A stretch of 50,961 nt of DNA. Origin: Eubacteriales bacterium (GTDB lineage: Bacteria > Bacillota > Clostridia > Oscillospirales > CAG-272). The position numbers were made by a program, and so were the translations under genes. The DNA is taken from assembly GCA_045602215.1 (NCBI GenBank), contig JAZSBE010000046.1, positions 1 to 50,961 on the forward strand. Reading direction: 5' to 3'. Of this stretch, positions 1 through 50,961 are shown piece by piece; positions within the stretch are counted from its first letter, which is position 1; every line of letters begins with the position of its first letter. The notes under the pieces were generated by a model that saw only the letters and a program-made list of their open reading frames with translations, made no database searches and was not told where the DNA came from.

Positions 1-826
1 TAATGATCGCACCGATCATACGGGTAGAAACGCCCCAAGAGGTCTGATGCGGATGGCGGACTGTGTTATCTCTGCCCGTGAAGGTGATGTCAAACGCCTT
101 TGCAAAGCCGTCTCCGAAGTAATGCGAGGTGCCTCCCTGAAGCGCGACGCCGTTGTGCATCATCGGCTCGATCGTATAGGTCGCCTCTGCACCCGCGAAC
201 TTTTCCTTTTCGGTCTTCTGACCCGTGATCGCGGGGATCGCAAGCGCGTTCAGATAGAACTCCTCATAAACGCGGAGCATCTGCAGAGTCTCCTCCTCTG
301 CCTCCTCCTCGGTCTCGTGCATGGTGTGACCCTCCTGCCACAAGAACTCGGAGGTTCTCAGGAAGGGACGGGTGGTCTTTTCCCATCTGACGACGTTGCA
401 CCACTGGTTGTAGAGCTTGGGAAGGTCGCGGTAGGACTGGATCACCGTCTTGAAATGCTCGCAGAAGAGCGTCTCGGAGGTGGGACGGATGGCAAGACGC
501 TCGGTGAGCTTGTTCTCGCCGCCAAAGGTTACCCACGCGCACTCGGGCGCAAACCCCTGTACGTGATCCTTTTCCTTCTGGAGAAGGCTCTCGGGGATAA
601 ACATGGGCATATAGATATTCTCGTGACCGAGCGCCTTGAAGCGCGCGTCAAGATCCTTTTGAATGTTCTCCCAGATCGCATAGCCGTAGGGACGGATGAT
701 CATGCATCCCTTGACGCCGGAGTAGTCGACCAGCTCTGCTTTTTTTACAACGTCGGTGAACCATTGCGCGAAGTCCACGTCCATCGACGTGATCTGCTCC
801 ACCATTTTTGCATTGTTCTTTGCCAT
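1..826 (-). CDS. proS: Proline--tRNA ligase (archaeal/eukaryotic type), 3' end outside window
   Basis: Manual translation from ATG at 826: [57 protein letters not shown]..., later [21 protein letters not shown]-type motif 2 region; AAAGGA RBS. Missing from the ORF track because it runs off the window edge. Confidence 0.93.
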
Positions 827-927
827 GATTGTTTTGTGTGATCCTTTCTCTTTGGCTTGATGCGGTTCGGCAATTTTTGTAAGACGCCGATCCGACCGCA
901 TAAAACCGCGATGATACATTATACTTA

Positions 928-956
928 ATTATATCGTGCGACGGTGAAAATGTCAA
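928..956 (-). promoter_or_regulatory. sigmaA promoter of proS
   Basis: Minus strand TTGACA (956-951), 17 bp, TATAAT (933-928). Confidence 0.75.
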
Positions 957-1013
957 GTCCTTTTTGGGAGATGCGCGCGAATTTTGCTTTTTGGAAGGGA
1001 AGTGCGAAAATCG

Positions 1014-1745
1014 TTGAAGATTACGGTTGGAGGGGTCATGTTTGACAATCTGACGACGGCAGAGGCGGTGAGAGAGGCGATGCGTGGAGGAGAGGTCTGT
1101 CGGGTCTACACCCCTAACGCCCTGATGCTCCGCGCCTGCGCCGAAAACCCCGCCTACGTCGAGCTGCTCAACTCGGCGTCCATGGTGCTCCCCGACGGCT
1201 CGGGGGTGCTACTGGCGGCAAAGCGGCAGGGAACGCCCTTGCGTGAGCGCGTGGCGGGGATCTCCTTTGGGGAGGCACTTCTCTCGGAGGCGGCAAGGCG
1301 GGGAGATCGCGTCTTTCTGTTGGGCGGGCGGGACGGTGTTGCGCCCCGCGCGGCGGAGAGATTGCAAAAAAGATACTCGGGTCTTGTCATTTGCGGCACC
1401 TACTGGGGGTATTTTGAGAAGGACGGGGAGGAGAACCGACGGGTTCTCGGCATGATCAGAGCCTGCCGTCCCGAGATCCTGTTGGTGTGCTTTGGCTTTC
1501 CCATACAGGAGATCTGGATCCGCGAAAATCTCCCACGGTTGCCCTCGGTGCGCGTGGCGGCAGGGCTTGGAGGCTCGCTTGACGTCTGGGCGGGAGACGT
1601 GCGCCGCGCGCCCGTTTTCGTGCAGAGACGGGGACTCGAATGGGCGTGGCGCATGGCGGCAGAGCCGAAGCGACTGACGCAGCTCCCCGAGATCCTTCGC
1701 TTTGCGCAGGACACGCGAACGAAAAAAGCAGACCGCGTCAAGTGA
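1014..1745 (+). CDS. WecB/TagA/CpsF family glycosyltransferase (GT26)
   Basis: TPN, PDGSGV, RVAGI, FLLGG, GFPIQE, GLGGSLDVWAG..RRAP...GLEWAWR motifs; TTG start chosen at 1014 (ORF track starts at 984). Confidence 0.9.
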   Translation: MKITVGGVMFDNLTTAEAVREAMRGGEVCRVYTPNALMLRACAENPAYVELLNSASMVLPDGSGVLLAAKRQGTPLRERVAGISFGEALLSEAARRGDRVFLLGGRDGVAPRAAERLQKRYSGLVICGTYWGYFEKDGEENRRVLGMIRACRPEILLVCFGFPIQEIWIRENLPRLPSVRVAAGLGGSLDVWAGDVRRAPVFVQRRGLEWAWRMAAEPKRLTQLPEILRFAQDTRTKKADRVK

Positions 1746-1789
1746 CGCGGTCTGCTAAAAGACAACAACTTGTAAAACAGCAAGAGTTT

Positions 1790-1977
1790 TTAGCCGCTTT
1801 TTCTTTGCAAGAAGGAGGCGCAAAGAAAATAGCTTGAGGCTCGCAAGCTCGCCGCAAATCGCTGCGCGAGTTTGCCAAAAAGAAACGCCGTTTGAGGAAA
1901 TTTCGCGCTCTGCGGAGCGCGACAAGGGCTCCGCGCCCTTGACCTCGCAAGCTTTTGAAAAAGTTTGATCAAAACTT
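1790..1977. repeat. Dispersed structured intergenic repeat, copy 1 (with ~40-bp loop insertion)
   Basis: TTAGCCGCTTTTTCTTTG...CAAAGAAAA...CAAAAAGAAACGCCG...TTTCGCGCTCTGCGGAGCGCGA...TTTTGAAAAAGTTTGATCAAAACTT; homologous to 5966-6115 and 42376-42526. Confidence 0.85.
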
Positions 1978-1984
1978 CCCTAAA

Positions 1985-3415
1985 TTACTCCCCGATAAAC
2001 TTCTTCACGCACGCGATGAGGTGCCGAGCAGATTCCTCGGAGGAATCCTCTGCGAAGATGCGCAGGAGGGGCTCGGTGCCCGAGAAGCGGCAGATGACGA
2101 AGGCACCGTCGGTGAAGTAGATCTTGCAGCCGTCCTCGTAATTGACCTTTGCGATCTCCTTGCCGGGGAAGGTGGGGAGCTTCTTTTCGGTCATGAGCAG
2201 GCGGTCCACGCTTTCCTTTGCCTCGGGAGTGAAGCGGAAGTTGTCCTCTGCCATGACGTAAACGCCGTAACGCGCCTCAAGCTCCTGCCAGATCTCGTGA
2301 GGTGCTTTGCCGAGCGCGCAGACCATCTCTACAAAGAGGGATGCGGCGTAGATGGAATCCTTGCCGAAGATGTGACCGCGCACGGTCAAACCTCCCGAGG
2401 ATTCGCCGCCCAGTACCGCGTCCATCTCGTCAAGCTTAGAGGAGATGTACTTGAATCCGACGGGTACCTCGTAGCAGGTCTCGCCAAAGGATTCTGCCAC
2501 GGCGTCCAGCATATGGGTGGTCGCCAGATTTCTGACCACGGGGCCCTTCCATCCGCGGTATTCGTGGAGGTAGTAGTAGAGCATGACAAGGATCTGGTTT
2601 GCGGAGATGTACTCTCCGTTGCTGTCGATGATACCAAGTCTGTCACCGTCGCCGTCAACCGCGATTCCGAGATCGTACTTTTCCTGAACCACGCGACCGG
2701 TAAGCTGGGTGAGCTGACGGGAGCCGGGAGCGGGCATTCTGCCTCCGAAGTAGGCGTCCTTGTTGGAGTACATCAGGTCTACGGTGCAACGCGCGGTGTA
2801 GAGCACGGTCATAAGGGGATAGGTTCCCGAGCCGTGCATGGGGTCAAAGAGAATGCGGATACCAGACTTTTTGATGGCGTCCAGATCGAGCTGAGAAAGA
2901 ATGGAATCCAAAAAATCGTTGAAGGGCGTTTTGAGCATGCGAACGAGTCCGGACTTCTCCGCCTCGCTCCAAGGCATACTTCTTACCTCTGCGCGGTCGA
3001 TCAGCTCCTCCAGACGGTTGGTGCATTCCACCGAGGAATCGCGTCCCTCCTCCACGATGAGCTTGATGCCGTTGTATTCCGAGGGGTTGTGGCTGGCGGT
3101 GATCTCAACGCCGTAATAGAGCTTTTCATGCTTGACGGTGAACATGACCAAAGGGGTAGGAGCGGAACGGTTCATAAACCAGACCGAGACTCCGTTGGCG
3201 CACAGCACCTCGCCAACCCATCTTGCCGCGTCCGAGGACAGAAAACGGCGGTCGTATCCGATCATCACGGGACGGTCGGTCTTGCCTTCCTCACGCATCA
3301 GATCATAGATGCCTTGCGCAACTCTCTGCACGTTTTCCTTGGTGAAATCCTCTCCGATCACGGCTCTCCAGCCGCCTGTTCCGAATTTGATTCTCTCTTT
3401 TGAAACGGTTTGCAT
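1985..3415 (-). CDS. Phosphoglucomutase/phosphomannomutase family protein
   Basis: FGTGGWR, TASHNP (catalytic Ser), DGDGDR (metal loop), GGESSGG, RFSGTEP; start at MQTVSK after AAAGGGG RBS. Confidence 0.93.
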   Translation of the reverse strand: MQTVSKERIKFGTGGWRAVIGEDFTKENVQRVAQGIYDLMREEGKTDRPVMIGYDRRFLSSDAARWVGEVLCANGVSVWFMNRSAPTPLVMFTVKHEKLYYGVEITASHNPSEYNGIKLIVEEGRDSSVECTNRLEELIDRAEVRSMPWSEAEKSGLVRMLKTPFNDFLDSILSQLDLDAIKKSGIRILFDPMHGSGTYPLMTVLYTARCTVDLMYSNKDAYFGGRMPAPGSRQLTQLTGRVVQEKYDLGIAVDGDGDRLGIIDSNGEYISANQILVMLYYYLHEYRGWKGPVVRNLATTHMLDAVAESFGETCYEVPVGFKYISSKLDEMDAVLGGESSGGLTVRGHIFGKDSIYAASLFVEMVCALGKAPHEIWQELEARYGVYVMAEDNFRFTPEAKESVDRLLMTEKKLPTFPGKEIAKVNYEDGCKIYFTDGAFVICRFSGTEPLLRIFAEDSSEESARHLIACVKKFIGE

Positions 3416-3537
3416 TTCGTTTCCCCTTTCCTTTGCTTTGTTGTCTATATTATAAAATATCTGAAAGCAAATGGAAATAGAAAAAAAGACACAAAATCTT
3501 TGAAAAAGGCACAAATTTCGAAAAATAAGGAATTTGC

Positions 3538-3566
3538 TTGACTTTTGAGCGTATTTATGCTATACT
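3538..3566 (+). promoter_or_regulatory. sigmaA promoter (extended -10)
   Basis: TTGACT-17-TATACT with TG at -15/-14. Confidence 0.7.
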
Positions 3567-3622
3567 AATTTCTTGGTGTCTATTGGATTATCCATATAAT
3601 AAGAAAGAAGGTTTTATCGATC

Positions 3623-4927
3623 ATGTCTACCACGGCATCCACGTTGCTCAGTCTCTCTATCGCCCTGCTTTCGGGCCTTCTGCTCTCCAGACTGGCAAAA
3701 AAGATTCAGCTTCCCGCCGTGACCGCCTACCTCGTTGCAGGCGTTCTCATCGGCCCCTTCCTTTTGGGAACGCTTGGGGTTCCCGGGATCGGAATTTCCC
3801 ACGCGCAGGTCGAGAGCTTTGGTATTATTGCCGACGTCGCGCTTGGATTCATCGCCTTTTCCATGGGAAATGAGTTTCGCTTGGCGCAGCTCAAGGAGAT
3901 CGGCCGTCAGGCGACGGTGATCGGTATCTTCCAAGCGATCTTTACCACTCTGATCGTGGACGTGGGACTGGTCGGTTTACATCTTCTTATGCCCGACAAG
4001 CTCTCTCTGTCTGCGGCGATCGTGTTGGGTGCCGTTGCAACGGCGACCGCTCCTGCGGCAACGCTGATGGTCGTCCGTCAGTATAAGGCGAAGGGCCCTC
4101 TGACCGACATTCTGCTCCCCGTGGTCGCCTTGGACGACGCGGTGGGTCTTGTGGTCTTTGCCGTATCCTTCGGTGTGGCAAAATCCCTGAGCCTGGACGT
4201 CATCAATCCCCTTGCCATTATTCTCGAGCCCCTTCTCGAGGTGGTGCTCTCCCTGGCGTTGGGACTTGTGATGGGCGGACTGTTCACCCTTTGCGAGAGA
4301 GTCTTCCATTCCCGCTCCAAGCGTATGGCGGTGTCCGTGACCTTCGTGCTTATGACGGTGGCGATCTCCTCGCTCTCCTTCACCGTGGGCGGTATTCACG
4401 TGGCGTTCTCCTCTCTGCTTTCCTGCATGATGCTGGGAACGGTGTTCTGCAACTTCTGCGACGTGTCGGAGGAGCTGATGGACAGAGCAGACCGTTGGAC
4501 GGCACCCATTCTCATTCTCTTCTTCGTTATCAGCGGAGCTGAATTGGAGCTTTCGGTCTTCAATCAGTGGGCGGTGGTTCTGATCGGCATGGCGTATATT
4601 GCGACCCGTTCGATCGGCAAATATTTTGGCGCGCGTATCAGCGCAAAGGCGACCAAGTGCAATCCCAATATCATCAAGTATCTGGGCATCACGCTCCTGC
4701 CTCAGGCGGGCGTGGCGCTCGGTATGGCGATCAAGGCGACCCAGCTTGGCGCGGACGGATCCATCGTGCGAAACATCACCCTGTTTGCCGTTCTGATCTA
4801 CGAGATCGTCGGACCGTTCCTGACCAAGATCGCGCTCACCAAGGCGGGTGACATCAAGGCAGAGGGCAAAACGTCCGCCCGCGAGGAGGCAAAGCTGGCG
4901 ATCGAGGCTGCCAAAAAGCAGGCTTGA
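3623..4927 (+). CDS. Cation:proton antiporter (Na+/H+ exchanger family)
   Basis: About 12 hydrophobic segments; LPAVTAYLVAGVLIGP, ATAPAAT, VALDDAVG, LLPQAGVALG motifs. Confidence 0.88.
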   Translation: MSTTASTLLSLSIALLSGLLLSRLAKKIQLPAVTAYLVAGVLIGPFLLGTLGVPGIGISHAQVESFGIIADVALGFIAFSMGNEFRLAQLKEIGRQATVIGIFQAIFTTLIVDVGLVGLHLLMPDKLSLSAAIVLGAVATATAPAATLMVVRQYKAKGPLTDILLPVVALDDAVGLVVFAVSFGVAKSLSLDVINPLAIILEPLLEVVLSLALGLVMGGLFTLCERVFHSRSKRMAVSVTFVLMTVAISSLSFTVGGIHVAFSSLLSCMMLGTVFCNFCDVSEELMDRADRWTAPILILFFVISGAELELSVFNQWAVVLIGMAYIATRSIGKYFGARISAKATKCNPNIIKYLGITLLPQAGVALGMAIKATQLGADGSIVRNITLFAVLIYEIVGPFLTKIALTKAGDIKAEGKTSAREEAKLAIEAAKKQA

Positions 4928-4934
4928 CATTGCC

Positions 4935-4963
4935 TTGACAAAATCCGCGTTTTGTGCTATGAT
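4935..4963 (+). promoter_or_regulatory. sigmaA promoter (extended -10) of the DUF368 gene
   Basis: TTGACA-17-TATGAT, TG extension. Confidence 0.7.
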
Positions 4964-4998
4964 AGGAGCAGAACGCATAGGACGGAAGGGTACGGTTT

Positions 4999-5850
4999 AT
5001 GAAAAATTTCTTTAAGGGAATCGTGGTCGGTCTTGGAGGCGTGGCACCCGGGCTGAGCGGAAGTGTCTTGCTGGTGATCTTCGGGCTCTATCAGAAGACC
5101 ATTGATGCGATCGGTACGCTGTTCAAGAATTTCAAAAAGAACTTTCTCTTTCTGTTCCCCCTCTTTTTCGGTGTGGGAATCGGCGTGCTTTTGTTTGGAA
5201 CGATTGCGGATTTCTTCATTGAGACCTTCGAGATGCAGACGCGCTATCTCTTTCTCGGACTGGTTGCGGGTACGGTTCCGCTTCTCTACAGACAGGTGAA
5301 GGAAAAGGGCTTTTCGAGAAAATATTATATCCATATGATCCTTGCCGCCGTGCTTGGTTTCTCCTTCTTTGCACTCACCAAGGGACTGTTCCCGCGCGTG
5401 ACCGATCCCAATCTGATCCAGTCATTGATGATGGGCGTGATCTACGGACTTGCCTTCATCGTTCCCGGACTTGACAGCGCGGCGACGCTTTCCTCCTTCG
5501 GACTTTACGAGGCGTGGCTGGCGGCACTGGCAGACCTCAATTTCGGGGTGCTGATTCCGGCGGCGGTCGGACTTGCCACGGGGGCTCTTGTGATCTCCTT
5601 CTTTATGAGCAAGCTGCTCAAGCGGTTCTACACCGCGACCTTCTCGGTGATCTTTGGATTGTTTCTCACCATTATGCCGAGAATGCTCAACGAGAGCTGT
5701 GTTCCCGCTCTGAACGGGAAAACGGTGCTTTCCTTTGCACTGGCGGTGCTCGGATTTGCAGTCTCCTTCTATTTCGGAGATATCCAAAAGCATAACGCGT
5801 GGATTCGGGCGAAGCTTGGGAAGAAGGAAACAGAAGGAACAACGAAATAA
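4999..5850 (+). CDS. DUF368 family membrane protein (putative undecaprenyl-phosphate translocase)
   Basis: KGIVVGLGGVAPGLSGS...FGLY repeated internally as IVPGLDSA...FGLYE; FLGLVAGTVP. Confidence 0.85.
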   Translation: MKNFFKGIVVGLGGVAPGLSGSVLLVIFGLYQKTIDAIGTLFKNFKKNFLFLFPLFFGVGIGVLLFGTIADFFIETFEMQTRYLFLGLVAGTVPLLYRQVKEKGFSRKYYIHMILAAVLGFSFFALTKGLFPRVTDPNLIQSLMMGVIYGLAFIVPGLDSAATLSSFGLYEAWLAALADLNFGVLIPAAVGLATGALVISFFMSKLLKRFYTATFSVIFGLFLTIMPRMLNESCVPALNGKTVLSFALAVLGFAVSFYFGDIQKHNAWIRAKLGKKETEGTTK

Positions 5851-5858
5851 CTCTGATT

Positions 5859-5907
5859 AAAAAAGTTCCCACAGACCAATCAAACGGTTTGTGGGAACTT
5901 TGTTTTT
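5859..5907. terminator. Intrinsic terminator-like hairpin after the DUF368 gene
   Basis: AAAGTTCCCACAGACC / GGTTTGTGGGAACTTT inverted repeat with flanking A and T tracts. Confidence 0.65.
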
Positions 5908-5965
5908 GGAGATAGAAGAATCGGTTTGCAGACCAAAGGCATACAGACTGTTAAATAGTATAAAA

Positions 5966-6115
5966 TCCTTAGCCGCTTTTCTCTTGACGATGTAGGCGCA
6001 AGAGAAAAGCTCGCAAAAGAGAAGCGCCGTTGGGGTGTTTCGCGCTCTGCGGAGCGCGAGGAGGGCGTTGCCCCTCCACCCTACAAACTTTTGAAAAAGT
6101 TTGATCAAAACTTTT
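5966..6115. repeat. Dispersed structured intergenic repeat, copy 2
   Basis: Near-identical to 42376-42526 with compensatory changes in the stems. Confidence 0.9.
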
Positions 6116-6152
6116 GTCGAACTAACGAAAGCCGTAAAGGTGTCTACAAGGT

Positions 6153-6192
6153 AAAGCAACCTCGATCCGATCGGATTGAGGTTGCTTCTTTT
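6153..6192. terminator. Hairpin downstream of the radical SAM gene
   Basis: AAGCAACCTCGATCCG / CGGATTGAGGTTGCTT. Confidence 0.55.
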
Positions 6193-6197
6193 ATGCT

Positions 6198-8831
6198 TTA
6201 CCGAAACTCCTTGACGCCGTCCGCCGCATAGACGTGCGTGCGGAGGATGGAGTATTCCTCCTTGGCGGGGTCGCCCGAGAGGATGGAGCATTCCCGCTTT
6301 GCCGCGGTGATGAGCATTTCGGGGTTGAGGTATTCACTTCCCGATGCCGAGAGGATCGCGCTGATGTGGATCTGACCCGCGCGGTCGGGATTGTAGGTTA
6401 CGCGGATCGACTTGATCAGGGGGATCAGGTCGATCTCCTTTTCTCCCGATTTGGTCTTCTTGGTCATGGTCAGGGGCGAGGTCTCGTAAAGCTTTTGCAG
6501 CTTTTTCGCCGTCTCCTCGTCCGCACCCTCGAACTTAAGGTTCATCTCGTATTTCGCCCAGCCGATGTCGGCAAACTTGGTCGTGGGCTCGTAGACCTCC
6601 TCCACGCGCATCTCCTCGGTCAGCTCCGCGTTGAGTCTGTCGCGCAGCTCGGCGGGGGAAATGTCGCGGTCAAGGCGAAGGTCGATCATCTCGCACTCGC
6701 TCTCGGTTCCCACAGACAAGGGGAGTCCGAAGATCACCTTGGCGTGGGGATTGAAGCCCTGTGTGTACCACATGGGGATATCGGCTCTCATCAGCACGCG
6801 CGCAAAGGTGCGCTGAAGGTCGAGGTGAGAGATGTATTGCAGACTGCCCACCTTGCGGAACTTGATCCGCAGGGTCTTGGGAGTGTCGAGCTTCTTCCAT
6901 TGGTTCATGGTCTCCGATCGGTTCGGAATCTCGGGGATGGTGAGCGCGGAGGGCGTTTCCGCCTCGGCGTTTGCCACGTGGGGACAAACCGCGCGCACGC
7001 CGCCCAGCTTGTTTGCGCCGCATCCGCTACACTGCTCGCGGCAGTTGGGAGTGGTTGCAGCCGCATACGCCTTGGCTCTCTCGCGCAGGAAGAATTCCTT
7101 GCTCACGCCGCAGTCGATGATGTCCCAAGGAAGGATTTCGTCAAGCCCGAACGCGCGGTTGGCGTAGAAGGCGGGATCGACGCCCGTTCTCTCAAAGATG
7201 CTCATCCAGTTTGCATAGTTGAAGTATTCATCCCAAGAGTCGAAGCGGAATCCCTCGCGGCAGGCAAGCTCCAGCGCGTCAGAAAGACGTCTGTCGCCCC
7301 TTGCCAGCACCGCCTCAATGTGGCTGACCTCGGCATTGTGATGCTGATAGCGCACGTGGCGGTTGGTGATCTTGGTCTTGAGGTATTTCTGCTTTTCCAC
7401 GAGCTGCTCCATGGTGTCCTGCGCCTCCCATTGGAAGGGGGTGAAGGGCTTGGGGATAAAGCAGGAAACGCTTACCGTCACCTGAACCTGACGGGATTTG
7501 TTTCTCTTGGGGTTCTGATAGTAGGAGTCCACCACCGTCTCGGCAAGCTTGGCAATGCCGTCCAGATCCTCGAGCGTTTCGGTGGGAAGTCCCTCCATGA
7601 AGTAAAGCTTGACGGCGTTCTTGCCCGCGTCAAAGGCGACCTTCATAGTGCGGAGCACGTCCTCCTCGCAGACGTTCTTGTTGATGACGTCGCGCAGTCT
7701 CTGCGTGCCTGCCTCGGGGGCAAAGGTGAGGGAGGAGGAGCGCACCGAGTCGATGCGCTTCATCAGCTCCTGACTGAAGTTATCCACGCGCAGGGAGGGG
7801 AGAGACAGGCTGACCATATTCTCGTCCGTCCAGGACAGGAGCTTGTCGCACAGAGGCTCAAGCTGGGTATAGTCGCTGATGGAGAGGGAGGAGAGGGACA
7901 TCTCCTCGTAGCCCGTGCTGTTGTAGAGGCACTTTGCCTGACTGTTCAGCACCTCGGGGGTCTTCTCGCGCACGGGGCGGTAGATCATACCCGCCTGACA
8001 GAAGCGGCATCCGCGAATGCATCCGCGGTAGACCTCCAGCATAATGCGGTCGTGCACCGTTTCAATGTAGGGCATGACCACCTTGTCAGGGAAATACACC
8101 TGATCGAGATCTCGGATGATCTGCTTTTGAACCTTTTTGGGAATATCGTCATAGACGGGGGTATATGCCTCGATCGTGCCGTCGGATTTGTAGGAAACCT
8201 TGTAAAGAGAGGGAACGTACACGCCCGGAATGGTGCGCGCCGCCTCGTGGAGGAACGCCTCGCGGGTGTATCTGCCCTCGTCCTTCATTTTGATATAGAG
8301 ACGGACGATGTCGGGGAGCATATTCTCTCCCTCGCCGATGTTAAAGAGGTCAAAGAAGTCTGCCACGGGCTCAGGGTTGTAGGCGCAGGGACCTCCTCCG
8401 ATGACGATGGGGTCGGATTCTCCTCTCTCCGATGAGCGGAGCGGGATCTTTGCCAGATCCAGCATATTGAGTACGTTGGTGTAGCTCATCTCGTACTGGA
8501 GGGTGAATCCGAGGAAGTCAAAGCAGCCCAGCGGATCCTTGCTTTCCAGCGCGACCAAGGGGAGATCGTGTCGCTTCATTTCCTCCTGCATATCCACCCA
8601 CGGGTCAAAGGCGCGCTCGCACCAGATGTCGGGATGCTCGTTGAGAGACCCGTAGAGCAGGCGCATACCGAGGTTGGACATCCCGATCTCGTAGGTGTCG
8701 GGGAAGCAGAAGGCAAAGCGTGCCTTGACCTTGGATTTATCTTTGAGCACCTCTCCGTACTCTCCGCCCGCGTATCTGCCGGGCTTGGAGACCGATTTGA
8801 GAATGGTGCTGTTTGGACGGTTGGGATTCAT
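6198..8831 (-). CDS. TIGR03960-type B12-binding radical SAM protein fused to a TIGR03936/DUF2344 radical SAM-linked domain
   Basis: VSKPGRYAGGE, FPDTYEIGMSNLG, RGCIRGCRFCQAG (CxxxCxxC), FAPEAGTQRLR, CxxxCxxCG; C-terminal YISHLDLQR...TQGFNPH...LPLSVG. Start taken at MNPNRP. Confidence 0.88.
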   Translation of the reverse strand: MNPNRPNSTILKSVSKPGRYAGGEYGEVLKDKSKVKARFAFCFPDTYEIGMSNLGMRLLYGSLNEHPDIWCERAFDPWVDMQEEMKRHDLPLVALESKDPLGCFDFLGFTLQYEMSYTNVLNMLDLAKIPLRSSERGESDPIVIGGGPCAYNPEPVADFFDLFNIGEGENMLPDIVRLYIKMKDEGRYTREAFLHEAARTIPGVYVPSLYKVSYKSDGTIEAYTPVYDDIPKKVQKQIIRDLDQVYFPDKVVMPYIETVHDRIMLEVYRGCIRGCRFCQAGMIYRPVREKTPEVLNSQAKCLYNSTGYEEMSLSSLSISDYTQLEPLCDKLLSWTDENMVSLSLPSLRVDNFSQELMKRIDSVRSSSLTFAPEAGTQRLRDVINKNVCEEDVLRTMKVAFDAGKNAVKLYFMEGLPTETLEDLDGIAKLAETVVDSYYQNPKRNKSRQVQVTVSVSCFIPKPFTPFQWEAQDTMEQLVEKQKYLKTKITNRHVRYQHHNAEVSHIEAVLARGDRRLSDALELACREGFRFDSWDEYFNYANWMSIFERTGVDPAFYANRAFGLDEILPWDIIDCGVSKEFFLRERAKAYAAATTPNCREQCSGCGANKLGGVRAVCPHVANAEAETPSALTIPEIPNRSETMNQWKKLDTPKTLRIKFRKVGSLQYISHLDLQRTFARVLMRADIPMWYTQGFNPHAKVIFGLPLSVGTESECEMIDLRLDRDISPAELRDRLNAELTEEMRVEEVYEPTTKFADIGWAKYEMNLKFEGADEETAKKLQKLYETSPLTMTKKTKSGEKEIDLIPLIKSIRVTYNPDRAGQIHISAILSASGSEYLNPEMLITAAKRECSILSGDPAKEEYSILRTHVYAADGVKEFR

Positions 8832-8850
8832 AATATCGGAATGCCTTTCT

Positions 8851-11800
8851 TTATTTGAAGTTTTGCGCCGATCCAAAGCGGAAGGACAGATGCGTTGCGA
8901 GCCATGCCGCGAGAGTCCCCACACCCTGGAACGCAAGGGCGAGCAACAGGGGAATTCCCTGCAGCATCTCGGTCATACGGAAGGAGATGAGCGCGGAGAG
9001 TGTCGCGCCGATGATCGCAAGGACGGGGAGCGCGAGGTAGCCCACCGAGCGGATCTGACTGATGACGTTGGCGGCGACCAGAGGACGCACCGCGTCAAAG
9101 CGGTCGCCCAAGGCGAACGCGCCGCAGTCGGCGATCTCGGTTGCCTCGTCGTTTTCGTATTTTCCTGGCTTGATCACGCGGACGTATTCGACCCCCTCTG
9201 CTCGGCTTGCCTGCAGGAAGGCGTCGTTGATGGCGGGATCGTAGGTGCGGATCGCGCAGTCGGTGGCGTGCTCGGAGAGGATCATCACCGTCTGCTCAAA
9301 TTTCGGGGAGACCTCGTATTCGATCTCATAGGTCAATTTGAGGACGCCGTTGATGGCGATATAGGTCACGCTGACGTTTTCTGCACGCGACGCCGCGCGG
9401 TCGGTGCTCTCCTTGGGGATTCTGACGCCGCTTCTCGTGAGGAATCCTGCGTCACCCGCCAAGAGGTGATAGTGATTGTCAATGACTGCCTCGGTGCCGC
9501 TCTCTCCCAGTCTCACGAAGGTCACCGAGGGGTCACTCGGGTTGACCTTGCAAAGGGGATTGAAGGCTCCGTTCATCTTGCGGAAGAGAATGCTTGCAAG
9601 CTGCATATCGCGGCGGAAGTCCTCTCCCTCGCGAACCATCGTCTGGGTGCATTTTTTTGCAAGATAGAGATCGCTGTCATGGAAGATGACCGTCTTTGGC
9701 TTGGCGTATTCCACCACCGACTCCTCTCCCACCAGAGCACAGCCCTTTTCATTCAGAAGACGGTTGGCGTGGCAGAGGGGGTAATAGAAGAGCAGGACGG
9801 CAGGGAGGGGAAGCGAGAACAGAAGGGTGAGGATCACGGCGGATATCACGCCCTGTGTCTGCATCGAGGAGACCGCGCAGACAAATCCAACGAGGAAGGC
9901 AAGTGCCGCGCTCACAAGAAGCAAAATCCCGAAGGGGCGTGCAGCGGACGAGGTGTCGTTGCATCTGCGGAAAAAGCCGGTGATGCGCTTTGCGCGGTGC
10001 AGCTTGTAAAGGTTTTGGTCAACGTCATCGTTGACGATCTTGACGATCTTGTCTCCGTGGCGGAGCTTTTGCTTGTGCGATTCCGCTGGCTCAAGAACCG
10101 TCTTGTCTGCGGCGTTTGCGAGAATGCGGAAGACGCGCATTTCAGACGAGAGACGCGCGGCGTCCATCACTGCCGTCAGAAGGAGCGCCGCCAGAACAAG
10201 CAGGGCACCCGAAACGATTGCGTCGCCGCGTCCTACAAGGAAGACGTTCGCGATCTCGGAGAAGAGACCGATGGGGTAAAGGATCGCACAGACCGAATAG
10301 GGGGTGGGCGCAAAGTGAAAAAAGCTTTGCAGACCTGCCCGAATCTGTCGGTAGGAGAAGAATCCCGCGATCGCCAGAATGAGAATGGCTGACAGGGGGA
10401 GAAGCTGCGGGATGCGCTCGCGAATGCCCGAGAAGGGCTCGCCAAAGAGCGCGGGGATCTCGATCGGAAGCAACAGGAGCGTGAGGAGCGCGGTGATCAC
10501 CAGACGGACGATCAGGGTCTTCTTGTCCCTGACGTAATTGGAAAGAATGCGCTCTCCCGATTCCTCACCGGTATATTCGCGGTTGCGGTAACCGAACGCC
10601 GTGCGGTAGGTTGACGGATCGCTTGGCCTTGTGGCGCGAAGATGCGCCGTCTTGAGCTGGCGCAGAGGCTCCGAGCCGATCAGACGGCCGAGCTCATGGT
10701 CGTATCCAAGCTCGAGGATCATGCTGACGTCGTCGGGAGTCATCCCCGTCTTTCTCTCTACGTATCGCAAAAGCTCCTCGTGCGTGAGGGCGTGCACGTT
10801 TCCTCTGAGATTTGCGGCGGATGCGTTGCCATCTGCAAAGGACGCGCCCGCAAAGGGATCCTCCTGCGCGACGTTCTCCAGAACGACGTCAAGTCCTTCG
10901 TCCTCGGGGCGCGCGCGAATGGGAGTGGGTCTCTCCTGCGATCTCTGCGCGGACTTGCCCTTGATGACAGGTGCGCGTCTTGCGTCTGCGGATCGCGGAA
11001 GGGAGACCCCCGATCTCTCTCCCGTCCTCGCCGCAGGCTTTGCGGGGGCGGGGCGAGGAGACGATGCTTGGGGCTTTTGTGGGGGTATGATTTTTTGGGT
11101 TGTTCTTGGCATAGAAACGTTTCCCTCCACTCTGATGGGTTGTGGCGATCTTTCGGGCTGCTTTGGCTTGATCACGATGGGGGTCGTGGATCTGAGATCG
11201 CTCTTGGGTTTGATCACGATGGTATCGCTCGGCGGTTCCTTCACGGGTGCCGGCTTTTTCGGAGCTTTTGGAGGCTCCTGCTCGATCACGGGGCCGATGA
11301 CGCGCACGAGCGGTTTTTTTGGCTCGGGCGGGGGCAGGGGTGTTTCCTCTGCCTCTTGTTCCTCGGGCTGTGGCTCGGGGGACGTGGGCTCTTCCCACTC
11401 GGACGCGACCGTATCCATCGGTTCTTCGTCCGTATCTTCCTCAACGATGGATTCCTCAATCAAGGATTCCTCAACGTTGATTTCTTCAATGGGATCTTCC
11501 TCAATGGGATCTTCCTCGATCGGGGATTCCTCAATCAGATCTTCTTCGATCGGAATTTCTTCGATGAAAAGCTCTTCCGCGACGGATTCCTCGGCTGCGA
11601 ATACTTCTTCAGCAGGCTCCTCGGCGGGGAGTTCCTCAATCACGGGCTCCTCGGGGAGTGCTTCTTCCGTCGGCTCTTCCTCAACGATGGGGGCGATCTC
11701 CTCGATCACGGGTTCCTCGGGGAGCACTTCTTCCATCGGCGCTTCCTCCACGATGGGGGCGATCTCCTCCTCTACGGGTTCCTCAACGGGAATCGGTTCG

Positions 11801-12057
11801 GGGTGCGGGGGAAGGTCGAGCGCGGGGGGAGCGGGCTTCGGTTGCTTTTTCTTGCCGCTTTTTTTCGCCTTGTCCACGGAGGGCTTTCCTCCCGTGACGC
11901 GGCTGAGCATACCCGCGATCTTCTTCTGAAATTCCAATTCGTCCGAATCGGGCGCCTCCTCACGTGGCGCCTTCTTTTGGGAGGACGACAAAACCGCCTC
12001 CTGCAGCTTTTGCAGAAGCTCGGATGCTTTTTGCGAATCAAAATTCTTCTTTTTCAA
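8851..12057 (-). CDS. Large membrane protein: Glu/Pro-rich low-complexity N-terminus plus degenerate P1B-type ATPase-like C-terminal part
   Basis: 1068-aa ORF, several TM segments; LPLPAVLLFYYP...GCALVGEESV...TVIFHDSDL resembles the CPC..GILIK..TIVFDKTGT region of P1B ATPases but lacks the catalytic residues. Confidence 0.6.
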   Translation of the reverse strand: MKKKNFDSQKASELLQKLQEAVLSSSQKKAPREEAPDSDELEFQKKIAGMLSRVTGGKPSVDKAKKSGKKKQPKPAPPALDLPPHPEPIPVEEPVEEEIAPIVEEAPMEEVLPEEPVIEEIAPIVEEEPTEEALPEEPVIEELPAEEPAEEVFAAEESVAEELFIEEIPIEEDLIEESPIEEDPIEEDPIEEINVEESLIEESIVEEDTDEEPMDTVASEWEEPTSPEPQPEEQEAEETPLPPPEPKKPLVRVIGPVIEQEPPKAPKKPAPVKEPPSDTIVIKPKSDLRSTTPIVIKPKQPERSPQPIRVEGNVSMPRTTQKIIPPQKPQASSPRPAPAKPAARTGERSGVSLPRSADARRAPVIKGKSAQRSQERPTPIRARPEDEGLDVVLENVAQEDPFAGASFADGNASAANLRGNVHALTHEELLRYVERKTGMTPDDVSMILELGYDHELGRLIGSEPLRQLKTAHLRATRPSDPSTYRTAFGYRNREYTGEESGERILSNYVRDKKTLIVRLVITALLTLLLLPIEIPALFGEPFSGIRERIPQLLPLSAILILAIAGFFSYRQIRAGLQSFFHFAPTPYSVCAILYPIGLFSEIANVFLVGRGDAIVSGALLVLAALLLTAVMDAARLSSEMRVFRILANAADKTVLEPAESHKQKLRHGDKIVKIVNDDVDQNLYKLHRAKRITGFFRRCNDTSSAARPFGILLLVSAALAFLVGFVCAVSSMQTQGVISAVILTLLFSLPLPAVLLFYYPLCHANRLLNEKGCALVGEESVVEYAKPKTVIFHDSDLYLAKKCTQTMVREGEDFRRDMQLASILFRKMNGAFNPLCKVNPSDPSVTFVRLGESGTEAVIDNHYHLLAGDAGFLTRSGVRIPKESTDRAASRAENVSVTYIAINGVLKLTYEIEYEVSPKFEQTVMILSEHATDCAIRTYDPAINDAFLQASRAEGVEYVRVIKPGKYENDEATEIADCGAFALGDRFDAVRPLVAANVISQIRSVGYLALPVLAIIGATLSALISFRMTEMLQGIPLLLALAFQGVGTLAAWLATHLSFRFGSAQNFK
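11440..11795 (-). repeat. Coding low-complexity repeats (EEIAPIVEE x2, IEEDP-like 15-bp tandem units)
   Basis: Imperfect tandem TCTTCCTCAATGGGA-like units around 11484-11525 and a duplicated LPEEPVIEE / EEIAPIVEE. Confidence 0.7.
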
Positions 12058-12094
12058 GCGTCATCCCTCCCATCGGATCGAGTTTTTTGCTGTT

Positions 12095-12997
12095 TTAGTT
12101 CTTCTTGTGATGCTGGCGCGCCACCTCTGCCAGAATGATGGCGGTGGCGGCGGAAACGTTAAAGGAGTTGACCTCGCCGTAGATCGGAATGGAGATGATC
12201 CCGTCGCACGCCTTGACGACCGATTGCGAGACGCCGTCTCCCTCACTGCCCATGACGATGGCGCAAGGACCTGTGAAATCGGTGTCGTAGACGTTGGGAC
12301 CTCCCGCCTCGGCGGCGAATACCCAAACGCCCTCCTTCTTGAGCTGTTCCACGGTGTTGGCGATGTTTGCGACCTTGGCAATGGGCAGATGCTCGATCGC
12401 GCCTGCCGACGCCTTGGTGACCAGAGGCGTCAGACCGCTGGCGCGTCGCTTGGGGATCACCAGTCCGTGCGCGCCGCAGCAGACCGCGCTCCGAATGATC
12501 GCGCCGAGGTTATAAGGGTCGGTCACGCCGTCGCAGAGCACCAGGAAGGGAGGCTCGTTCTTCTCCCGCGCGGCGGCGAGAATGTCCTCCACGGTGCAGT
12601 ATTCCTTCTCGGACGCCTGCGCGATCACGCCCTGATGAGGCGCAAAGCCCGCCATGGCGTCCAGCTTTGCCTTGTCGGTCTCCACAACGGGGATGCCCTT
12701 CTCGATCGCCTGGGCAACGAGCACCACGATGGAGCCTGTCCGTTCGCCGCGCTGGACGAGAAGCTTGTCGATGGCGCGGTCGGATTTGAGCAGCTCGCGA
12801 ACGGCGTTTCTGCCGATGACCAGACCGTTTTCCGCGTCCTCAACGCCAACCGACAGGTTGTCGCGCTCCTGCGCGCGAGGCTTCTCGGCGTAGGGGCGGG
12901 AGGGCTTGTCCCGTCTGTCGGAGGAATAGGGACGGCCACCCTCGGGGCGGCGGTCGCGGGCGTTGTTTTTCTGCTTATTTTTCGACTTGTAATCCAT
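12095..12997 (-). CDS. rlmB: 23S rRNA (guanosine-2251-2'-O)-methyltransferase, SpoU/TrmH family
   Basis: IGRNAVRELL, HQGVIA, DGVTDPYNLGAIIRSA, KASAGA, MGSEGDG, SFNVSAA. Confidence 0.92.
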   Translation of the reverse strand: MDYKSKNKQKNNARDRRPEGGRPYSSDRRDKPSRPYAEKPRAQERDNLSVGVEDAENGLVIGRNAVRELLKSDRAIDKLLVQRGERTGSIVVLVAQAIEKGIPVVETDKAKLDAMAGFAPHQGVIAQASEKEYCTVEDILAAAREKNEPPFLVLCDGVTDPYNLGAIIRSAVCCGAHGLVIPKRRASGLTPLVTKASAGAIEHLPIAKVANIANTVEQLKKEGVWVFAAEAGGPNVYDTDFTGPCAIVMGSEGDGVSQSVVKACDGIISIPIYGEVNSFNVSAATAIILAEVARQHHKKN

Positions 12998-13244
12998 AAG
13001 AATGAGACGATTCCTTTCTCAAAGCCGTCGGGGATAGCCCCACAGCAATAAAATGCCTATTTTATATATTGTAACATATTTTTTATACTTTGTATAGAGT
13101 TTTTTGAAATTTCTCGGGGGAAAAGGCGGAAAAAAGGTTGACACGTTGCGACAAAAAAGGAGAGAAGGATTGCTTTTTCGGGAAAAGCGGGAAAACACCC
13201 GAAAAAGGGGAGAAAAAATTCAATAAAAAAATTTCAAAAAGGAC

Positions 13245-13273
13245 TTGCAATTAGAAAGGGAATGTGGTATAAT
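13245..13273 (+). promoter_or_regulatory. sigmaA promoter of tRNA-Trp with A-rich UP-like region
   Basis: TTGCAA-17-TATAAT, TG extension, A-tracts upstream. Confidence 0.8.
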
Positions 13274-13300
13274 ATCGAATGTTACGGAAAAACCGTACAC

Positions 13301-13376
13301 AGGGGTATAGCTCAGCTGGTAGAGTACCGGTCTCCAAAACCGTGGGTCGCGGGTTCGAATCCTCCTGCCCCTGCCA
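13301..13376 (+). tRNA. trnW: tRNA-Trp (CCA)
   Basis: 76-nt cloverleaf AGGGGTA...TGCCCCT-G-CCA, anticodon loop CTCCAAA, GTTCGAAT T-loop; C27-U43 and C50-C64 mismatches. Confidence 0.95.
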
Positions 13377-13389
13377 TAAGAAAAGGCAC

Positions 13390-13749
13390 GCCAATCGGCG
13401 TGCCTTTTCTTATGGCAGGGGCAGGACGCACGAAGGAGTCGTGCGCACGCGAAGCGTGCCCGCGGCGAACTTTGCGGTTTCGCTTGCGAAATGACGGCGT
13501 TTAGCCGTCAAGCAAATTCTCTACGAGCGACGCCTTTGCGGCGCGAAGTTCGGTTCAGAATCCTCCTGCCGCCAATCGGCGTGCCTTTTCTTATGGCAGG
13601 GGCAGGACGCACGACGGAGGCGTGCGCACGCGAAGCGTGCCCGCGGCGACGTTTGCGGTTTTGTGTGCCGCGCGCGCAAAACGGCGGTGTCGAGCCGCCG
13701 AGCAAACTCGTAATTTGCCCGAAGGGCAAATTTAGGTTCAGAATCCTCC
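13390..13749. repeat. Two ~181-bp structured tandem units carrying inverted and direct copies of the tRNA-Trp 3' end
   Basis: Units start GCCAATCGGCGTGCCTTTTCTTATGGCAGGGGCAGGACGCACGA at 13390 and 13571; each ends GGTTCAGAATCCTCC. Confidence 0.88.
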
Positions 13750-13763
13750 GGTCCTGTGTTATA

Positions 13764-13800
13764 AAAAAGCCACGGATTCTAAAATCCGTGGCAAATCTTT
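13764..13800. terminator. Terminator-like hairpin
   Basis: AAAAAA-GCCACGGATT / AATCCGTGGC; the U-tract suits the minus-strand 13839-14033 gene. Confidence 0.6.
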
Positions 13801-13838
13801 TGTTTGTTAAATTTCGATTTATAAAGCCGACCTTGCGC

Positions 13839-14033
13839 CTATTCATTTCTTCCTCTTACCCAATCAACGATCCCGATCACGCCGATCACTGCAAATCCGA
13901 TCGCCAAGATGAGGGTTACCGTCCATTTCAGCATCGCCTCGCCGTTGACCGCAAGGACGATATAACTGGCGATCGCAGCAACGCCAACGACAAGCTGTAC
14001 GATGGAAGCAATCAAATTCCAAGTCGTTCTCAT
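13839..14033 (-). CDS. Small hypothetical membrane protein (2 TM)
   Basis: 64 aa, two hydrophobic helices, GAGG RBS. Confidence 0.6.
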   Translation of the reverse strand: MRTTWNLIASIVQLVVGVAAIASYIVLAVNGEAMLKWTVTLILAIGFAVIGVIGIVDWVRGRNE

Positions 14034-14200
14034 GTGATTTCTACCTCTGATATTCCAAATTGTGCACCACCAAAATATAAATGATTTTGGTTTTTCGCTT
14101 CGACACCATCATTATAGCACTGAATTTTATGTTTGCCAATACTTTTTTCATGTTTTACGATAATTTTTATTTGATAAAGCGAGAAGTGGAGAAGCCCTCA

Positions 14201-14229
14201 TTGACTTTCGGCTTTCTTTCTGCTATAAT
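14201..14229 (+). promoter_or_regulatory. sigmaA promoter (extended -10)
   Basis: TTGACT-17-TATAAT with TG. Confidence 0.75.
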
Positions 14230-14262
14230 AAATGCAGCGAATTTTGCACAGGGGGAAGGACT

Positions 14263-15150
14263 ATGAAGCTTTACGCCCCAAACTATTATCACAGGTTCGG
14301 GTGTATTGCCGATCGGTGCGAGCATAGCTGCTGCGTCGGTTGGGAGATCGACATTGACGGCGATACGCTTGAAAAATACCAACGTCTTCCCAGCGGCGGG
14401 TACGGAGACGTGATCCGTGAGAGCATTTCCATGGAGGACACGCCGCATTTTCGGCTGGGCGCGGGAGAGCGATGCCCGCATCTTGACGAGCGCGGACTTT
14501 GCAGGATCATTCTCGGCGTGGGGGAGGATTACCTTTGCGATATCTGCCGCGAGCATCCGAGATTTTATAATTTCACAAGCGTTGCCGAGGTGGGCGTGGG
14601 AATGTCCTGCCAAGAGGCGGCAAGGCTGATCCTGTCGTCATCCGACTATGCAGAGATAGAGCAGGTGGGAGAGGTGGACGCCGAGGCGGACGGCGTGGAG
14701 TTTGACGGGCGCGAGGAACGCGCCAAGATCTACGCGATTTTGCAGGACGTCACGCGCGACTATGCCGAGCGGTTGGGGGACGTCTACCGTGCGTACGGAA
14801 TTGACGCGGGGGCGGACGGCGATTGGCTGGAGATCCTCGACTCGCTGGAATACCTCAACCCCGATCACAAAGAAACTTTCATGAAATATTCGTCCGCGTG
14901 CCGCCCCAAGGGGTGTGACGAGGCCTTGGAGCGGTTTTTGGCGTATTTCATCTACCGCCATTGCACCGAGGCGGTCGATGCGGAGGATTTTGAGATAAGG
15001 CTCTCGTTTTGCCTGTTCTGCGAGCGGCTGTTCGCCTCCCTGATCTGCGCCGAGGGGGCAAGCACGCTTGGGGAGCTTGCAGAGATTGCGAGTATGATCT
15101 CGGAGGAGATCGAATATTCCGATGAGAATACCGTGGCGCTCATGGATTGA
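14263..15150 (+). CDS. fliB: Flagellin lysine-N-methylase (FliB) family Cys-cluster protein
   Basis: PNYYHRFGCIADRCEHSCCVGWEIDID, CPHLDERGLC, LCDICREHPRF, SCQEAARLIL, SEEIEYSDEN. Confidence 0.8.
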   Translation: MKLYAPNYYHRFGCIADRCEHSCCVGWEIDIDGDTLEKYQRLPSGGYGDVIRESISMEDTPHFRLGAGERCPHLDERGLCRIILGVGEDYLCDICREHPRFYNFTSVAEVGVGMSCQEAARLILSSSDYAEIEQVGEVDAEADGVEFDGREERAKIYAILQDVTRDYAERLGDVYRAYGIDAGADGDWLEILDSLEYLNPDHKETFMKYSSACRPKGCDEALERFLAYFIYRHCTEAVDAEDFEIRLSFCLFCERLFASLICAEGASTLGELAEIASMISEEIEYSDENTVALMD

Positions 15151-15175
15151 CAATTTTGCCAACGTGTGGTATAAT
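15147..15175 (+). promoter_or_regulatory. sigmaA promoter
   Basis: TTGACA-17-TATAAT overlapping the fliB stop codon. Confidence 0.75.
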
Positions 15176-15207
15176 ATAATCGAACAAGCCCTGAAAGGAG
15201 AGAAATC

Positions 15208-15789
15208 ATGACGAAAAAACAGATTTTAACCGATCGGGAGATCGAAAAGGACATTGCGACTGCCATAAAGCACCCTGCCGAAATGGCGGAACATGCCTAT
15301 AGGAAATGGAACGTTGCCGCAATTTTTTCGGGGTGTGGGTTGTTTGTTTTGGGGATCGTGTGGTACGATATGATCCTTTGGGTGTTGCTCGGAATGATTG
15401 CCCTCGGTGTTGTGGTTGCAATTCTTCAGTATTTTGATAGAAGGCGTCGGACGAGGCGGATGTCAATTCGTGACTATGAGATCACGGTTGAGATCTTACA
15501 TAGCAAGGAATACGAGCATTACGTCGAGAGAAACATCGGCCACAAGGGCACACGCAAGAGCAGGCCGATCGATAACTACACCTGGCGTTTTGAAAACGGG
15601 CAGGTCTGGCGGATGCCCACGAGGATCTACCTCTGGTGCGACCGTTATTCTATGGCGCGGGAGCGCGTCCATGAGATGATCCACCGCGGAGACTCCTTTA
15701 TCGTTGTGACGAAAAAGGAGAGCGGCGACGTCGTTGTGGCGTATCCCTGCGAGATCTTTGAGTATCGAAAGGAATCTATCAACAAATAG
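15208..15789 (+). CDS. Hypothetical membrane protein (2 N-terminal TM helices)
   Basis: AAGGAG RBS, own promoter and terminator, 193 aa. Confidence 0.75.
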   Translation: MTKKQILTDREIEKDIATAIKHPAEMAEHAYRKWNVAAIFSGCGLFVLGIVWYDMILWVLLGMIALGVVVAILQYFDRRRRTRRMSIRDYEITVEILHSKEYEHYVERNIGHKGTRKSRPIDNYTWRFENGQVWRMPTRIYLWCDRYSMARERVHEMIHRGDSFIVVTKKESGDVVVAYPCEIFEYRKESINK

Positions 15790-15790
15790 T

Positions 15791-15831
15791 AAAAGGTCAG
15801 CCGTGCGCTTTTGGGGGCGGCTGACCTTTTT
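15791..15831. terminator. Bidirectional intrinsic terminator
   Basis: AAAAGGTCAGCCG / CGGCTGACCTTTT between convergent genes. Confidence 0.75.
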
Positions 15832-15850
15832 GGTAGTGAGCGCGAATTTT

Positions 15851-16120
15851 TCAATGATTTCTTTTATACAACACGATCCCCGCGACGATCTGCGCCAGCG
15901 AAATCAAGATAGCTACGGTGATCGGTACAATGCCCCAAGGGTTGTTGTGATCCGTGATCAGCACCGCTCCCCATAAGACAAGCGCCGCGACACCGACAAA
16001 CACGAGAATGGCGATCGCTCTTGCAATCCAGATGTACCGATGGCTCCTGTTCTTTTCGGGGACGATGAGAAACATCAGCTCTCCGTATACCTCGAATAAA
16101 ATTTCTGCAAGCAATTCCAT
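15851..16120 (-). CDS. Small hypothetical membrane protein
   Basis: 89 aa, GGAGG RBS, two TM helices, directly downstream of the M50 peptidase gene. Confidence 0.7.
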   Translation of the reverse strand: MELLAEILFEVYGELMFLIVPEKNRSHRYIWIARAIAILVFVGVAALVLWGAVLITDHNNPWGIVPITVAILISLAQIVAGIVLYKRNH

Positions 16121-16134
16121 GGGAATCCTCCGAT

Positions 16135-17274
16135 TTAAGCATTCACGATCAATTTTTCTGCCCGTTCCATCAGCGCGCGCTCGGCTTGCGCGTCGGTTGG
16201 GTAGGGGTAGGCTTTCATCTGCTTTTCATACTGTTCCTTGATCCTTTCCGCCTTTGCTACGTCCTTCTCACCAAGGAGCGCGTAGGCATACGCAGTGCGA
16301 AGGACGGACGGGAAGCTTTTCATCTGCTTCATGAAGCTCTTTTGCTGTTTGTCGAGCATTTTTTCAACTACCTCCGCGCGGTTGGCGGCGGTCAACTCGA
16401 TGTACATACGGTCGCAAACAAGCAGATTGCGGTAGAGCCCCATCATGCCGCTCTCGATCTTGAGCAGATGCTCCATCAGCGTGTCCGCTTCTTCATGGTT
16501 TCCCTCGTCCATCAAGCGGTTGCAGGCGAATACCCCCATCACGGCGGTCAGGCTGTTTTTCATGGCTTCGTCAGAGGGGACGGTGAACCAGTCGTCGGGC
16601 ATATCCCGAAGTCTGACGCCGAGAGCCATCTGCTCGTTGACCTTGAGCTGCAACCAAAAGGAGCGCATCGCCTCGCTGCTGCGAGAGACGGAAAGGGCGT
16701 TGTAGCCGTCGTTATCCACCGTGCCCGTTCTCATGGGGATTCCGTTTGTGAATGCAAGGATAAACCCAAAGACGGCAAGGAGAGGGAAGAGGATAGCAAG
16801 GATGGGAACGTTTCGCATGGCGAAGGATAGCCCTACAAATGCGATACCCGTGATCGCATTGAGAATAGAGCCGCCGAAATTGTAAAGCGCGACGGGGATT
16901 TTTCTGTCCTTCATGTCGGGAGGGCTCATCAGACATTGACCTGCCGTTCCTGCGATGCTGAGCTTTTTGCATTTGATGTTGCCGTTTTGCTTGATCCACA
17001 TCAGGGAGCCGATGCGGAAGGAGGTGAAGCGGTAGCCCGACAGCAGTCCGAAGATCAGGTGTCCTCCTTCGTGGATGATTAACTGAAGGTAGATCGCGGC
17101 GAACACCGCGGCGCAGTAAATTGCAAAAAAGAGAATGGCGTTGTCAGGCATGGCGTCGCTGCCTACGTACAGGGTGAAGTATCTTGTCATAAGGAATACA
17201 CACCCCGCGCAGAGGAGCAGGACCAATGCCATGGATAATACTTGTTGCCACGTTGCTTTTTTCTTGTTGTTCAT
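16135..17274 (-). CDS. M50 (site-2 protease) family metallopeptidase
   Basis: HEGGH zinc motif in a TM helix, GGSILN, NGIP...NDG motif. Confidence 0.85.
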   Translation of the reverse strand: MNNKKKATWQQVLSMALVLLLCAGCVFLMTRYFTLYVGSDAMPDNAILFFAIYCAAVFAAIYLQLIIHEGGHLIFGLLSGYRFTSFRIGSLMWIKQNGNIKCKKLSIAGTAGQCLMSPPDMKDRKIPVALYNFGGSILNAITGIAFVGLSFAMRNVPILAILFPLLAVFGFILAFTNGIPMRTGTVDNDGYNALSVSRSSEAMRSFWLQLKVNEQMALGVRLRDMPDDWFTVPSDEAMKNSLTAVMGVFACNRLMDEGNHEEADTLMEHLLKIESGMMGLYRNLLVCDRMYIELTAANRAEVVEKMLDKQQKSFMKQMKSFPSVLRTAYAYALLGEKDVAKAERIKEQYEKQMKAYPYPTDAQAERALMERAEKLIVNA

Positions 17275-17402
17275 TTTTTCTCTCCCAAATTTGACTTGGA
17301 TTTTCTGATAAGCTTATTATATCATAAATGTAAGGGGAAGTAAAGGTGGAGGGGAAAAGAGGAAAAGGAGAATTTTTTGTCATATGAATTTCGATTTTGG
17401 TA

Positions 17403-17462
17403 TTGACAACGAGACATCAATGTGGTATAATGCTATAGACCTCATAGGCATTGCCCTATGAA
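17403..17462 (+). promoter_or_regulatory. sigmaA promoter of the LysR gene plus candidate operator
   Basis: TTGACA-17-TATAAT (17403-17431); CTCATA-N10-TATGAA at 17441-17462. Confidence 0.65.
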
Positions 17463-17492
17463 GATGTGAGAGAATGGTTTGAGGGAGGGCGT

Positions 17493-18398
17493 ATGAATAC
17501 AAAAAAATCTCAATATGTTCTTACCCTTGCAAACTGCGGCTCGTTTGCTCAGGCGGCGGCGGCATTGGGGATCTCACAGCCTTCTCTTTCTCAATATATC
17601 AAGAAGATCGAGCAGGAGCTTGGAACAGAGCTGTTCGATCGTACGGGCGGTTCGGTACGTTTGACGGATGCGGGACGCATCTACCTTGAGGCCGGTCGCA
17701 AAATGATTGAGATCGAGCATCAGATGATGGGAGCGCTCAACGATCTGTCAGAGCATAAGACGGGATCCGTCGTGGTGGGCACATCCCCCTACCGTTCGGC
17801 AGGCATGATGCCGATCATCGCAAGACGTTTTCAGGAGCAGTATCCCGGGATGCATCTTGTGGTGGAGGAAATGACCTCGCAGGAGCTTTCGGAGGCTACG
17901 GAGCACGGTCAATTTGATCTGTGCATCACGATGAAGCCGATCAATGAAAGACTTTTTTGCTATGAGAGGATTGCAGAAGAGGAGCTGATATTGGCTGTTC
18001 CGCAGTCATTTCGGGATCTTTCTGCGGAAGGTATCCCCGATCGCAAATATCCGGCGATCGATGCAAAGGCAATCGACCGTCAGCCCTTTGTCATGATCAC
18101 GGAAGGGCAGTGGATGCAGCAGGCACTCAACAATCTGTCCTTAGATTACGGGCTGTCTCTCCAAAAGGCGACTGTCGTAAAGAGTTTGGAGGCGCAGATC
18201 GCCATGGTGCGCGCAGGCGTCGGAATGGCGCTCTTGCCCAGCGGCATCGAGCGTTTCTGCTCGTCCGATGAGGTGAAGTATTATTCGTTTAAGCAAGCAC
18301 TTCCCAAGCGCGACGTGGTGGTCATGTGGCAACGCGATCGCCAACTGAATCAGATTACGCGAGATTTGATTGGGATCATGAAGGACGTTTCATGGTAA
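17493..18398 (+). CDS. LysR family transcriptional regulator
   Basis: GSFAQAAAALGISQPSLSQYIKKIEQELGTELFDR...LTDAG HTH; substrate-binding domain; GGAGG RBS before ATG 17493. Confidence 0.93.
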   Translation: MNTKKSQYVLTLANCGSFAQAAAALGISQPSLSQYIKKIEQELGTELFDRTGGSVRLTDAGRIYLEAGRKMIEIEHQMMGALNDLSEHKTGSVVVGTSPYRSAGMMPIIARRFQEQYPGMHLVVEEMTSQELSEATEHGQFDLCITMKPINERLFCYERIAEEELILAVPQSFRDLSAEGIPDRKYPAIDAKAIDRQPFVMITEGQWMQQALNNLSLDYGLSLQKATVVKSLEAQIAMVRAGVGMALLPSGIERFCSSDEVKYYSFKQALPKRDVVVMWQRDRQLNQITRDLIGIMKDVSW

Positions 18399-18436
18399 AA
18401 AAATAAAGTGAAGGTAGATCTGACACTTTATTTTTT
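18398..18436 (+). terminator. Hairpin after the LysR gene
   Basis: AAAAAATAAAGTG / CACTTTATTTTTT. Confidence 0.55.
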
Positions 18437-18442
18437 GCCCAA

Positions 18443-18464
18443 CTCATAACCAAAAGATTATGAA
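18443..18464. promoter_or_regulatory. Candidate LysR operator upstream of the transporter
   Basis: CTCATA-N10-TATGAA, same arms and spacing as 17441-17462. Confidence 0.5.
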
Positions 18465-18540
18465 TATCATAATCGAAGTGAAATTTCCCGCACTGTGCGG
18501 TTTACATAAATGACTATTTTCTTAAGGAGGTTTTTGACCA

Positions 18541-19899
18541 ATGCCATCTGCATTTCTTTATCTTGGCATTCTGCTGGGTATCGTGGTGATCTGGTTCATG
18601 CTGCTGAAGAGACCTGTTTACGAGGCAATTCTGATCAGCTTTATCGTTCTTCTCACCGTGACCGGCACGTGGGGCAATCTTGGCGGCTACGTAGACAAAG
18701 CGCTGTCAACCTCGCTCCTTTATTCTATGACGGCGTTCGTCGCTATGTCGATCATTCTGACGAAGACGAAGATCATCGACAGCTGTATCGCCGTGATTCT
18801 TTCCTTGCTCGGAAGAATCCCCGGAGGTGCGGGATACGTATCTATTATTGCGTCCGCATTTATGGGAGCTCTTTCGGGTAGCGGCCCCGGTAACGTCATG
18901 GCAACCGGTTCCATCACGATCCCGGCAATGAAGAAATCCGGTTTCCCTGCAGAATTGGCGGCAAACGTCGAGAGCAACGCCAGCTATATGGGAAATATGA
19001 TCCCCCCCTCTTCGAATATCGTTGCGGCACTCGGAGCCTTTACCGCGTTGTATCCCGCAACGAATATGACGACGGGACAGTTCTGGATCGTGCTTTGGGG
19101 AATTTCGATCTGGTTTATTCTGCAACGGATTCTCACGCTGTTTGCTTTTTGCAAATACTATAAGGTTAAGCCCATGGCAGAGGAAGATCTCCCGAGCTTC
19201 AAGGAATCTCTGAAGACCGGCTGGCAGGGACTTCTGCTCCCCGTGATCATTCTGTTGCCCTTCGTCTTGGATTATCTCTTCAAGGACAACTTCTTTACGG
19301 CACGTCTCGGTGCTACCGGCGCGAAGTATATGTCCAGCAGCTTGCTTATCTTCATCCCCGGTATCGCGGTGATCTTCTCCTGCCTGATCGCCAAGGATAA
19401 GAAGATTGTCACACCTCATAAGATCGCTATGATGTTTGCAAACGGTGTGAAATCCATTGCTCCTGCCATCGGTGTTTGCGTCATCGGTTACATGATCGGC
19501 GCGCTCTTCAACGATCTGAACGTGGCTGTTGAAATGGAGGCGTTCATTCTCGGCATCAATTTCAGCAAGTTTGGTCTGGTGATCTTCATCAGCCTGCTGA
19601 CCTGCTTCCTTGGCATGGTGATTCCCGGTTCCTCTCTGGTCGTTATCTTTGGCCCTGTATTTATTACCACCTTTGCGTCGGTTGGAGTGAATCCCGTTCT
19701 TGCGGCTGCAATGCTCCCCTGCATCTGCGGCGTGATGTGCGGCATTACCCCTCCGCTCGGACTTGGTATGTACGCGGGAATGTCGCTGGCGGAGTCTGAT
19801 TTTGGGAAAACGTTCAAGAATAATATGTTCTGGGTTGCAGGACAGTTTATCATGGAAGTGGTCGTTCTGATGGGCTGGCTTCCGATTCTGGGACTGTAA
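18541..19899 (+). CDS. TRAP transporter large permease (DctM-like, ion transporter superfamily)
   Basis: GALSGSG...ATGSITIPAMKKSGF, GNMIPPS, GITPPLG motifs; about 11-12 TM segments. Confidence 0.8.
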   Translation: MPSAFLYLGILLGIVVIWFMLLKRPVYEAILISFIVLLTVTGTWGNLGGYVDKALSTSLLYSMTAFVAMSIILTKTKIIDSCIAVILSLLGRIPGGAGYVSIIASAFMGALSGSGPGNVMATGSITIPAMKKSGFPAELAANVESNASYMGNMIPPSSNIVAALGAFTALYPATNMTTGQFWIVLWGISIWFILQRILTLFAFCKYYKVKPMAEEDLPSFKESLKTGWQGLLLPVIILLPFVLDYLFKDNFFTARLGATGAKYMSSSLLIFIPGIAVIFSCLIAKDKKIVTPHKIAMMFANGVKSIAPAIGVCVIGYMIGALFNDLNVAVEMEAFILGINFSKFGLVIFISLLTCFLGMVIPGSSLVVIFGPVFITTFASVGVNPVLAAAMLPCICGVMCGITPPLGLGMYAGMSLAESDFGKTFKNNMFWVAGQFIMEVVVLMGWLPILGL

Positions 19900-19911
19900 G
19901 GAGGAAAGACG

Positions 19912-20193
19912 ATGAAAGAAAAACTGAAGCTGATTTCCGATAAATTGAAGATCGTTTTCGGATACGGAATCATGATCACGCTGTTCGTTGGCGGTCTGAC
20001 CTTCTTCGGCTATCTTGCGGCGTTGATCATTGGCGGCAATACCGCCGCGTTGATCTGCAACGTGATCTACAAGAAGATCGTCCCCGTTATAATCTACACC
20101 TCGACCATTATGATTTTGCTTGGACTTGTGACCATGTACCTCGCAGGAGAGAAGGCACTCACGCCCAGCAAGAGAGAAAAAACAACGAAATAA
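19912..20193 (+). CDS. Small membrane protein co-transcribed with the DctM-like permease
   Basis: 93 aa, 2 TM segments, AAGGAGG RBS. Confidence 0.75.
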   Translation: MKEKLKLISDKLKIVFGYGIMITLFVGGLTFFGYLAALIIGGNTAALICNVIYKKIVPVIIYTSTIMILLGLVTMYLAGEKALTPSKREKTTK

Positions 20194-20241
20194 AAAAAGA
20201 GCCTCCGAGGCGAGAAAGATCTCGCTCCCGGAGGCTTTTTT
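20192..20241. terminator. Bidirectional intrinsic terminator
   Basis: AAAAAAGAGCCTCCG...CGGAGGCTTTTTT between the transporter operon and the polysaccharide operon. Confidence 0.75.
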
Positions 20242-20307
20242 CGTGCTATCTATCTGCGAAGCGATACCGCGGTGATGGAACGGAGGTTTGCGTGGCGTTT
20301 GAAAAAA

Positions 20308-21333
20308 TTATCTTTTTCCATACATCTCTTCGTAGTATTTTACGTACTCGCCCGAGGTGCACTCCTGCATCCAATCCATATGCTCGCGGTACCATTGAAT
20401 GGTCAGCTTGATGCCGTCAGCGAACATGGTGGTCGGTCCCCAGCCAAGCTCTCTGTTTGCCTTGCTCGGATCGATCGCATAACGCTGGTCGTGTCCCTTG
20501 CGGTCGGCAACGTAGGTGATCAGACTCTCGGGCTTGTTCAGCTCCTTGAGGATGATTTTTACGATCTCAATGTTTGCCTTCTCGTTGTGTCCACCGAGAT
20601 TGTATACTTCACCCACTCTTCCTTTTTCAAGCACCGCCAGAATGCCGTAGCAATGGTCCTTTACGTAGAGCCAGTCGCGGACGTTCAGACCCTCGCCGTA
20701 TACGGGGAGAAGCTTATCCTGAGACGCGTTGTTTATCATCAGGGGGATCAGCTTTTCGGGGAACTGATAGGGACCGTAGTTGTTGGAGCAACGGGAGATG
20801 GTCACGGGCAGTCCGTAGGTTCTGTGGTACGCCATAACGAGCAGGTCTGCGCTTGCCTTGGAGGTAGAGTAGGGGCTGCTGGTATGGATGGGGGTATCCT
20901 CGTGGAAGAAGAGGTCGGGTCTGTCGAGCGGGAGGTCTCCGTAAACCTCGTCGGTGCTGACCTGATGGAATCTCTCAATGCCGTATTTACGGCAGGCATC
21001 CATCAGAACCTGTGTTCCGAGAATGTTTGTCTCGAGAAAGATCCCGGGGTTTTCAATCGAGCGGTCTACGTGACTTTCCGCGGCAAAGTTGACGACGACG
21101 TCGGGCTTTTCTTTTTCAAAGATCTTGAAAATTCCTTCGCGGTTGCGGATGTCCTCTCTGTAGAAAACAAAGTCAGGGCTTTTCATCGCATCGTTGAGCG
21201 TATGGATGTTGGCAGCATAGGTAAGTGCATCGACACACACAACCTTCCAGCCCGGACGCTCTTCGAGCAGCATATAAACAAAGTTTGAACCGATAAAGCC
21301 TGCTCCACCGGTAACAAGAATCGTCTTACTCAT
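20308..21333 (-). CDS. rfbB: dTDP-glucose 4,6-dehydratase
   Basis: [61 protein letters not shown]. Confidence 0.96.
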
Positions 21334-22207
21334 ATTTCAAAGCCCCCTTTGCAACACTGATCAGATATTGTCCGTATTCTGTCATTTTAAGCTCTTCGCC
21401 CAGCTTCAAAAGCTGTTCTGCATCAATAAATCCTCGACGGAACGCAATCTCCTCGATGCAGGAAATATAGAAGCCCTGTCTGTCTTGCACGACCTGAACG
21501 AATTCGGAGGCCTTTAGCATTCCTTCGGGCGTTCCCGTATCAAGCCACGCGATTCCGCGCCCCATCAGCTCAACGTTCAGCTCGCCCATCTCAAGATAAG
21601 CGTTGTTGACGGCGGTGATTTCGATTTCTCCGCGGGCAGAAGGCTTCACGTTCTTCGCGATCTCGATCACGCGGTTATCGTAGAAATAGAGTCCGGGAAC
21701 CGCGTAGTTAGACTTGGGCTGCGCGGGTTTTTCCTCGATGGAAACAACTTTGTGGTTTTTATCAAACTCAACAACACCGAAGGCGCGGGCATCCTTTACG
21801 GGATAGCCGAATATGGTTGCGCCCACCTTGCGGTCACGGGCGTTCCAAAGCGTTTTGCTGATATCCTTGCCGTAGAAGACGTTGTCTCCCAAAATGAGAC
21901 AGACGTTGTCATCGCCGATAAATTCTTCGCCAAGGATAAACGCATCAGCAAGTCCGCGCGGCGTTTCTTGAACCTTATATGTGAACTTGACTCCGATTTT
22001 CTCGCCCGTGCCCAGAAGCTTCTCGTAGTTCGGTAAATCATCGGGGGTTGAGATGATCAGAATCTCGCGAATCCCTGCAAGCAGCAGCATGGATAAAGGA
22101 TAGTAAATAAGCGGCTTGTCGTAAATGGGAAGCAGTTGCTTGGACACGACCTGTGTCATGGGATAGAGGCGCGTGCCTTTGCCGCCTGCAAGAATGATGC
22201 CTTTCAT
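21326..22207 (-). CDS. rfbA: Glucose-1-phosphate thymidylyltransferase
   Basis: [52 protein letters not shown]. Confidence 0.96.
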
Positions 22208-22217
22208 ATTTTTTCTC

Positions 22218-23327
22218 CTAATTCAAAATGATGTCGCAAATTTTATCAACGTCCTCAATACTCAAATGCGCAAAAAGGGGAAGACAAAGAATATTTCTTG
22301 AAATTTGAAGTGCTACAGGAGTATTTGCCGTCATATCACGGTCAAATTCCTTATTTTCGGAAACTAACGGATAGAAATATTTTCTAGCTAAAATTCCGTT
22401 CTCCCCAAGCTTTGTCGCCAGGGCGTCTCTGTTCGATCCGAACACGGATGCGTCAACCAAAATGGGGTAGTAGGCGTAGTTTTGCTTCAGACCGTCCACA
22501 AAGCTGAGCAGCTTGATACCGTTGGCATTTGCAAGTCTTTGGTTGTAACGCTCAAAGGCTTCCTGCCGTGACTGAAGCTCCGCATCGATGTATCGCAGAT
22601 TGCAGATTCCCATTGCCGCGGAAAATTCATTCATCTTGGCGTTTGTTCCAAGGCAAACAAGCTCGTCTCCGCAGACACCGAAGTTTCGCTCCTTGGATAT
22701 CTTATCGGAGAGCGATTCATCCGAGAAGGTCAGGCAGCCGCCCTCGATGGTATGGAACACCTTGGTTGCATGGAAGGAAAACATGGAGATATCTCCCCAA
22801 TCGCCAATTCCGCGTCCCTTGTACTCCACTGCGAAAGCGTGAGCGGCGTCGTAAATGACCTTTAGACCGTGCTTGTCCGCAATGCGCTGAATTTCCTCAA
22901 CCGCGCAGATGTTTCCGTAAACGTGAACACCCAATATCGCAACCGTCTTGTCGGTGATCAATTCTTCGATTTTACTCTCATCAATCGTAAAATCGTCCTT
23001 GATATCGCAGAAAACAGGGGTGCATCCCGCCTGAATGATCGCGTTGGTTGTGGACGCAAACGTAAAGGGAGTGGTGATGATCTCACCCTTCAGCCCCAAA
23101 ACCCGAATCGCAGTATATAAACCGAGGTGACCGTTGACAAAGAGCTCAATGTTCTTGACCTTGAGGTAGTCCTTCAACTGCGTTTTCAGTTTGTTATGTA
23201 TGGGGCCCATATTCGTCAGATGAACGGTTTCCCAAATGGATTTGATTTCCTCACAATACTCCTCGTATAGGGGCATCGAGGAACGGGTTACGTTGATTCT
23301 GTTTTTTATTTCGCTCATTTCATTCAC
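22218..23327 (-). CDS. DegT/DnrJ/EryC1/StrS aminotransferase, VioA-like (dTDP-4-amino-4,6-dideoxyglucose forming)
   Basis: [58 protein letters not shown]; adjacent to rfbAB. Confidence 0.85.
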
Positions 23328-23405
23328 CCAATCTTTCGAAAAAGGTCTTGCTCGTTTTATCAGAAGTCAAGACACTTATCACGGATATCCGACACGGTAA
23401 TTCGT

Positions 23406-24827
23406 TTATAAATCACCAATATCAGTGATCACGCCAAATTGATCTTTATATGTTGTTTTACATAGAATATAGAAGATCAGTCCAAGTAACGACCATCCTC
23501 CAACAATCACCCATTCCTGCAAGGAAAGCGTGCTGCCGGAGCCAATAATCAAATAAGAGAGAACCAACAATCCCGAGAGCACAGTTGCCGTAATTCCAAC
23601 AAATTTATAGTGCTTTACCTTAAAAGGACGAAGCATTTGCGGCTTTTTCTTTCGCAGTATCAGAAAAGAAATGGACACCATGCAATAGGCAAGGCAACAA
23701 CCAAAGCTGGCCGCATTTGAAATCCAAACCAACATCGTTTTACCGAAAAAGGGCGCAACAATCGACAGCAATCCCATCAGCAAAAGTGCGTTGATCGGGG
23801 TTTTATACTTTGAATGAAGCTTAGAAAACACTTTCGGGATCATACCGGATTCAGCCATAGAGAAAATTGCGCGGCTTCCGCCAATCAGGAAAGAATTCCA
23901 GCTTGTTACAACACCGCAAAGACCTCCGATAATCAGTATCTTAGCCATCGCCGTACTATTAAAGGCGCGTTCCATAGCTATTGCCGTTACAAGACCGGAG
24001 CCTTGCATTGCGCTCTTTATATTTTCCGGATTCATAATAAAACCTACCGCAAACACAACCAACACATAAAAGCCAACTGCGCAAACGATCGAAAGAAGTA
24101 ATATCCTTGCAAGCTTTTTCAACGGTATATTGATTTCCTCAGCAACCTGAGGGATCACATCAAACCCAAACAGGAAAAACGGCGCAACGGCAGCGACTGA
24201 CATGATGCCCCTCACCGCGCTAATACCGTTTCCTACAATGAGTTGCCCCTCCAGGTTTTCGGGAGAGCCGTTCACCGCAGAAGCCGCAACTAAAGCAACT
24301 CCAACGCCGGCAATTACAATCGTAAGAACAGTTTGAAAAACAGATGCCGCTTTAATTCCCAATATATTCAAAACAAGAATCGCTACCGTAAACACGATTG
24401 ACACCATAACGCCTGTCAGATAGACGTCCGAACCGGCGATTGTATATAGCTTCACTTGCATAAAAGCGGGAAACAAATATTCTATAATTGTCGGAAGCGA
24501 TACAGCCTCAAAGCACACCACACCAATATAACTAAGAATTAGCGCCCATGTACAAACAAAAGAGCCTGTGGAACCAAGAGCCATATAACTGAACACATGC
24601 TCGCCGCCCACTTTGGGCATCGCAGGCGTTAGCTCGGCATAGGTCATACCGACAAAATAGATCATTAAGCCGCCAATCAAAAAGCCAAGAAGTGTGCCTA
24701 CAACGCCGGCGTTTTGGATCCAGTTACCGGAAGATACTACCCATCCCCATCCGATCATCGCGCCAAAGGCAACGACTAAAATATCGGTTGCCCCAAGCAC
24801 CTTGCGCAAATTTTGTTTGTCACTCAT
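23406..24827 (-). CDS. APC family amino acid permease
   Basis: AFGAMIGWGW, YAELTPAMPKVGGE, FLFGFDVIPQVAEE, GSRAIFSMA; 12 TM segments. Confidence 0.9.
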   Translation of the reverse strand: MSDKQNLRKVLGATDILVVAFGAMIGWGWVVSSGNWIQNAGVVGTLLGFLIGGLMIYFVGMTYAELTPAMPKVGGEHVFSYMALGSTGSFVCTWALILSYIGVVCFEAVSLPTIIEYLFPAFMQVKLYTIAGSDVYLTGVMVSIVFTVAILVLNILGIKAASVFQTVLTIVIAGVGVALVAASAVNGSPENLEGQLIVGNGISAVRGIMSVAAVAPFFLFGFDVIPQVAEEINIPLKKLARILLLSIVCAVGFYVLVVFAVGFIMNPENIKSAMQGSGLVTAIAMERAFNSTAMAKILIIGGLCGVVTSWNSFLIGGSRAIFSMAESGMIPKVFSKLHSKYKTPINALLLMGLLSIVAPFFGKTMLVWISNAASFGCCLAYCMVSISFLILRKKKPQMLRPFKVKHYKFVGITATVLSGLLVLSYLIIGSGSTLSLQEWVIVGGWSLLGLIFYILCKTTYKDQFGVITDIGDL

Positions 24828-24846
24828 AACAATCCCTCGTTAAATC

Positions 24847-25965
24847 TCAATTGTTACCGGGCCATTGGATCATCTCTTCGAATTCGCGACGCAAGCCTCT
24901 CTTATAGATCATCTGACTCATGATCTGTCCTGCATGATTTCCTTCCATTATGCACCAGCCCTTCGGAGTCAGAACAACGTCCCAACCAACGTATCGGAAC
25001 GTGGGCAATTTTAACGCGATCTCTTTGCCAAACTCCAGCAATTCATCCCATTTGGGAATCTGATAGCCCTTGAAGCGAATACCGGAATCAGGATGGACTT
25101 CAACGCTTTCTCCACTTTCCTTGCAACCGTCGGTAACGATGATACCCGTTGCAGGATCAATACCTGCATCAAATCCATCGATTGCAGCACTGGCAATGAA
25201 GGATCCCGATGCACCAAACTTGATCCAAGGGTAGAAAAAGGATACTTGATCACCGTTGCGGATTGTAATCAGACGGATTGCGTTAATGGAAGACGGATGA
25301 AAAGCAGCCAATTCCTCTACCTGCTCGATCAACTCTTCCAATACAAGAGACTTCACGCTTTCTAATCTTGAAAGCTTTTTGGAATCCTCCATGATTTGCA
25401 TCAATGATCGGAACAGCTCATCTGTGTCGGCATAATCTGCTAAAGAGATTTTTTTGACACCATAAGCACCGCTGCCACCAACCGGTTTCACTACAAATTC
25501 AGGGTGCTTTTCGACAAAGCTGTCGAATTCCATACGGTCTTCCTCGCCCTTCAGCTCAATCATATCTCGCTTATAGTATTCCTTCAATAGCTGGTATGCT
25601 TCATACTTGTTGCGCAACAGATGCCAGTCATCCGGATTGTTCAAATAACGATAATAATCCCACCGATTACGGTCGGTAATATATTCGCTGCGTTCCTCAT
25701 CGGTTTTTGTTTCCAAATTCAAGTAAATCTCTTCTTCGATGGAAATACCAAACACCCAATAGTCATACAGCGACATATAGTAAAGATTTCTTTTCTGTTC
25801 TTCCGTACGTTCAGAACAATACTTGTTGATAGGCTCCCAAATACGCTTTACCAGTTGCTCGGTATAGAGCTGCGGGTTTTTTCTCTCAATTTCCATACCA
25901 ATTTGGATTCTTTCTTCTCTGTTATCCGTTTTTGGAATCCAATCGGTATCAATAAAATAAAACAT
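24847..25965 (-). CDS. Sugar-transfer-associated ATP-grasp protein
   Basis: VVKPVGGSGAYGV, LEELIEQ, SINAIRLIT, HPDSG..FKGYQIP.W, YVGWDV...MEGN. Confidence 0.82.
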   Translation of the reverse strand: MFYFIDTDWIPKTDNREERIQIGMEIERKNPQLYTEQLVKRIWEPINKYCSERTEEQKRNLYYMSLYDYWVFGISIEEEIYLNLETKTDEERSEYITDRNRWDYYRYLNNPDDWHLLRNKYEAYQLLKEYYKRDMIELKGEEDRMEFDSFVEKHPEFVVKPVGGSGAYGVKKISLADYADTDELFRSLMQIMEDSKKLSRLESVKSLVLEELIEQVEELAAFHPSSINAIRLITIRNGDQVSFFYPWIKFGASGSFIASAAIDGFDAGIDPATGIIVTDGCKESGESVEVHPDSGIRFKGYQIPKWDELLEFGKEIALKLPTFRYVGWDVVLTPKGWCIMEGNHAGQIMSQMIYKRGLRREFEEMIQWPGNN

Positions 25966-26129
25966 GATTATTTCTCCTTCGGCTTTTAATTTTACGCTCG
26001 CATTTTTTGAGTAAAGTAACCTTTACGGGATTTGAAACGGATTTTATAACGTGTCAAATTCCACGTACACGATGCTGTAATTGGGAAACTTGGCTTCTTG
26101 GAACAATTGCTTTATTGAACAATTCTCAT

Positions 26130-27395
26130 TTATATTTTCTCGGGGTCAAACAACGAGACAATCATATTGTTTCCGTTTCCGTCATACACACGAATTTTAT
26201 CATAAATACGCTTTACCGCATCCTTCAACTGATCAGCCGTATCTGCCACGACAATAACGTGCGCATAGCGCTGATGCGTATTACCAGTCGCGGAGATTTC
26301 CGAGCCGGGCGCATGATAAAATGCGACATACTCCACCTCAGGCATTTTTTGAATCTCATCAAAGCCTTCTTCCGCCGCAACCAGTCCGGCACATACGTTG
26401 ATTTGCAGTCGGATTGTCGTTTTTCCGTTGAGCAGATAGCTGCTTTCATCAATTTTCTCTTCAGTCGGGAAGGTGCCTGTCAAAGCATAGTGAATCATGG
26501 CCTTCGGGACGTCGATTCCTGTAAGCCTCTTGAATGCACGTTCATACTCGCCACCTGCAAATCTTCTGCCGGGGTCAAAGTACAGCACGTCGTCATCCGT
26601 AAAGAATCCCTGTGCTACAAAGGGGCCGTCCTTTACGCCGATACTCTTGAGCATATTCACCAGTCTTCCGTTTTCTTTTCGAATATACTCATCCGACTTC
26701 ACGGACGGAGATCTATATGCTACGGCCACCTTTCCCAAGCCTACGCTCTCATCGCCAAAATAAGCATCAGACAACTGTTCCAGATATGCCTCGCCGTTTA
26801 CAAACAAATATGTAACGCAGAACGCGTCCTTGAATTCAACATACTGCTCAATGACGTACTGACTGTCAAAGGATGCTTGCTTGGCAACCTCAATCGCTTC
26901 AATGACTTGATCCTTGGTCGTGCAGACGGTCGCGCCTCTTGAGCCGCGGCTGTTGGAGGGTTTTACAATGACGGTAAAAGGCAGTTCATCTGTTATTTCT
27001 TCCAATTTAAGGCGCGCCGGAACACCAACGCCGTATTGCAGGCAGCAATCCTTAAAATCCTTTTTACGCGTTAAAATATCAAAGTGCTCTTTTGTTCCAT
27101 AGCAGGGCAAACCGGTTTTTTCGCACAAGCGCTGATAGTGAGGCTGAACAAAATCGAACCATCCGCTCACGATGCCGTCAATGCCTTCTTTCTCGCAAAG
27201 CTCTGCCAGGCGTTCTGTCTCGGTGACGTTGATCAAATACGAAAAGTCGGCCATTTCTTTTGCGGGGGCCCCTTCAACGTTGTCCACCACGTACGTAATT
27301 ACGCCCAGTTCCTTGGCGGCTTCGACTACCTTACAATGCTGCGAACCGCCGCCCATAACAAGCAGCTTCTTGCCGCTTAATGCACAATAACTCAT
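26130..27395 (-). CDS. ATP-grasp domain protein (carbamoyl-phosphate-synthase-like)
   Basis: KKLLVMGGG, VIVKPSNSRGSRGAT, VIEQYV, FDPGRRFAGG. Confidence 0.82.
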   Translation of the reverse strand: MSYCALSGKKLLVMGGGSQHCKVVEAAKELGVITYVVDNVEGAPAKEMADFSYLINVTETERLAELCEKEGIDGIVSGWFDFVQPHYQRLCEKTGLPCYGTKEHFDILTRKKDFKDCCLQYGVGVPARLKLEEITDELPFTVIVKPSNSRGSRGATVCTTKDQVIEAIEVAKQASFDSQYVIEQYVEFKDAFCVTYLFVNGEAYLEQLSDAYFGDESVGLGKVAVAYRSPSVKSDEYIRKENGRLVNMLKSIGVKDGPFVAQGFFTDDDVLYFDPGRRFAGGEYERAFKRLTGIDVPKAMIHYALTGTFPTEEKIDESSYLLNGKTTIRLQINVCAGLVAAEEGFDEIQKMPEVEYVAFYHAPGSEISATGNTHQRYAHVIVVADTADQLKDAVKRIYDKIRVYDGNGNNMIVSLFDPEKI

Positions 27396-27410
27396 ACTTC
27401 CTTCTCCTTT

Positions 27411-28370
27411 TTATTCCACATTCCCCAAGAAACGTCGGATCTTTCGATGGAGTTTAGGGAATCTACAGTGAAGTCTATCAGAAAGACGACGTTTAAAGGG
27501 TCTGGCCTTGTAAAAGTCCTTCAATTCCTCACTTAAAATCGCATCAAGGTCATGATTCATTAACGCCTGCATATACTTTTGCTCGCTAATTTTTCTTTGA
27601 ATCAACTCATGATACTTAAAATTTGTATCCCGATCCATGTTTTCCAAACCGACGATCATTTTTGAGCAATTATTGGCTCTGACCCTATCATTATCATTTT
27701 GCTTTGTCCATGATCCAAGCGCCCTCCACCGATAGACGCACATAACGTCCGATAACATACGGACCTTGCCGTTCATAGCTGCATAATAGGTCAACGGAAG
27801 ATCTCCTACAGGAAATCCCCACGCGGGAAGACTTTTCCAAATATCTGCTTTTAAGAAGAAAGAAACCGTAGTAAAGGGTCTTCTATGCTTGGGAGATAAA
27901 AATTCTTCCAAGGTGATATCTCTGTCCTCGTTTGACAATCCGCGTGTTGTTACCATCTCTCCGGAAAGCATATTTAACCATGCGGTACTGCATCCACACA
28001 GCGTATACTCCGGATTATTCTCCATAAAATCATATTGCTTCTGCAATTTCAAGGGGTCCGTCCAATAATCGTCACCCTCGCAAAGAGCGATATATTTTCC
28101 TTTTGCGCGTGCCGCCTGAAGTCGCCTGATGGTTCTGTCAAATTTTGAATACTGGTTTTCGGTTTGATAGATCGGCTTGATCAATTCCGGATATTTTTGT
28201 TCATATTCTCTGACGATATCTGCGGTATGATCGGTTGATGCGTCATCATGAACTAACACTTCAAAGGTGAAATTGGTTTGCTGCATAACAAAACCTTCCA
28301 ACGCATCACGCACATAATTTTCCTGATTATAGACATTGCAAATAATGCTGACGTCAACGTTTTCGCGCAT
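27411..28370 (-). CDS. Family 2 glycosyltransferase
   Basis: VSIICNVYNQENY, HDDASTD, ALCEGDDYWTDPLKLQKQ. Confidence 0.92.
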   Translation of the reverse strand: MRENVDVSIICNVYNQENYVRDALEGFVMQQTNFTFEVLVHDDASTDHTADIVREYEQKYPELIKPIYQTENQYSKFDRTIRRLQAARAKGKYIALCEGDDYWTDPLKLQKQYDFMENNPEYTLCGCSTAWLNMLSGEMVTTRGLSNEDRDITLEEFLSPKHRRPFTTVSFFLKADIWKSLPAWGFPVGDLPLTYYAAMNGKVRMLSDVMCVYRWRALGSWTKQNDNDRVRANNCSKMIVGLENMDRDTNFKYHELIQRKISEQKYMQALMNHDLDAILSEELKDFYKARPFKRRLSDRLHCRFPKLHRKIRRFLGNVE

Positions 28371-29821
28371 TATGCTTCACCTCTTTTTTTCTTTTTCAAC
28401 AGTTGTTTCAGAATTTTTAATGTATACGAAAAGCTCTCTATTTTAAGTAAAATCGAAGCCAAAACATAAATCGCTATTCCAAGAGGAATCTGGATCAACA
28501 GCGTGAGCCAATCGCTCAGTCCCAAAAAGCGGCAGCTATATACAATCAAGCCCATAACACAGCTGATTAAAAAATGAGGAAGAATATCCTTGATTTGCTC
28601 AACATAGCGATAATTTAACAGGGTTTTGTTTGGATATGCGTTGATCAGCTGAGAGATAAAAGTGGTAATTAACAAGCTGTACGCCATTGCCTCGACGCTG
28701 ATGGGAGCCGTAATTGCGATCGCAATTACGCCCACAACTTTTTTGGCAATCTCCAGCCTTAAGAACAAATCGCCTCTTCCCAGAGCTTTAATCGCATTCA
28801 GGTTAGCCGTTGCCAACGGGTAAAAGGAATACGTAATGCAAAATACTCTCATAAACGGTACGCACGGTAGCCACTCTTCTGTCAGAACCAGTCTGATCAA
28901 CGGCTCGCCGCATGCGGCAAGCCCCAGCATAAGCGGCATCATAACGTACGTACTGATCGAGATTGCCCTACGGGTCATAGAGCGTAGCTTTTCACAGGAA
29001 TCCTGCGCCTTAGATAACGTTGGAAACAGTACGCTGTCTATGGAAACGTTAACGTTGTTTACAATCAGGTGAGGGAATTGTTTTCCCTTGTTGTAGTATC
29101 CCAAGCTGGTAGCGCTATAAAGTTTTCCAATCAGCAGGGTTCTCAGGTCTTGGTACACCGTATCAAGAAGCTTGGCTCCCAAAAGATTCATTCCCAAGGG
29201 GAACAATCCTTTCAAACGAGTCCAAGAGAACTTGAGCTTGGGGCGCCATTTAACCACGAACCACAGAATCACCGTATTGATCAATCGGTTACTCAATGAC
29301 TGACCGATCAAAGCCCAAACGCCAAGCCCGCGCCAAGCCATGATCACTGCGATGATACCCGAACAGATTGTTCCGCCCAAGGATGCATAAAAAAACGTTC
29401 GGAATTGCAGATGTCTTGAAACGTATGCGTGCTGGATGTTTTTCACACCTGATACGACCAATATTAGGCTGAGAACGCGAATATATGCGATCATATCCGG
29501 CATTTCATAAAAGCCCGCAATCAGAGGCGCAGCGAAATACATCAGCGCGTACAGGACCACGCACATTCCCATGTTGAACCAAAAAACGCTGGAAAAATCC
29601 ATATCATCTGCGTTCTTCTTCTGGATCAATGCAGTCCCAAGTCCGCTATCAACAAAAACCTGTAAAACGCTGGTGAACACTGTCATCAGCGCAATGATGC
29701 CATAGGCCTCGGGGCCAAGCATTCGCGCCAAAATGATCGAGGTCACAAACGTCACGCCCTGGGCTGCACAACGCTCCAACAGTCTCCAAAGAAAGCTGTT
29801 AACTGTTTTTCTTTTATTCAT
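28370..29821 (-). CDS. wzx: Wzx-type polysaccharide flippase
   Basis: ILARMLGPEAYGIIA, VDSGLGTALIQKK, IGKLYSATSLGYY, VLFPTLSK; 12-14 TM segments. Confidence 0.9.
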   Translation of the reverse strand: MNKRKTVNSFLWRLLERCAAQGVTFVTSIILARMLGPEAYGIIALMTVFTSVLQVFVDSGLGTALIQKKNADDMDFSSVFWFNMGMCVVLYALMYFAAPLIAGFYEMPDMIAYIRVLSLILVVSGVKNIQHAYVSRHLQFRTFFYASLGGTICSGIIAVIMAWRGLGVWALIGQSLSNRLINTVILWFVVKWRPKLKFSWTRLKGLFPLGMNLLGAKLLDTVYQDLRTLLIGKLYSATSLGYYNKGKQFPHLIVNNVNVSIDSVLFPTLSKAQDSCEKLRSMTRRAISISTYVMMPLMLGLAACGEPLIRLVLTEEWLPCVPFMRVFCITYSFYPLATANLNAIKALGRGDLFLRLEIAKKVVGVIAIAITAPISVEAMAYSLLITTFISQLINAYPNKTLLNYRYVEQIKDILPHFLISCVMGLIVYSCRFLGLSDWLTLLIQIPLGIAIYVLASILLKIESFSYTLKILKQLLKKKKRGEA

Positions 29822-29855
29822 AAACTCTCTCCACTATTTTATCAACCGGCATCCG

Positions 29856-30974
29856 TCAGAAGAAAAATTCATACGGCATTGTTCTACTCGCATTACCATA
29901 CAAATAAATATATCCCCAATACAACAGCGCGGCCAGGATGATTCCCCAACGTATCACTGTCCGATACTTCGCTATTCTCTGACCGTTGATCAACATCCCA
30001 ACAGAAACGAGATTGATACATGAAAGATATGCGGCGATTCGGTTGCCATAGCTTAACGAGGTTCCCATAATGTATAACATCAAAAATGCAATGGGGGAAA
30101 GAAAATAGAAATCCGAATACGTATTGTTCTTAAGAAATCCTTTTCTGAGAAGCACGAGTACGATCACTTCAACGAACAAAAAGGACAATGACACGATGTA
30201 AGAGGATGCATCTTCACCTTCAAGATAATACTGGTATTTTTGGCTGAGGACTCCTGCTTCAATCAAAAATTCGACAAAAGGAATAAACAAACCGGTTCCA
30301 ACAGAAATTGCTGTAAAGGTAAGCAGTTTTCTGAAGGTTGACGCCTTTTTTTTGGTTTTTGCCGGATATAGCATTCTGAAAAGCAGCAAGGGAAACAGAC
30401 CAATAATTGCCGTGTTATGAATCATGGTTGCTACCAGCGTAAATATCAGATAGCGTAAATGCTTGCGCTGTTCAAGATCGGCAGCGACTGCGAATAGAAT
30501 TGCCACAGCGACGTATTGACGGAAAATATTCAGCGATTTTCCATAGTAAATCAGATAAAACAGGAACAAAGTCAACTCGGGCGTCACGTGATCGCGCAAT
30601 CTGAATGCGCCGATATAAACGCAAGTGACGATGATCAAATGCATGAGCGTCAAAAAGACCTGATAATCTCCCGTTGTTCTGGCAATGATGCCGAGAAGAA
30701 AAGCAAACAGGACTTCAAAACGGTCTCGGGACAGTGCAATATACTCTCTGATGTAGTCCATAAACGGCAAGTGTCTCAGAGACATCGCCCGATACCATGA
30801 GCCGTAATAGTAATTTGACGTATCAATACCAATGCTGATGTCGCGCAATCCCGCCAACAGCACAGTTATCGCAATACTAAATACGGAGAAGAAGATAAAT
30901 TCACGTCTTCTTTTTGATTTTTTAGCTATGTGTGCAAAAAAAATCGAAGCGCAATAACAAACTAAATAAAACAT
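29856..30974 (-). CDS. wzy: EpsG-family Wzy polysaccharide polymerase
   Basis: AGLRDISIGIDT..Y, NIFRQYVAVAI, IHNTA, C-terminal PY; about 10 TM segments. Confidence 0.82.
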   Translation of the reverse strand: MFYLVCYCASIFFAHIAKKSKRRREFIFFSVFSIAITVLLAGLRDISIGIDTSNYYYGSWYRAMSLRHLPFMDYIREYIALSRDRFEVLFAFLLGIIARTTGDYQVFLTLMHLIIVTCVYIGAFRLRDHVTPELTLFLFYLIYYGKSLNIFRQYVAVAILFAVAADLEQRKHLRYLIFTLVATMIHNTAIIGLFPLLLFRMLYPAKTKKKASTFRKLLTFTAISVGTGLFIPFVEFLIEAGVLSQKYQYYLEGEDASSYIVSLSFLFVEVIVLVLLRKGFLKNNTYSDFYFLSPIAFLMLYIMGTSLSYGNRIAAYLSCINLVSVGMLINGQRIAKYRTVIRWGIILAALLYWGYIYLYGNASRTMPYEFFF

Positions 30975-31172
30975 TTTCCATTCCCTTTACAAAACGTATG
31001 AATCCAACGGAATGACTGAGCGCGTGAATGTCAAAAAGCTCAGCCGCTCCGACGTTGCATTTGAAAGCATCTTGTGTTTTTTCAAAGCCGTTCACGCGAT
31101 GACAAATCTTTTCCCGATCTTCAAAAGCCGCTGCACAAAATGCATAACAAGGAATATGATTCGATCGTGTTT

Positions 31173-32333
31173 TCAGTGTTTCTTCTTTTTCATTGTTGCT
31201 TTATAGTTGAACACTTGATGGAACAAATGATTCCAGAAAGGTTTAGGATCCTTTTTATCGTACAAAATCTCTGTGGTGTTTTTCCAGCTGAACCACGAGG
31301 GCTTTGCGCTAAAGCGCTTGGAGGATTTCAAGAACCATGCAATATCGGTGTCAAAATGGCGGATATACATTCCGAATTTTTTATTTTCTTCGTATTGTGT
31401 CACTTCTTCACCAAGTACCATTTCCAACATTTGTCTTGAAATATTAAAGCCACACAAATACGCCATCTTTACGCTTGCCGGAATACGACCGTTGATCTCT
31501 AACAGACGGGGCTCACCGGTTTCCTTGTCGATCATAAAACCAACATTGGCAAATCCCTGCCATTTCAACTCCTGAAGCAGCTTTCCTGCATACTGTATTG
31601 CTTCGGGTGCCTCAACAGCCTGAATCAAAACGCCGGTACCCGCATCGAGCGGAAACCATCTCAAGACGTCTACTGCGTATGCCGAGCAAACATTCCCCTT
31701 AGGATCGATAAACAGATTTGTTCCGATTCGTTTGTCAAAGTTCACAAATTCCTGCACGACGTAGTTGTCAACGTCAAAAGCGGGATCATTCAGATAAGAA
31801 CGGAATTCCTCCTCCGTCTCAAACTTATGAAAACCGATAGATCCCAAGCCCTGACGAGGCTTGATGATAATGGGGAATTTAGCGTGAGCCAAGAAGTCTT
31901 CAATATCCTGCGTGCTGTGCCTTGTGTACGGGCAAGGGATCCCTGCTTGCATAGCAGCATCAAAGGTGATTTGTTTATTAAAAGCTTTGATGTAAACTTC
32001 TCTCGGCGCGCATGCCAGTTTTACGTACTTGGCAAATTCGGCCTCGTGCTGCGTCACCATGTTTGTGCTCATTTCACCGATCGGCATAAAAACGTCATAT
32101 TTGCCGGTCTTTGCAAGATCCAGCAAATAGGGGATATACCTTTCATTTTGCGGAGAAATGTCTTCTGCAAGCAATTTTACATCCGGAAGATTCGATACGT
32201 AACAAGTATTCTGTACGGATGAACACAGTACGGTAATATGACAGCCTAATTCCTTCAGACCCTTAATCATTGCGTGCGGCTGCTTGCCGGCACCGCTCAA
32301 AACCAAAACTCGGATTGTTGTGAAATCCACCAT
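31173..32333 (-). CDS. ATP-grasp carboxylate-amine ligase family protein
   Basis: FPIIIKPRQGLGSIG, VVQEFV, GFANVGFMID, LLEINGR. Confidence 0.85.
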   Translation of the reverse strand: MVDFTTIRVLVLSGAGKQPHAMIKGLKELGCHITVLCSSVQNTCYVSNLPDVKLLAEDISPQNERYIPYLLDLAKTGKYDVFMPIGEMSTNMVTQHEAEFAKYVKLACAPREVYIKAFNKQITFDAAMQAGIPCPYTRHSTQDIEDFLAHAKFPIIIKPRQGLGSIGFHKFETEEEFRSYLNDPAFDVDNYVVQEFVNFDKRIGTNLFIDPKGNVCSAYAVDVLRWFPLDAGTGVLIQAVEAPEAIQYAGKLLQELKWQGFANVGFMIDKETGEPRLLEINGRIPASVKMAYLCGFNISRQMLEMVLGEEVTQYEENKKFGMYIRHFDTDIAWFLKSSKRFSAKPSWFSWKNTTEILYDKKDPKPFWNHLFHQVFNYKATMKKKKH

Positions 32334-32335
32334 TT

Positions 32336-33031
32336 TTATGCCTCCACCTCTTCATTCCTCTTGCATATGTATGCTGCCTGCTCCTGCGCCTCTTCCTCGT
32401 ATTTGGTCAAAGGGAAGTTCTTTTTCTTCAAAAGAACGATTTGAACGATCAGCTGTACCGTTCTGAAGATACAGTAGATATCCAATACGCACGACTGCTT
32501 CTCTACGTACATCTTTGCCAATTGCGTTCTGACCGGCACGATGTTTTGCTTGTAAAAATCCGAATCGGTAACAAAAAGATCCCCGTGCGTATAGTCATAC
32601 AAGCTATCCAGACAAGCAAGTCCCGGTCTGACAGTCAACACCGACGATGCGTCGCCCGTATACAACCGATTTACCACTTTTTGCGGGTACGGGCGAGGGC
32701 CAACAAACGACATATGGCCTAAAAAAACATTTACAAGCTGTGGCAGCTCGTCCAGCTTACTCTTTCTCAAAAAAGAGCCGAATGCAAAAATGCGATCATT
32801 GTTTACCAAGCATCCTTTCTCTACCACGCCTTCTTCCTTGACGTGCATGGATCGGAATTTATACATCGTAAACAGTTTTCCGTTCAGTCCAACACGCTCA
32901 CTGACGTACAGAACGGGGCCCTTGCTGGATAACTTGATTCCAACGACGATGATTAAGAGGATCGGTGCCAGGATCAGGATCGCCATAGCGGACACGATGA
33001 TATCAAATAATCTTTTAACAACCTTGTACAT
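32336..33031 (-). CDS. Initiating sugar-phosphate transferase (small monotopic PGT)
   Basis: KRLFDIIVS, KFRSM, SKLDELPQLVNV...MSFVGPRP, VRPGL. Confidence 0.92.
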   Translation of the reverse strand: MYKVVKRLFDIIVSAMAILILAPILLIIVVGIKLSSKGPVLYVSERVGLNGKLFTMYKFRSMHVKEEGVVEKGCLVNNDRIFAFGSFLRKSKLDELPQLVNVFLGHMSFVGPRPYPQKVVNRLYTGDASSVLTVRPGLACLDSLYDYTHGDLFVTDSDFYKQNIVPVRTQLAKMYVEKQSCVLDIYCIFRTVQLIVQIVLLKKKNFPLTKYEEEAQEQAAYICKRNEEVEA

Positions 33032-33042
33032 ATTTCAAATCC

Positions 33043-33702
33043 TTACTTTGTTTCTCTGATCAGCATAAATGCCTCGGCGGCCTTTACGTTTACGGTTGCG
33101 CCCCTGAACTTAGCCAACGCTTCAACGCTCTCCAAGGAACGCAGATCCGGGAATGGATGTACCTGCGATTCGAAGAAATTTAACGTTTTTAGCTTGTCAT
33201 CCAGGAAATCGGAAATATCCTCGAACACATTCGGAATAAACGAGTAATTTTCGGTAGGAAGATTGATTCCCGTTTCGGACAGGGTTTCATACGCATAGAT
33301 ACGCTTTACAGGATGATTGTATTTGCTTCTGAGAGCGACCATAGCAGCTTCGGTTACAATTTGATGATCCTTTTGCATATCACCCCAAAAGGGAAGGTAA
33401 ATCTCATCCGGCTGAACGCGTACAATGGTATCCAAAATGGCTTTGTTCAACTCTCTTCTGGAGAACGACTCCAAATTCACCGCGGAAAATGGCAAGCCTA
33501 TATATTCGTCCACGCCGCAAAACGCATGCGCTTTCTTCATTTCCTCATGAATTCTTGCAACGTTGGGCGGCAGCTGCTGACCTTCACGTGCGGTAACGAC
33601 ACAAACCGCTACTTGATCGCCTTGGGCTTTTCTTTTTAAGATCGTTCCCCCCACGCCCAATATTTCATCATCTCTGTGCGGGGCAAAAATAAGTATCTTC
33701 AT
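33043..33702 (-). CDS. PIG-L family de-N-acetylase
   Basis: APHRDDEILGVGGT, D..KDH, AYETLSET, AKFRG...AEAF. Confidence 0.9.
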   Translation of the reverse strand: MKILIFAPHRDDEILGVGGTILKRKAQGDQVAVCVVTAREGQQLPPNVARIHEEMKKAHAFCGVDEYIGLPFSAVNLESFSRRELNKAILDTIVRVQPDEIYLPFWGDMQKDHQIVTEAAMVALRSKYNHPVKRIYAYETLSETGINLPTENYSFIPNVFEDISDFLDDKLKTLNFFESQVHPFPDLRSLESVEALAKFRGATVNVKAAEAFMLIRETK

Positions 33703-33745
33703 CTAACGCAATCCCTTTTCTGTATGATCATATCAAATTTAAGCT

Positions 33746-35017
33746 TTACTCAAAAAAACGGGCAACGTCAAATCGTTCAAACAACATATTTTGACCGTCA
33801 ACGTCATCTATTTTTACGCGATTTTGTATGCATTGAATACGTTCGGCCATTTCTTCGAGCGTATCCGCCCGTAGCTTGAATGAAATCACACGCTGTTGCG
33901 TGGTTCCTCTGTCAAGAATGTTTTTTCCTGCGTACACATATTTGCTTACGTCAAGCACGTTTTTGTCGACCTCGGGATAATCAACGTGACCAACCTCGCC
34001 GCCATGCGCATACATAACGTACGTAGCCATAAACTGTTTGATTTGGGGATTATCTTTTTCGAGGGAATCCCCCATAGAGCCGGTCAACGAGTGGTTGATG
34101 AGCATTTTCATATGATTGATCCCATTGCATTTGTCCAAAAGCTTCCAATCGTTTCCGCCGTTCAATCGCAATCCCATTTCAAAGGCTACGATTTTCTCGT
34201 CGGTGGCAATTAACTGGAATCCGGCGATACCGTTTTTTACGCCGATATCTCTCAAGAAATTTTTTATCTTGGCATCAACGGTATCCAAATACAGCTGATA
34301 ATATCTTGAAGGGGTAATTGCAACGTCGCACAAGCAAGAATACTTTTTCCCTTCTTTTGACAGATACTTGTCATTTATGATGGACAAGCTGATTTCCTCA
34401 TCCACGATCGTGTAGATTGCGGTAAGCTCCATTCCCGACAAGTATTCTTCTACCACCACTGTGTGCGTGATCGAATTTTGCTCTGCCAAAATCAAGGCAT
34501 CGTCCAATTCTTCTCTGTTGTAGCAAACCGTAATTCCGATTCTTCCGGCGTAATCCGCCGGCTTTACAATCACAGGATATTCGATACTGTCTTTATCGAG
34601 GTCGCACACCCTTCCGTTCTTGCAATATTCTCTTGGAGTAGGTATGCCGTTTTTGATACATAATTCCTTGAAAACTCTTTTGTTTCTTGTTAATTCAACC
34701 TGCTCCGGGGTGACGTAAAAGGGGGTCCCCAGCTTCTGCGCAAGCTGAGCTGCGTAAAACACCTTTCCCTCGCTATACCCCGAGAACACACCGTTGACAC
34801 CAACCTCAAGGCATTTTTCGGCTAAACGGTCTATATCCGAGTAGTCCATATCCCACGCCTCGTCAGCAACGGCTTTTGCAGGAAGCTTGAACGTATCGTT
34901 GCCTCTTTCGGTGACAATTGTATATACTCCCATTTCCTTTGCCTGAGTCACAATATTGGAAATATTGGCTTCTCCGCCGATAATAAGCAGTTTTTTGCCG
35001 CGAGCCTCTTCAAACAT
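33746..35017 (-). CDS. ATP-grasp domain protein (paralog of 26130-27395)
   Basis: KKLLIIGG, YPVIVKPADYAGRIGI, VVEEYL, FEMGLRLNGG. Confidence 0.82.
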   Translation of the reverse strand: MFEEARGKKLLIIGGEANISNIVTQAKEMGVYTIVTERGNDTFKLPAKAVADEAWDMDYSDIDRLAEKCLEVGVNGVFSGYSEGKVFYAAQLAQKLGTPFYVTPEQVELTRNKRVFKELCIKNGIPTPREYCKNGRVCDLDKDSIEYPVIVKPADYAGRIGITVCYNREELDDALILAEQNSITHTVVVEEYLSGMELTAIYTIVDEEISLSIINDKYLSKEGKKYSCLCDVAITPSRYYQLYLDTVDAKIKNFLRDIGVKNGIAGFQLIATDEKIVAFEMGLRLNGGNDWKLLDKCNGINHMKMLINHSLTGSMGDSLEKDNPQIKQFMATYVMYAHGGEVGHVDYPEVDKNVLDVSKYVYAGKNILDRGTTQQRVISFKLRADTLEEMAERIQCIQNRVKIDDVDGQNMLFERFDVARFFE

Positions 35018-35040
35018 ATTTCCTATCCCTTTCTGCGGAA

Positions 35041-36006
35041 TTAAATCGTCTTCAAAATTTTAATTTCGTTATATTTCATCATGTAAATGCCTTCATCGTA
35101 AGCACCAATGCACTTTTGATTTGCCTTGCCGCTCAGGTTTTCCAAGATCAACTTCATATGATCACAGCCCGATTCATATGCATGCGGATAACCTCCGCCG
35201 AATCTTGGATTCACCTCGCTGATATAATACAGACCGTCGATTTCGAATATATCGATATCAATCTGCCCTTTATATCCTGCCTCCGAGACAAACGCCTCAA
35301 TCAAGTCAAATAGAACGGGATCCTTAAAGCTGACCGCCTTGTCGGTTTCGCCGGCGCGCATTTTGAGTTTCTTTTTGGTGAAGATGGATACGACCTCACC
35401 GGAAATCATATCGATATACACATCTGCGCCAATCTCCTGCCCGCCAAGGAATTCCTGAATCATCAAGTCATCGCGGTGGGCAAAAAGCTGTTCAACGGTA
35501 TCCCTGTCATATACCTTTGAAATGCTGACGCTTGCAGAGCCCTTGTAAGGCTTTACAAATACGGGATATGTCACCTCGCCGGCCTCGACCGCCCTGTAAA
35601 ACGCATCCTTGTCATCCCAGGAGCGCGCGCATTTATAGCCGTGATCTGCTAGCCAACGGTACATTTGCATTTTGTCCAAGGACATCTCGCAGAGATCGTA
35701 GGAGCTACCGATTACTTCCGTTCCAATCGCATGAAAGCGATCCGCATTCTCTGCCAAAAGACTGAGCTCCGGATCGATAAGGCTTAAAACTCCGTTAATT
35801 TTTTCTTTTTGACAGATGTCCAAGATGACGTCTATATATCCCGGTTCCGTAATCGGCGGAACAATGTAGTATTTATCCGCTTCATAAATAGCCGGTCCGA
35901 GATTGCTGGAATCTGAAGCAACGATCGTTCCGACGCCGTCAAACGTTCTTTTGAAATACTGGACAATCTTATTTCTTGTTCCTGCCGCTAATATCAAAAA
36001 GTTCAT
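35041..36006 (-). CDS. ATP-grasp domain protein (CPSase-like, polysaccharide-associated)
   Basis: MNFLILAAGTR, YPVFVKPYKGSAS, IQEFL, MRAGETDK, SEVNPRFGGGYP; AGGAG RBS. Confidence 0.88.
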   Translation of the reverse strand: MNFLILAAGTRNKIVQYFKRTFDGVGTIVASDSSNLGPAIYEADKYYIVPPITEPGYIDVILDICQKEKINGVLSLIDPELSLLAENADRFHAIGTEVIGSSYDLCEMSLDKMQMYRWLADHGYKCARSWDDKDAFYRAVEAGEVTYPVFVKPYKGSASVSISKVYDRDTVEQLFAHRDDLMIQEFLGGQEIGADVYIDMISGEVVSIFTKKKLKMRAGETDKAVSFKDPVLFDLIEAFVSEAGYKGQIDIDIFEIDGLYYISEVNPRFGGGYPHAYESGCDHMKLILENLSGKANQKCIGAYDEGIYMMKYNEIKILKTI

Positions 36007-36017
36007 CTTACTGCTCC

Positions 36018-37292
36018 TTAAAAGCAACTCTTAACAATTTCAATCACCCGATCCTGCTGCTCTGCCGTCATGTTGATGTCACTCGGCAGGCACAGGCCGC
36101 GGGCAAAGATATCTGCACCGATGTCTTTGCAGCCGCCTGCGATATAGGCGTTGGTTCTGCAGCGTCCGCTGCCTTCGCGCGTGACGAACTCGTGCATGCG
36201 GTACATGGGCTGCATATGCATCGGCTTCCAGATCGGTCTGCCCTCGGCGTTACAGTCGGCGAGCGCCTCAAGGATCTCCGTCGGGCAGGTCTTGCCCTTC
36301 TCGGGGGTGTACAGCGCCGTGGAGTCGTCTCTGACCTGTCGGCACATTGCGCTCTCGTCGATAATCATGCAGGACAGCCAATAGTTGGGCTCCGTTCCGT
36401 CGGTGATCGGATTCATCTGAACGGGCAAGCCCTCAAAGCCCTCTTTGTATCTCTCGTAAATCGCCTTTTTTCTCGCGATGTGTTCCTCCAGATAGGGATA
36501 CTGGCCGCGCACGACTCCCGCGATGACGTTGCTCATGCGGTAGTTGTAGCCGACCTCCTCGTGCTGATACCAAGGCGCGTTTTCTCTTGCCTGCGTGGAC
36601 CACTTGCGGGCCTTGTTCGCGACCTCAAGATCGTTCGTCAAGAGGCAGCCGCCGGAAGAGCCGGTGATGATCTTGTTTCCGTTGTAGCTGATTGCAGAAT
36701 AGTCTCCGAAGGAACCGCACTGCTTGCCGTTGAGCGTGGCACCCGTCGCCTCGGCGGCGTCCTCAATCAGAAGCGCGCCGTGCTTCTCGCAGATTTCCTT
36801 GATGAGATCGATCCGTCCGGGGAAGCCGTAAAGCTCTGCGGATACGACCAGCTTCACGTCGGGATACATCTCAAACGCCTTCTCCAATGCAACGGGATCC
36901 ATATTCCAGGACTCTGCCTCGGTGTCGATGAACACGGGAACGCCGCCCTCGTAAACGACGGGGTTGAGCGTTGCGTCAAAGGTCATATCCGAGCAGAAGA
37001 CGCGCTTGCCCTCGAGAGCTCCGTGACCGATCGCGGGCTTGCCGTAGATGGTCTCTCCCGCGTGCTTGACTGCCAAATGGAGCGCGGCGGTGCAAGAGGA
37101 GAGTGCAACGGCGTATTTCATTTCCGCCTTTTGTGCGGCAATGCGCTCGACCTCGTTGATGTTCTCGCCGACCGTACTCATCCAGTTCGTATCATACGCC
37201 TGACGGATATATTTCATTTCCTCTCCGTGCATGGTCGGCGTGGCAAGCCACACCTTCTTTTCAAACGGCGCAAATTGTTTTGAGCTTTTCAT
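36018..37292 (-). CDS. DegT/DnrJ family UDP-sugar aminotransferase (PglE/EpsN-like)
   Basis: VWLATPTMHG, SSCTAALHL, IEDAAEA, SYNGNKIITGSSGG, GYNYRMSN, RPIWKPMHMQP. Confidence 0.9.
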   Translation of the reverse strand: MKSSKQFAPFEKKVWLATPTMHGEEMKYIRQAYDTNWMSTVGENINEVERIAAQKAEMKYAVALSSCTAALHLAVKHAGETIYGKPAIGHGALEGKRVFCSDMTFDATLNPVVYEGGVPVFIDTEAESWNMDPVALEKAFEMYPDVKLVVSAELYGFPGRIDLIKEICEKHGALLIEDAAEATGATLNGKQCGSFGDYSAISYNGNKIITGSSGGCLLTNDLEVANKARKWSTQARENAPWYQHEEVGYNYRMSNVIAGVVRGQYPYLEEHIARKKAIYERYKEGFEGLPVQMNPITDGTEPNYWLSCMIIDESAMCRQVRDDSTALYTPEKGKTCPTEILEALADCNAEGRPIWKPMHMQPMYRMHEFVTREGSGRCRTNAYIAGGCKDIGADIFARGLCLPSDINMTAEQQDRVIEIVKSCF

Positions 37293-37344
37293 TTACCGTG
37301 TACCTCAAAGTCGTTGTTTTTCGCTTGAATCAAACCTACGGGGC

Positions 37345-39429
37345 TTACTTCGCTGCCGCGAGATGTTCCTCGTCCTTTTGCATGACCTGCTTCATTTGCT
37401 CGGCGTAGGCTGCTCCCTTGTTCTCGGATCCGTGCTTGCCGGCGGGCCGGTAGGTGGGGACGACCTCCGAGACCAGATCGCGGATGGTGTCCTCGCAGCC
37501 GTCGTAGGCGGCGGTCATCAGCATTTGCAGCTGTCCCAAAAATTCGTCTGTGTCAAAGGGAATGGGACGTCCGATGTGGATCAGCTGATTGGGAGTGGTT
37601 TTCATGCCTTCCTCGGACATGAGCTTTTCCTCATAGAGCTTTTCTCCCGGGCGCAGTCCCGTATAGGAGATCGGAATGTCCACGTCGGGACGCAAGCCCG
37701 AGAGGCGGATCAGATTTCTTGCAAGGGTATCGATCTTGACGGGGGAGCCCATGTCCAGCACGAAGATCTCGCCGCCGTCGGCGTAGGTTCCTGCCTGAAG
37801 CACGAGAGACGCTGCCTCGGGGATCGTCATGAAATAGCGGATGATGTCGGGGTGGGTGACGGTGACGGGGCCGCCCTTGGCGATCTGCTCCTTGAATCTC
37901 GGAATGACCGAGCCGTTGCTACCCAAAACGTTACCAAAGCGAACCGCAACGAACTCGGTTTGCGGTGCTTGGGAGGCGGTATTCATGCCCTGCATACTGC
38001 CGTAGGAGTCCTCGGTATGTACGTGGAGGGGAGAGAGGTCGCCTGCCTTGCCTTCTCTGATCTTCTTGTCAAAGGACTGAATGATCATTTCGCAAAGACG
38101 CTTGGACGCACCCATGATGTTGGTGGGGTTGACGGCCTTGTCGGTGGAGATGAGAACGAAACGCTTGCATCCGTTCATCATTGCCGCATAGGCGGTCTTG
38201 TAGGTGCCGACCGCATTGTTCTTGATGGATTCGCAGGGGCTGTCCTCCATCAGGGGAACGTGCTTATGCGCGGCGGCGTGATACACCACCTCGGGCTTGT
38301 ATTTTGCGAAGACCTGATTGATGCGCTTGCTGTCTCTGACCGAGCCGATCAGGACCTCCAGATTGAGGCTCGGGAACTTATCCTTGAGCTCCAGCCCGAT
38401 CGCATGGGCGTTGTTCTCGTAAATGTCGAAGATGATCAGCTGCTTGGGGTTATGCTGGGCGATCTGTCTGCAAAGCTCGCTTCCGATCGATCCACCGCCG
38501 CCCGTAACGAGAATCACCTTGTCGGTGATGAAGCGGTAGATCTCGTCCATGCTGACCTTGATAGGCTCGCGACCGAGCAGATCCTCCACCGCGACGTCCT
38601 TCAGGGAGCTGACCTTGACGTCAAGCGTCACCAGCTCGTACATACCGGGGAGGTTTTTGAGCTCGCAGGGCGTTTCCTTGCAGATGTCCAGAATGTCGCG
38701 TCTCTGGGCAGCCGTTGCGCTCGGGATCGCCAGATAGATCTTTTCGATCTTGTATTTTTCTACGTTGAGGAGAATGTCCTCTCTGCCGCCGACGATCGGT
38801 ACGCCGTCAATGAAGCGTCCCCACTTGTTGGTGTCGTCGTCAATGATGCAGCAGACGCGGTCGTTGACCTCCTTGGCGTTGTGCATATCTCGCAGGATCA
38901 TCTGTCCTGCCGAGCCTGCGCCGATCAGCATTACGCGGCGTGCCAGTGACTTTTCGATCGCTTTTGTGCGCTTGCGGCTTTCAAGGGTTGCGAATCTGTA
39001 AGCGAATCGAATGAACAGAATCGCCAAAAACTGAATCGCAATGCCCACGATGTAATAGGTGACGGGCATTTTGGAAAAGAGAGCGGAGATACCCACGGCG
39101 TGGAAGACGCCGAGGATCGCCGTGGCGACCGTAATCTTTTCCAGCTCGGTGAAGCTTGCGAACTTCCAAACGCTCTGGTAGAGGCGAAAGCCCCAGAACA
39201 CGAGAATCACCACGATCGCGTAGATCGGAGCGAATCTGATCCATGCGTTCAGGTTTTTCACGGGGATCGCCGAGAAGCGGCAGTCAAAGCGCAGCCAGAG
39301 GGCTGCAAAGTAAGAGCCTGCGCTGACCGCAATGTCGTATGCTATGAGAAACAGGGTCACAATGTGCCAGTGCTCGAACGGCACCGGTCGCTTGTTCTCC
39401 TGCGTTACCTTCGTTTTGTTATCCATCAT
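37345..39429 (-). CDS. Membrane-bound UDP-GlcNAc 4,6-dehydratase (CapD/PglF/EpsC family)
   Basis: N-terminal TM segments, IGAGSAG, VTGGGGSIGSELCRQ, HAAAHKHVP, STDKAVNPTNIMGASKR, RFGNVLGSNGSV, GLRPGEKLYEE. An alternative GTG start at 39507 also has an RBS. Confidence 0.93.
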   Translation of the reverse strand: MMDNKTKVTQENKRPVPFEHWHIVTLFLIAYDIAVSAGSYFAALWLRFDCRFSAIPVKNLNAWIRFAPIYAIVVILVFWGFRLYQSVWKFASFTELEKITVATAILGVFHAVGISALFSKMPVTYYIVGIAIQFLAILFIRFAYRFATLESRKRTKAIEKSLARRVMLIGAGSAGQMILRDMHNAKEVNDRVCCIIDDDTNKWGRFIDGVPIVGGREDILLNVEKYKIEKIYLAIPSATAAQRRDILDICKETPCELKNLPGMYELVTLDVKVSSLKDVAVEDLLGREPIKVSMDEIYRFITDKVILVTGGGGSIGSELCRQIAQHNPKQLIIFDIYENNAHAIGLELKDKFPSLNLEVLIGSVRDSKRINQVFAKYKPEVVYHAAAHKHVPLMEDSPCESIKNNAVGTYKTAYAAMMNGCKRFVLISTDKAVNPTNIMGASKRLCEMIIQSFDKKIREGKAGDLSPLHVHTEDSYGSMQGMNTASQAPQTEFVAVRFGNVLGSNGSVIPRFKEQIAKGGPVTVTHPDIIRYFMTIPEAASLVLQAGTYADGGEIFVLDMGSPVKIDTLARNLIRLSGLRPDVDIPISYTGLRPGEKLYEEKLMSEEGMKTTPNQLIHIGRPIPFDTDEFLGQLQMLMTAAYDGCEDTIRDLVSEVVPTYRPAGKHGSENKGAAYAEQMKQVMQKDEEHLAAAK

Positions 39430-39561
39430 TCTCTCTCCTGTCTTTTTCTTCGTCAAGGGGAAGTGTATCGGTTTTGCTTTTCGGGAAGACCGACGCTGAT
39501 TTCTCACTGCTCGTCCTTTCCAAAAACGCGTTTTTATATCTTAATATAGACATACATATAC

Positions 39562-39590
39562 ATTATATCACTCAATCGCGATAATGTCAA
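39562..39590 (-). promoter_or_regulatory. sigmaA promoter of the polysaccharide operon
   Basis: Minus strand TTGACA-17-TATAAT with TG extension. Confidence 0.8.
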
Positions 39591-39655
39591 CTCTTTCGAC
39601 AAAATTTTATGTATTCCTTTGCTTGGAATGAGAGGGGATTTGCGGCGGAAATCAA

Positions 39656-39702
39656 GAAAAGATGCGAGCCCGACGCATCTGCGGTCGGACTCGCATCTTT
39701 TC
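39656..39702 (-). terminator. Intrinsic terminator after nrnA
   Basis: GAAAAGATGCGAG...CTCGCATCTTTTC. Confidence 0.7.
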
Positions 39703-39743
39703 CTTTGTATTTCGTTGGGCTTTTTTAACCCGTATTTGCGTTT

Positions 39744-40724
39744 TTACAGCCAATCCTTGTGCGTTGACTTGTACTCGCAGAGGATCTTGTCTGCCTCCTG
39801 CAGCAGCGCGCGCGCTTCGCGTTTGCTGTAGACGGTAGCCCCCGATGCGCAGGCGTGACCGCCTCCCCGGTAGCGCTCGGCAAGCTCGTTGATGGCGACC
39901 AGACGGGAGCGCAGACGCACGCGGATCGAACCGTCGTCCGCCTCGAGGAAGGCGATCCAGACAAGGCTGTCTCGAATGGAATCCATGCAGTTGACAGACT
40001 CGCCCGCCTGCTCCATGGTGATTCCCAGTCGGCGGCGCATGGATTTGCTGACGGAAAGATACGCTACTCCATTCTCGGTGCGCTTGATGCGACGGAGGAT
40101 CTTGGCGCGGAAGCGGATCTCGTCAAAATGATCGAGATAGAGGCTCGAATAGATCCGCTCGGTGTCCACGCCGATATCCAAAAGCATTCCTGCCAGCCGC
40201 AGGGTGTCGCCCGACACCGAAGAGAAGCGGAAGCGACCCGAATCGGTCACCATGCCGGTGTAAAGATAGAACGCCGCCGCTTGGTTGATCTTCAATTCGT
40301 CTCGGAAGGCGTGGTAAAATTCCGCGATCATCTCACACGCGGAGGATCTCTTCTCCTCCACCCAGGAAAGGTCACCGTAGGGCTCCTTTTCAATGTGGTG
40401 GTCGATCTTGATGAGCTCGCGGCAGAGGGTATACTTGGGATTTGCGATGCGATCGAGAATGGCGGTGTCGATAATAATGCCGAGCGCGCTCTTGTAAAAT
40501 TCATCCTCGCGCGGCTCGTCCTCCCCGCCCAGAAACGCCACGCGGTCGGATTGATCGTCACCCAGAACGACGACCTCCTTTTCGGGGTAGGTCAAGCGAA
40601 GGATCTCGCGAAGTCCCTTGGTTGCGCCGACGGCGTCTCCGTCCGGTCTTTGATGGCGAAAGATGATGATGCGGTCGTATTCCCGAATCTTGTCGAGGAT
40701 CGCCCTCATGCGTTCGATGTTCAT
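39744..40724 (-). CDS. nrnA: DHH/DHHA1 bifunctional oligoribonuclease/pAp phosphatase
   Basis: HQRPDGDA, IIDT, IDHH, TDSGRF, RLRS, GGGHACASG; AGGAGG RBS before MNIER. Confidence 0.88.
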   Translation of the reverse strand: MNIERMRAILDKIREYDRIIIFRHQRPDGDAVGATKGLREILRLTYPEKEVVVLGDDQSDRVAFLGGEDEPREDEFYKSALGIIIDTAILDRIANPKYTLCRELIKIDHHIEKEPYGDLSWVEEKRSSACEMIAEFYHAFRDELKINQAAAFYLYTGMVTDSGRFRFSSVSGDTLRLAGMLLDIGVDTERIYSSLYLDHFDEIRFRAKILRRIKRTENGVAYLSVSKSMRRRLGITMEQAGESVNCMDSIRDSLVWIAFLEADDGSIRVRLRSRLVAINELAERYRGGGHACASGATVYSKREARALLQEADKILCEYKSTHKDWL

Positions 40725-40885
40725 GCCTGTCCCTCCTCTTGCGTGCGTGGAGCCGTCGAGCCAAGAGCGGCTCGCGCGGTATCTTCCCCTATTGTACCAC
40801 ACATTCTCCGATTTTGCAATCATTTTTTTGGAATTGCATGATTTTCTCAAATTGGGGGAGATACGGTGCGAAATGAGAATTTTTC

Positions 40886-40914
40886 TTGCAAAACGATGGG
40901 GCGCGTGCTATAAT
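40886..40914 (+). promoter_or_regulatory. sigmaA promoter (extended -10)
   Basis: TTGCAA-17-TATAAT with TG. Confidence 0.7.
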
Positions 40915-40945
40915 GGAAATATCAAGTAAGCAAGGAGATCTGAAC

Positions 40946-42325
40946 ATGGATCAAAAACAGTTTCTGATAACCGATTTCGGCGCGGTGAGCGGGGTGGAAG
41001 CGCCTCAGACCGACGCCATTCAAAGGGCGCTGGACGCCTGCTTTCTGGCAGGGGGCGGCGAGGTGATCGTTCCTGCGGGTCAAAGCTTTGTCACGGGTGA
41101 CATTCGCATTCGCAGCAACACCACGCTTCACCTCATGGAGAACGCCGCGCTGCTGGGAAGCCGTGATCCTGCCGATTATCTGCATATCCACAGCGACCCG
41201 CTCGAGCCACTGCCCGAGGAGCAGAACACCCGCGTGCTTTGGTACACGCCAAAGGAATGGGCGGCGATGGGGGGCGGCTTTAAGAAGCACCTCTACACGG
41301 CGGGAAGCCATTGGAGCTACGGACTGATCCGCGCGGTCTACGCCGAGAATATTGCGGTCATCGGAGAGACGGGCTCCCGCATTGACGGGCGCAACCCTTA
41401 CGACCCCGACGGAGAGGAAAAATACCGCGGCCCTCACGGCATCAATATGCATTTCTGTAAAGGTATAACCTTCCGCGGCTACACCCTTGAGAACGCAGGC
41501 AACTGGGCGCACGCCATTTTTCAGTCCGAGGACGTCACCTTTGACTCCTTGACCGTTCTGGCAGGACACGACGCGCTTCACACCCGCGCCTGCTCGAACG
41601 TCCTGATGACCGACTGCAAGCTCATCACGGGGGACGATTGCGTGGCGGGCTTTGACAATCTGGACGTGGTGATCCGCAACTGTGAGATGAGCTCGGCGTG
41701 CTCCGCCTTCCGCTACGGCGGCAACAACATTCTGGTGGAAAACTGCACCGTCTGGGGACCCTGTCCCTATCAATTCCGCGGATCCTTCACCCGTGAGGAG
41801 AGGATTGCGGGCGCGATGGTGTCCGAGCGGGGACGGAACAACCTGCTCAGCTTCTGGACCAACTTCGTGACTGACGATCTGCCCGTACGCAAACCCGCAG
41901 GCAAGGTGCTCATCCGCAACTGCACCGTGAAAAATGCAGACCGTATGCTGCATTTGAACCTGTCGGGCAACGAATCCTGGCAGAGAGGCACGCCTCCCAC
42001 CGACATCACCTTTGAGAATATCCGCGCAGAGGGGATCCTGATGGGTCTGACCGCCTACGGGATCGAAAATTCTCCCATGGAGATCACCCTTCGCAACGTG
42101 GACTACTCCTGTCGCGAGGGCGGAGAGGAGAGCCCGATGTTCCGCGTGGCGCACTGCGACGCGATCAACCTTGAGAACGTCCGTGTCACGGGCTTTGGCG
42201 GCGACGCCTTGATCCGCGCGTGGAGCGACGGCGTGAAGGTCAACACCGAGAATTTTGAATGTGACCTTGGAGACGCCGACCTGATCGTGCGCGCCGACGA
42301 GGAGTTCGTCTGCAAGCCGATCTAA
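40946..42325 (+). CDS. GH28-like right-handed beta-helix glycoside hydrolase, no signal peptide
   Basis: ITDFGAV..T.AIQRALD..GGGEVIVPAG, G.I.IRSNTTLHL, HDALH, TGDDCVA; AAGGAG RBS. Confidence 0.78.
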   Translation: MDQKQFLITDFGAVSGVEAPQTDAIQRALDACFLAGGGEVIVPAGQSFVTGDIRIRSNTTLHLMENAALLGSRDPADYLHIHSDPLEPLPEEQNTRVLWYTPKEWAAMGGGFKKHLYTAGSHWSYGLIRAVYAENIAVIGETGSRIDGRNPYDPDGEEKYRGPHGINMHFCKGITFRGYTLENAGNWAHAIFQSEDVTFDSLTVLAGHDALHTRACSNVLMTDCKLITGDDCVAGFDNLDVVIRNCEMSSACSAFRYGGNNILVENCTVWGPCPYQFRGSFTREERIAGAMVSERGRNNLLSFWTNFVTDDLPVRKPAGKVLIRNCTVKNADRMLHLNLSGNESWQRGTPPTDITFENIRAEGILMGLTAYGIENSPMEITLRNVDYSCREGGEESPMFRVAHCDAINLENVRVTGFGGDALIRAWSDGVKVNTENFECDLGDADLIVRADEEFVCKPI

Positions 42326-42375
42326 TTGGAAAATAAATCTCATTCAAAAATGACAGTTTGTTGAATCGTGCAAAC

Positions 42376-42526
42376 TCCTTAGCCGCTTTTTCTTTGACGA
42401 TGTAGGCGCAAAGAAAAAGCTCGCAAAAAGAAAACGCCGTATAGGGAATTTCGCCCTCTGCGGAGGGCGAGGAGGGCGTTGCCCCTCCACCCCACAAACT
42501 TTTGAAAAAGTTTGATCAAAACTTTT
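42376..42526. repeat. Dispersed structured intergenic repeat, copy 3
   Basis: Homologous to 5966-6115 and 1790-1977. Confidence 0.9.
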
Positions 42527-42559
42527 CACAAAGGAGACAGTGCGAATCTCTTTGGCGTC

Positions 42560-42607
42560 AAAAGCCCCCCCGTGGTTTGCTGTTTTGCAAGCCACGGGGG
42601 GTCTTTT
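42560..42607. terminator. Intrinsic terminator of the FNT gene
   Basis: AAAAG-CCCCCCGTGGTTTGC / GCAAGCCACGGGGGG-TCTTTT. Confidence 0.7.
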
Positions 42608-42609
42608 CG

Positions 42610-43302
42610 TTATTTTGCCTCTGCCTGCTCCGACCAGCTTCGGAAGATGGAGAGAATGGGCAGGATCACGCCGCCGATGATGTTTCCCACCACGCATATC
42701 AAGAGATACGCGACCGCCTTGGGGGTGAACCCAAGGAAGAAAAAGTAGAGGGTGTTTGCTACCGAGTGGTCAAATCCGCAGAAGGCGAAGACCACGATGG
42801 GGAACATGACGCCAACGGTCGTGGAGAGATTCTTTTTGGGCGCGGTCTTGACCGATCCCACCGAGAGGGTGATGAGAAATCCGCAGAGAATGGAGGAGCA
42901 GAGAGCCTTGACGCCCCACAGGTCTGCGTCAAGCTTTGCCGCGATGATGCTCCGCCCCACCGGAACGACCGTGTCGGCGATGGGGGAATAGGTGACCAGC
43001 AGTGCCGTGAGGATCACGCCGATCATATTGAAAAGAAAGCAAACGGGAAGCTTCCAGTAGCTCTTGGGCGCCATTTCGGGGATCTTGGAGATCATGCCCG
43101 TGAAGAGCTTCATCTCAAACATCACGATGCAGAGGATGCCAAGAGAGAACAGTCCCGATCCGATGAGCTTGCCCCACGCGCCGTAAAGGTTGATCGCCAA
43201 AAGGGATGCGGTGCCTCCCACGCCGATCATCACGCCCGAGCAGAATGCCATGAGGCAGAAGGAGACGATCTGCGCTTTCGTCAGTTTTCGATAGGGTTTC
43301 AT
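42610..43302 (-). CDS. Formate/nitrite transporter (FNT) family protein
   Basis: GVMIGVGG, LFSLG, KLFTG, LFNMIG, SILCGFL, FAFCGFDHSVAN, GNIIGG. Confidence 0.88.
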   Translation of the reverse strand: MKPYRKLTKAQIVSFCLMAFCSGVMIGVGGTASLLAINLYGAWGKLIGSGLFSLGILCIVMFEMKLFTGMISKIPEMAPKSYWKLPVCFLFNMIGVILTALLVTYSPIADTVVPVGRSIIAAKLDADLWGVKALCSSILCGFLITLSVGSVKTAPKKNLSTTVGVMFPIVVFAFCGFDHSVANTLYFFFLGFTPKAVAYLLICVVGNIIGGVILPILSIFRSWSEQAEAK

Positions 43303-43420
43303 TGATGTACCACCTTGTGTCCGTCGTTGTCGGTCGCATAGACCCCTATGATTATAATGCAAGCCGCCTCAAAAATCAAGATGTTTCGCTAAAATTCTCT
43401 GAAATGATGGGCGCGTGGTA

Positions 43421-43798
43421 TCAAAGCTCGACCGCTTTTGGGGGATCGAGGTAGTATTTTTCGGAGTTTTCCTCGGTGGTGTTGTGATTTTCCACGATCA
43501 ATACGCGCGCGTCGGGAGAGTAGACGATGCCGTGCCAGACTGCGCGGCGGACGTTGTAGATCTTGAACTTCTCCATCTTGTGCTCCTCCTGCTCCTCGCC
43601 CACCACGAGGGTCGCCTTGCCCTCGAGCAGCACGAAGACCTCGTCGGTCTCCAGATGACGCTCGTATTTGTTGAGCTTCTCCAGCTCGTCGGCGTAGTTC
43701 ATGAACGCCACGCGCCACGCGCCGTAGTTCATGGTCGCGTCGTACCCTTCGCCCGTGTAATCGTAAATTTCAATGTTGTTATTTTCAAAAAGTTTCAT
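43421..43798 (-). CDS. Cupin-fold protein
   Basis: ERHLETDEVFVLLEG...YNVRRAVWH...LIVEN cupin motifs; AGGAG RBS; TTGACA-17-TATAAT at 43857-43829. Confidence 0.75.
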   Translation of the reverse strand: MKLFENNNIEIYDYTGEGYDATMNYGAWRVAFMNYADELEKLNKYERHLETDEVFVLLEGKATLVVGEEQEEHKMEKFKIYNVRRAVWHGIVYSPDARVLIVENHNTTEENSEKYYLDPPKAVEL

Positions 43799-43886
43799 TT
43801 TCTTCTCCTTTTTTGGGGTAATATCTCTATTATAACAAAGGGAAGGGGAGATGTCAAGAGGGAGGGCCAAACGGTAGGCAAGATCG

Positions 43887-44015
43887 AAAAAGCCTCCCCT
43901 GTGTAAAGGGAGGTGCCGAGGAACGAGGCGAAGGGGTTGTGTGATGCTTGGAACTTTTTGAGAAACAACCCCTCACCGCCTTTGGCGGAGCTCCCCTTGC
44001 ACAGGGGAGCCTTTT
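43887..44015. repeat. Inverted doublet of ~48-bp palindromic REP-like units (REPIN-like)
   Basis: GCCTCCCCTGTGTAAAGGGAGG...GGGGTTGT (43892-43940) faces ACAACCCC...CTCCCCTTGCACAGGGGAGCC (43964-44011). Confidence 0.65.
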
Positions 44016-44113
44016 GTAGCTACTCGTTTATGTGGGCAGTGCGTGTGATGCGATAATATGATTCAGTCTCTCCCTTTTTAGAGGTTAAGACTGTAATTGA
44101 TCCTTGCAGTCCT

Positions 44114-44359
44114 TTATTCGGTCGCGTCCGCCACCGCCTGCAAAATCGCCCCCGTGCGTCGGAGGACCTTCCCCGTTCGCTTGGCGGCGCGGAGCATTTT
44201 TGCCTGACGGCTGTTCCACATCAGATAAGCTCCTGTTCCCACCAGCGCGGCTCCTGCCATCACCCCTGCCGCGATCCACGCGCCCTTGGAGCGCGCCGCC
44301 GTTTGAACGGTCTTTCTCATCATTCCACCCGCCTCGTTTGCAATGTTCGTGTAATCCAT
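44114..44359 (-). CDS. Small basic protein with one hydrophobic helix
   Basis: 81 aa, AAGGA RBS (alternative start 44323); preceded by a SigG-like promoter. Confidence 0.55.
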   Translation of the reverse strand: MDYTNIANEAGGMMRKTVQTAARSKGAWIAAGVMAGAALVGTGAYLMWNSRQAKMLRAAKRTGKVLRRTGAILQAVADATE

Positions 44360-44407
44360 GCTTTTTTCATCCTTTCCCCGATGGAGGCGTCCTACCTCCC
44401 GTGACGT

Positions 44408-44436
44408 TAGTATGGATCACACGCCCCGATTTATTC
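44408..44436 (-). promoter_or_regulatory. Possible forespore sigmaG-type promoter
   Basis: GAATA-N17-CATACTA on the minus strand. Confidence 0.4.
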
Positions 44437-44823
44437 GATGTCCTTTGGAAGTGTGATGCGTTTTTCGCGCAGCAGCACCGCGCCCACCGTCAAAAGTCCG
44501 CGACGGTGGATGCGGTATCCCGTCCGCCGCGAGACGCCGAGCAGATCCGACGCGCGCTCGATGCTCTCCCCGCGTATGTAATGATAATATAGGATCAGCT
44601 TCTCTCTGCCGTTTCGCAGAGAGGCGATCAGATGCTCGATCTCAAACAGCCGCGCGCGCCAGAACGCCTCGTTCCCCTCGAGGATGTCCTCGCCGCTAAA
44701 CTCCTCCCCAAACGGTTTTTTGCGGCGTCGCTCGTAGCGGCGCAGATTGAGCATATCCAGACATAGCTGATAGCCGCACAAATATTCTCTCCCCGCTTCA
44801 CTCAAAAACGTTTCCTGATCCAT
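44431..44823 (-). CDS. DUF1492/ArpU/RinA-like transcriptional regulator (sigma70 region-4-like HTH)
   Basis: EYLCGY..., REKLILYYHYIRGESIERASDLLGVSRRTGYRIHRRGL; AAAGGAGG RBS before MDQET. Confidence 0.7.
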   Translation of the reverse strand: MDQETFLSEAGREYLCGYQLCLDMLNLRRYERRRKKPFGEEFSGEDILEGNEAFWRARLFEIEHLIASLRNGREKLILYYHYIRGESIERASDLLGVSRRTGYRIHRRGLLTVGAVLLREKRITLPKDIE

Positions 44824-44852
44824 CTTTTTACCTCCTTTTCTTTCATTGTATC

Positions 44853-45101
44853 TTACAGCACGAATTGATGCGAAAGCCCGATCATACGGTAGACGCTTTG
44901 TACGCTGGTTTCGCAAATCCGAACTAAATCCTCGAGGTCTGCACTCTCCACACATTCCTCGCAATACGGCTTTCCGTCGGCCTCATAAAATCCCTCGCCT
45001 CCCACGAGAACCTGACCGCAGGAACGGCATTTCACTGCGAATTCATCGCTTTCTTGCTCCAAAAAGCTGTGAATGTCAAAATAACCATCTTTTTTCGACA
45101 T
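44853..45101 (-). CDS. Small Cys-rich (CxxC...CxxC) putative zinc-binding protein
   Basis: CRSCG...YCEEC; AAGGAGG RBS. Confidence 0.7.
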   Translation of the reverse strand: MSKKDGYFDIHSFLEQESDEFAVKCRSCGQVLVGGEGFYEADGKPYCEECVESADLEDLVRICETSVQSVYRMIGLSHQFVL

Positions 45102-45128
45102 TTTTTAACCTCCTTTTCTGAAAAACTG

Positions 45129-45215
45129 TTGACATCTCTTTCAAAATGGTTTATAATGATTCTGTATCATGATTATAACGCATTTCCGAACTATTGTCAA
45201 TATATATTTCGGAAA
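45129..45215. promoter_or_regulatory. Face-to-face sigmaA promoters and candidate repressor operator
   Basis: Plus: TTGACA 45129-34, 17 bp, TATAAT 45152-57. Minus: TTGACA 45200-195, 17 bp, TATAAT 45177-72. Inverted repeat TTTCCGAA-N17-TTCGGAAA at 45183-45215. Confidence 0.75.
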
Positions 45216-45299
45216 ATCGTAATATTTGGCGATTTGAATAAAGAATAACTGGAAATTTTATGCAAATAAGTCAGATATGCGAGAAAAGGAGAGAGGAAC

Positions 45300-45926
45300 A
45301 TGGAATTTTCGCAGTTTGAGAAGCTTTTGCGCTCGCACGGCGTGACCGTCTATCAGGTGGCAAAGGCAACGGGCATCGCGGCGTCCACCTTTTCGGATTG
45401 GAAGAACGGACGCTCCACCCCCAAGGCAGACAAGCTGGCTCGCATTGCCGAGTTCTTTTCGGTGAGCCTTGACGAGCTTTTGGGGACCGATCTGGGACTG
45501 CGAAGTGCCGAGACCTCCTACCGCAGTCTGCGCGCGAGCAAGATGGTGCCCGTGATCGGCGTCATTCGAGCGGGCTCTCCCATCGTGACCAACGAGACGA
45601 TGCTCGGCAGGGAGTTTGCCGACGTGGAGGACGTGGAGGATTACTTCTATCTCGAGGTCTGCGGGGACAGTATGAAGGATTGCGGCATCGTCAACGGCAC
45701 CTACGTCCTTTTCCGCAAGCAGCAGTACGCCCAGAACGGCGACATCGTGGCGTGCTTGGTGGACGGCGAGAGCGCGACGGTCAAGCGGTTTGAAAAGCGC
45801 AATCACCGCATCATTCTCTCTCCCGAGAACGACGCCTACGATCCCATCGTGCTCATGCCCGAGGATTTTGAGATGGGACGCTCCCGCATCCTTGGCGTTG
45901 CGATCGAGGCGAAGACGAAATTCTGA
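45300..45926 (+). CDS. XRE-HTH plus S24 peptidase repressor (CI/LexA-like, autocleaving)
   Basis: HTH YQVAKATGIAASTFSDWKNG; VIRAG cleavage site, GDSM serine, TVKRF lysine. Confidence 0.9.
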   Translation: MEFSQFEKLLRSHGVTVYQVAKATGIAASTFSDWKNGRSTPKADKLARIAEFFSVSLDELLGTDLGLRSAETSYRSLRASKMVPVIGVIRAGSPIVTNETMLGREFADVEDVEDYFYLEVCGDSMKDCGIVNGTYVLFRKQQYAQNGDIVACLVDGESATVKRFEKRNHRIILSPENDAYDPIVLMPEDFEMGRSRILGVAIEAKTKF

Positions 45927-45944
45927 AGGCGGGAGAGATAAGAT

Positions 45945-47873
45945 ATGTATGCATTGACAGTGAGCGATCTCTCCTTTGGCGTGGGAACGACGAGAATTCT
46001 GGATAAGGTATCCTTTGCCCTGGACGAGACCGACCGACTTGGCATCATCGGGGTGAACGGAAGCGGAAAGTCCACCCTGTTCCGCCTCATCATGGGAGAA
46101 CTTGAGCCCACCGAGGGAAGCGTGTATCTTTCGCGCGGCAAGACGGTGGGGATCCTGACGCAGGACGGCGCGTTTGACGGGGAGGACGACGGCAAGCCCG
46201 CGCTTGAGAGAATGTACCGAGCCTTTCCGCATCTTTTGGCGGCGGAGGCAAGGCTCTCCGAGCTGGAGCCTCAACTGAACAGCGGCGACGCCCGCGTGAT
46301 CCGCGAATACACCGACCTGCACGACAGATACGTAAGAGACGGGGGACTGGAGTTCCGCGGACGGTGCGCGTCGATCCTGCAAAAGCTTGGCTTTGACGAG
46401 CGGATGCGGATGCAGCCCGTTTCCACCCTCAGCGGAGGACAGCGGACGCGGCTTGCGCTTGCGATCCAGCTCTCGCGCGAGCCCGACGTGCTCCTGCTTG
46501 ACGAGCCGACCAACCACCTCGACATCGAAACGCTTGCGTGGCTCGAGAGCTTTCTTTCCAATTATAAAAAGAGCTTTATGGTCATCTCGCACGACCGATA
46601 TTTTCTTGACCGCGTGACGACGAAGACCCTTCTGATCGAGCATCACCGCGCCAAGCTCTACAACGGCTCCTATACCGCGAGCATGGCGCAAAGAGAGGCG
46701 GACCGCGAGATCGCCGAGCGGCACTGGCGCAACCAGCAGAGGGAGATCGCGCGGCAGGAGGCGTATATCGCGCAGCAGCGCGCGTGGAACCGCGAGCGCA
46801 ACATCATTGCCGCCGAGAGCCGACAAAAGCTGCTTGACAAGATGGAGCGCGTGGAGCGTCCGCAGGACGCGCCGAAGGGGATTCGTATGAGGTTTTCGGA
46901 GGCGATCGCCTCGGGAAACGATGTCCTCGAGGCGAGGGGATTCTCCATGGGGTATCCCGGAAAGCCCCTGTTCCGCGATCTTTCCTTTCTCATCAAGCGC
47001 GAGGAGCGCGTGATGGTGATCGGCCCGAACGGATGCGGAAAATCCACGCTCATCAAGGGGATTCTCGGAAAAATCGCGCCCGCGTGCGGCAGTATTTCGA
47101 CGGGATACAACGTCGAGATCGGATACTACGATCAGGAAAACCAGAATCTCACCCCCGAGAACACGGTGCTGGATGAACTTTGGAACGCCTATCCCACGCG
47201 CACCGAGACCGAGATCCGCAGTGCCTTGGCGATGTTTCGATTCGTGGGCGAGGCGGTGTTCAAGACCGTCTCGGTGCTCAGCGGCGGAGAGCGCGCAAGG
47301 CTGACCTTTGCAAAGCTGATGCTCTCCCGTATGAATCTGTTAGTCCTCGACGAGCCGACCAACCACATGGATATGGACTCGCGCGAGGCACTGGAGGACG
47401 CCATCGGGCAGTTTGAGGGCACGGTGGTGATGGTATCGCACGACCGTTATCTGATCGACAAGCTTGCCACCCGAATTTTGGAGCTGAAGCCGCACGCCGC
47501 GTTCGGGGGAGATCTGCTCGACTATCGCGTGTCGAAGGTGGGAAGCGGCTACACCGAGTTCTCGGAGTACAAGGCCGCCCGCATCGCCGAGCGCGAGAGC
47601 GCGGGAGGAGAATCCTTGGGAGACAACGCCAAGATGACCTCCAACAAGGAGCAATATCTGAAGCAGAAGCAGGAGGCGGCGGACGCACGCAAGAAAAAAG
47701 CGCGCCGCGAGCGGCTGGAGAAGGAGTGCGCCGAGCTGGAGCAACGTCTGGAGCAGATCGAGGAAGAGCTCTTTGGAGACGCGGCGTCCGACTACGTCCG
47801 CGCGGCAGAATTAGACGCGGAAAAAGCGCAAGTCGAGGAGCGGCTTTTGGAGATCTACGGGGAGCTGGAATAA
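45945..47873 (+). CDS. ABC-F family ATPase
   Basis: Two NBDs (GVNGSGKST, LSGGQ, LLDEPTNHLD, SHDRYF; GPNGCGKST, LSGGE, LDEPTNH), interdomain linker, C-terminal coiled coil, no TM segments. Confidence 0.93.
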   Translation: MYALTVSDLSFGVGTTRILDKVSFALDETDRLGIIGVNGSGKSTLFRLIMGELEPTEGSVYLSRGKTVGILTQDGAFDGEDDGKPALERMYRAFPHLLAAEARLSELEPQLNSGDARVIREYTDLHDRYVRDGGLEFRGRCASILQKLGFDERMRMQPVSTLSGGQRTRLALAIQLSREPDVLLLDEPTNHLDIETLAWLESFLSNYKKSFMVISHDRYFLDRVTTKTLLIEHHRAKLYNGSYTASMAQREADREIAERHWRNQQREIARQEAYIAQQRAWNRERNIIAAESRQKLLDKMERVERPQDAPKGIRMRFSEAIASGNDVLEARGFSMGYPGKPLFRDLSFLIKREERVMVIGPNGCGKSTLIKGILGKIAPACGSISTGYNVEIGYYDQENQNLTPENTVLDELWNAYPTRTETEIRSALAMFRFVGEAVFKTVSVLSGGERARLTFAKLMLSRMNLLVLDEPTNHMDMDSREALEDAIGQFEGTVVMVSHDRYLIDKLATRILELKPHAAFGGDLLDYRVSKVGSGYTEFSEYKAARIAERESAGGESLGDNAKMTSNKEQYLKQKQEAADARKKKARRERLEKECAELEQRLEQIEEELFGDAASDYVRAAELDAEKAQVEERLLEIYGELE

Positions 47874-47938
47874 GTCTTTCGCCTCCCAAATCGCTAAACG
47901 CCGATCCCATACAGCATTCCAACGCAGGAAGGAGAACG

Positions 47939-48661
47939 ATGATGAAGCCCGCTATTCTCAAAAAACGCTATCTGATCCCCTTGTGCGCCGCGGTGTTGGT
48001 GCTGGTGGGATTTGCGATCTATTATTTTGCCGCGATTCGTCCGAAAAAGATGGAGGAGAAGCGGTACGGGGAGATCCGCCGCGCCTATTACGCGCAGAAA
48101 TACGAGGAGTATGAAGCGGAAAATCAAAAGTATGCCGACTACGAGGTGGACGTTGCCTTTATCGGGGACAGCCTGACCGATCGGTATGATCTGGAGAATT
48201 TCTACCCCCAATACGTCACCGCCAACCGCGGGATCAGTGGCGACACGACCTTTGACGTTGAGGGACGTTTGCAGATCTCTCTGTACGATCTCAAGCCCAA
48301 GGTGGTCGTGATGCTGATCGGAGCAAACAATTTCGGCACGATGTTCGAAAATTACGAATCCATCCTGCAGGGTCTTCGGGACAATCTGCCCGAGACGAAG
48401 GTGGTGCTCCTTTCCCTGACCGCCATGAACCAAGAGTGGGGACGGAACAATTCGATCGCGGCGCATAACAACGTCAGGATCAAGCTCCTCGCCGAGCGGT
48501 ACGGATTTTCCTACGTCGATCTGTTTACCCCTCTGTATGACGTTTCGGCGGGCGAAGCCTACGCCGACTACACGCTGGACGGGGGACATCTGAGCCACCT
48601 CGGCTATACCAAGGTCACCGAGCAGATCACCCCTGTTCTCAAAGAGCTTTTGGGGAGATAA
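47939..48661 (+). CDS. GDSL/SGNH lipase-esterase with N-terminal membrane anchor
   Basis: FIGDSLT, NRGISGDT, IGANN, DGGHL; AAGGAG RBS. Confidence 0.88.
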   Translation: MMKPAILKKRYLIPLCAAVLVLVGFAIYYFAAIRPKKMEEKRYGEIRRAYYAQKYEEYEAENQKYADYEVDVAFIGDSLTDRYDLENFYPQYVTANRGISGDTTFDVEGRLQISLYDLKPKVVVMLIGANNFGTMFENYESILQGLRDNLPETKVVLLSLTAMNQEWGRNNSIAAHNNVRIKLLAERYGFSYVDLFTPLYDVSAGEAYADYTLDGGHLSHLGYTKVTEQITPVLKELLGR

Positions 48662-48696
48662 CGAAAAAACGAACCGCCGCGTCGCGTGGCGGGAAA

Positions 48697-48740
48697 ATAA
48701 AAGCACGGCATACCTCAAGTGAGGTATGCCGTGCTTTTAT
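48697..48740. terminator. Bidirectional intrinsic terminator
   Basis: ATAAAAGCACGGCATACCTC / GAGGTATGCCGTGCTTTTAT perfect inverted repeat. Confidence 0.8.
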
Positions 48741-48741
48741 G

Positions 48742-49437
48742 TCAATTCTTTTCGAACAAAGGATTCTCCATCTGAAAGGGAACTGCCTCTTGATTTCGCA
48801 CGCGGCCCATGAAGTCGGCGACGTCGGTAATGGGCGTTTCGGTCTGCATCCCTGCCAAGGTGGGGCGGGTTGCGGGGCGATGGTTGTCCGTGCCCGCAAA
48901 GGGGAGCAGTCCGTAGTGCTCGGCGTAGAGCCTTGCCATTCCGTTTTCGCTCTCCGAGCGGCAGGCGTTGATGATCTCCACGCCCTCGACGCATCGGGGA
49001 AAGAGGCGGATGTGGTCGATATAGCTTGCCTCGCGGAAGGGGTGCGCCTGAATGACGAGCGCGCCCTCGGACATAAGAAATCGGAGCAGATCGCTCTTTT
49101 TCATGTCCTCGATCTCGGGGTGGGAGAAGTACCACTCGGGCGTGAGCCCGTACACCAGAAAATCAGTTCCCTTGTAGGAATGCTCCACGCCGAAAAAGAC
49201 CGAGATGCCGATCTCCTCACCCACGCGGCAGGCTTCCTCGTAGTCCGAGGCGTAAAAGCGCATCTTCTCCTCGTAGGGGAGGCTGCGGTCGATGTTGATG
49301 TTGCCGTCGAGGAAGTGATTGGTGACAAAGACGCCGGCAAAGCCGATCTGTTTGTAAAATTCAAGAACCTCGCGCACCGTTGCTCCGGCGCATTGGCTGA
49401 CGGGATAGGTGTGCAGGTGGGTTTCGTATAAATACAT
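48742..49437 (-). CDS. PHP domain phosphoesterase
   Basis: ETHLHT, TNH, GVE, QAHPFR, GTDNH. Confidence 0.85.
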   Translation of the reverse strand: MYLYETHLHTYPVSQCAGATVREVLEFYKQIGFAGVFVTNHFLDGNINIDRSLPYEEKMRFYASDYEEACRVGEEIGISVFFGVEHSYKGTDFLVYGLTPEWYFSHPEIEDMKKSDLLRFLMSEGALVIQAHPFREASYIDHIRLFPRCVEGVEIINACRSESENGMARLYAEHYGLLPFAGTDNHRPATRPTLAGMQTETPITDVADFMGRVRNQEAVPFQMENPLFEKN

Positions 49438-49539
49438 TTTTATTGGTCTCCGTTTTTTTGATTTCTGCGAATATTGTAGCACAAAAATGCCCCCGTGTCA
49501 ATCCAAAAAGACCGACGCGGGGGCAAAATATTTATGTTT

Positions 49540-49959
49540 TTAGAAGTAGAATCGGAGATTTATGACCCCGTACATGAGAGCCATAAAGAGAACCGCGCTG
49601 ATGACTGCCATAATGCCTACCGCCTGTGCTTTTTCGGGAACCTCTTTATATTTTTTGGGCCAGTAGATCAGTCCAAACAGAGGAATCAGGAAGGCGACCA
49701 GACAAAGACCGAGATCGATCTTGTCGTTGGGGTTTTTCAGCGTCTTTTTGCCGATTGAGAAGCGGTTGCAGTTCGGGCAGAAAACGGCTTTGTTGCTAAC
49801 CCTTCCGCCGCATTTGGTGCAGTATGCTGCAGCACGCGGGGTGGAATTTTGTTTTATTGTAGCGAAAAAAGAATTCTTTGCATATATGGAACGACCGCAG
49901 GTGGGGCATACGGTTGCCTTGTTCTTCATTTTTCCGCCGCATTTGACACAATGTTTCAT
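49540..49959 (-). CDS. Tandem zinc-ribbon membrane protein
   Basis: Two CxxCG...CPxC units followed by LVAFLIPLFGLIYW...P.KA TM region. Confidence 0.75.
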   Translation of the reverse strand: MKHCVKCGGKMKNKATVCPTCGRSIYAKNSFFATIKQNSTPRAAAYCTKCGGRVSNKAVFCPNCNRFSIGKKTLKNPNDKIDLGLCLVAFLIPLFGLIYWPKKYKEVPEKAQAVGIMAVISAVLFMALMYGVINLRFYF

Positions 49960-50013
49960 ATTTTTTCAAACATTCCGATGCTTTTTCGTTTTGGAATGCC
50001 CTCCTTTGAGCAT

Positions 50014-50068
50014 ATTATATCACAAAGTGAGATATATGTCAATATCTCACTTTGAGATTTTATATAAT
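50014..50068. promoter_or_regulatory. Divergent promoter region with a 16-bp inverted-repeat operator
   Basis: Minus TTGACA 50042-37, 17 bp, TATAAT 50019-14; ATCACAAAGTGAGATA / TATCTCACTTTGAGAT flank that -35; plus-strand TATAAT at 50063. Confidence 0.65.
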
Positions 50069-50095
50069 ATTTTCAAAGTAGCAAGGAGGGATGGC

Positions 50096-50305
50096 ATGAG
50101 AATACGGGATTTGAGAGAGGATCACGATCTGACGCAGAAGGCGGTTGCCGAATATCTTCACATCAGGCAGAACACCTATTCGCAGTACGAAAACGGTCAG
50201 AGGCAGATCCCGATTGACGCGCTCATCGCGCTTGCGAAATTCTATCATACCTCAACAGACTATATTTTGGGGCTTACCGACGTGAAAAAGCCTTATTCGC
50301 GATGA
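50096..50305 (+). CDS. XRE/HTH_3 transcriptional regulator
   Basis: MRIRDLREDHDLTQKAVAEYLHIRQNTYSQYENG...STDYILGLT; AAGGAGG RBS. Confidence 0.9.
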   Translation: MRIRDLREDHDLTQKAVAEYLHIRQNTYSQYENGQRQIPIDALIALAKFYHTSTDYILGLTDVKKPYSR

Positions 50306-50351
50306 AAAGACGCGCCCTGCACGAATCTTCGTGCGGGGCGTGTGTGTTTTT
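50306..50351. terminator. Bidirectional terminator-like hairpin
   Basis: ACGCGCCCTGCACGAA / TTCGTGCGGGGCGTGT between the convergent XRE gene and rsgA. Confidence 0.65.
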
Positions 50352-50356
50352 TGATC

Positions 50357-50961
50357 TTATTTATCCCAATCGTGCTTTTCCTTCAGAATGTTGAACAGTC
50401 CGACGTAGCTGCGGTGACGGGTGCGCGGAATGGCGCGCTCCTTGACCGCCTCGAGAATGGCGCAGCCCTCCTCCTTGGTGTGGGTGCATTTTTTGTAGCG
50501 GCAGGAACCGATGTAGGGGGCGAACTCGCGGAAGGTGCCCACCAGATCCTCCTTGCCCATAAAGTCGAATCGCTCGAAGTCCAGCATGGTAAAGCCGGGG
50601 GTGTCGGCAAGATAGCCGCAGTCGGTGTCGCTTGAGAGGGGATAGAGCTCCACCGTTCGGGTGGTGTTCTTTCCGCGCTCGATGCGGTGGGAAAGATCTC
50701 CCGTCTCAAGATTGAGGTGAGGGAAGAGGCGGTTGAGCAGGGTGGATTTTCCCACGCCCGACGCGCCCGAAAAGGCGGCGATCTTGTGCTCGGTGCGCAC
50801 GCGAATGTCCTCCTGCAACGCTTCAATTCCTTCTCCCGTGGGGCTGACCACCTCAAACACGGGGAATCCCGCGCGGCGGTACACTCTTGCCAGACGCTCG
50901 GACATCTCCTTGTCGCAGTCGCCTTTGGTGACGATCAGAACGGGGTCGATGCCGTTGAATT
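50357..50961 (-). CDS. rsgA: Ribosome small subunit-dependent GTPase A, 5' end outside window
   Basis: TKGD, SGASGVGKSTLLN, RGKNTTR, DTPGF, CRYKKCTHTKEEGC zinc site. Confidence 0.92.
   Translation of the reverse strand, partial: FNGIDPVLIVTKGDCDKEMSERLARVYRRAGFPVFEVVSPTGEGIEALQEDIRVRTEHKIAAFSGASGVGKSTLLNRLFPHLNLETGDLSHRIERGKNTTRTVELYPLSSDTDCGYLADTPGFTMLDFERFDFMGKEDLVGTFREFAPYIGSCRYKKCTHTKEEGCAILEAVKERAIPRTRHRSYVGLFNILKEKHDWDK

What the first reader, a model, noticed from the sequence alone, without database searches (positions are those of the whole stretch)
1790..42526. Dispersed ~150-bp element with three-way covariation consistent with an intramolecular triple helix and pseudoknot
Seen: three copies (1790-1977, 5966-6115, 42376-42526), all in the same orientation and all between convergent genes. 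On the minus strand copy 2 reads GGCGC-TTCTCTTTT-GCGAGC-TTTTCTCTT-GCGCC-TACATCGTC-AAGAGAAAA and copy 3 reads GGCGT-TTTCTTTTT-GCGAGC-TTTTTCTTT-GCGCC-TACATCGTC-AAAGAAAAA. The second Y tract is the Watson-Crick partner of the purine tract, the first Y tract is its parallel Hoogsteen match, and all three tracts change together between copies. GGCG ahead of the first tract can also pair with CGCC in the loop. Another stem co-varies (CGCGCTC/GAGCGCG versus CGCCCTC/GAGGGCG), copy 1 tolerates a ~40-bp hairpin insertion in the Y-Y linker, and all copies end in AAGTTTGATCAAAACTT. Established: potential intrastrand triplex repeats are known in E. coli and 3'-stabilising RNA triple helices in eukaryotic/viral ncRNAs. 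Inference: a structured non-autonomous mobile element or ncRNA family selected for a triplex fold.
Basis: partly seen in the sequence, partly recalled or inferred. Interest (0 to 1): 0.72.

Follow-up and report, generated by a model that had tools for sequence, protein, structure and literature searches.

The report
Jumping repeat built for a triple helix
The three repeats are copies of a small gene-less jumping element of uncultured gut Clostridia whose inner part keeps three short tracts changing in step exactly as a three-stranded nucleic-acid helix requires, which is rare evolutionary evidence that such a fold is selected in bacteria.

Summary
The three copies are real. They belong to a family with 10 full copies in this 1.68-Mb MAG, and 30 of 36 other genomes searched in its genus have a match.

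In 105 non-redundant parsed copies, 89 have both pyrimidine tracts matching the purine tract perfectly, across at least 9 tract variants. In 84 of 86 asymmetric copies the first tract follows the purine tract in the parallel (Hoogsteen) sense, and in none in the antiparallel sense.

The element is longer than reported, about 235-330 bp. It is a MITE whose ends match those of IS1182-family insertion sequences. It sits at terminator stem-loops and often duplicates the whole stem-loop (27 of 101 copies; 1 of 501 mismatched control pairs). Copy 2 is missing from a close strain.

The fold has the topology of eukaryotic and viral ENE plus A-tract RNA triple helices. It also resembles the unexplained BoxC/PIT triplex DNA repeats. 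Whether it acts as RNA (my preference, about 0.45) or as single-stranded DNA (about 0.33) is not settled; no RNA data were available.

Rfam has no match. This scan has noted other triplex-capable repeat families on other DNA.

The parts
42328..42562 (-). Copy 3, whole element (approximate ends). The 5' end lies just after the upstream terminator hairpin; the 3' end abuts the stop codon of the GH28 gene.
   Evidence: Ends placed by likeness to type-B ends of other copies. Core nhmmer hit 42351-42548.
42495..42526 (-). Copy 3, 5' motif and hairpin P1
   Evidence: for coordinates. P1 has compensatory changes at 3 pairs in 47 sequences.
42471..42488 (-). Copy 3, hairpin P2
   Evidence: GC/CG, GC/AU and GC/CG exchanges.
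42452..42469 (-).
   Evidence: 4 pairs with changes on both sides.
42435..42438 (-). Copy 3, 5' strand of closing stem P4 (GGCG)
   Evidence: 36 of 36 paired. GGCA/TGCC exchange in 4 of 95 copies.
42425..42433 (-). Copy 3, pyrimidine tract Y1 (proposed Hoogsteen third strand, parallel to R)
42419..42424 (-). Copy 3, 6-nt Y1-Y2 connector. Its first four bases form a G..A tetraloop-like turn; its last two extend the Y2:R duplex.
   Evidence: pair 26:62 GC 21 / AU 14.
42410..42418 (-). Copy 3, pyrimidine tract Y2 (Watson-Crick partner of R)
42405..42409 (-). Copy 3, 3' strand of closing stem P4 (GCGCC)
42387..42395 (-). Copy 3, purine tract R (AAAGAAAAA), reached by a 9-nt linker (42396-42404)
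42565..42600 (.). Terminator-like hairpin directly upstream of copy 3
5826..6152 (-). Copy 2 plus hairpin X: the 327 bases absent from a related strain, which has 20 other bases in their place
   Evidence: a 2042-nt contig of run X2 joins 5825 to 6153.
6015..6023 (-). Copy 2, tract Y1 (TTCTCTTTT)
6000..6008 (-). Copy 2, tract Y2 (TTTTCTCTT)
5977..5985 (-). Copy 2, tract R (AAGAGAAAA)
6156..6185 (.). Terminator hairpin Y between the radical-SAM gene and copy 2. Only three T follow it on the minus strand before the element begins.
5865..5898 (.). Hairpin X with T runs, between copy 2 and the VCA0040-like gene
1764..1980 (-). Copy 1: 5'-truncated copy that starts 7 nt after the PGM stop codon and ends before a terminator-like hairpin that lies next to both gene ends (1727-1756)
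1877..1885 (-). Copy 1, tract Y1
1830..1876 (-). Copy 1, 47-nt hairpin insert in the Y1-Y2 connector (in the position of an ENE 'upper stem')
   Evidence: folds at -17.8 kcal/mol. The same insert is in two other copies of the MAG.
1822..1829 (-). Copy 1, tract Y2 (8 of 9 positions)
1798..1806 (-). Copy 1, tract R

Best explanation
The repeat is a non-autonomous transposable element (MITE) of the IS1182 family.

SHOWN
- Its ends are the terminal inverted repeats of autonomous IS1182-family insertion sequences found in sister genomes.
- It sits at intrinsic-terminator stem-loops.
- In about a quarter of copies the whole stem-loop is duplicated on both sides.

STRONGLY SUPPORTED
- Between the ends lies a conserved cargo of about 155-190 nt, made of hairpins P1-P3 followed by a 58-nt domain.
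- That domain is under selection to fold, as one strand, into an intramolecular pyrimidine-motif triple helix.
- A closing stem (GGCG/CGCC) holds two T-rich tracts joined by a short turn or an inserted hairpin.
- A purine tract 9-10 nt downstream pairs Watson-Crick with the second T-rich tract (plus 2 further pairs).
- The same purine tract lines up base for base, in parallel, with the first T-rich tract (T.A-T and C+.G-C triples, 8-11 in a row).

INFERRED (about 0.45)
- The fold works in RNA.
- In the duplication cases the upstream hairpin copy tends to keep the A run and the downstream copy the T run. The upstream hairpin then lacks its U tract.
- Transcripts of the neighbouring gene would therefore read through the element and end at the downstream hairpin.
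- In that 3' untranslated region the triple helix would act as a clamp that 3'-to-5' exonucleases cannot easily unwind, as ENE plus A-tract elements do in eukaryotic and viral RNAs. This would make insertions harmless or useful to the host.

My confidence in the parts: MITE 0.9; triplex fold selected 0.8; RNA-level action 0.45.
For: Family and spread:
- 10 full copies in the MAG.
- 30 of 36 other genus genomes have a match.

Triple covariation:
- 89 of 105 parsed non-redundant copies are perfect in both relations, over at least 9 purine-tract variants.
- Tool counts: 100% of 537 cells for the Watson-Crick and closing-stem pairs, and 100% of 144 cells for the parallel pairs, with 0 of 500 shuffles as high.
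- An antiparallel fit of tract 1 is worse: 90.7% paired and 30 broken cells.
- Flank-run lengths of tract 1 follow the purine tract in the parallel sense in 84 of 86 asymmetric copies and in the antiparallel sense in 0 (r 0.92 against 0.08).
- The 2-bp duplex extension co-varies (GC 21 / AU 14).
- Hairpin inserts are tolerated in the Y1-Y2 connector.

MITE nature:
- Ends are shared with IS fragments and with a complete IS encoding a 496-aa IS1182-family transposase (NF033551, 462 bits against a cut-off of 270).
- The end motif is frequent in three genomes: 57, 32 and 13 hits against 2, 3 and 1 for the control pattern.
- Flank duplication occurs in 27 of 101 copies against 1 of 501 mismatched pairs.
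- Copy 2 is absent from a close strain.
- 97 of 99 copies lie downstream of at least one gene end.

RNA reading:
- In co-directional settings the T-rich strand is the sense strand 37 times against 16 (binomial p 0.0055).
- Only the pyrimidine motif is reported to form in RNA (Holder 2015, PMC4666352, passage read).
- Among 26 flank-duplication rows, the T run follows the downstream hairpin copy in 8 and the upstream copy in 3. The A run precedes the upstream copy in 6 and the downstream copy in 1 (five of the 26 rows are not flank duplications: four have impossible spacings and one is not a hairpin).
- The topology equals that described for MALAT1/MEN-beta (PMC7583470, section 3.4 read).
Against: - No RNA data: no RNA run was listed, so transcription, strand and 3' ends are unknown.
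- No sigma-70-like promoter lies in or beside any of the three window copies on either strand, so any RNA must come from read-through.
- Hairpins P1 and P2 show no excess of G.T over A.C mismatches (6/0 and 6/8), so there is no clear RNA-strand signature.
- Tract integrity is the same in sense (23 of 27 parsed), antisense (9 of 11) and convergent (27 of 32) copies. Integrity therefore reflects inheritance from source copies, not local purifying selection.
- 16 of 53 co-directional copies are antisense. At copy 3 the only transcript likely to cross the element is the GH28 one, which would carry the purine-rich complement.
- The orientation bias is equally expected if the T-rich strand must lie on the lagging-strand template, because genes and replication are co-oriented in Firmicutes (established knowledge, not tested here).
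- Copies are related by descent, so copy counts overstate independent events. The firm count is the number of tract types (at least 9).
- The linker before the purine tract is not A-rich, so the A-minor triples of true ENEs are not expected.
Confidence: 0.45

Rival explanations
1. The same MITE and the same fold, but the fold acts in DNA. The T-rich strand folds into an intrastrand triplex when it is single-stranded, for example on the lagging-strand template or during transposition, or as H-DNA under supercoiling. This is the proposal made for BoxC/PIT/TMECO repeats. It could pause polymerases, promote rearrangement or copying of the element, or bind a host or transposase factor.
For: - All three tracts lie on one strand, and T.A-T / C+.G-C triplexes also form in DNA (Holder 2015, PMC4666352, passages read).
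- Selection seems to act on the lineage of the element rather than on individual loci, which fits a role in propagation.
- No promoter was found, and hairpins show no G.U asymmetry.
- IS1182-family transposition is reported to depend on DNA stem-loop or cruciform structure (Wan 2017, PMC5678879, abstract, section 22 and discussion passages read).
- The 37:16 orientation bias is also what a lagging-template requirement would give.
- Earlier scan notes file several triplex-capable repeats under this DNA class (unchecked leads).
Against: - DDE transposition is not known to pass through single-stranded DNA (established knowledge).
- Convergent transcription gives positive supercoiling, which disfavours H-DNA (established knowledge).
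- The closing stem, the tetraloop-like turn and the 9-10-nt return linker reproduce an RNA ENE plus A-tract layout.
- The RNA strand energy is lower for the T-rich strand in 43 of 45 copies, but z-scores are close (-4.1 against -3.7), so this is weak evidence.
Confidence: 0.33
2. There is no triple helix. The two T-rich tracts are alternative Watson-Crick partners of the purine tract, giving a two-state switch. Because each tract is locally symmetric around its C, tract 1 can also pair antiparallel with the purine tract over 7-9 bp in a shifted register.
For: With the 3' partner slid by 2 columns, the antiparallel fit of tract 1 reaches 86.4% paired, with 3 pairs changed on both sides (control b). 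By inspection, every tract type allows 7-9 antiparallel pairs.
Against: - A switch would favour tract 1 being a direct copy of tract 2. Instead it is its mirror image in all asymmetric types.
- When the purine tract gains or loses an A on one side, tract 1 changes on the same side in the parallel sense (84 of 86 copies) and never in the antiparallel sense (0 of 86).
- At the zero register the antiparallel fit has 30 broken cells.
- The closing stem would have to open for tract 1 to reach the purine tract as a plain helix (inference).
Confidence: 0.07
3. The mirror arrangement has no function. It is inherited from one ancestral copy, and the variants arose by slippage in homopolymer runs that happened to stay matched.
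For: Copies are related by descent. The tracts are low-complexity runs prone to slippage. Tract integrity does not depend on genomic context.
Against: - At least 9 tract types differ by shifts of the G position, by a second G and by run lengths on either side. Each needs matched changes at three separate sites.
- No templated process is known that copies a tract as its mirror image (established knowledge).
- If the three tracts were dealt out independently, only about 3 of 105 perfect triples would be expected. This is my arithmetic from the type frequencies.
Confidence: 0.05

Closest known systems
ENE plus genomically encoded A-rich tract (MALAT1 / MEN-beta type triple-helix RNA stability elements; also PAN ENE and the ENEs of plant and fungal transposon RNAs)
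   Same: - A lower stem, two U-rich strands facing each other, an upper hairpin or turn, and a downstream A-rich tract that pairs with one U-rich strand and lies parallel to the other.
- The U-rich strands are interrupted by C that matches G in the A-rich tract.
- Association with transposable elements.
(Description taken from PMC7583470 section 3.4; my data.)
   Different: - Bacterial, and carried by a DNA transposon remnant.
- No poly(A) tail and no evidence that the tract is at an RNA 3' end.
- The return linker is not A-rich, so no A-minor triples are expected.
- The upper stem is usually only 2 bp plus a 4-nt turn.
- RNA existence is not shown.
- The two reviews I read (passages of PMC7583470 and PMC13541005) list such stability elements only for viruses, animals, fungi and plants.
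BoxC / PIT / TMECO intrastrand triplex DNA repeats of E. coli and other Proteobacteria (Holder et al. 2015, PMC4666352)
   Same: Short, dispersed, intergenic repeats with three tracts on one strand able to form a single-strand triple helix. Function unexplained. Numbers differ strongly between related genomes.
   Different: - TMECO is G/C-rich and written as a purine motif (C-rich tract followed by two G-rich tracts) with loops of 3-6 nt. Here the motif is A/T-rich, of pyrimidine type, with a 14-15-nt second connector and a closing stem.
- TMECO was reported without any link to mobility genes. Here the ends are IS1182-family inverted repeats.
- The word stem 'covari' does not occur in that paper's main text.
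IS1272 and other IS1182-family insertion sequences: structure-dependent insertion at stem-loops (Wan et al. 2017, PMC5678879)
   Same: - The autonomous partner is an IS1182-family DDE transposase.
- Targets are stem-loops of unrelated sequence downstream of genes.
- That paper's model includes a pathway in which the whole stem-loop is duplicated.
   Different: - New IS1272 insertions replaced the target stem-loop and left no duplication. Here the stem-loop is kept on both sides in 27 of 101 copies.
- The element here is a gene-less derivative with a structured cargo not present in the autonomous IS ends that I saw.
REP/BIME, Correia and bcr1-type bacterial repeats that act in RNA 3' regions (recalled, not read here)
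   Same: Dispersed intergenic repeats at gene ends whose RNA hairpins can stabilise or process upstream mRNA.
   Different: Those are plain hairpins. None is known to me to carry a third, Hoogsteen-matched strand.

Membership tests
MITE derived from IS1182-family insertion sequences | Terminal inverted repeats matching those of an autonomous element of the family | tested here: met
   Type-A ends match the ends of multi-copy IS fragments in G024 that carry a promoter and start codon. Type-B ends match both ends of a complete IS in L229. That IS encodes a 496-aa protein scoring 462 bits on NF033551 (cut-off 270), with DDE_Tnp_1_6 and DUF772 domains.
MITE derived from IS1182-family insertion sequences | Small, gene-less, multi-copy and dispersed | tested here: met
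   About 235-330 bp. 10 full copies in the MAG. Copies differ by indels not divisible by three, including a 47-nt insert and tract-length changes. A match in 30 of 36 other genus genomes.
MITE derived from IS1182-family insertion sequences | Presence/absence polymorphism at orthologous sites | tested here: met
   A contig of run X2 joins window 5825 to 6153 without the 327 bases. None of 75 PGM loci of other species has a copy.
MITE derived from IS1182-family insertion sequences | Insertion at stem-loop targets, as described for IS1272 | tested here: met
   Flanks fold more strongly than shuffles: 56% and 63% at or below -12 kcal/mol, against 28% and 35%. Locus-specific hairpins are duplicated in 27 of 101 copies. 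97 of 99 copies lie after a gene end.
MITE derived from IS1182-family insertion sequences | Mobilised in trans by the family's transposase | not testable with these tools
   No transposase gene of the family was found in this 77%-complete MAG. A transposition assay is needed.
ENE / ENE plus A-tract RNA triple helix | Stem-loop with a U-rich internal loop closed by stems on both sides | tested here: met
   GGCG/CGCC stem paired in 36 of 36 sequences. The upper side is a 2-bp co-varying extension plus a turn, or an inserted hairpin.
ENE / ENE plus A-tract RNA triple helix | Downstream A-rich tract matching one U-rich strand by Watson-Crick pairing and the other in parallel, including interrupting C/G | tested here: met
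   89 of 105 copies are perfect.
ENE / ENE plus A-tract RNA triple helix | A-minor triples between adjacent A residues and the G-C-rich lower stem | tested here: not met
   The 9-10-nt linker before the purine tract is pyrimidine-rich or mixed, not A-rich.
ENE / ENE plus A-tract RNA triple helix | Exists as RNA, at or near the transcript's 3' end, and raises RNA stability | not testable with these tools
   No RNA holder was listed for the stretch. No experiment was possible.
ENE / ENE plus A-tract RNA triple helix | Match to a curated RNA family | tested here: not met
   No Rfam family at gathering score in the window apart from one tRNA. Only chance-level hits at E up to 10 around copy 2.
BoxC / PIT / TMECO intrastrand triplex DNA repeats | Three consecutive tracts on one strand that satisfy triplex base-triad rules | tested here: met
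BoxC / PIT / TMECO intrastrand triplex DNA repeats | The TMECO sequence pattern (G/C-rich 9-nt stems, loops of 3-6 and 3 nt) | tested here: not met
   The tracts here are A/T-rich with one or two C/G. The second connector is 14-15 nt. Pattern as printed in PMC4666352, section read.
BoxC / PIT / TMECO intrastrand triplex DNA repeats | Forms a DNA triplex in vitro or in vivo | not testable with these tools
   Needs CD, UV melting, NMR and footprinting.

The most novel reading that the evidence does not exclude
This is the first bacterial counterpart of the ENE plus A-tract triple helix. It would be an RNA clamp of 8-11 stacked U.A-U / C+.G-C triples, spread through gut Clostridia genomes by an IS1182-family MITE that splits terminators. 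The clamp would end up in the 3' untranslated region of the neighbouring gene and shield that RNA from 3' exonucleases. Triple-helical RNA protection would then be a convergent solution used by mobile elements in bacteria as well as in eukaryotes and viruses.
Probability: 0.35. Interest if true: 0.9.

Novelty: new variant of a known kind. Interest (0 to 1): 0.7.

Why it matters
Long nucleic-acid triple helices are well documented in a few eukaryotic and viral RNAs. They have been proposed, without a known role, for the BoxC/PIT DNA repeats of Proteobacteria.

Here natural variation does the experiment. At least nine versions of the purine tract exist, and both partner tracts follow each of them, the third strand in the parallel sense that only Hoogsteen pairing explains. 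That is direct evolutionary evidence that a triple helix is selected in living bacteria.

The evidence comes with a compact 58-nt domain ready for melting, probing and reporter tests in RNA and in DNA. The carrier is also of interest: an IS1182-family MITE that keeps the target terminator on both sides. This illustrates a pathway that the IS1272 study only drew as a model.

If the RNA reading is right, it adds a new way of protecting bacterial mRNA 3' ends and a compact stabiliser for engineering. If the DNA reading is right, it gives the enigmatic intrastrand-triplex repeats a mobile origin and a tractable example.

Tried and rejected
- **Rfam.** No family matched at gathering score over the window or at E up to 10 around copy 2.
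- **RNA evidence.** No RNA holder was listed for window 5800-6400. The four runs laid were DNA contigs only.
- **Empty site by comparing species.** 75 PGM loci of other species have no copy, but their intergenic DNA is too different for an exact junction.
- **Strand signature from wobble pairs.**
  - P1 has 6 G.T against 0 A.C, and P2 has 6 against 8.
  - My P3 column mapping in that call was wrong and is discarded.
  - I take the 42 T.G cells at the fifth P4 position as part of tract 1, not as a pair.
- **Strand signature from folding energy.** The T-rich strand is more stable in 43 of 45 copies, but z-scores are -4.1 against -3.7, which is too close to use.
- **Long-range helix from RNAalifold.** It pairs the 5' GUUUU with the end of the purine tract. 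It shows one-sided changes only and competes with the triplex, so I did not adopt it.
- **Helix between the P1-P2 junction and the P3-P4 linker.** It appears in the single-sequence fold. By eye on A3 there is no covariation, so I rejected it.
- **Promoters.** None was found on either strand in the three copies.
- **HUH/RAYT partner.**
  - The MAG has one weak Y1_Tnp-like ORF (24.2 bits, cut-off 23) at G000:C4:20480-20773.
  - It lies 2.6 kb from one copy and is not flanked by copies.
  - I do not consider it linked.
- **Plasmids and phages.** No match in either collection.
- **Triplex in the different 3' modules of other families (L231-L233).** By eye the first purine stretch varies while the hairpin does not, so there is no triple covariation.
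- **My first two tract parsers** were too strict and are superseded.
- **Tycowski 2016** could not be read. ENE features are taken from the review instead.

Full report
**What is in the window**

They align with 76% mean column identity. Each has, from 5' to 3':
- a conserved A/T-rich motif and hairpin P1;
- two G+C-rich hairpins, P2 and P3;
- a short linker;
- a 58-nt domain with the layout GGCG, T-rich tract Y1, a 6-nt connector, T-rich tract Y2, GCGCC, a 9-10-nt linker, and purine tract R.

Exact coordinates of all parts were located. In copy 1 the 6-nt connector is replaced by a 47-nt hairpin. Rfam has nothing here except an unrelated tRNA.

**Family size and host**

An nhmmer profile of the three copies finds 10 full copies and one partial copy in the 1.68-Mb, 77%-complete MAG that holds the window. 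A DNA search finds a match in 30 of 36 other genomes of the same genus, and in 1 of 24 genomes sampled from other families. First-look candidates reached 134 in one genome, but only 13 per genome were scored, so copy numbers are not established.

In a wider draw of 300 other genomes of the order, 17 have a match. Only one of them (G316, same family, another genus) covers the triplex domain. The other listed matches stop within P1-P3. Titles of related MAG records show the host is an uncultured gut or rumen Clostridia lineage. There is no match in the plasmid or phage collections.

**Three-way covariation**

I collected 161 profile hits (E up to 1e-5) from the MAG and 109 loci of about 30 genus genomes.
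- A strict pattern parsed 135 of the 161 hits; 26 failed, mostly truncated or insert-bearing copies.
- A more tolerant parser gave 110 non-redundant copies. Five of these lacked a recognisable first tract.
- Of the remaining 105, 89 have no mismatch either in Y2:R (antiparallel Watson-Crick) or in Y1.R (parallel). Six have 1-2 mismatches only in Y2 and two only in Y1. Eight show 3 or more mismatches; I think these are parse failures at inserts.

The purine tract occurs in at least nine forms. They differ in the position of the G, in a second G, and in the run length on either side. Both T-rich tracts follow each form.

As an independent check I aligned 36 copies with 9-nt tracts. They were chosen only for uninterrupted pyrimidine and purine runs, with at most 16 per type, so imperfect copies are excluded. 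On this alignment:
- The closing stem and the Y2:R helix with its 2-bp extension pair in 100% of 537 cells. Four pairs changed on both sides, including the extension (GC 21 / AU 14).
- Four parallel Y1.R positions are complementary in 100% of 144 cells. Three of them changed on both sides.
- No shuffle of 500 reached these values. Sliding the partner by 1-3 columns dropped pairing to 44-75%.

**Parallel or antiparallel?**

Each tract is locally symmetric around its C. Y1 could therefore also pair antiparallel with R over 7-9 bp in a shifted register (slide -2). This is a real rival reading, so I tested what distinguishes the two: the lengths of the runs on either side of the C or G.

Among 97 usable copies, 86 have an asymmetric purine tract. 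In 84 of these the 3' run of Y1 equals the 3' run of R (parallel sense). In none does it equal the 5' run (antiparallel sense). The correlations are 0.92 and 0.08. Types with the longer run on the 5' side and types with it on the 3' side both obey the rule.

A switch between two Watson-Crick partners would favour Y1 being a direct copy of Y2, not its mirror image. No templated process is known that makes mirror copies. I therefore take selection for a pyrimidine-motif triple helix (T.A-T with one or two C+.G-C) as the best reading, with a confidence of about 0.8. Copies are related by descent, so the safe count of events is the number of tract types, not the number of copies.

**The rest of the fold**

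RNAalifold on 47 copies supports P1, P2, P3 and the closing stem. Twelve of 32 predicted pairs have changes on both sides. The closing stem exchanges GGCA/TGCC in 4 of 95 copies.

The first and fourth bases of the connector are an invariant G and A, a tetraloop-like turn. Hairpins of at least two different sequences are inserted at that turn in the four copies that passed my filter. This is where an ENE has its upper stem.

**It is a MITE of the IS1182 family**

It ends in inverted repeats of two types.

The type-A end motif is frequent in three genomes: 57, 32 and 13 hits, against 2, 3 and 1 for the control pattern. In G024 the same end also bounds three other things:
- multi-copy fragments with a promoter and a start codon, cut by contig ends;
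- 46-68-bp mini-elements made of two ends only;
- elements with other cargo.

A complete element with type-B ends lies in L229. It encodes a 496-aa protein that scores 462 bits on the NCBIfam IS1182-family transposase model (cut-off 270) and carries DDE_Tnp_1_6 and DUF772 domains. The MAG itself shows no such gene, but it is incomplete. A single weak Y1_Tnp-like ORF is not linked to any copy.

**Target and duplication**

The element sits beside hairpins. The 50-60 nt outside its ends fold at -12 kcal/mol or better in 56% and 63% of 101 copies, against 28% and 35% of shuffles.

In 27 of 101 copies a locus-specific stretch of 20-46 bp, usually a whole terminator hairpin, is present on both sides at fixed distances from the core. 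Only 1 of 501 mismatched flank pairs scores as high.

Among 26 such rows, five are not flank duplications (four have impossible spacings; one, L098, is not a hairpin). In those 26 rows the upstream hairpin copy tends to keep the A run (6 against 1) and the downstream copy the T run (8 against 3). The element therefore separates the hairpin from its U tract on either strand.

Wan et al. 2017 reported that IS1272, an IS1182-family member, targets stem-loops and replaces them without duplication. They drew whole-stem-loop duplication as an alternative pathway. I read the abstract, section 22 and discussion passages of PMC5678879. This family seems to use that alternative.

**Direct evidence of mobility in the window**

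A 2042-nt contig of a goat-gut DNA run matches window 5500-5825 and 6153-6700 with 10 differences on each side. It joins the two across 20 other bases, so it lacks the 327 bases that hold copy 2 and hairpin X. In 75 other species the PGM gene is followed directly by a terminator and never by a copy.

**Genomic setting**

I wrote a crude codon-usage gene finder. It reproduces the five Pfam-supported gene calls between window positions 984 and 8936, around copies 1 and 2. With it, 99 copies have both neighbours within 700 nt:
- 44 convergent;
- 37 co-directional with the T-rich strand in sense;
- 16 co-directional antisense;
- 2 divergent.

A further 23 copies were at locus edges and 18 were too far from a called gene. 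The sense excess has a binomial p of 0.0055. It holds in 12 genomes against 5, with 1 tie.

Tract integrity does not depend on setting: 23 of 27 parsed sense copies, 9 of 11 antisense and 27 of 32 convergent are perfect. No sigma-70-like promoter is found in or next to the three window copies.

The three window copies illustrate three situations:
- Copy 1 lies between the PGM stop codon and a terminator-like hairpin next to both gene ends, so it should be in the PGM 3' UTR in the T-rich sense.
- Copy 2 lies between two different hairpins. The upstream one has lost most of its T run.
- Copy 3 lies after the upstream gene's terminator and abuts the GH28 stop codon, so it would be crossed by the GH28 transcript in the purine-rich sense.

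**How it most likely works**

Shown: the MITE nature, the stem-loop association, the duplication, the co-varying hairpins and the three-way tract covariation.

Inferred: the fold forms in a single strand. All three tracts are on one strand, which duplex H-DNA would not need.

For the acting molecule I prefer RNA (about 0.45), for these reasons:
- The pyrimidine motif is the one reported to form in RNA (passage of PMC4666352).
- The T-rich strand is preferentially the sense strand.
- The split of hairpin and U tract predicts read-through across the element.
- The layout reproduces the ENE plus A-tract design described for MALAT1 and MEN-beta (PMC7583470 section 3.4).

In that reading the clamp would hinder 3'-to-5' exonucleases once the terminal hairpin is lost, making insertions tolerable or useful to the host.

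Against the RNA reading:
- There are no RNA data.
- No promoter was found.
- Hairpins show no wobble-pair asymmetry.
- Tract integrity does not depend on orientation.
- The orientation bias would also arise if the T-rich strand had to lie on the lagging-strand template.

A DNA-level role like that proposed for BoxC/PIT/TMECO repeats therefore remains a strong rival (about 0.33).

**Comparison with what is known**

In the library I could search, the only paper linking bacterial dispersed repeats to triple helices is Holder et al. 2015. I read its abstract, sections 15 and 16, and passages. Its TMECO motif is G/C-rich with short loops and no link to mobility genes, and the main text does not use the word stem 'covari'.

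The two reviews of RNA triple helices that I read in part list stability elements only for viruses, animals, fungi and plants. For prokaryotes they list riboswitch and group II intron triple helices.

This scan has itself noted at least eight other triplex-capable repeat families on other DNA, mostly filed as BoxC/PIT-like. One of them reports a co-varying third strand. Those are unchecked notes and not independent support. They do lower the claim of uniqueness, and they made me weigh the DNA reading more.

**Verdict**

This is a real, non-chance feature. It is a new MITE family of a known IS family, carrying a new A/T-rich, ENE-shaped variant of the intrastrand-triplex design. The covariation support is unusually clean. 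The mechanism is open between RNA and DNA. Interest 0.7.

Noticed in passing
L231-L236 and L037 (other families of the order); compare window 42452-42526: The 5' part of the cargo (motif, P1, P2, P3) recurs in other families, with P1 fully re-paired by different sequences. It is followed there by quite different structured 3' modules instead of the triplex domain. The cargo is therefore modular, and the 5' module is older and more widespread than the triplex module.
   Followed up: partly
L204:640-707 and L206 (minus strand, from 3030): Mini-elements of 46-68 bp made of nothing but the two inverted ends of the same IS lineage. They sit after hairpins like the larger copies.
   Followed up: no
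L054, L096, L051, L073 (G010); L031, L034, L035, L052, L066, L110: Head-to-tail tandem arrays in which the 3' tail of one copy runs straight into the next copy. Also convergent pairs of copies whose 3' tails overlap completely.
   Followed up: no
L220:1500-2993 (G007:C12): A 1.5-kb unit bounded by the type-A ends. It holds only a 101-aa remnant resembling the transposase N-terminus and a 284-aa ORF with no Pfam match at E 0.01. It may be a decayed IS or an end-bounded passenger gene.
   Followed up: partly
rows for L022, L100 (4202), L103, L049: In some flank duplications the two hairpin copies have the same stems but loops that are reverse complements of each other. One copy may have been made from the opposite strand, or the loop may have inverted.
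   Followed up: no
window 42323-42330: The GH28 gene's stop codon directly abuts the 3' end of copy 3. The only terminator-like hairpin beyond it (42566-42601) lies on the far side of the element, so that gene's 3' UTR probably contains the whole element in antisense.
   Followed up: partly
G000:C4:20480-20773 (+): A 215-aa open frame with a borderline Y1_Tnp (IS200/RAYT-like) match of 24.2 bits against a cut-off of 23. It lies 2.6 kb from one copy of the element and is not flanked by copies.
   Followed up: partly
window 8851-12057 (-) and 47-841 (+): Long ORFs (1068 aa and 264 aa) with no Pfam family at E 1e-5. My gene finder called 2-919 (-) instead of the second.
   Followed up: no
A stem-loop-targeting IS1182-type MITE that duplicates its target hairpin could produce exactly that picture. 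I did not compare the sequences.
   Followed up: no
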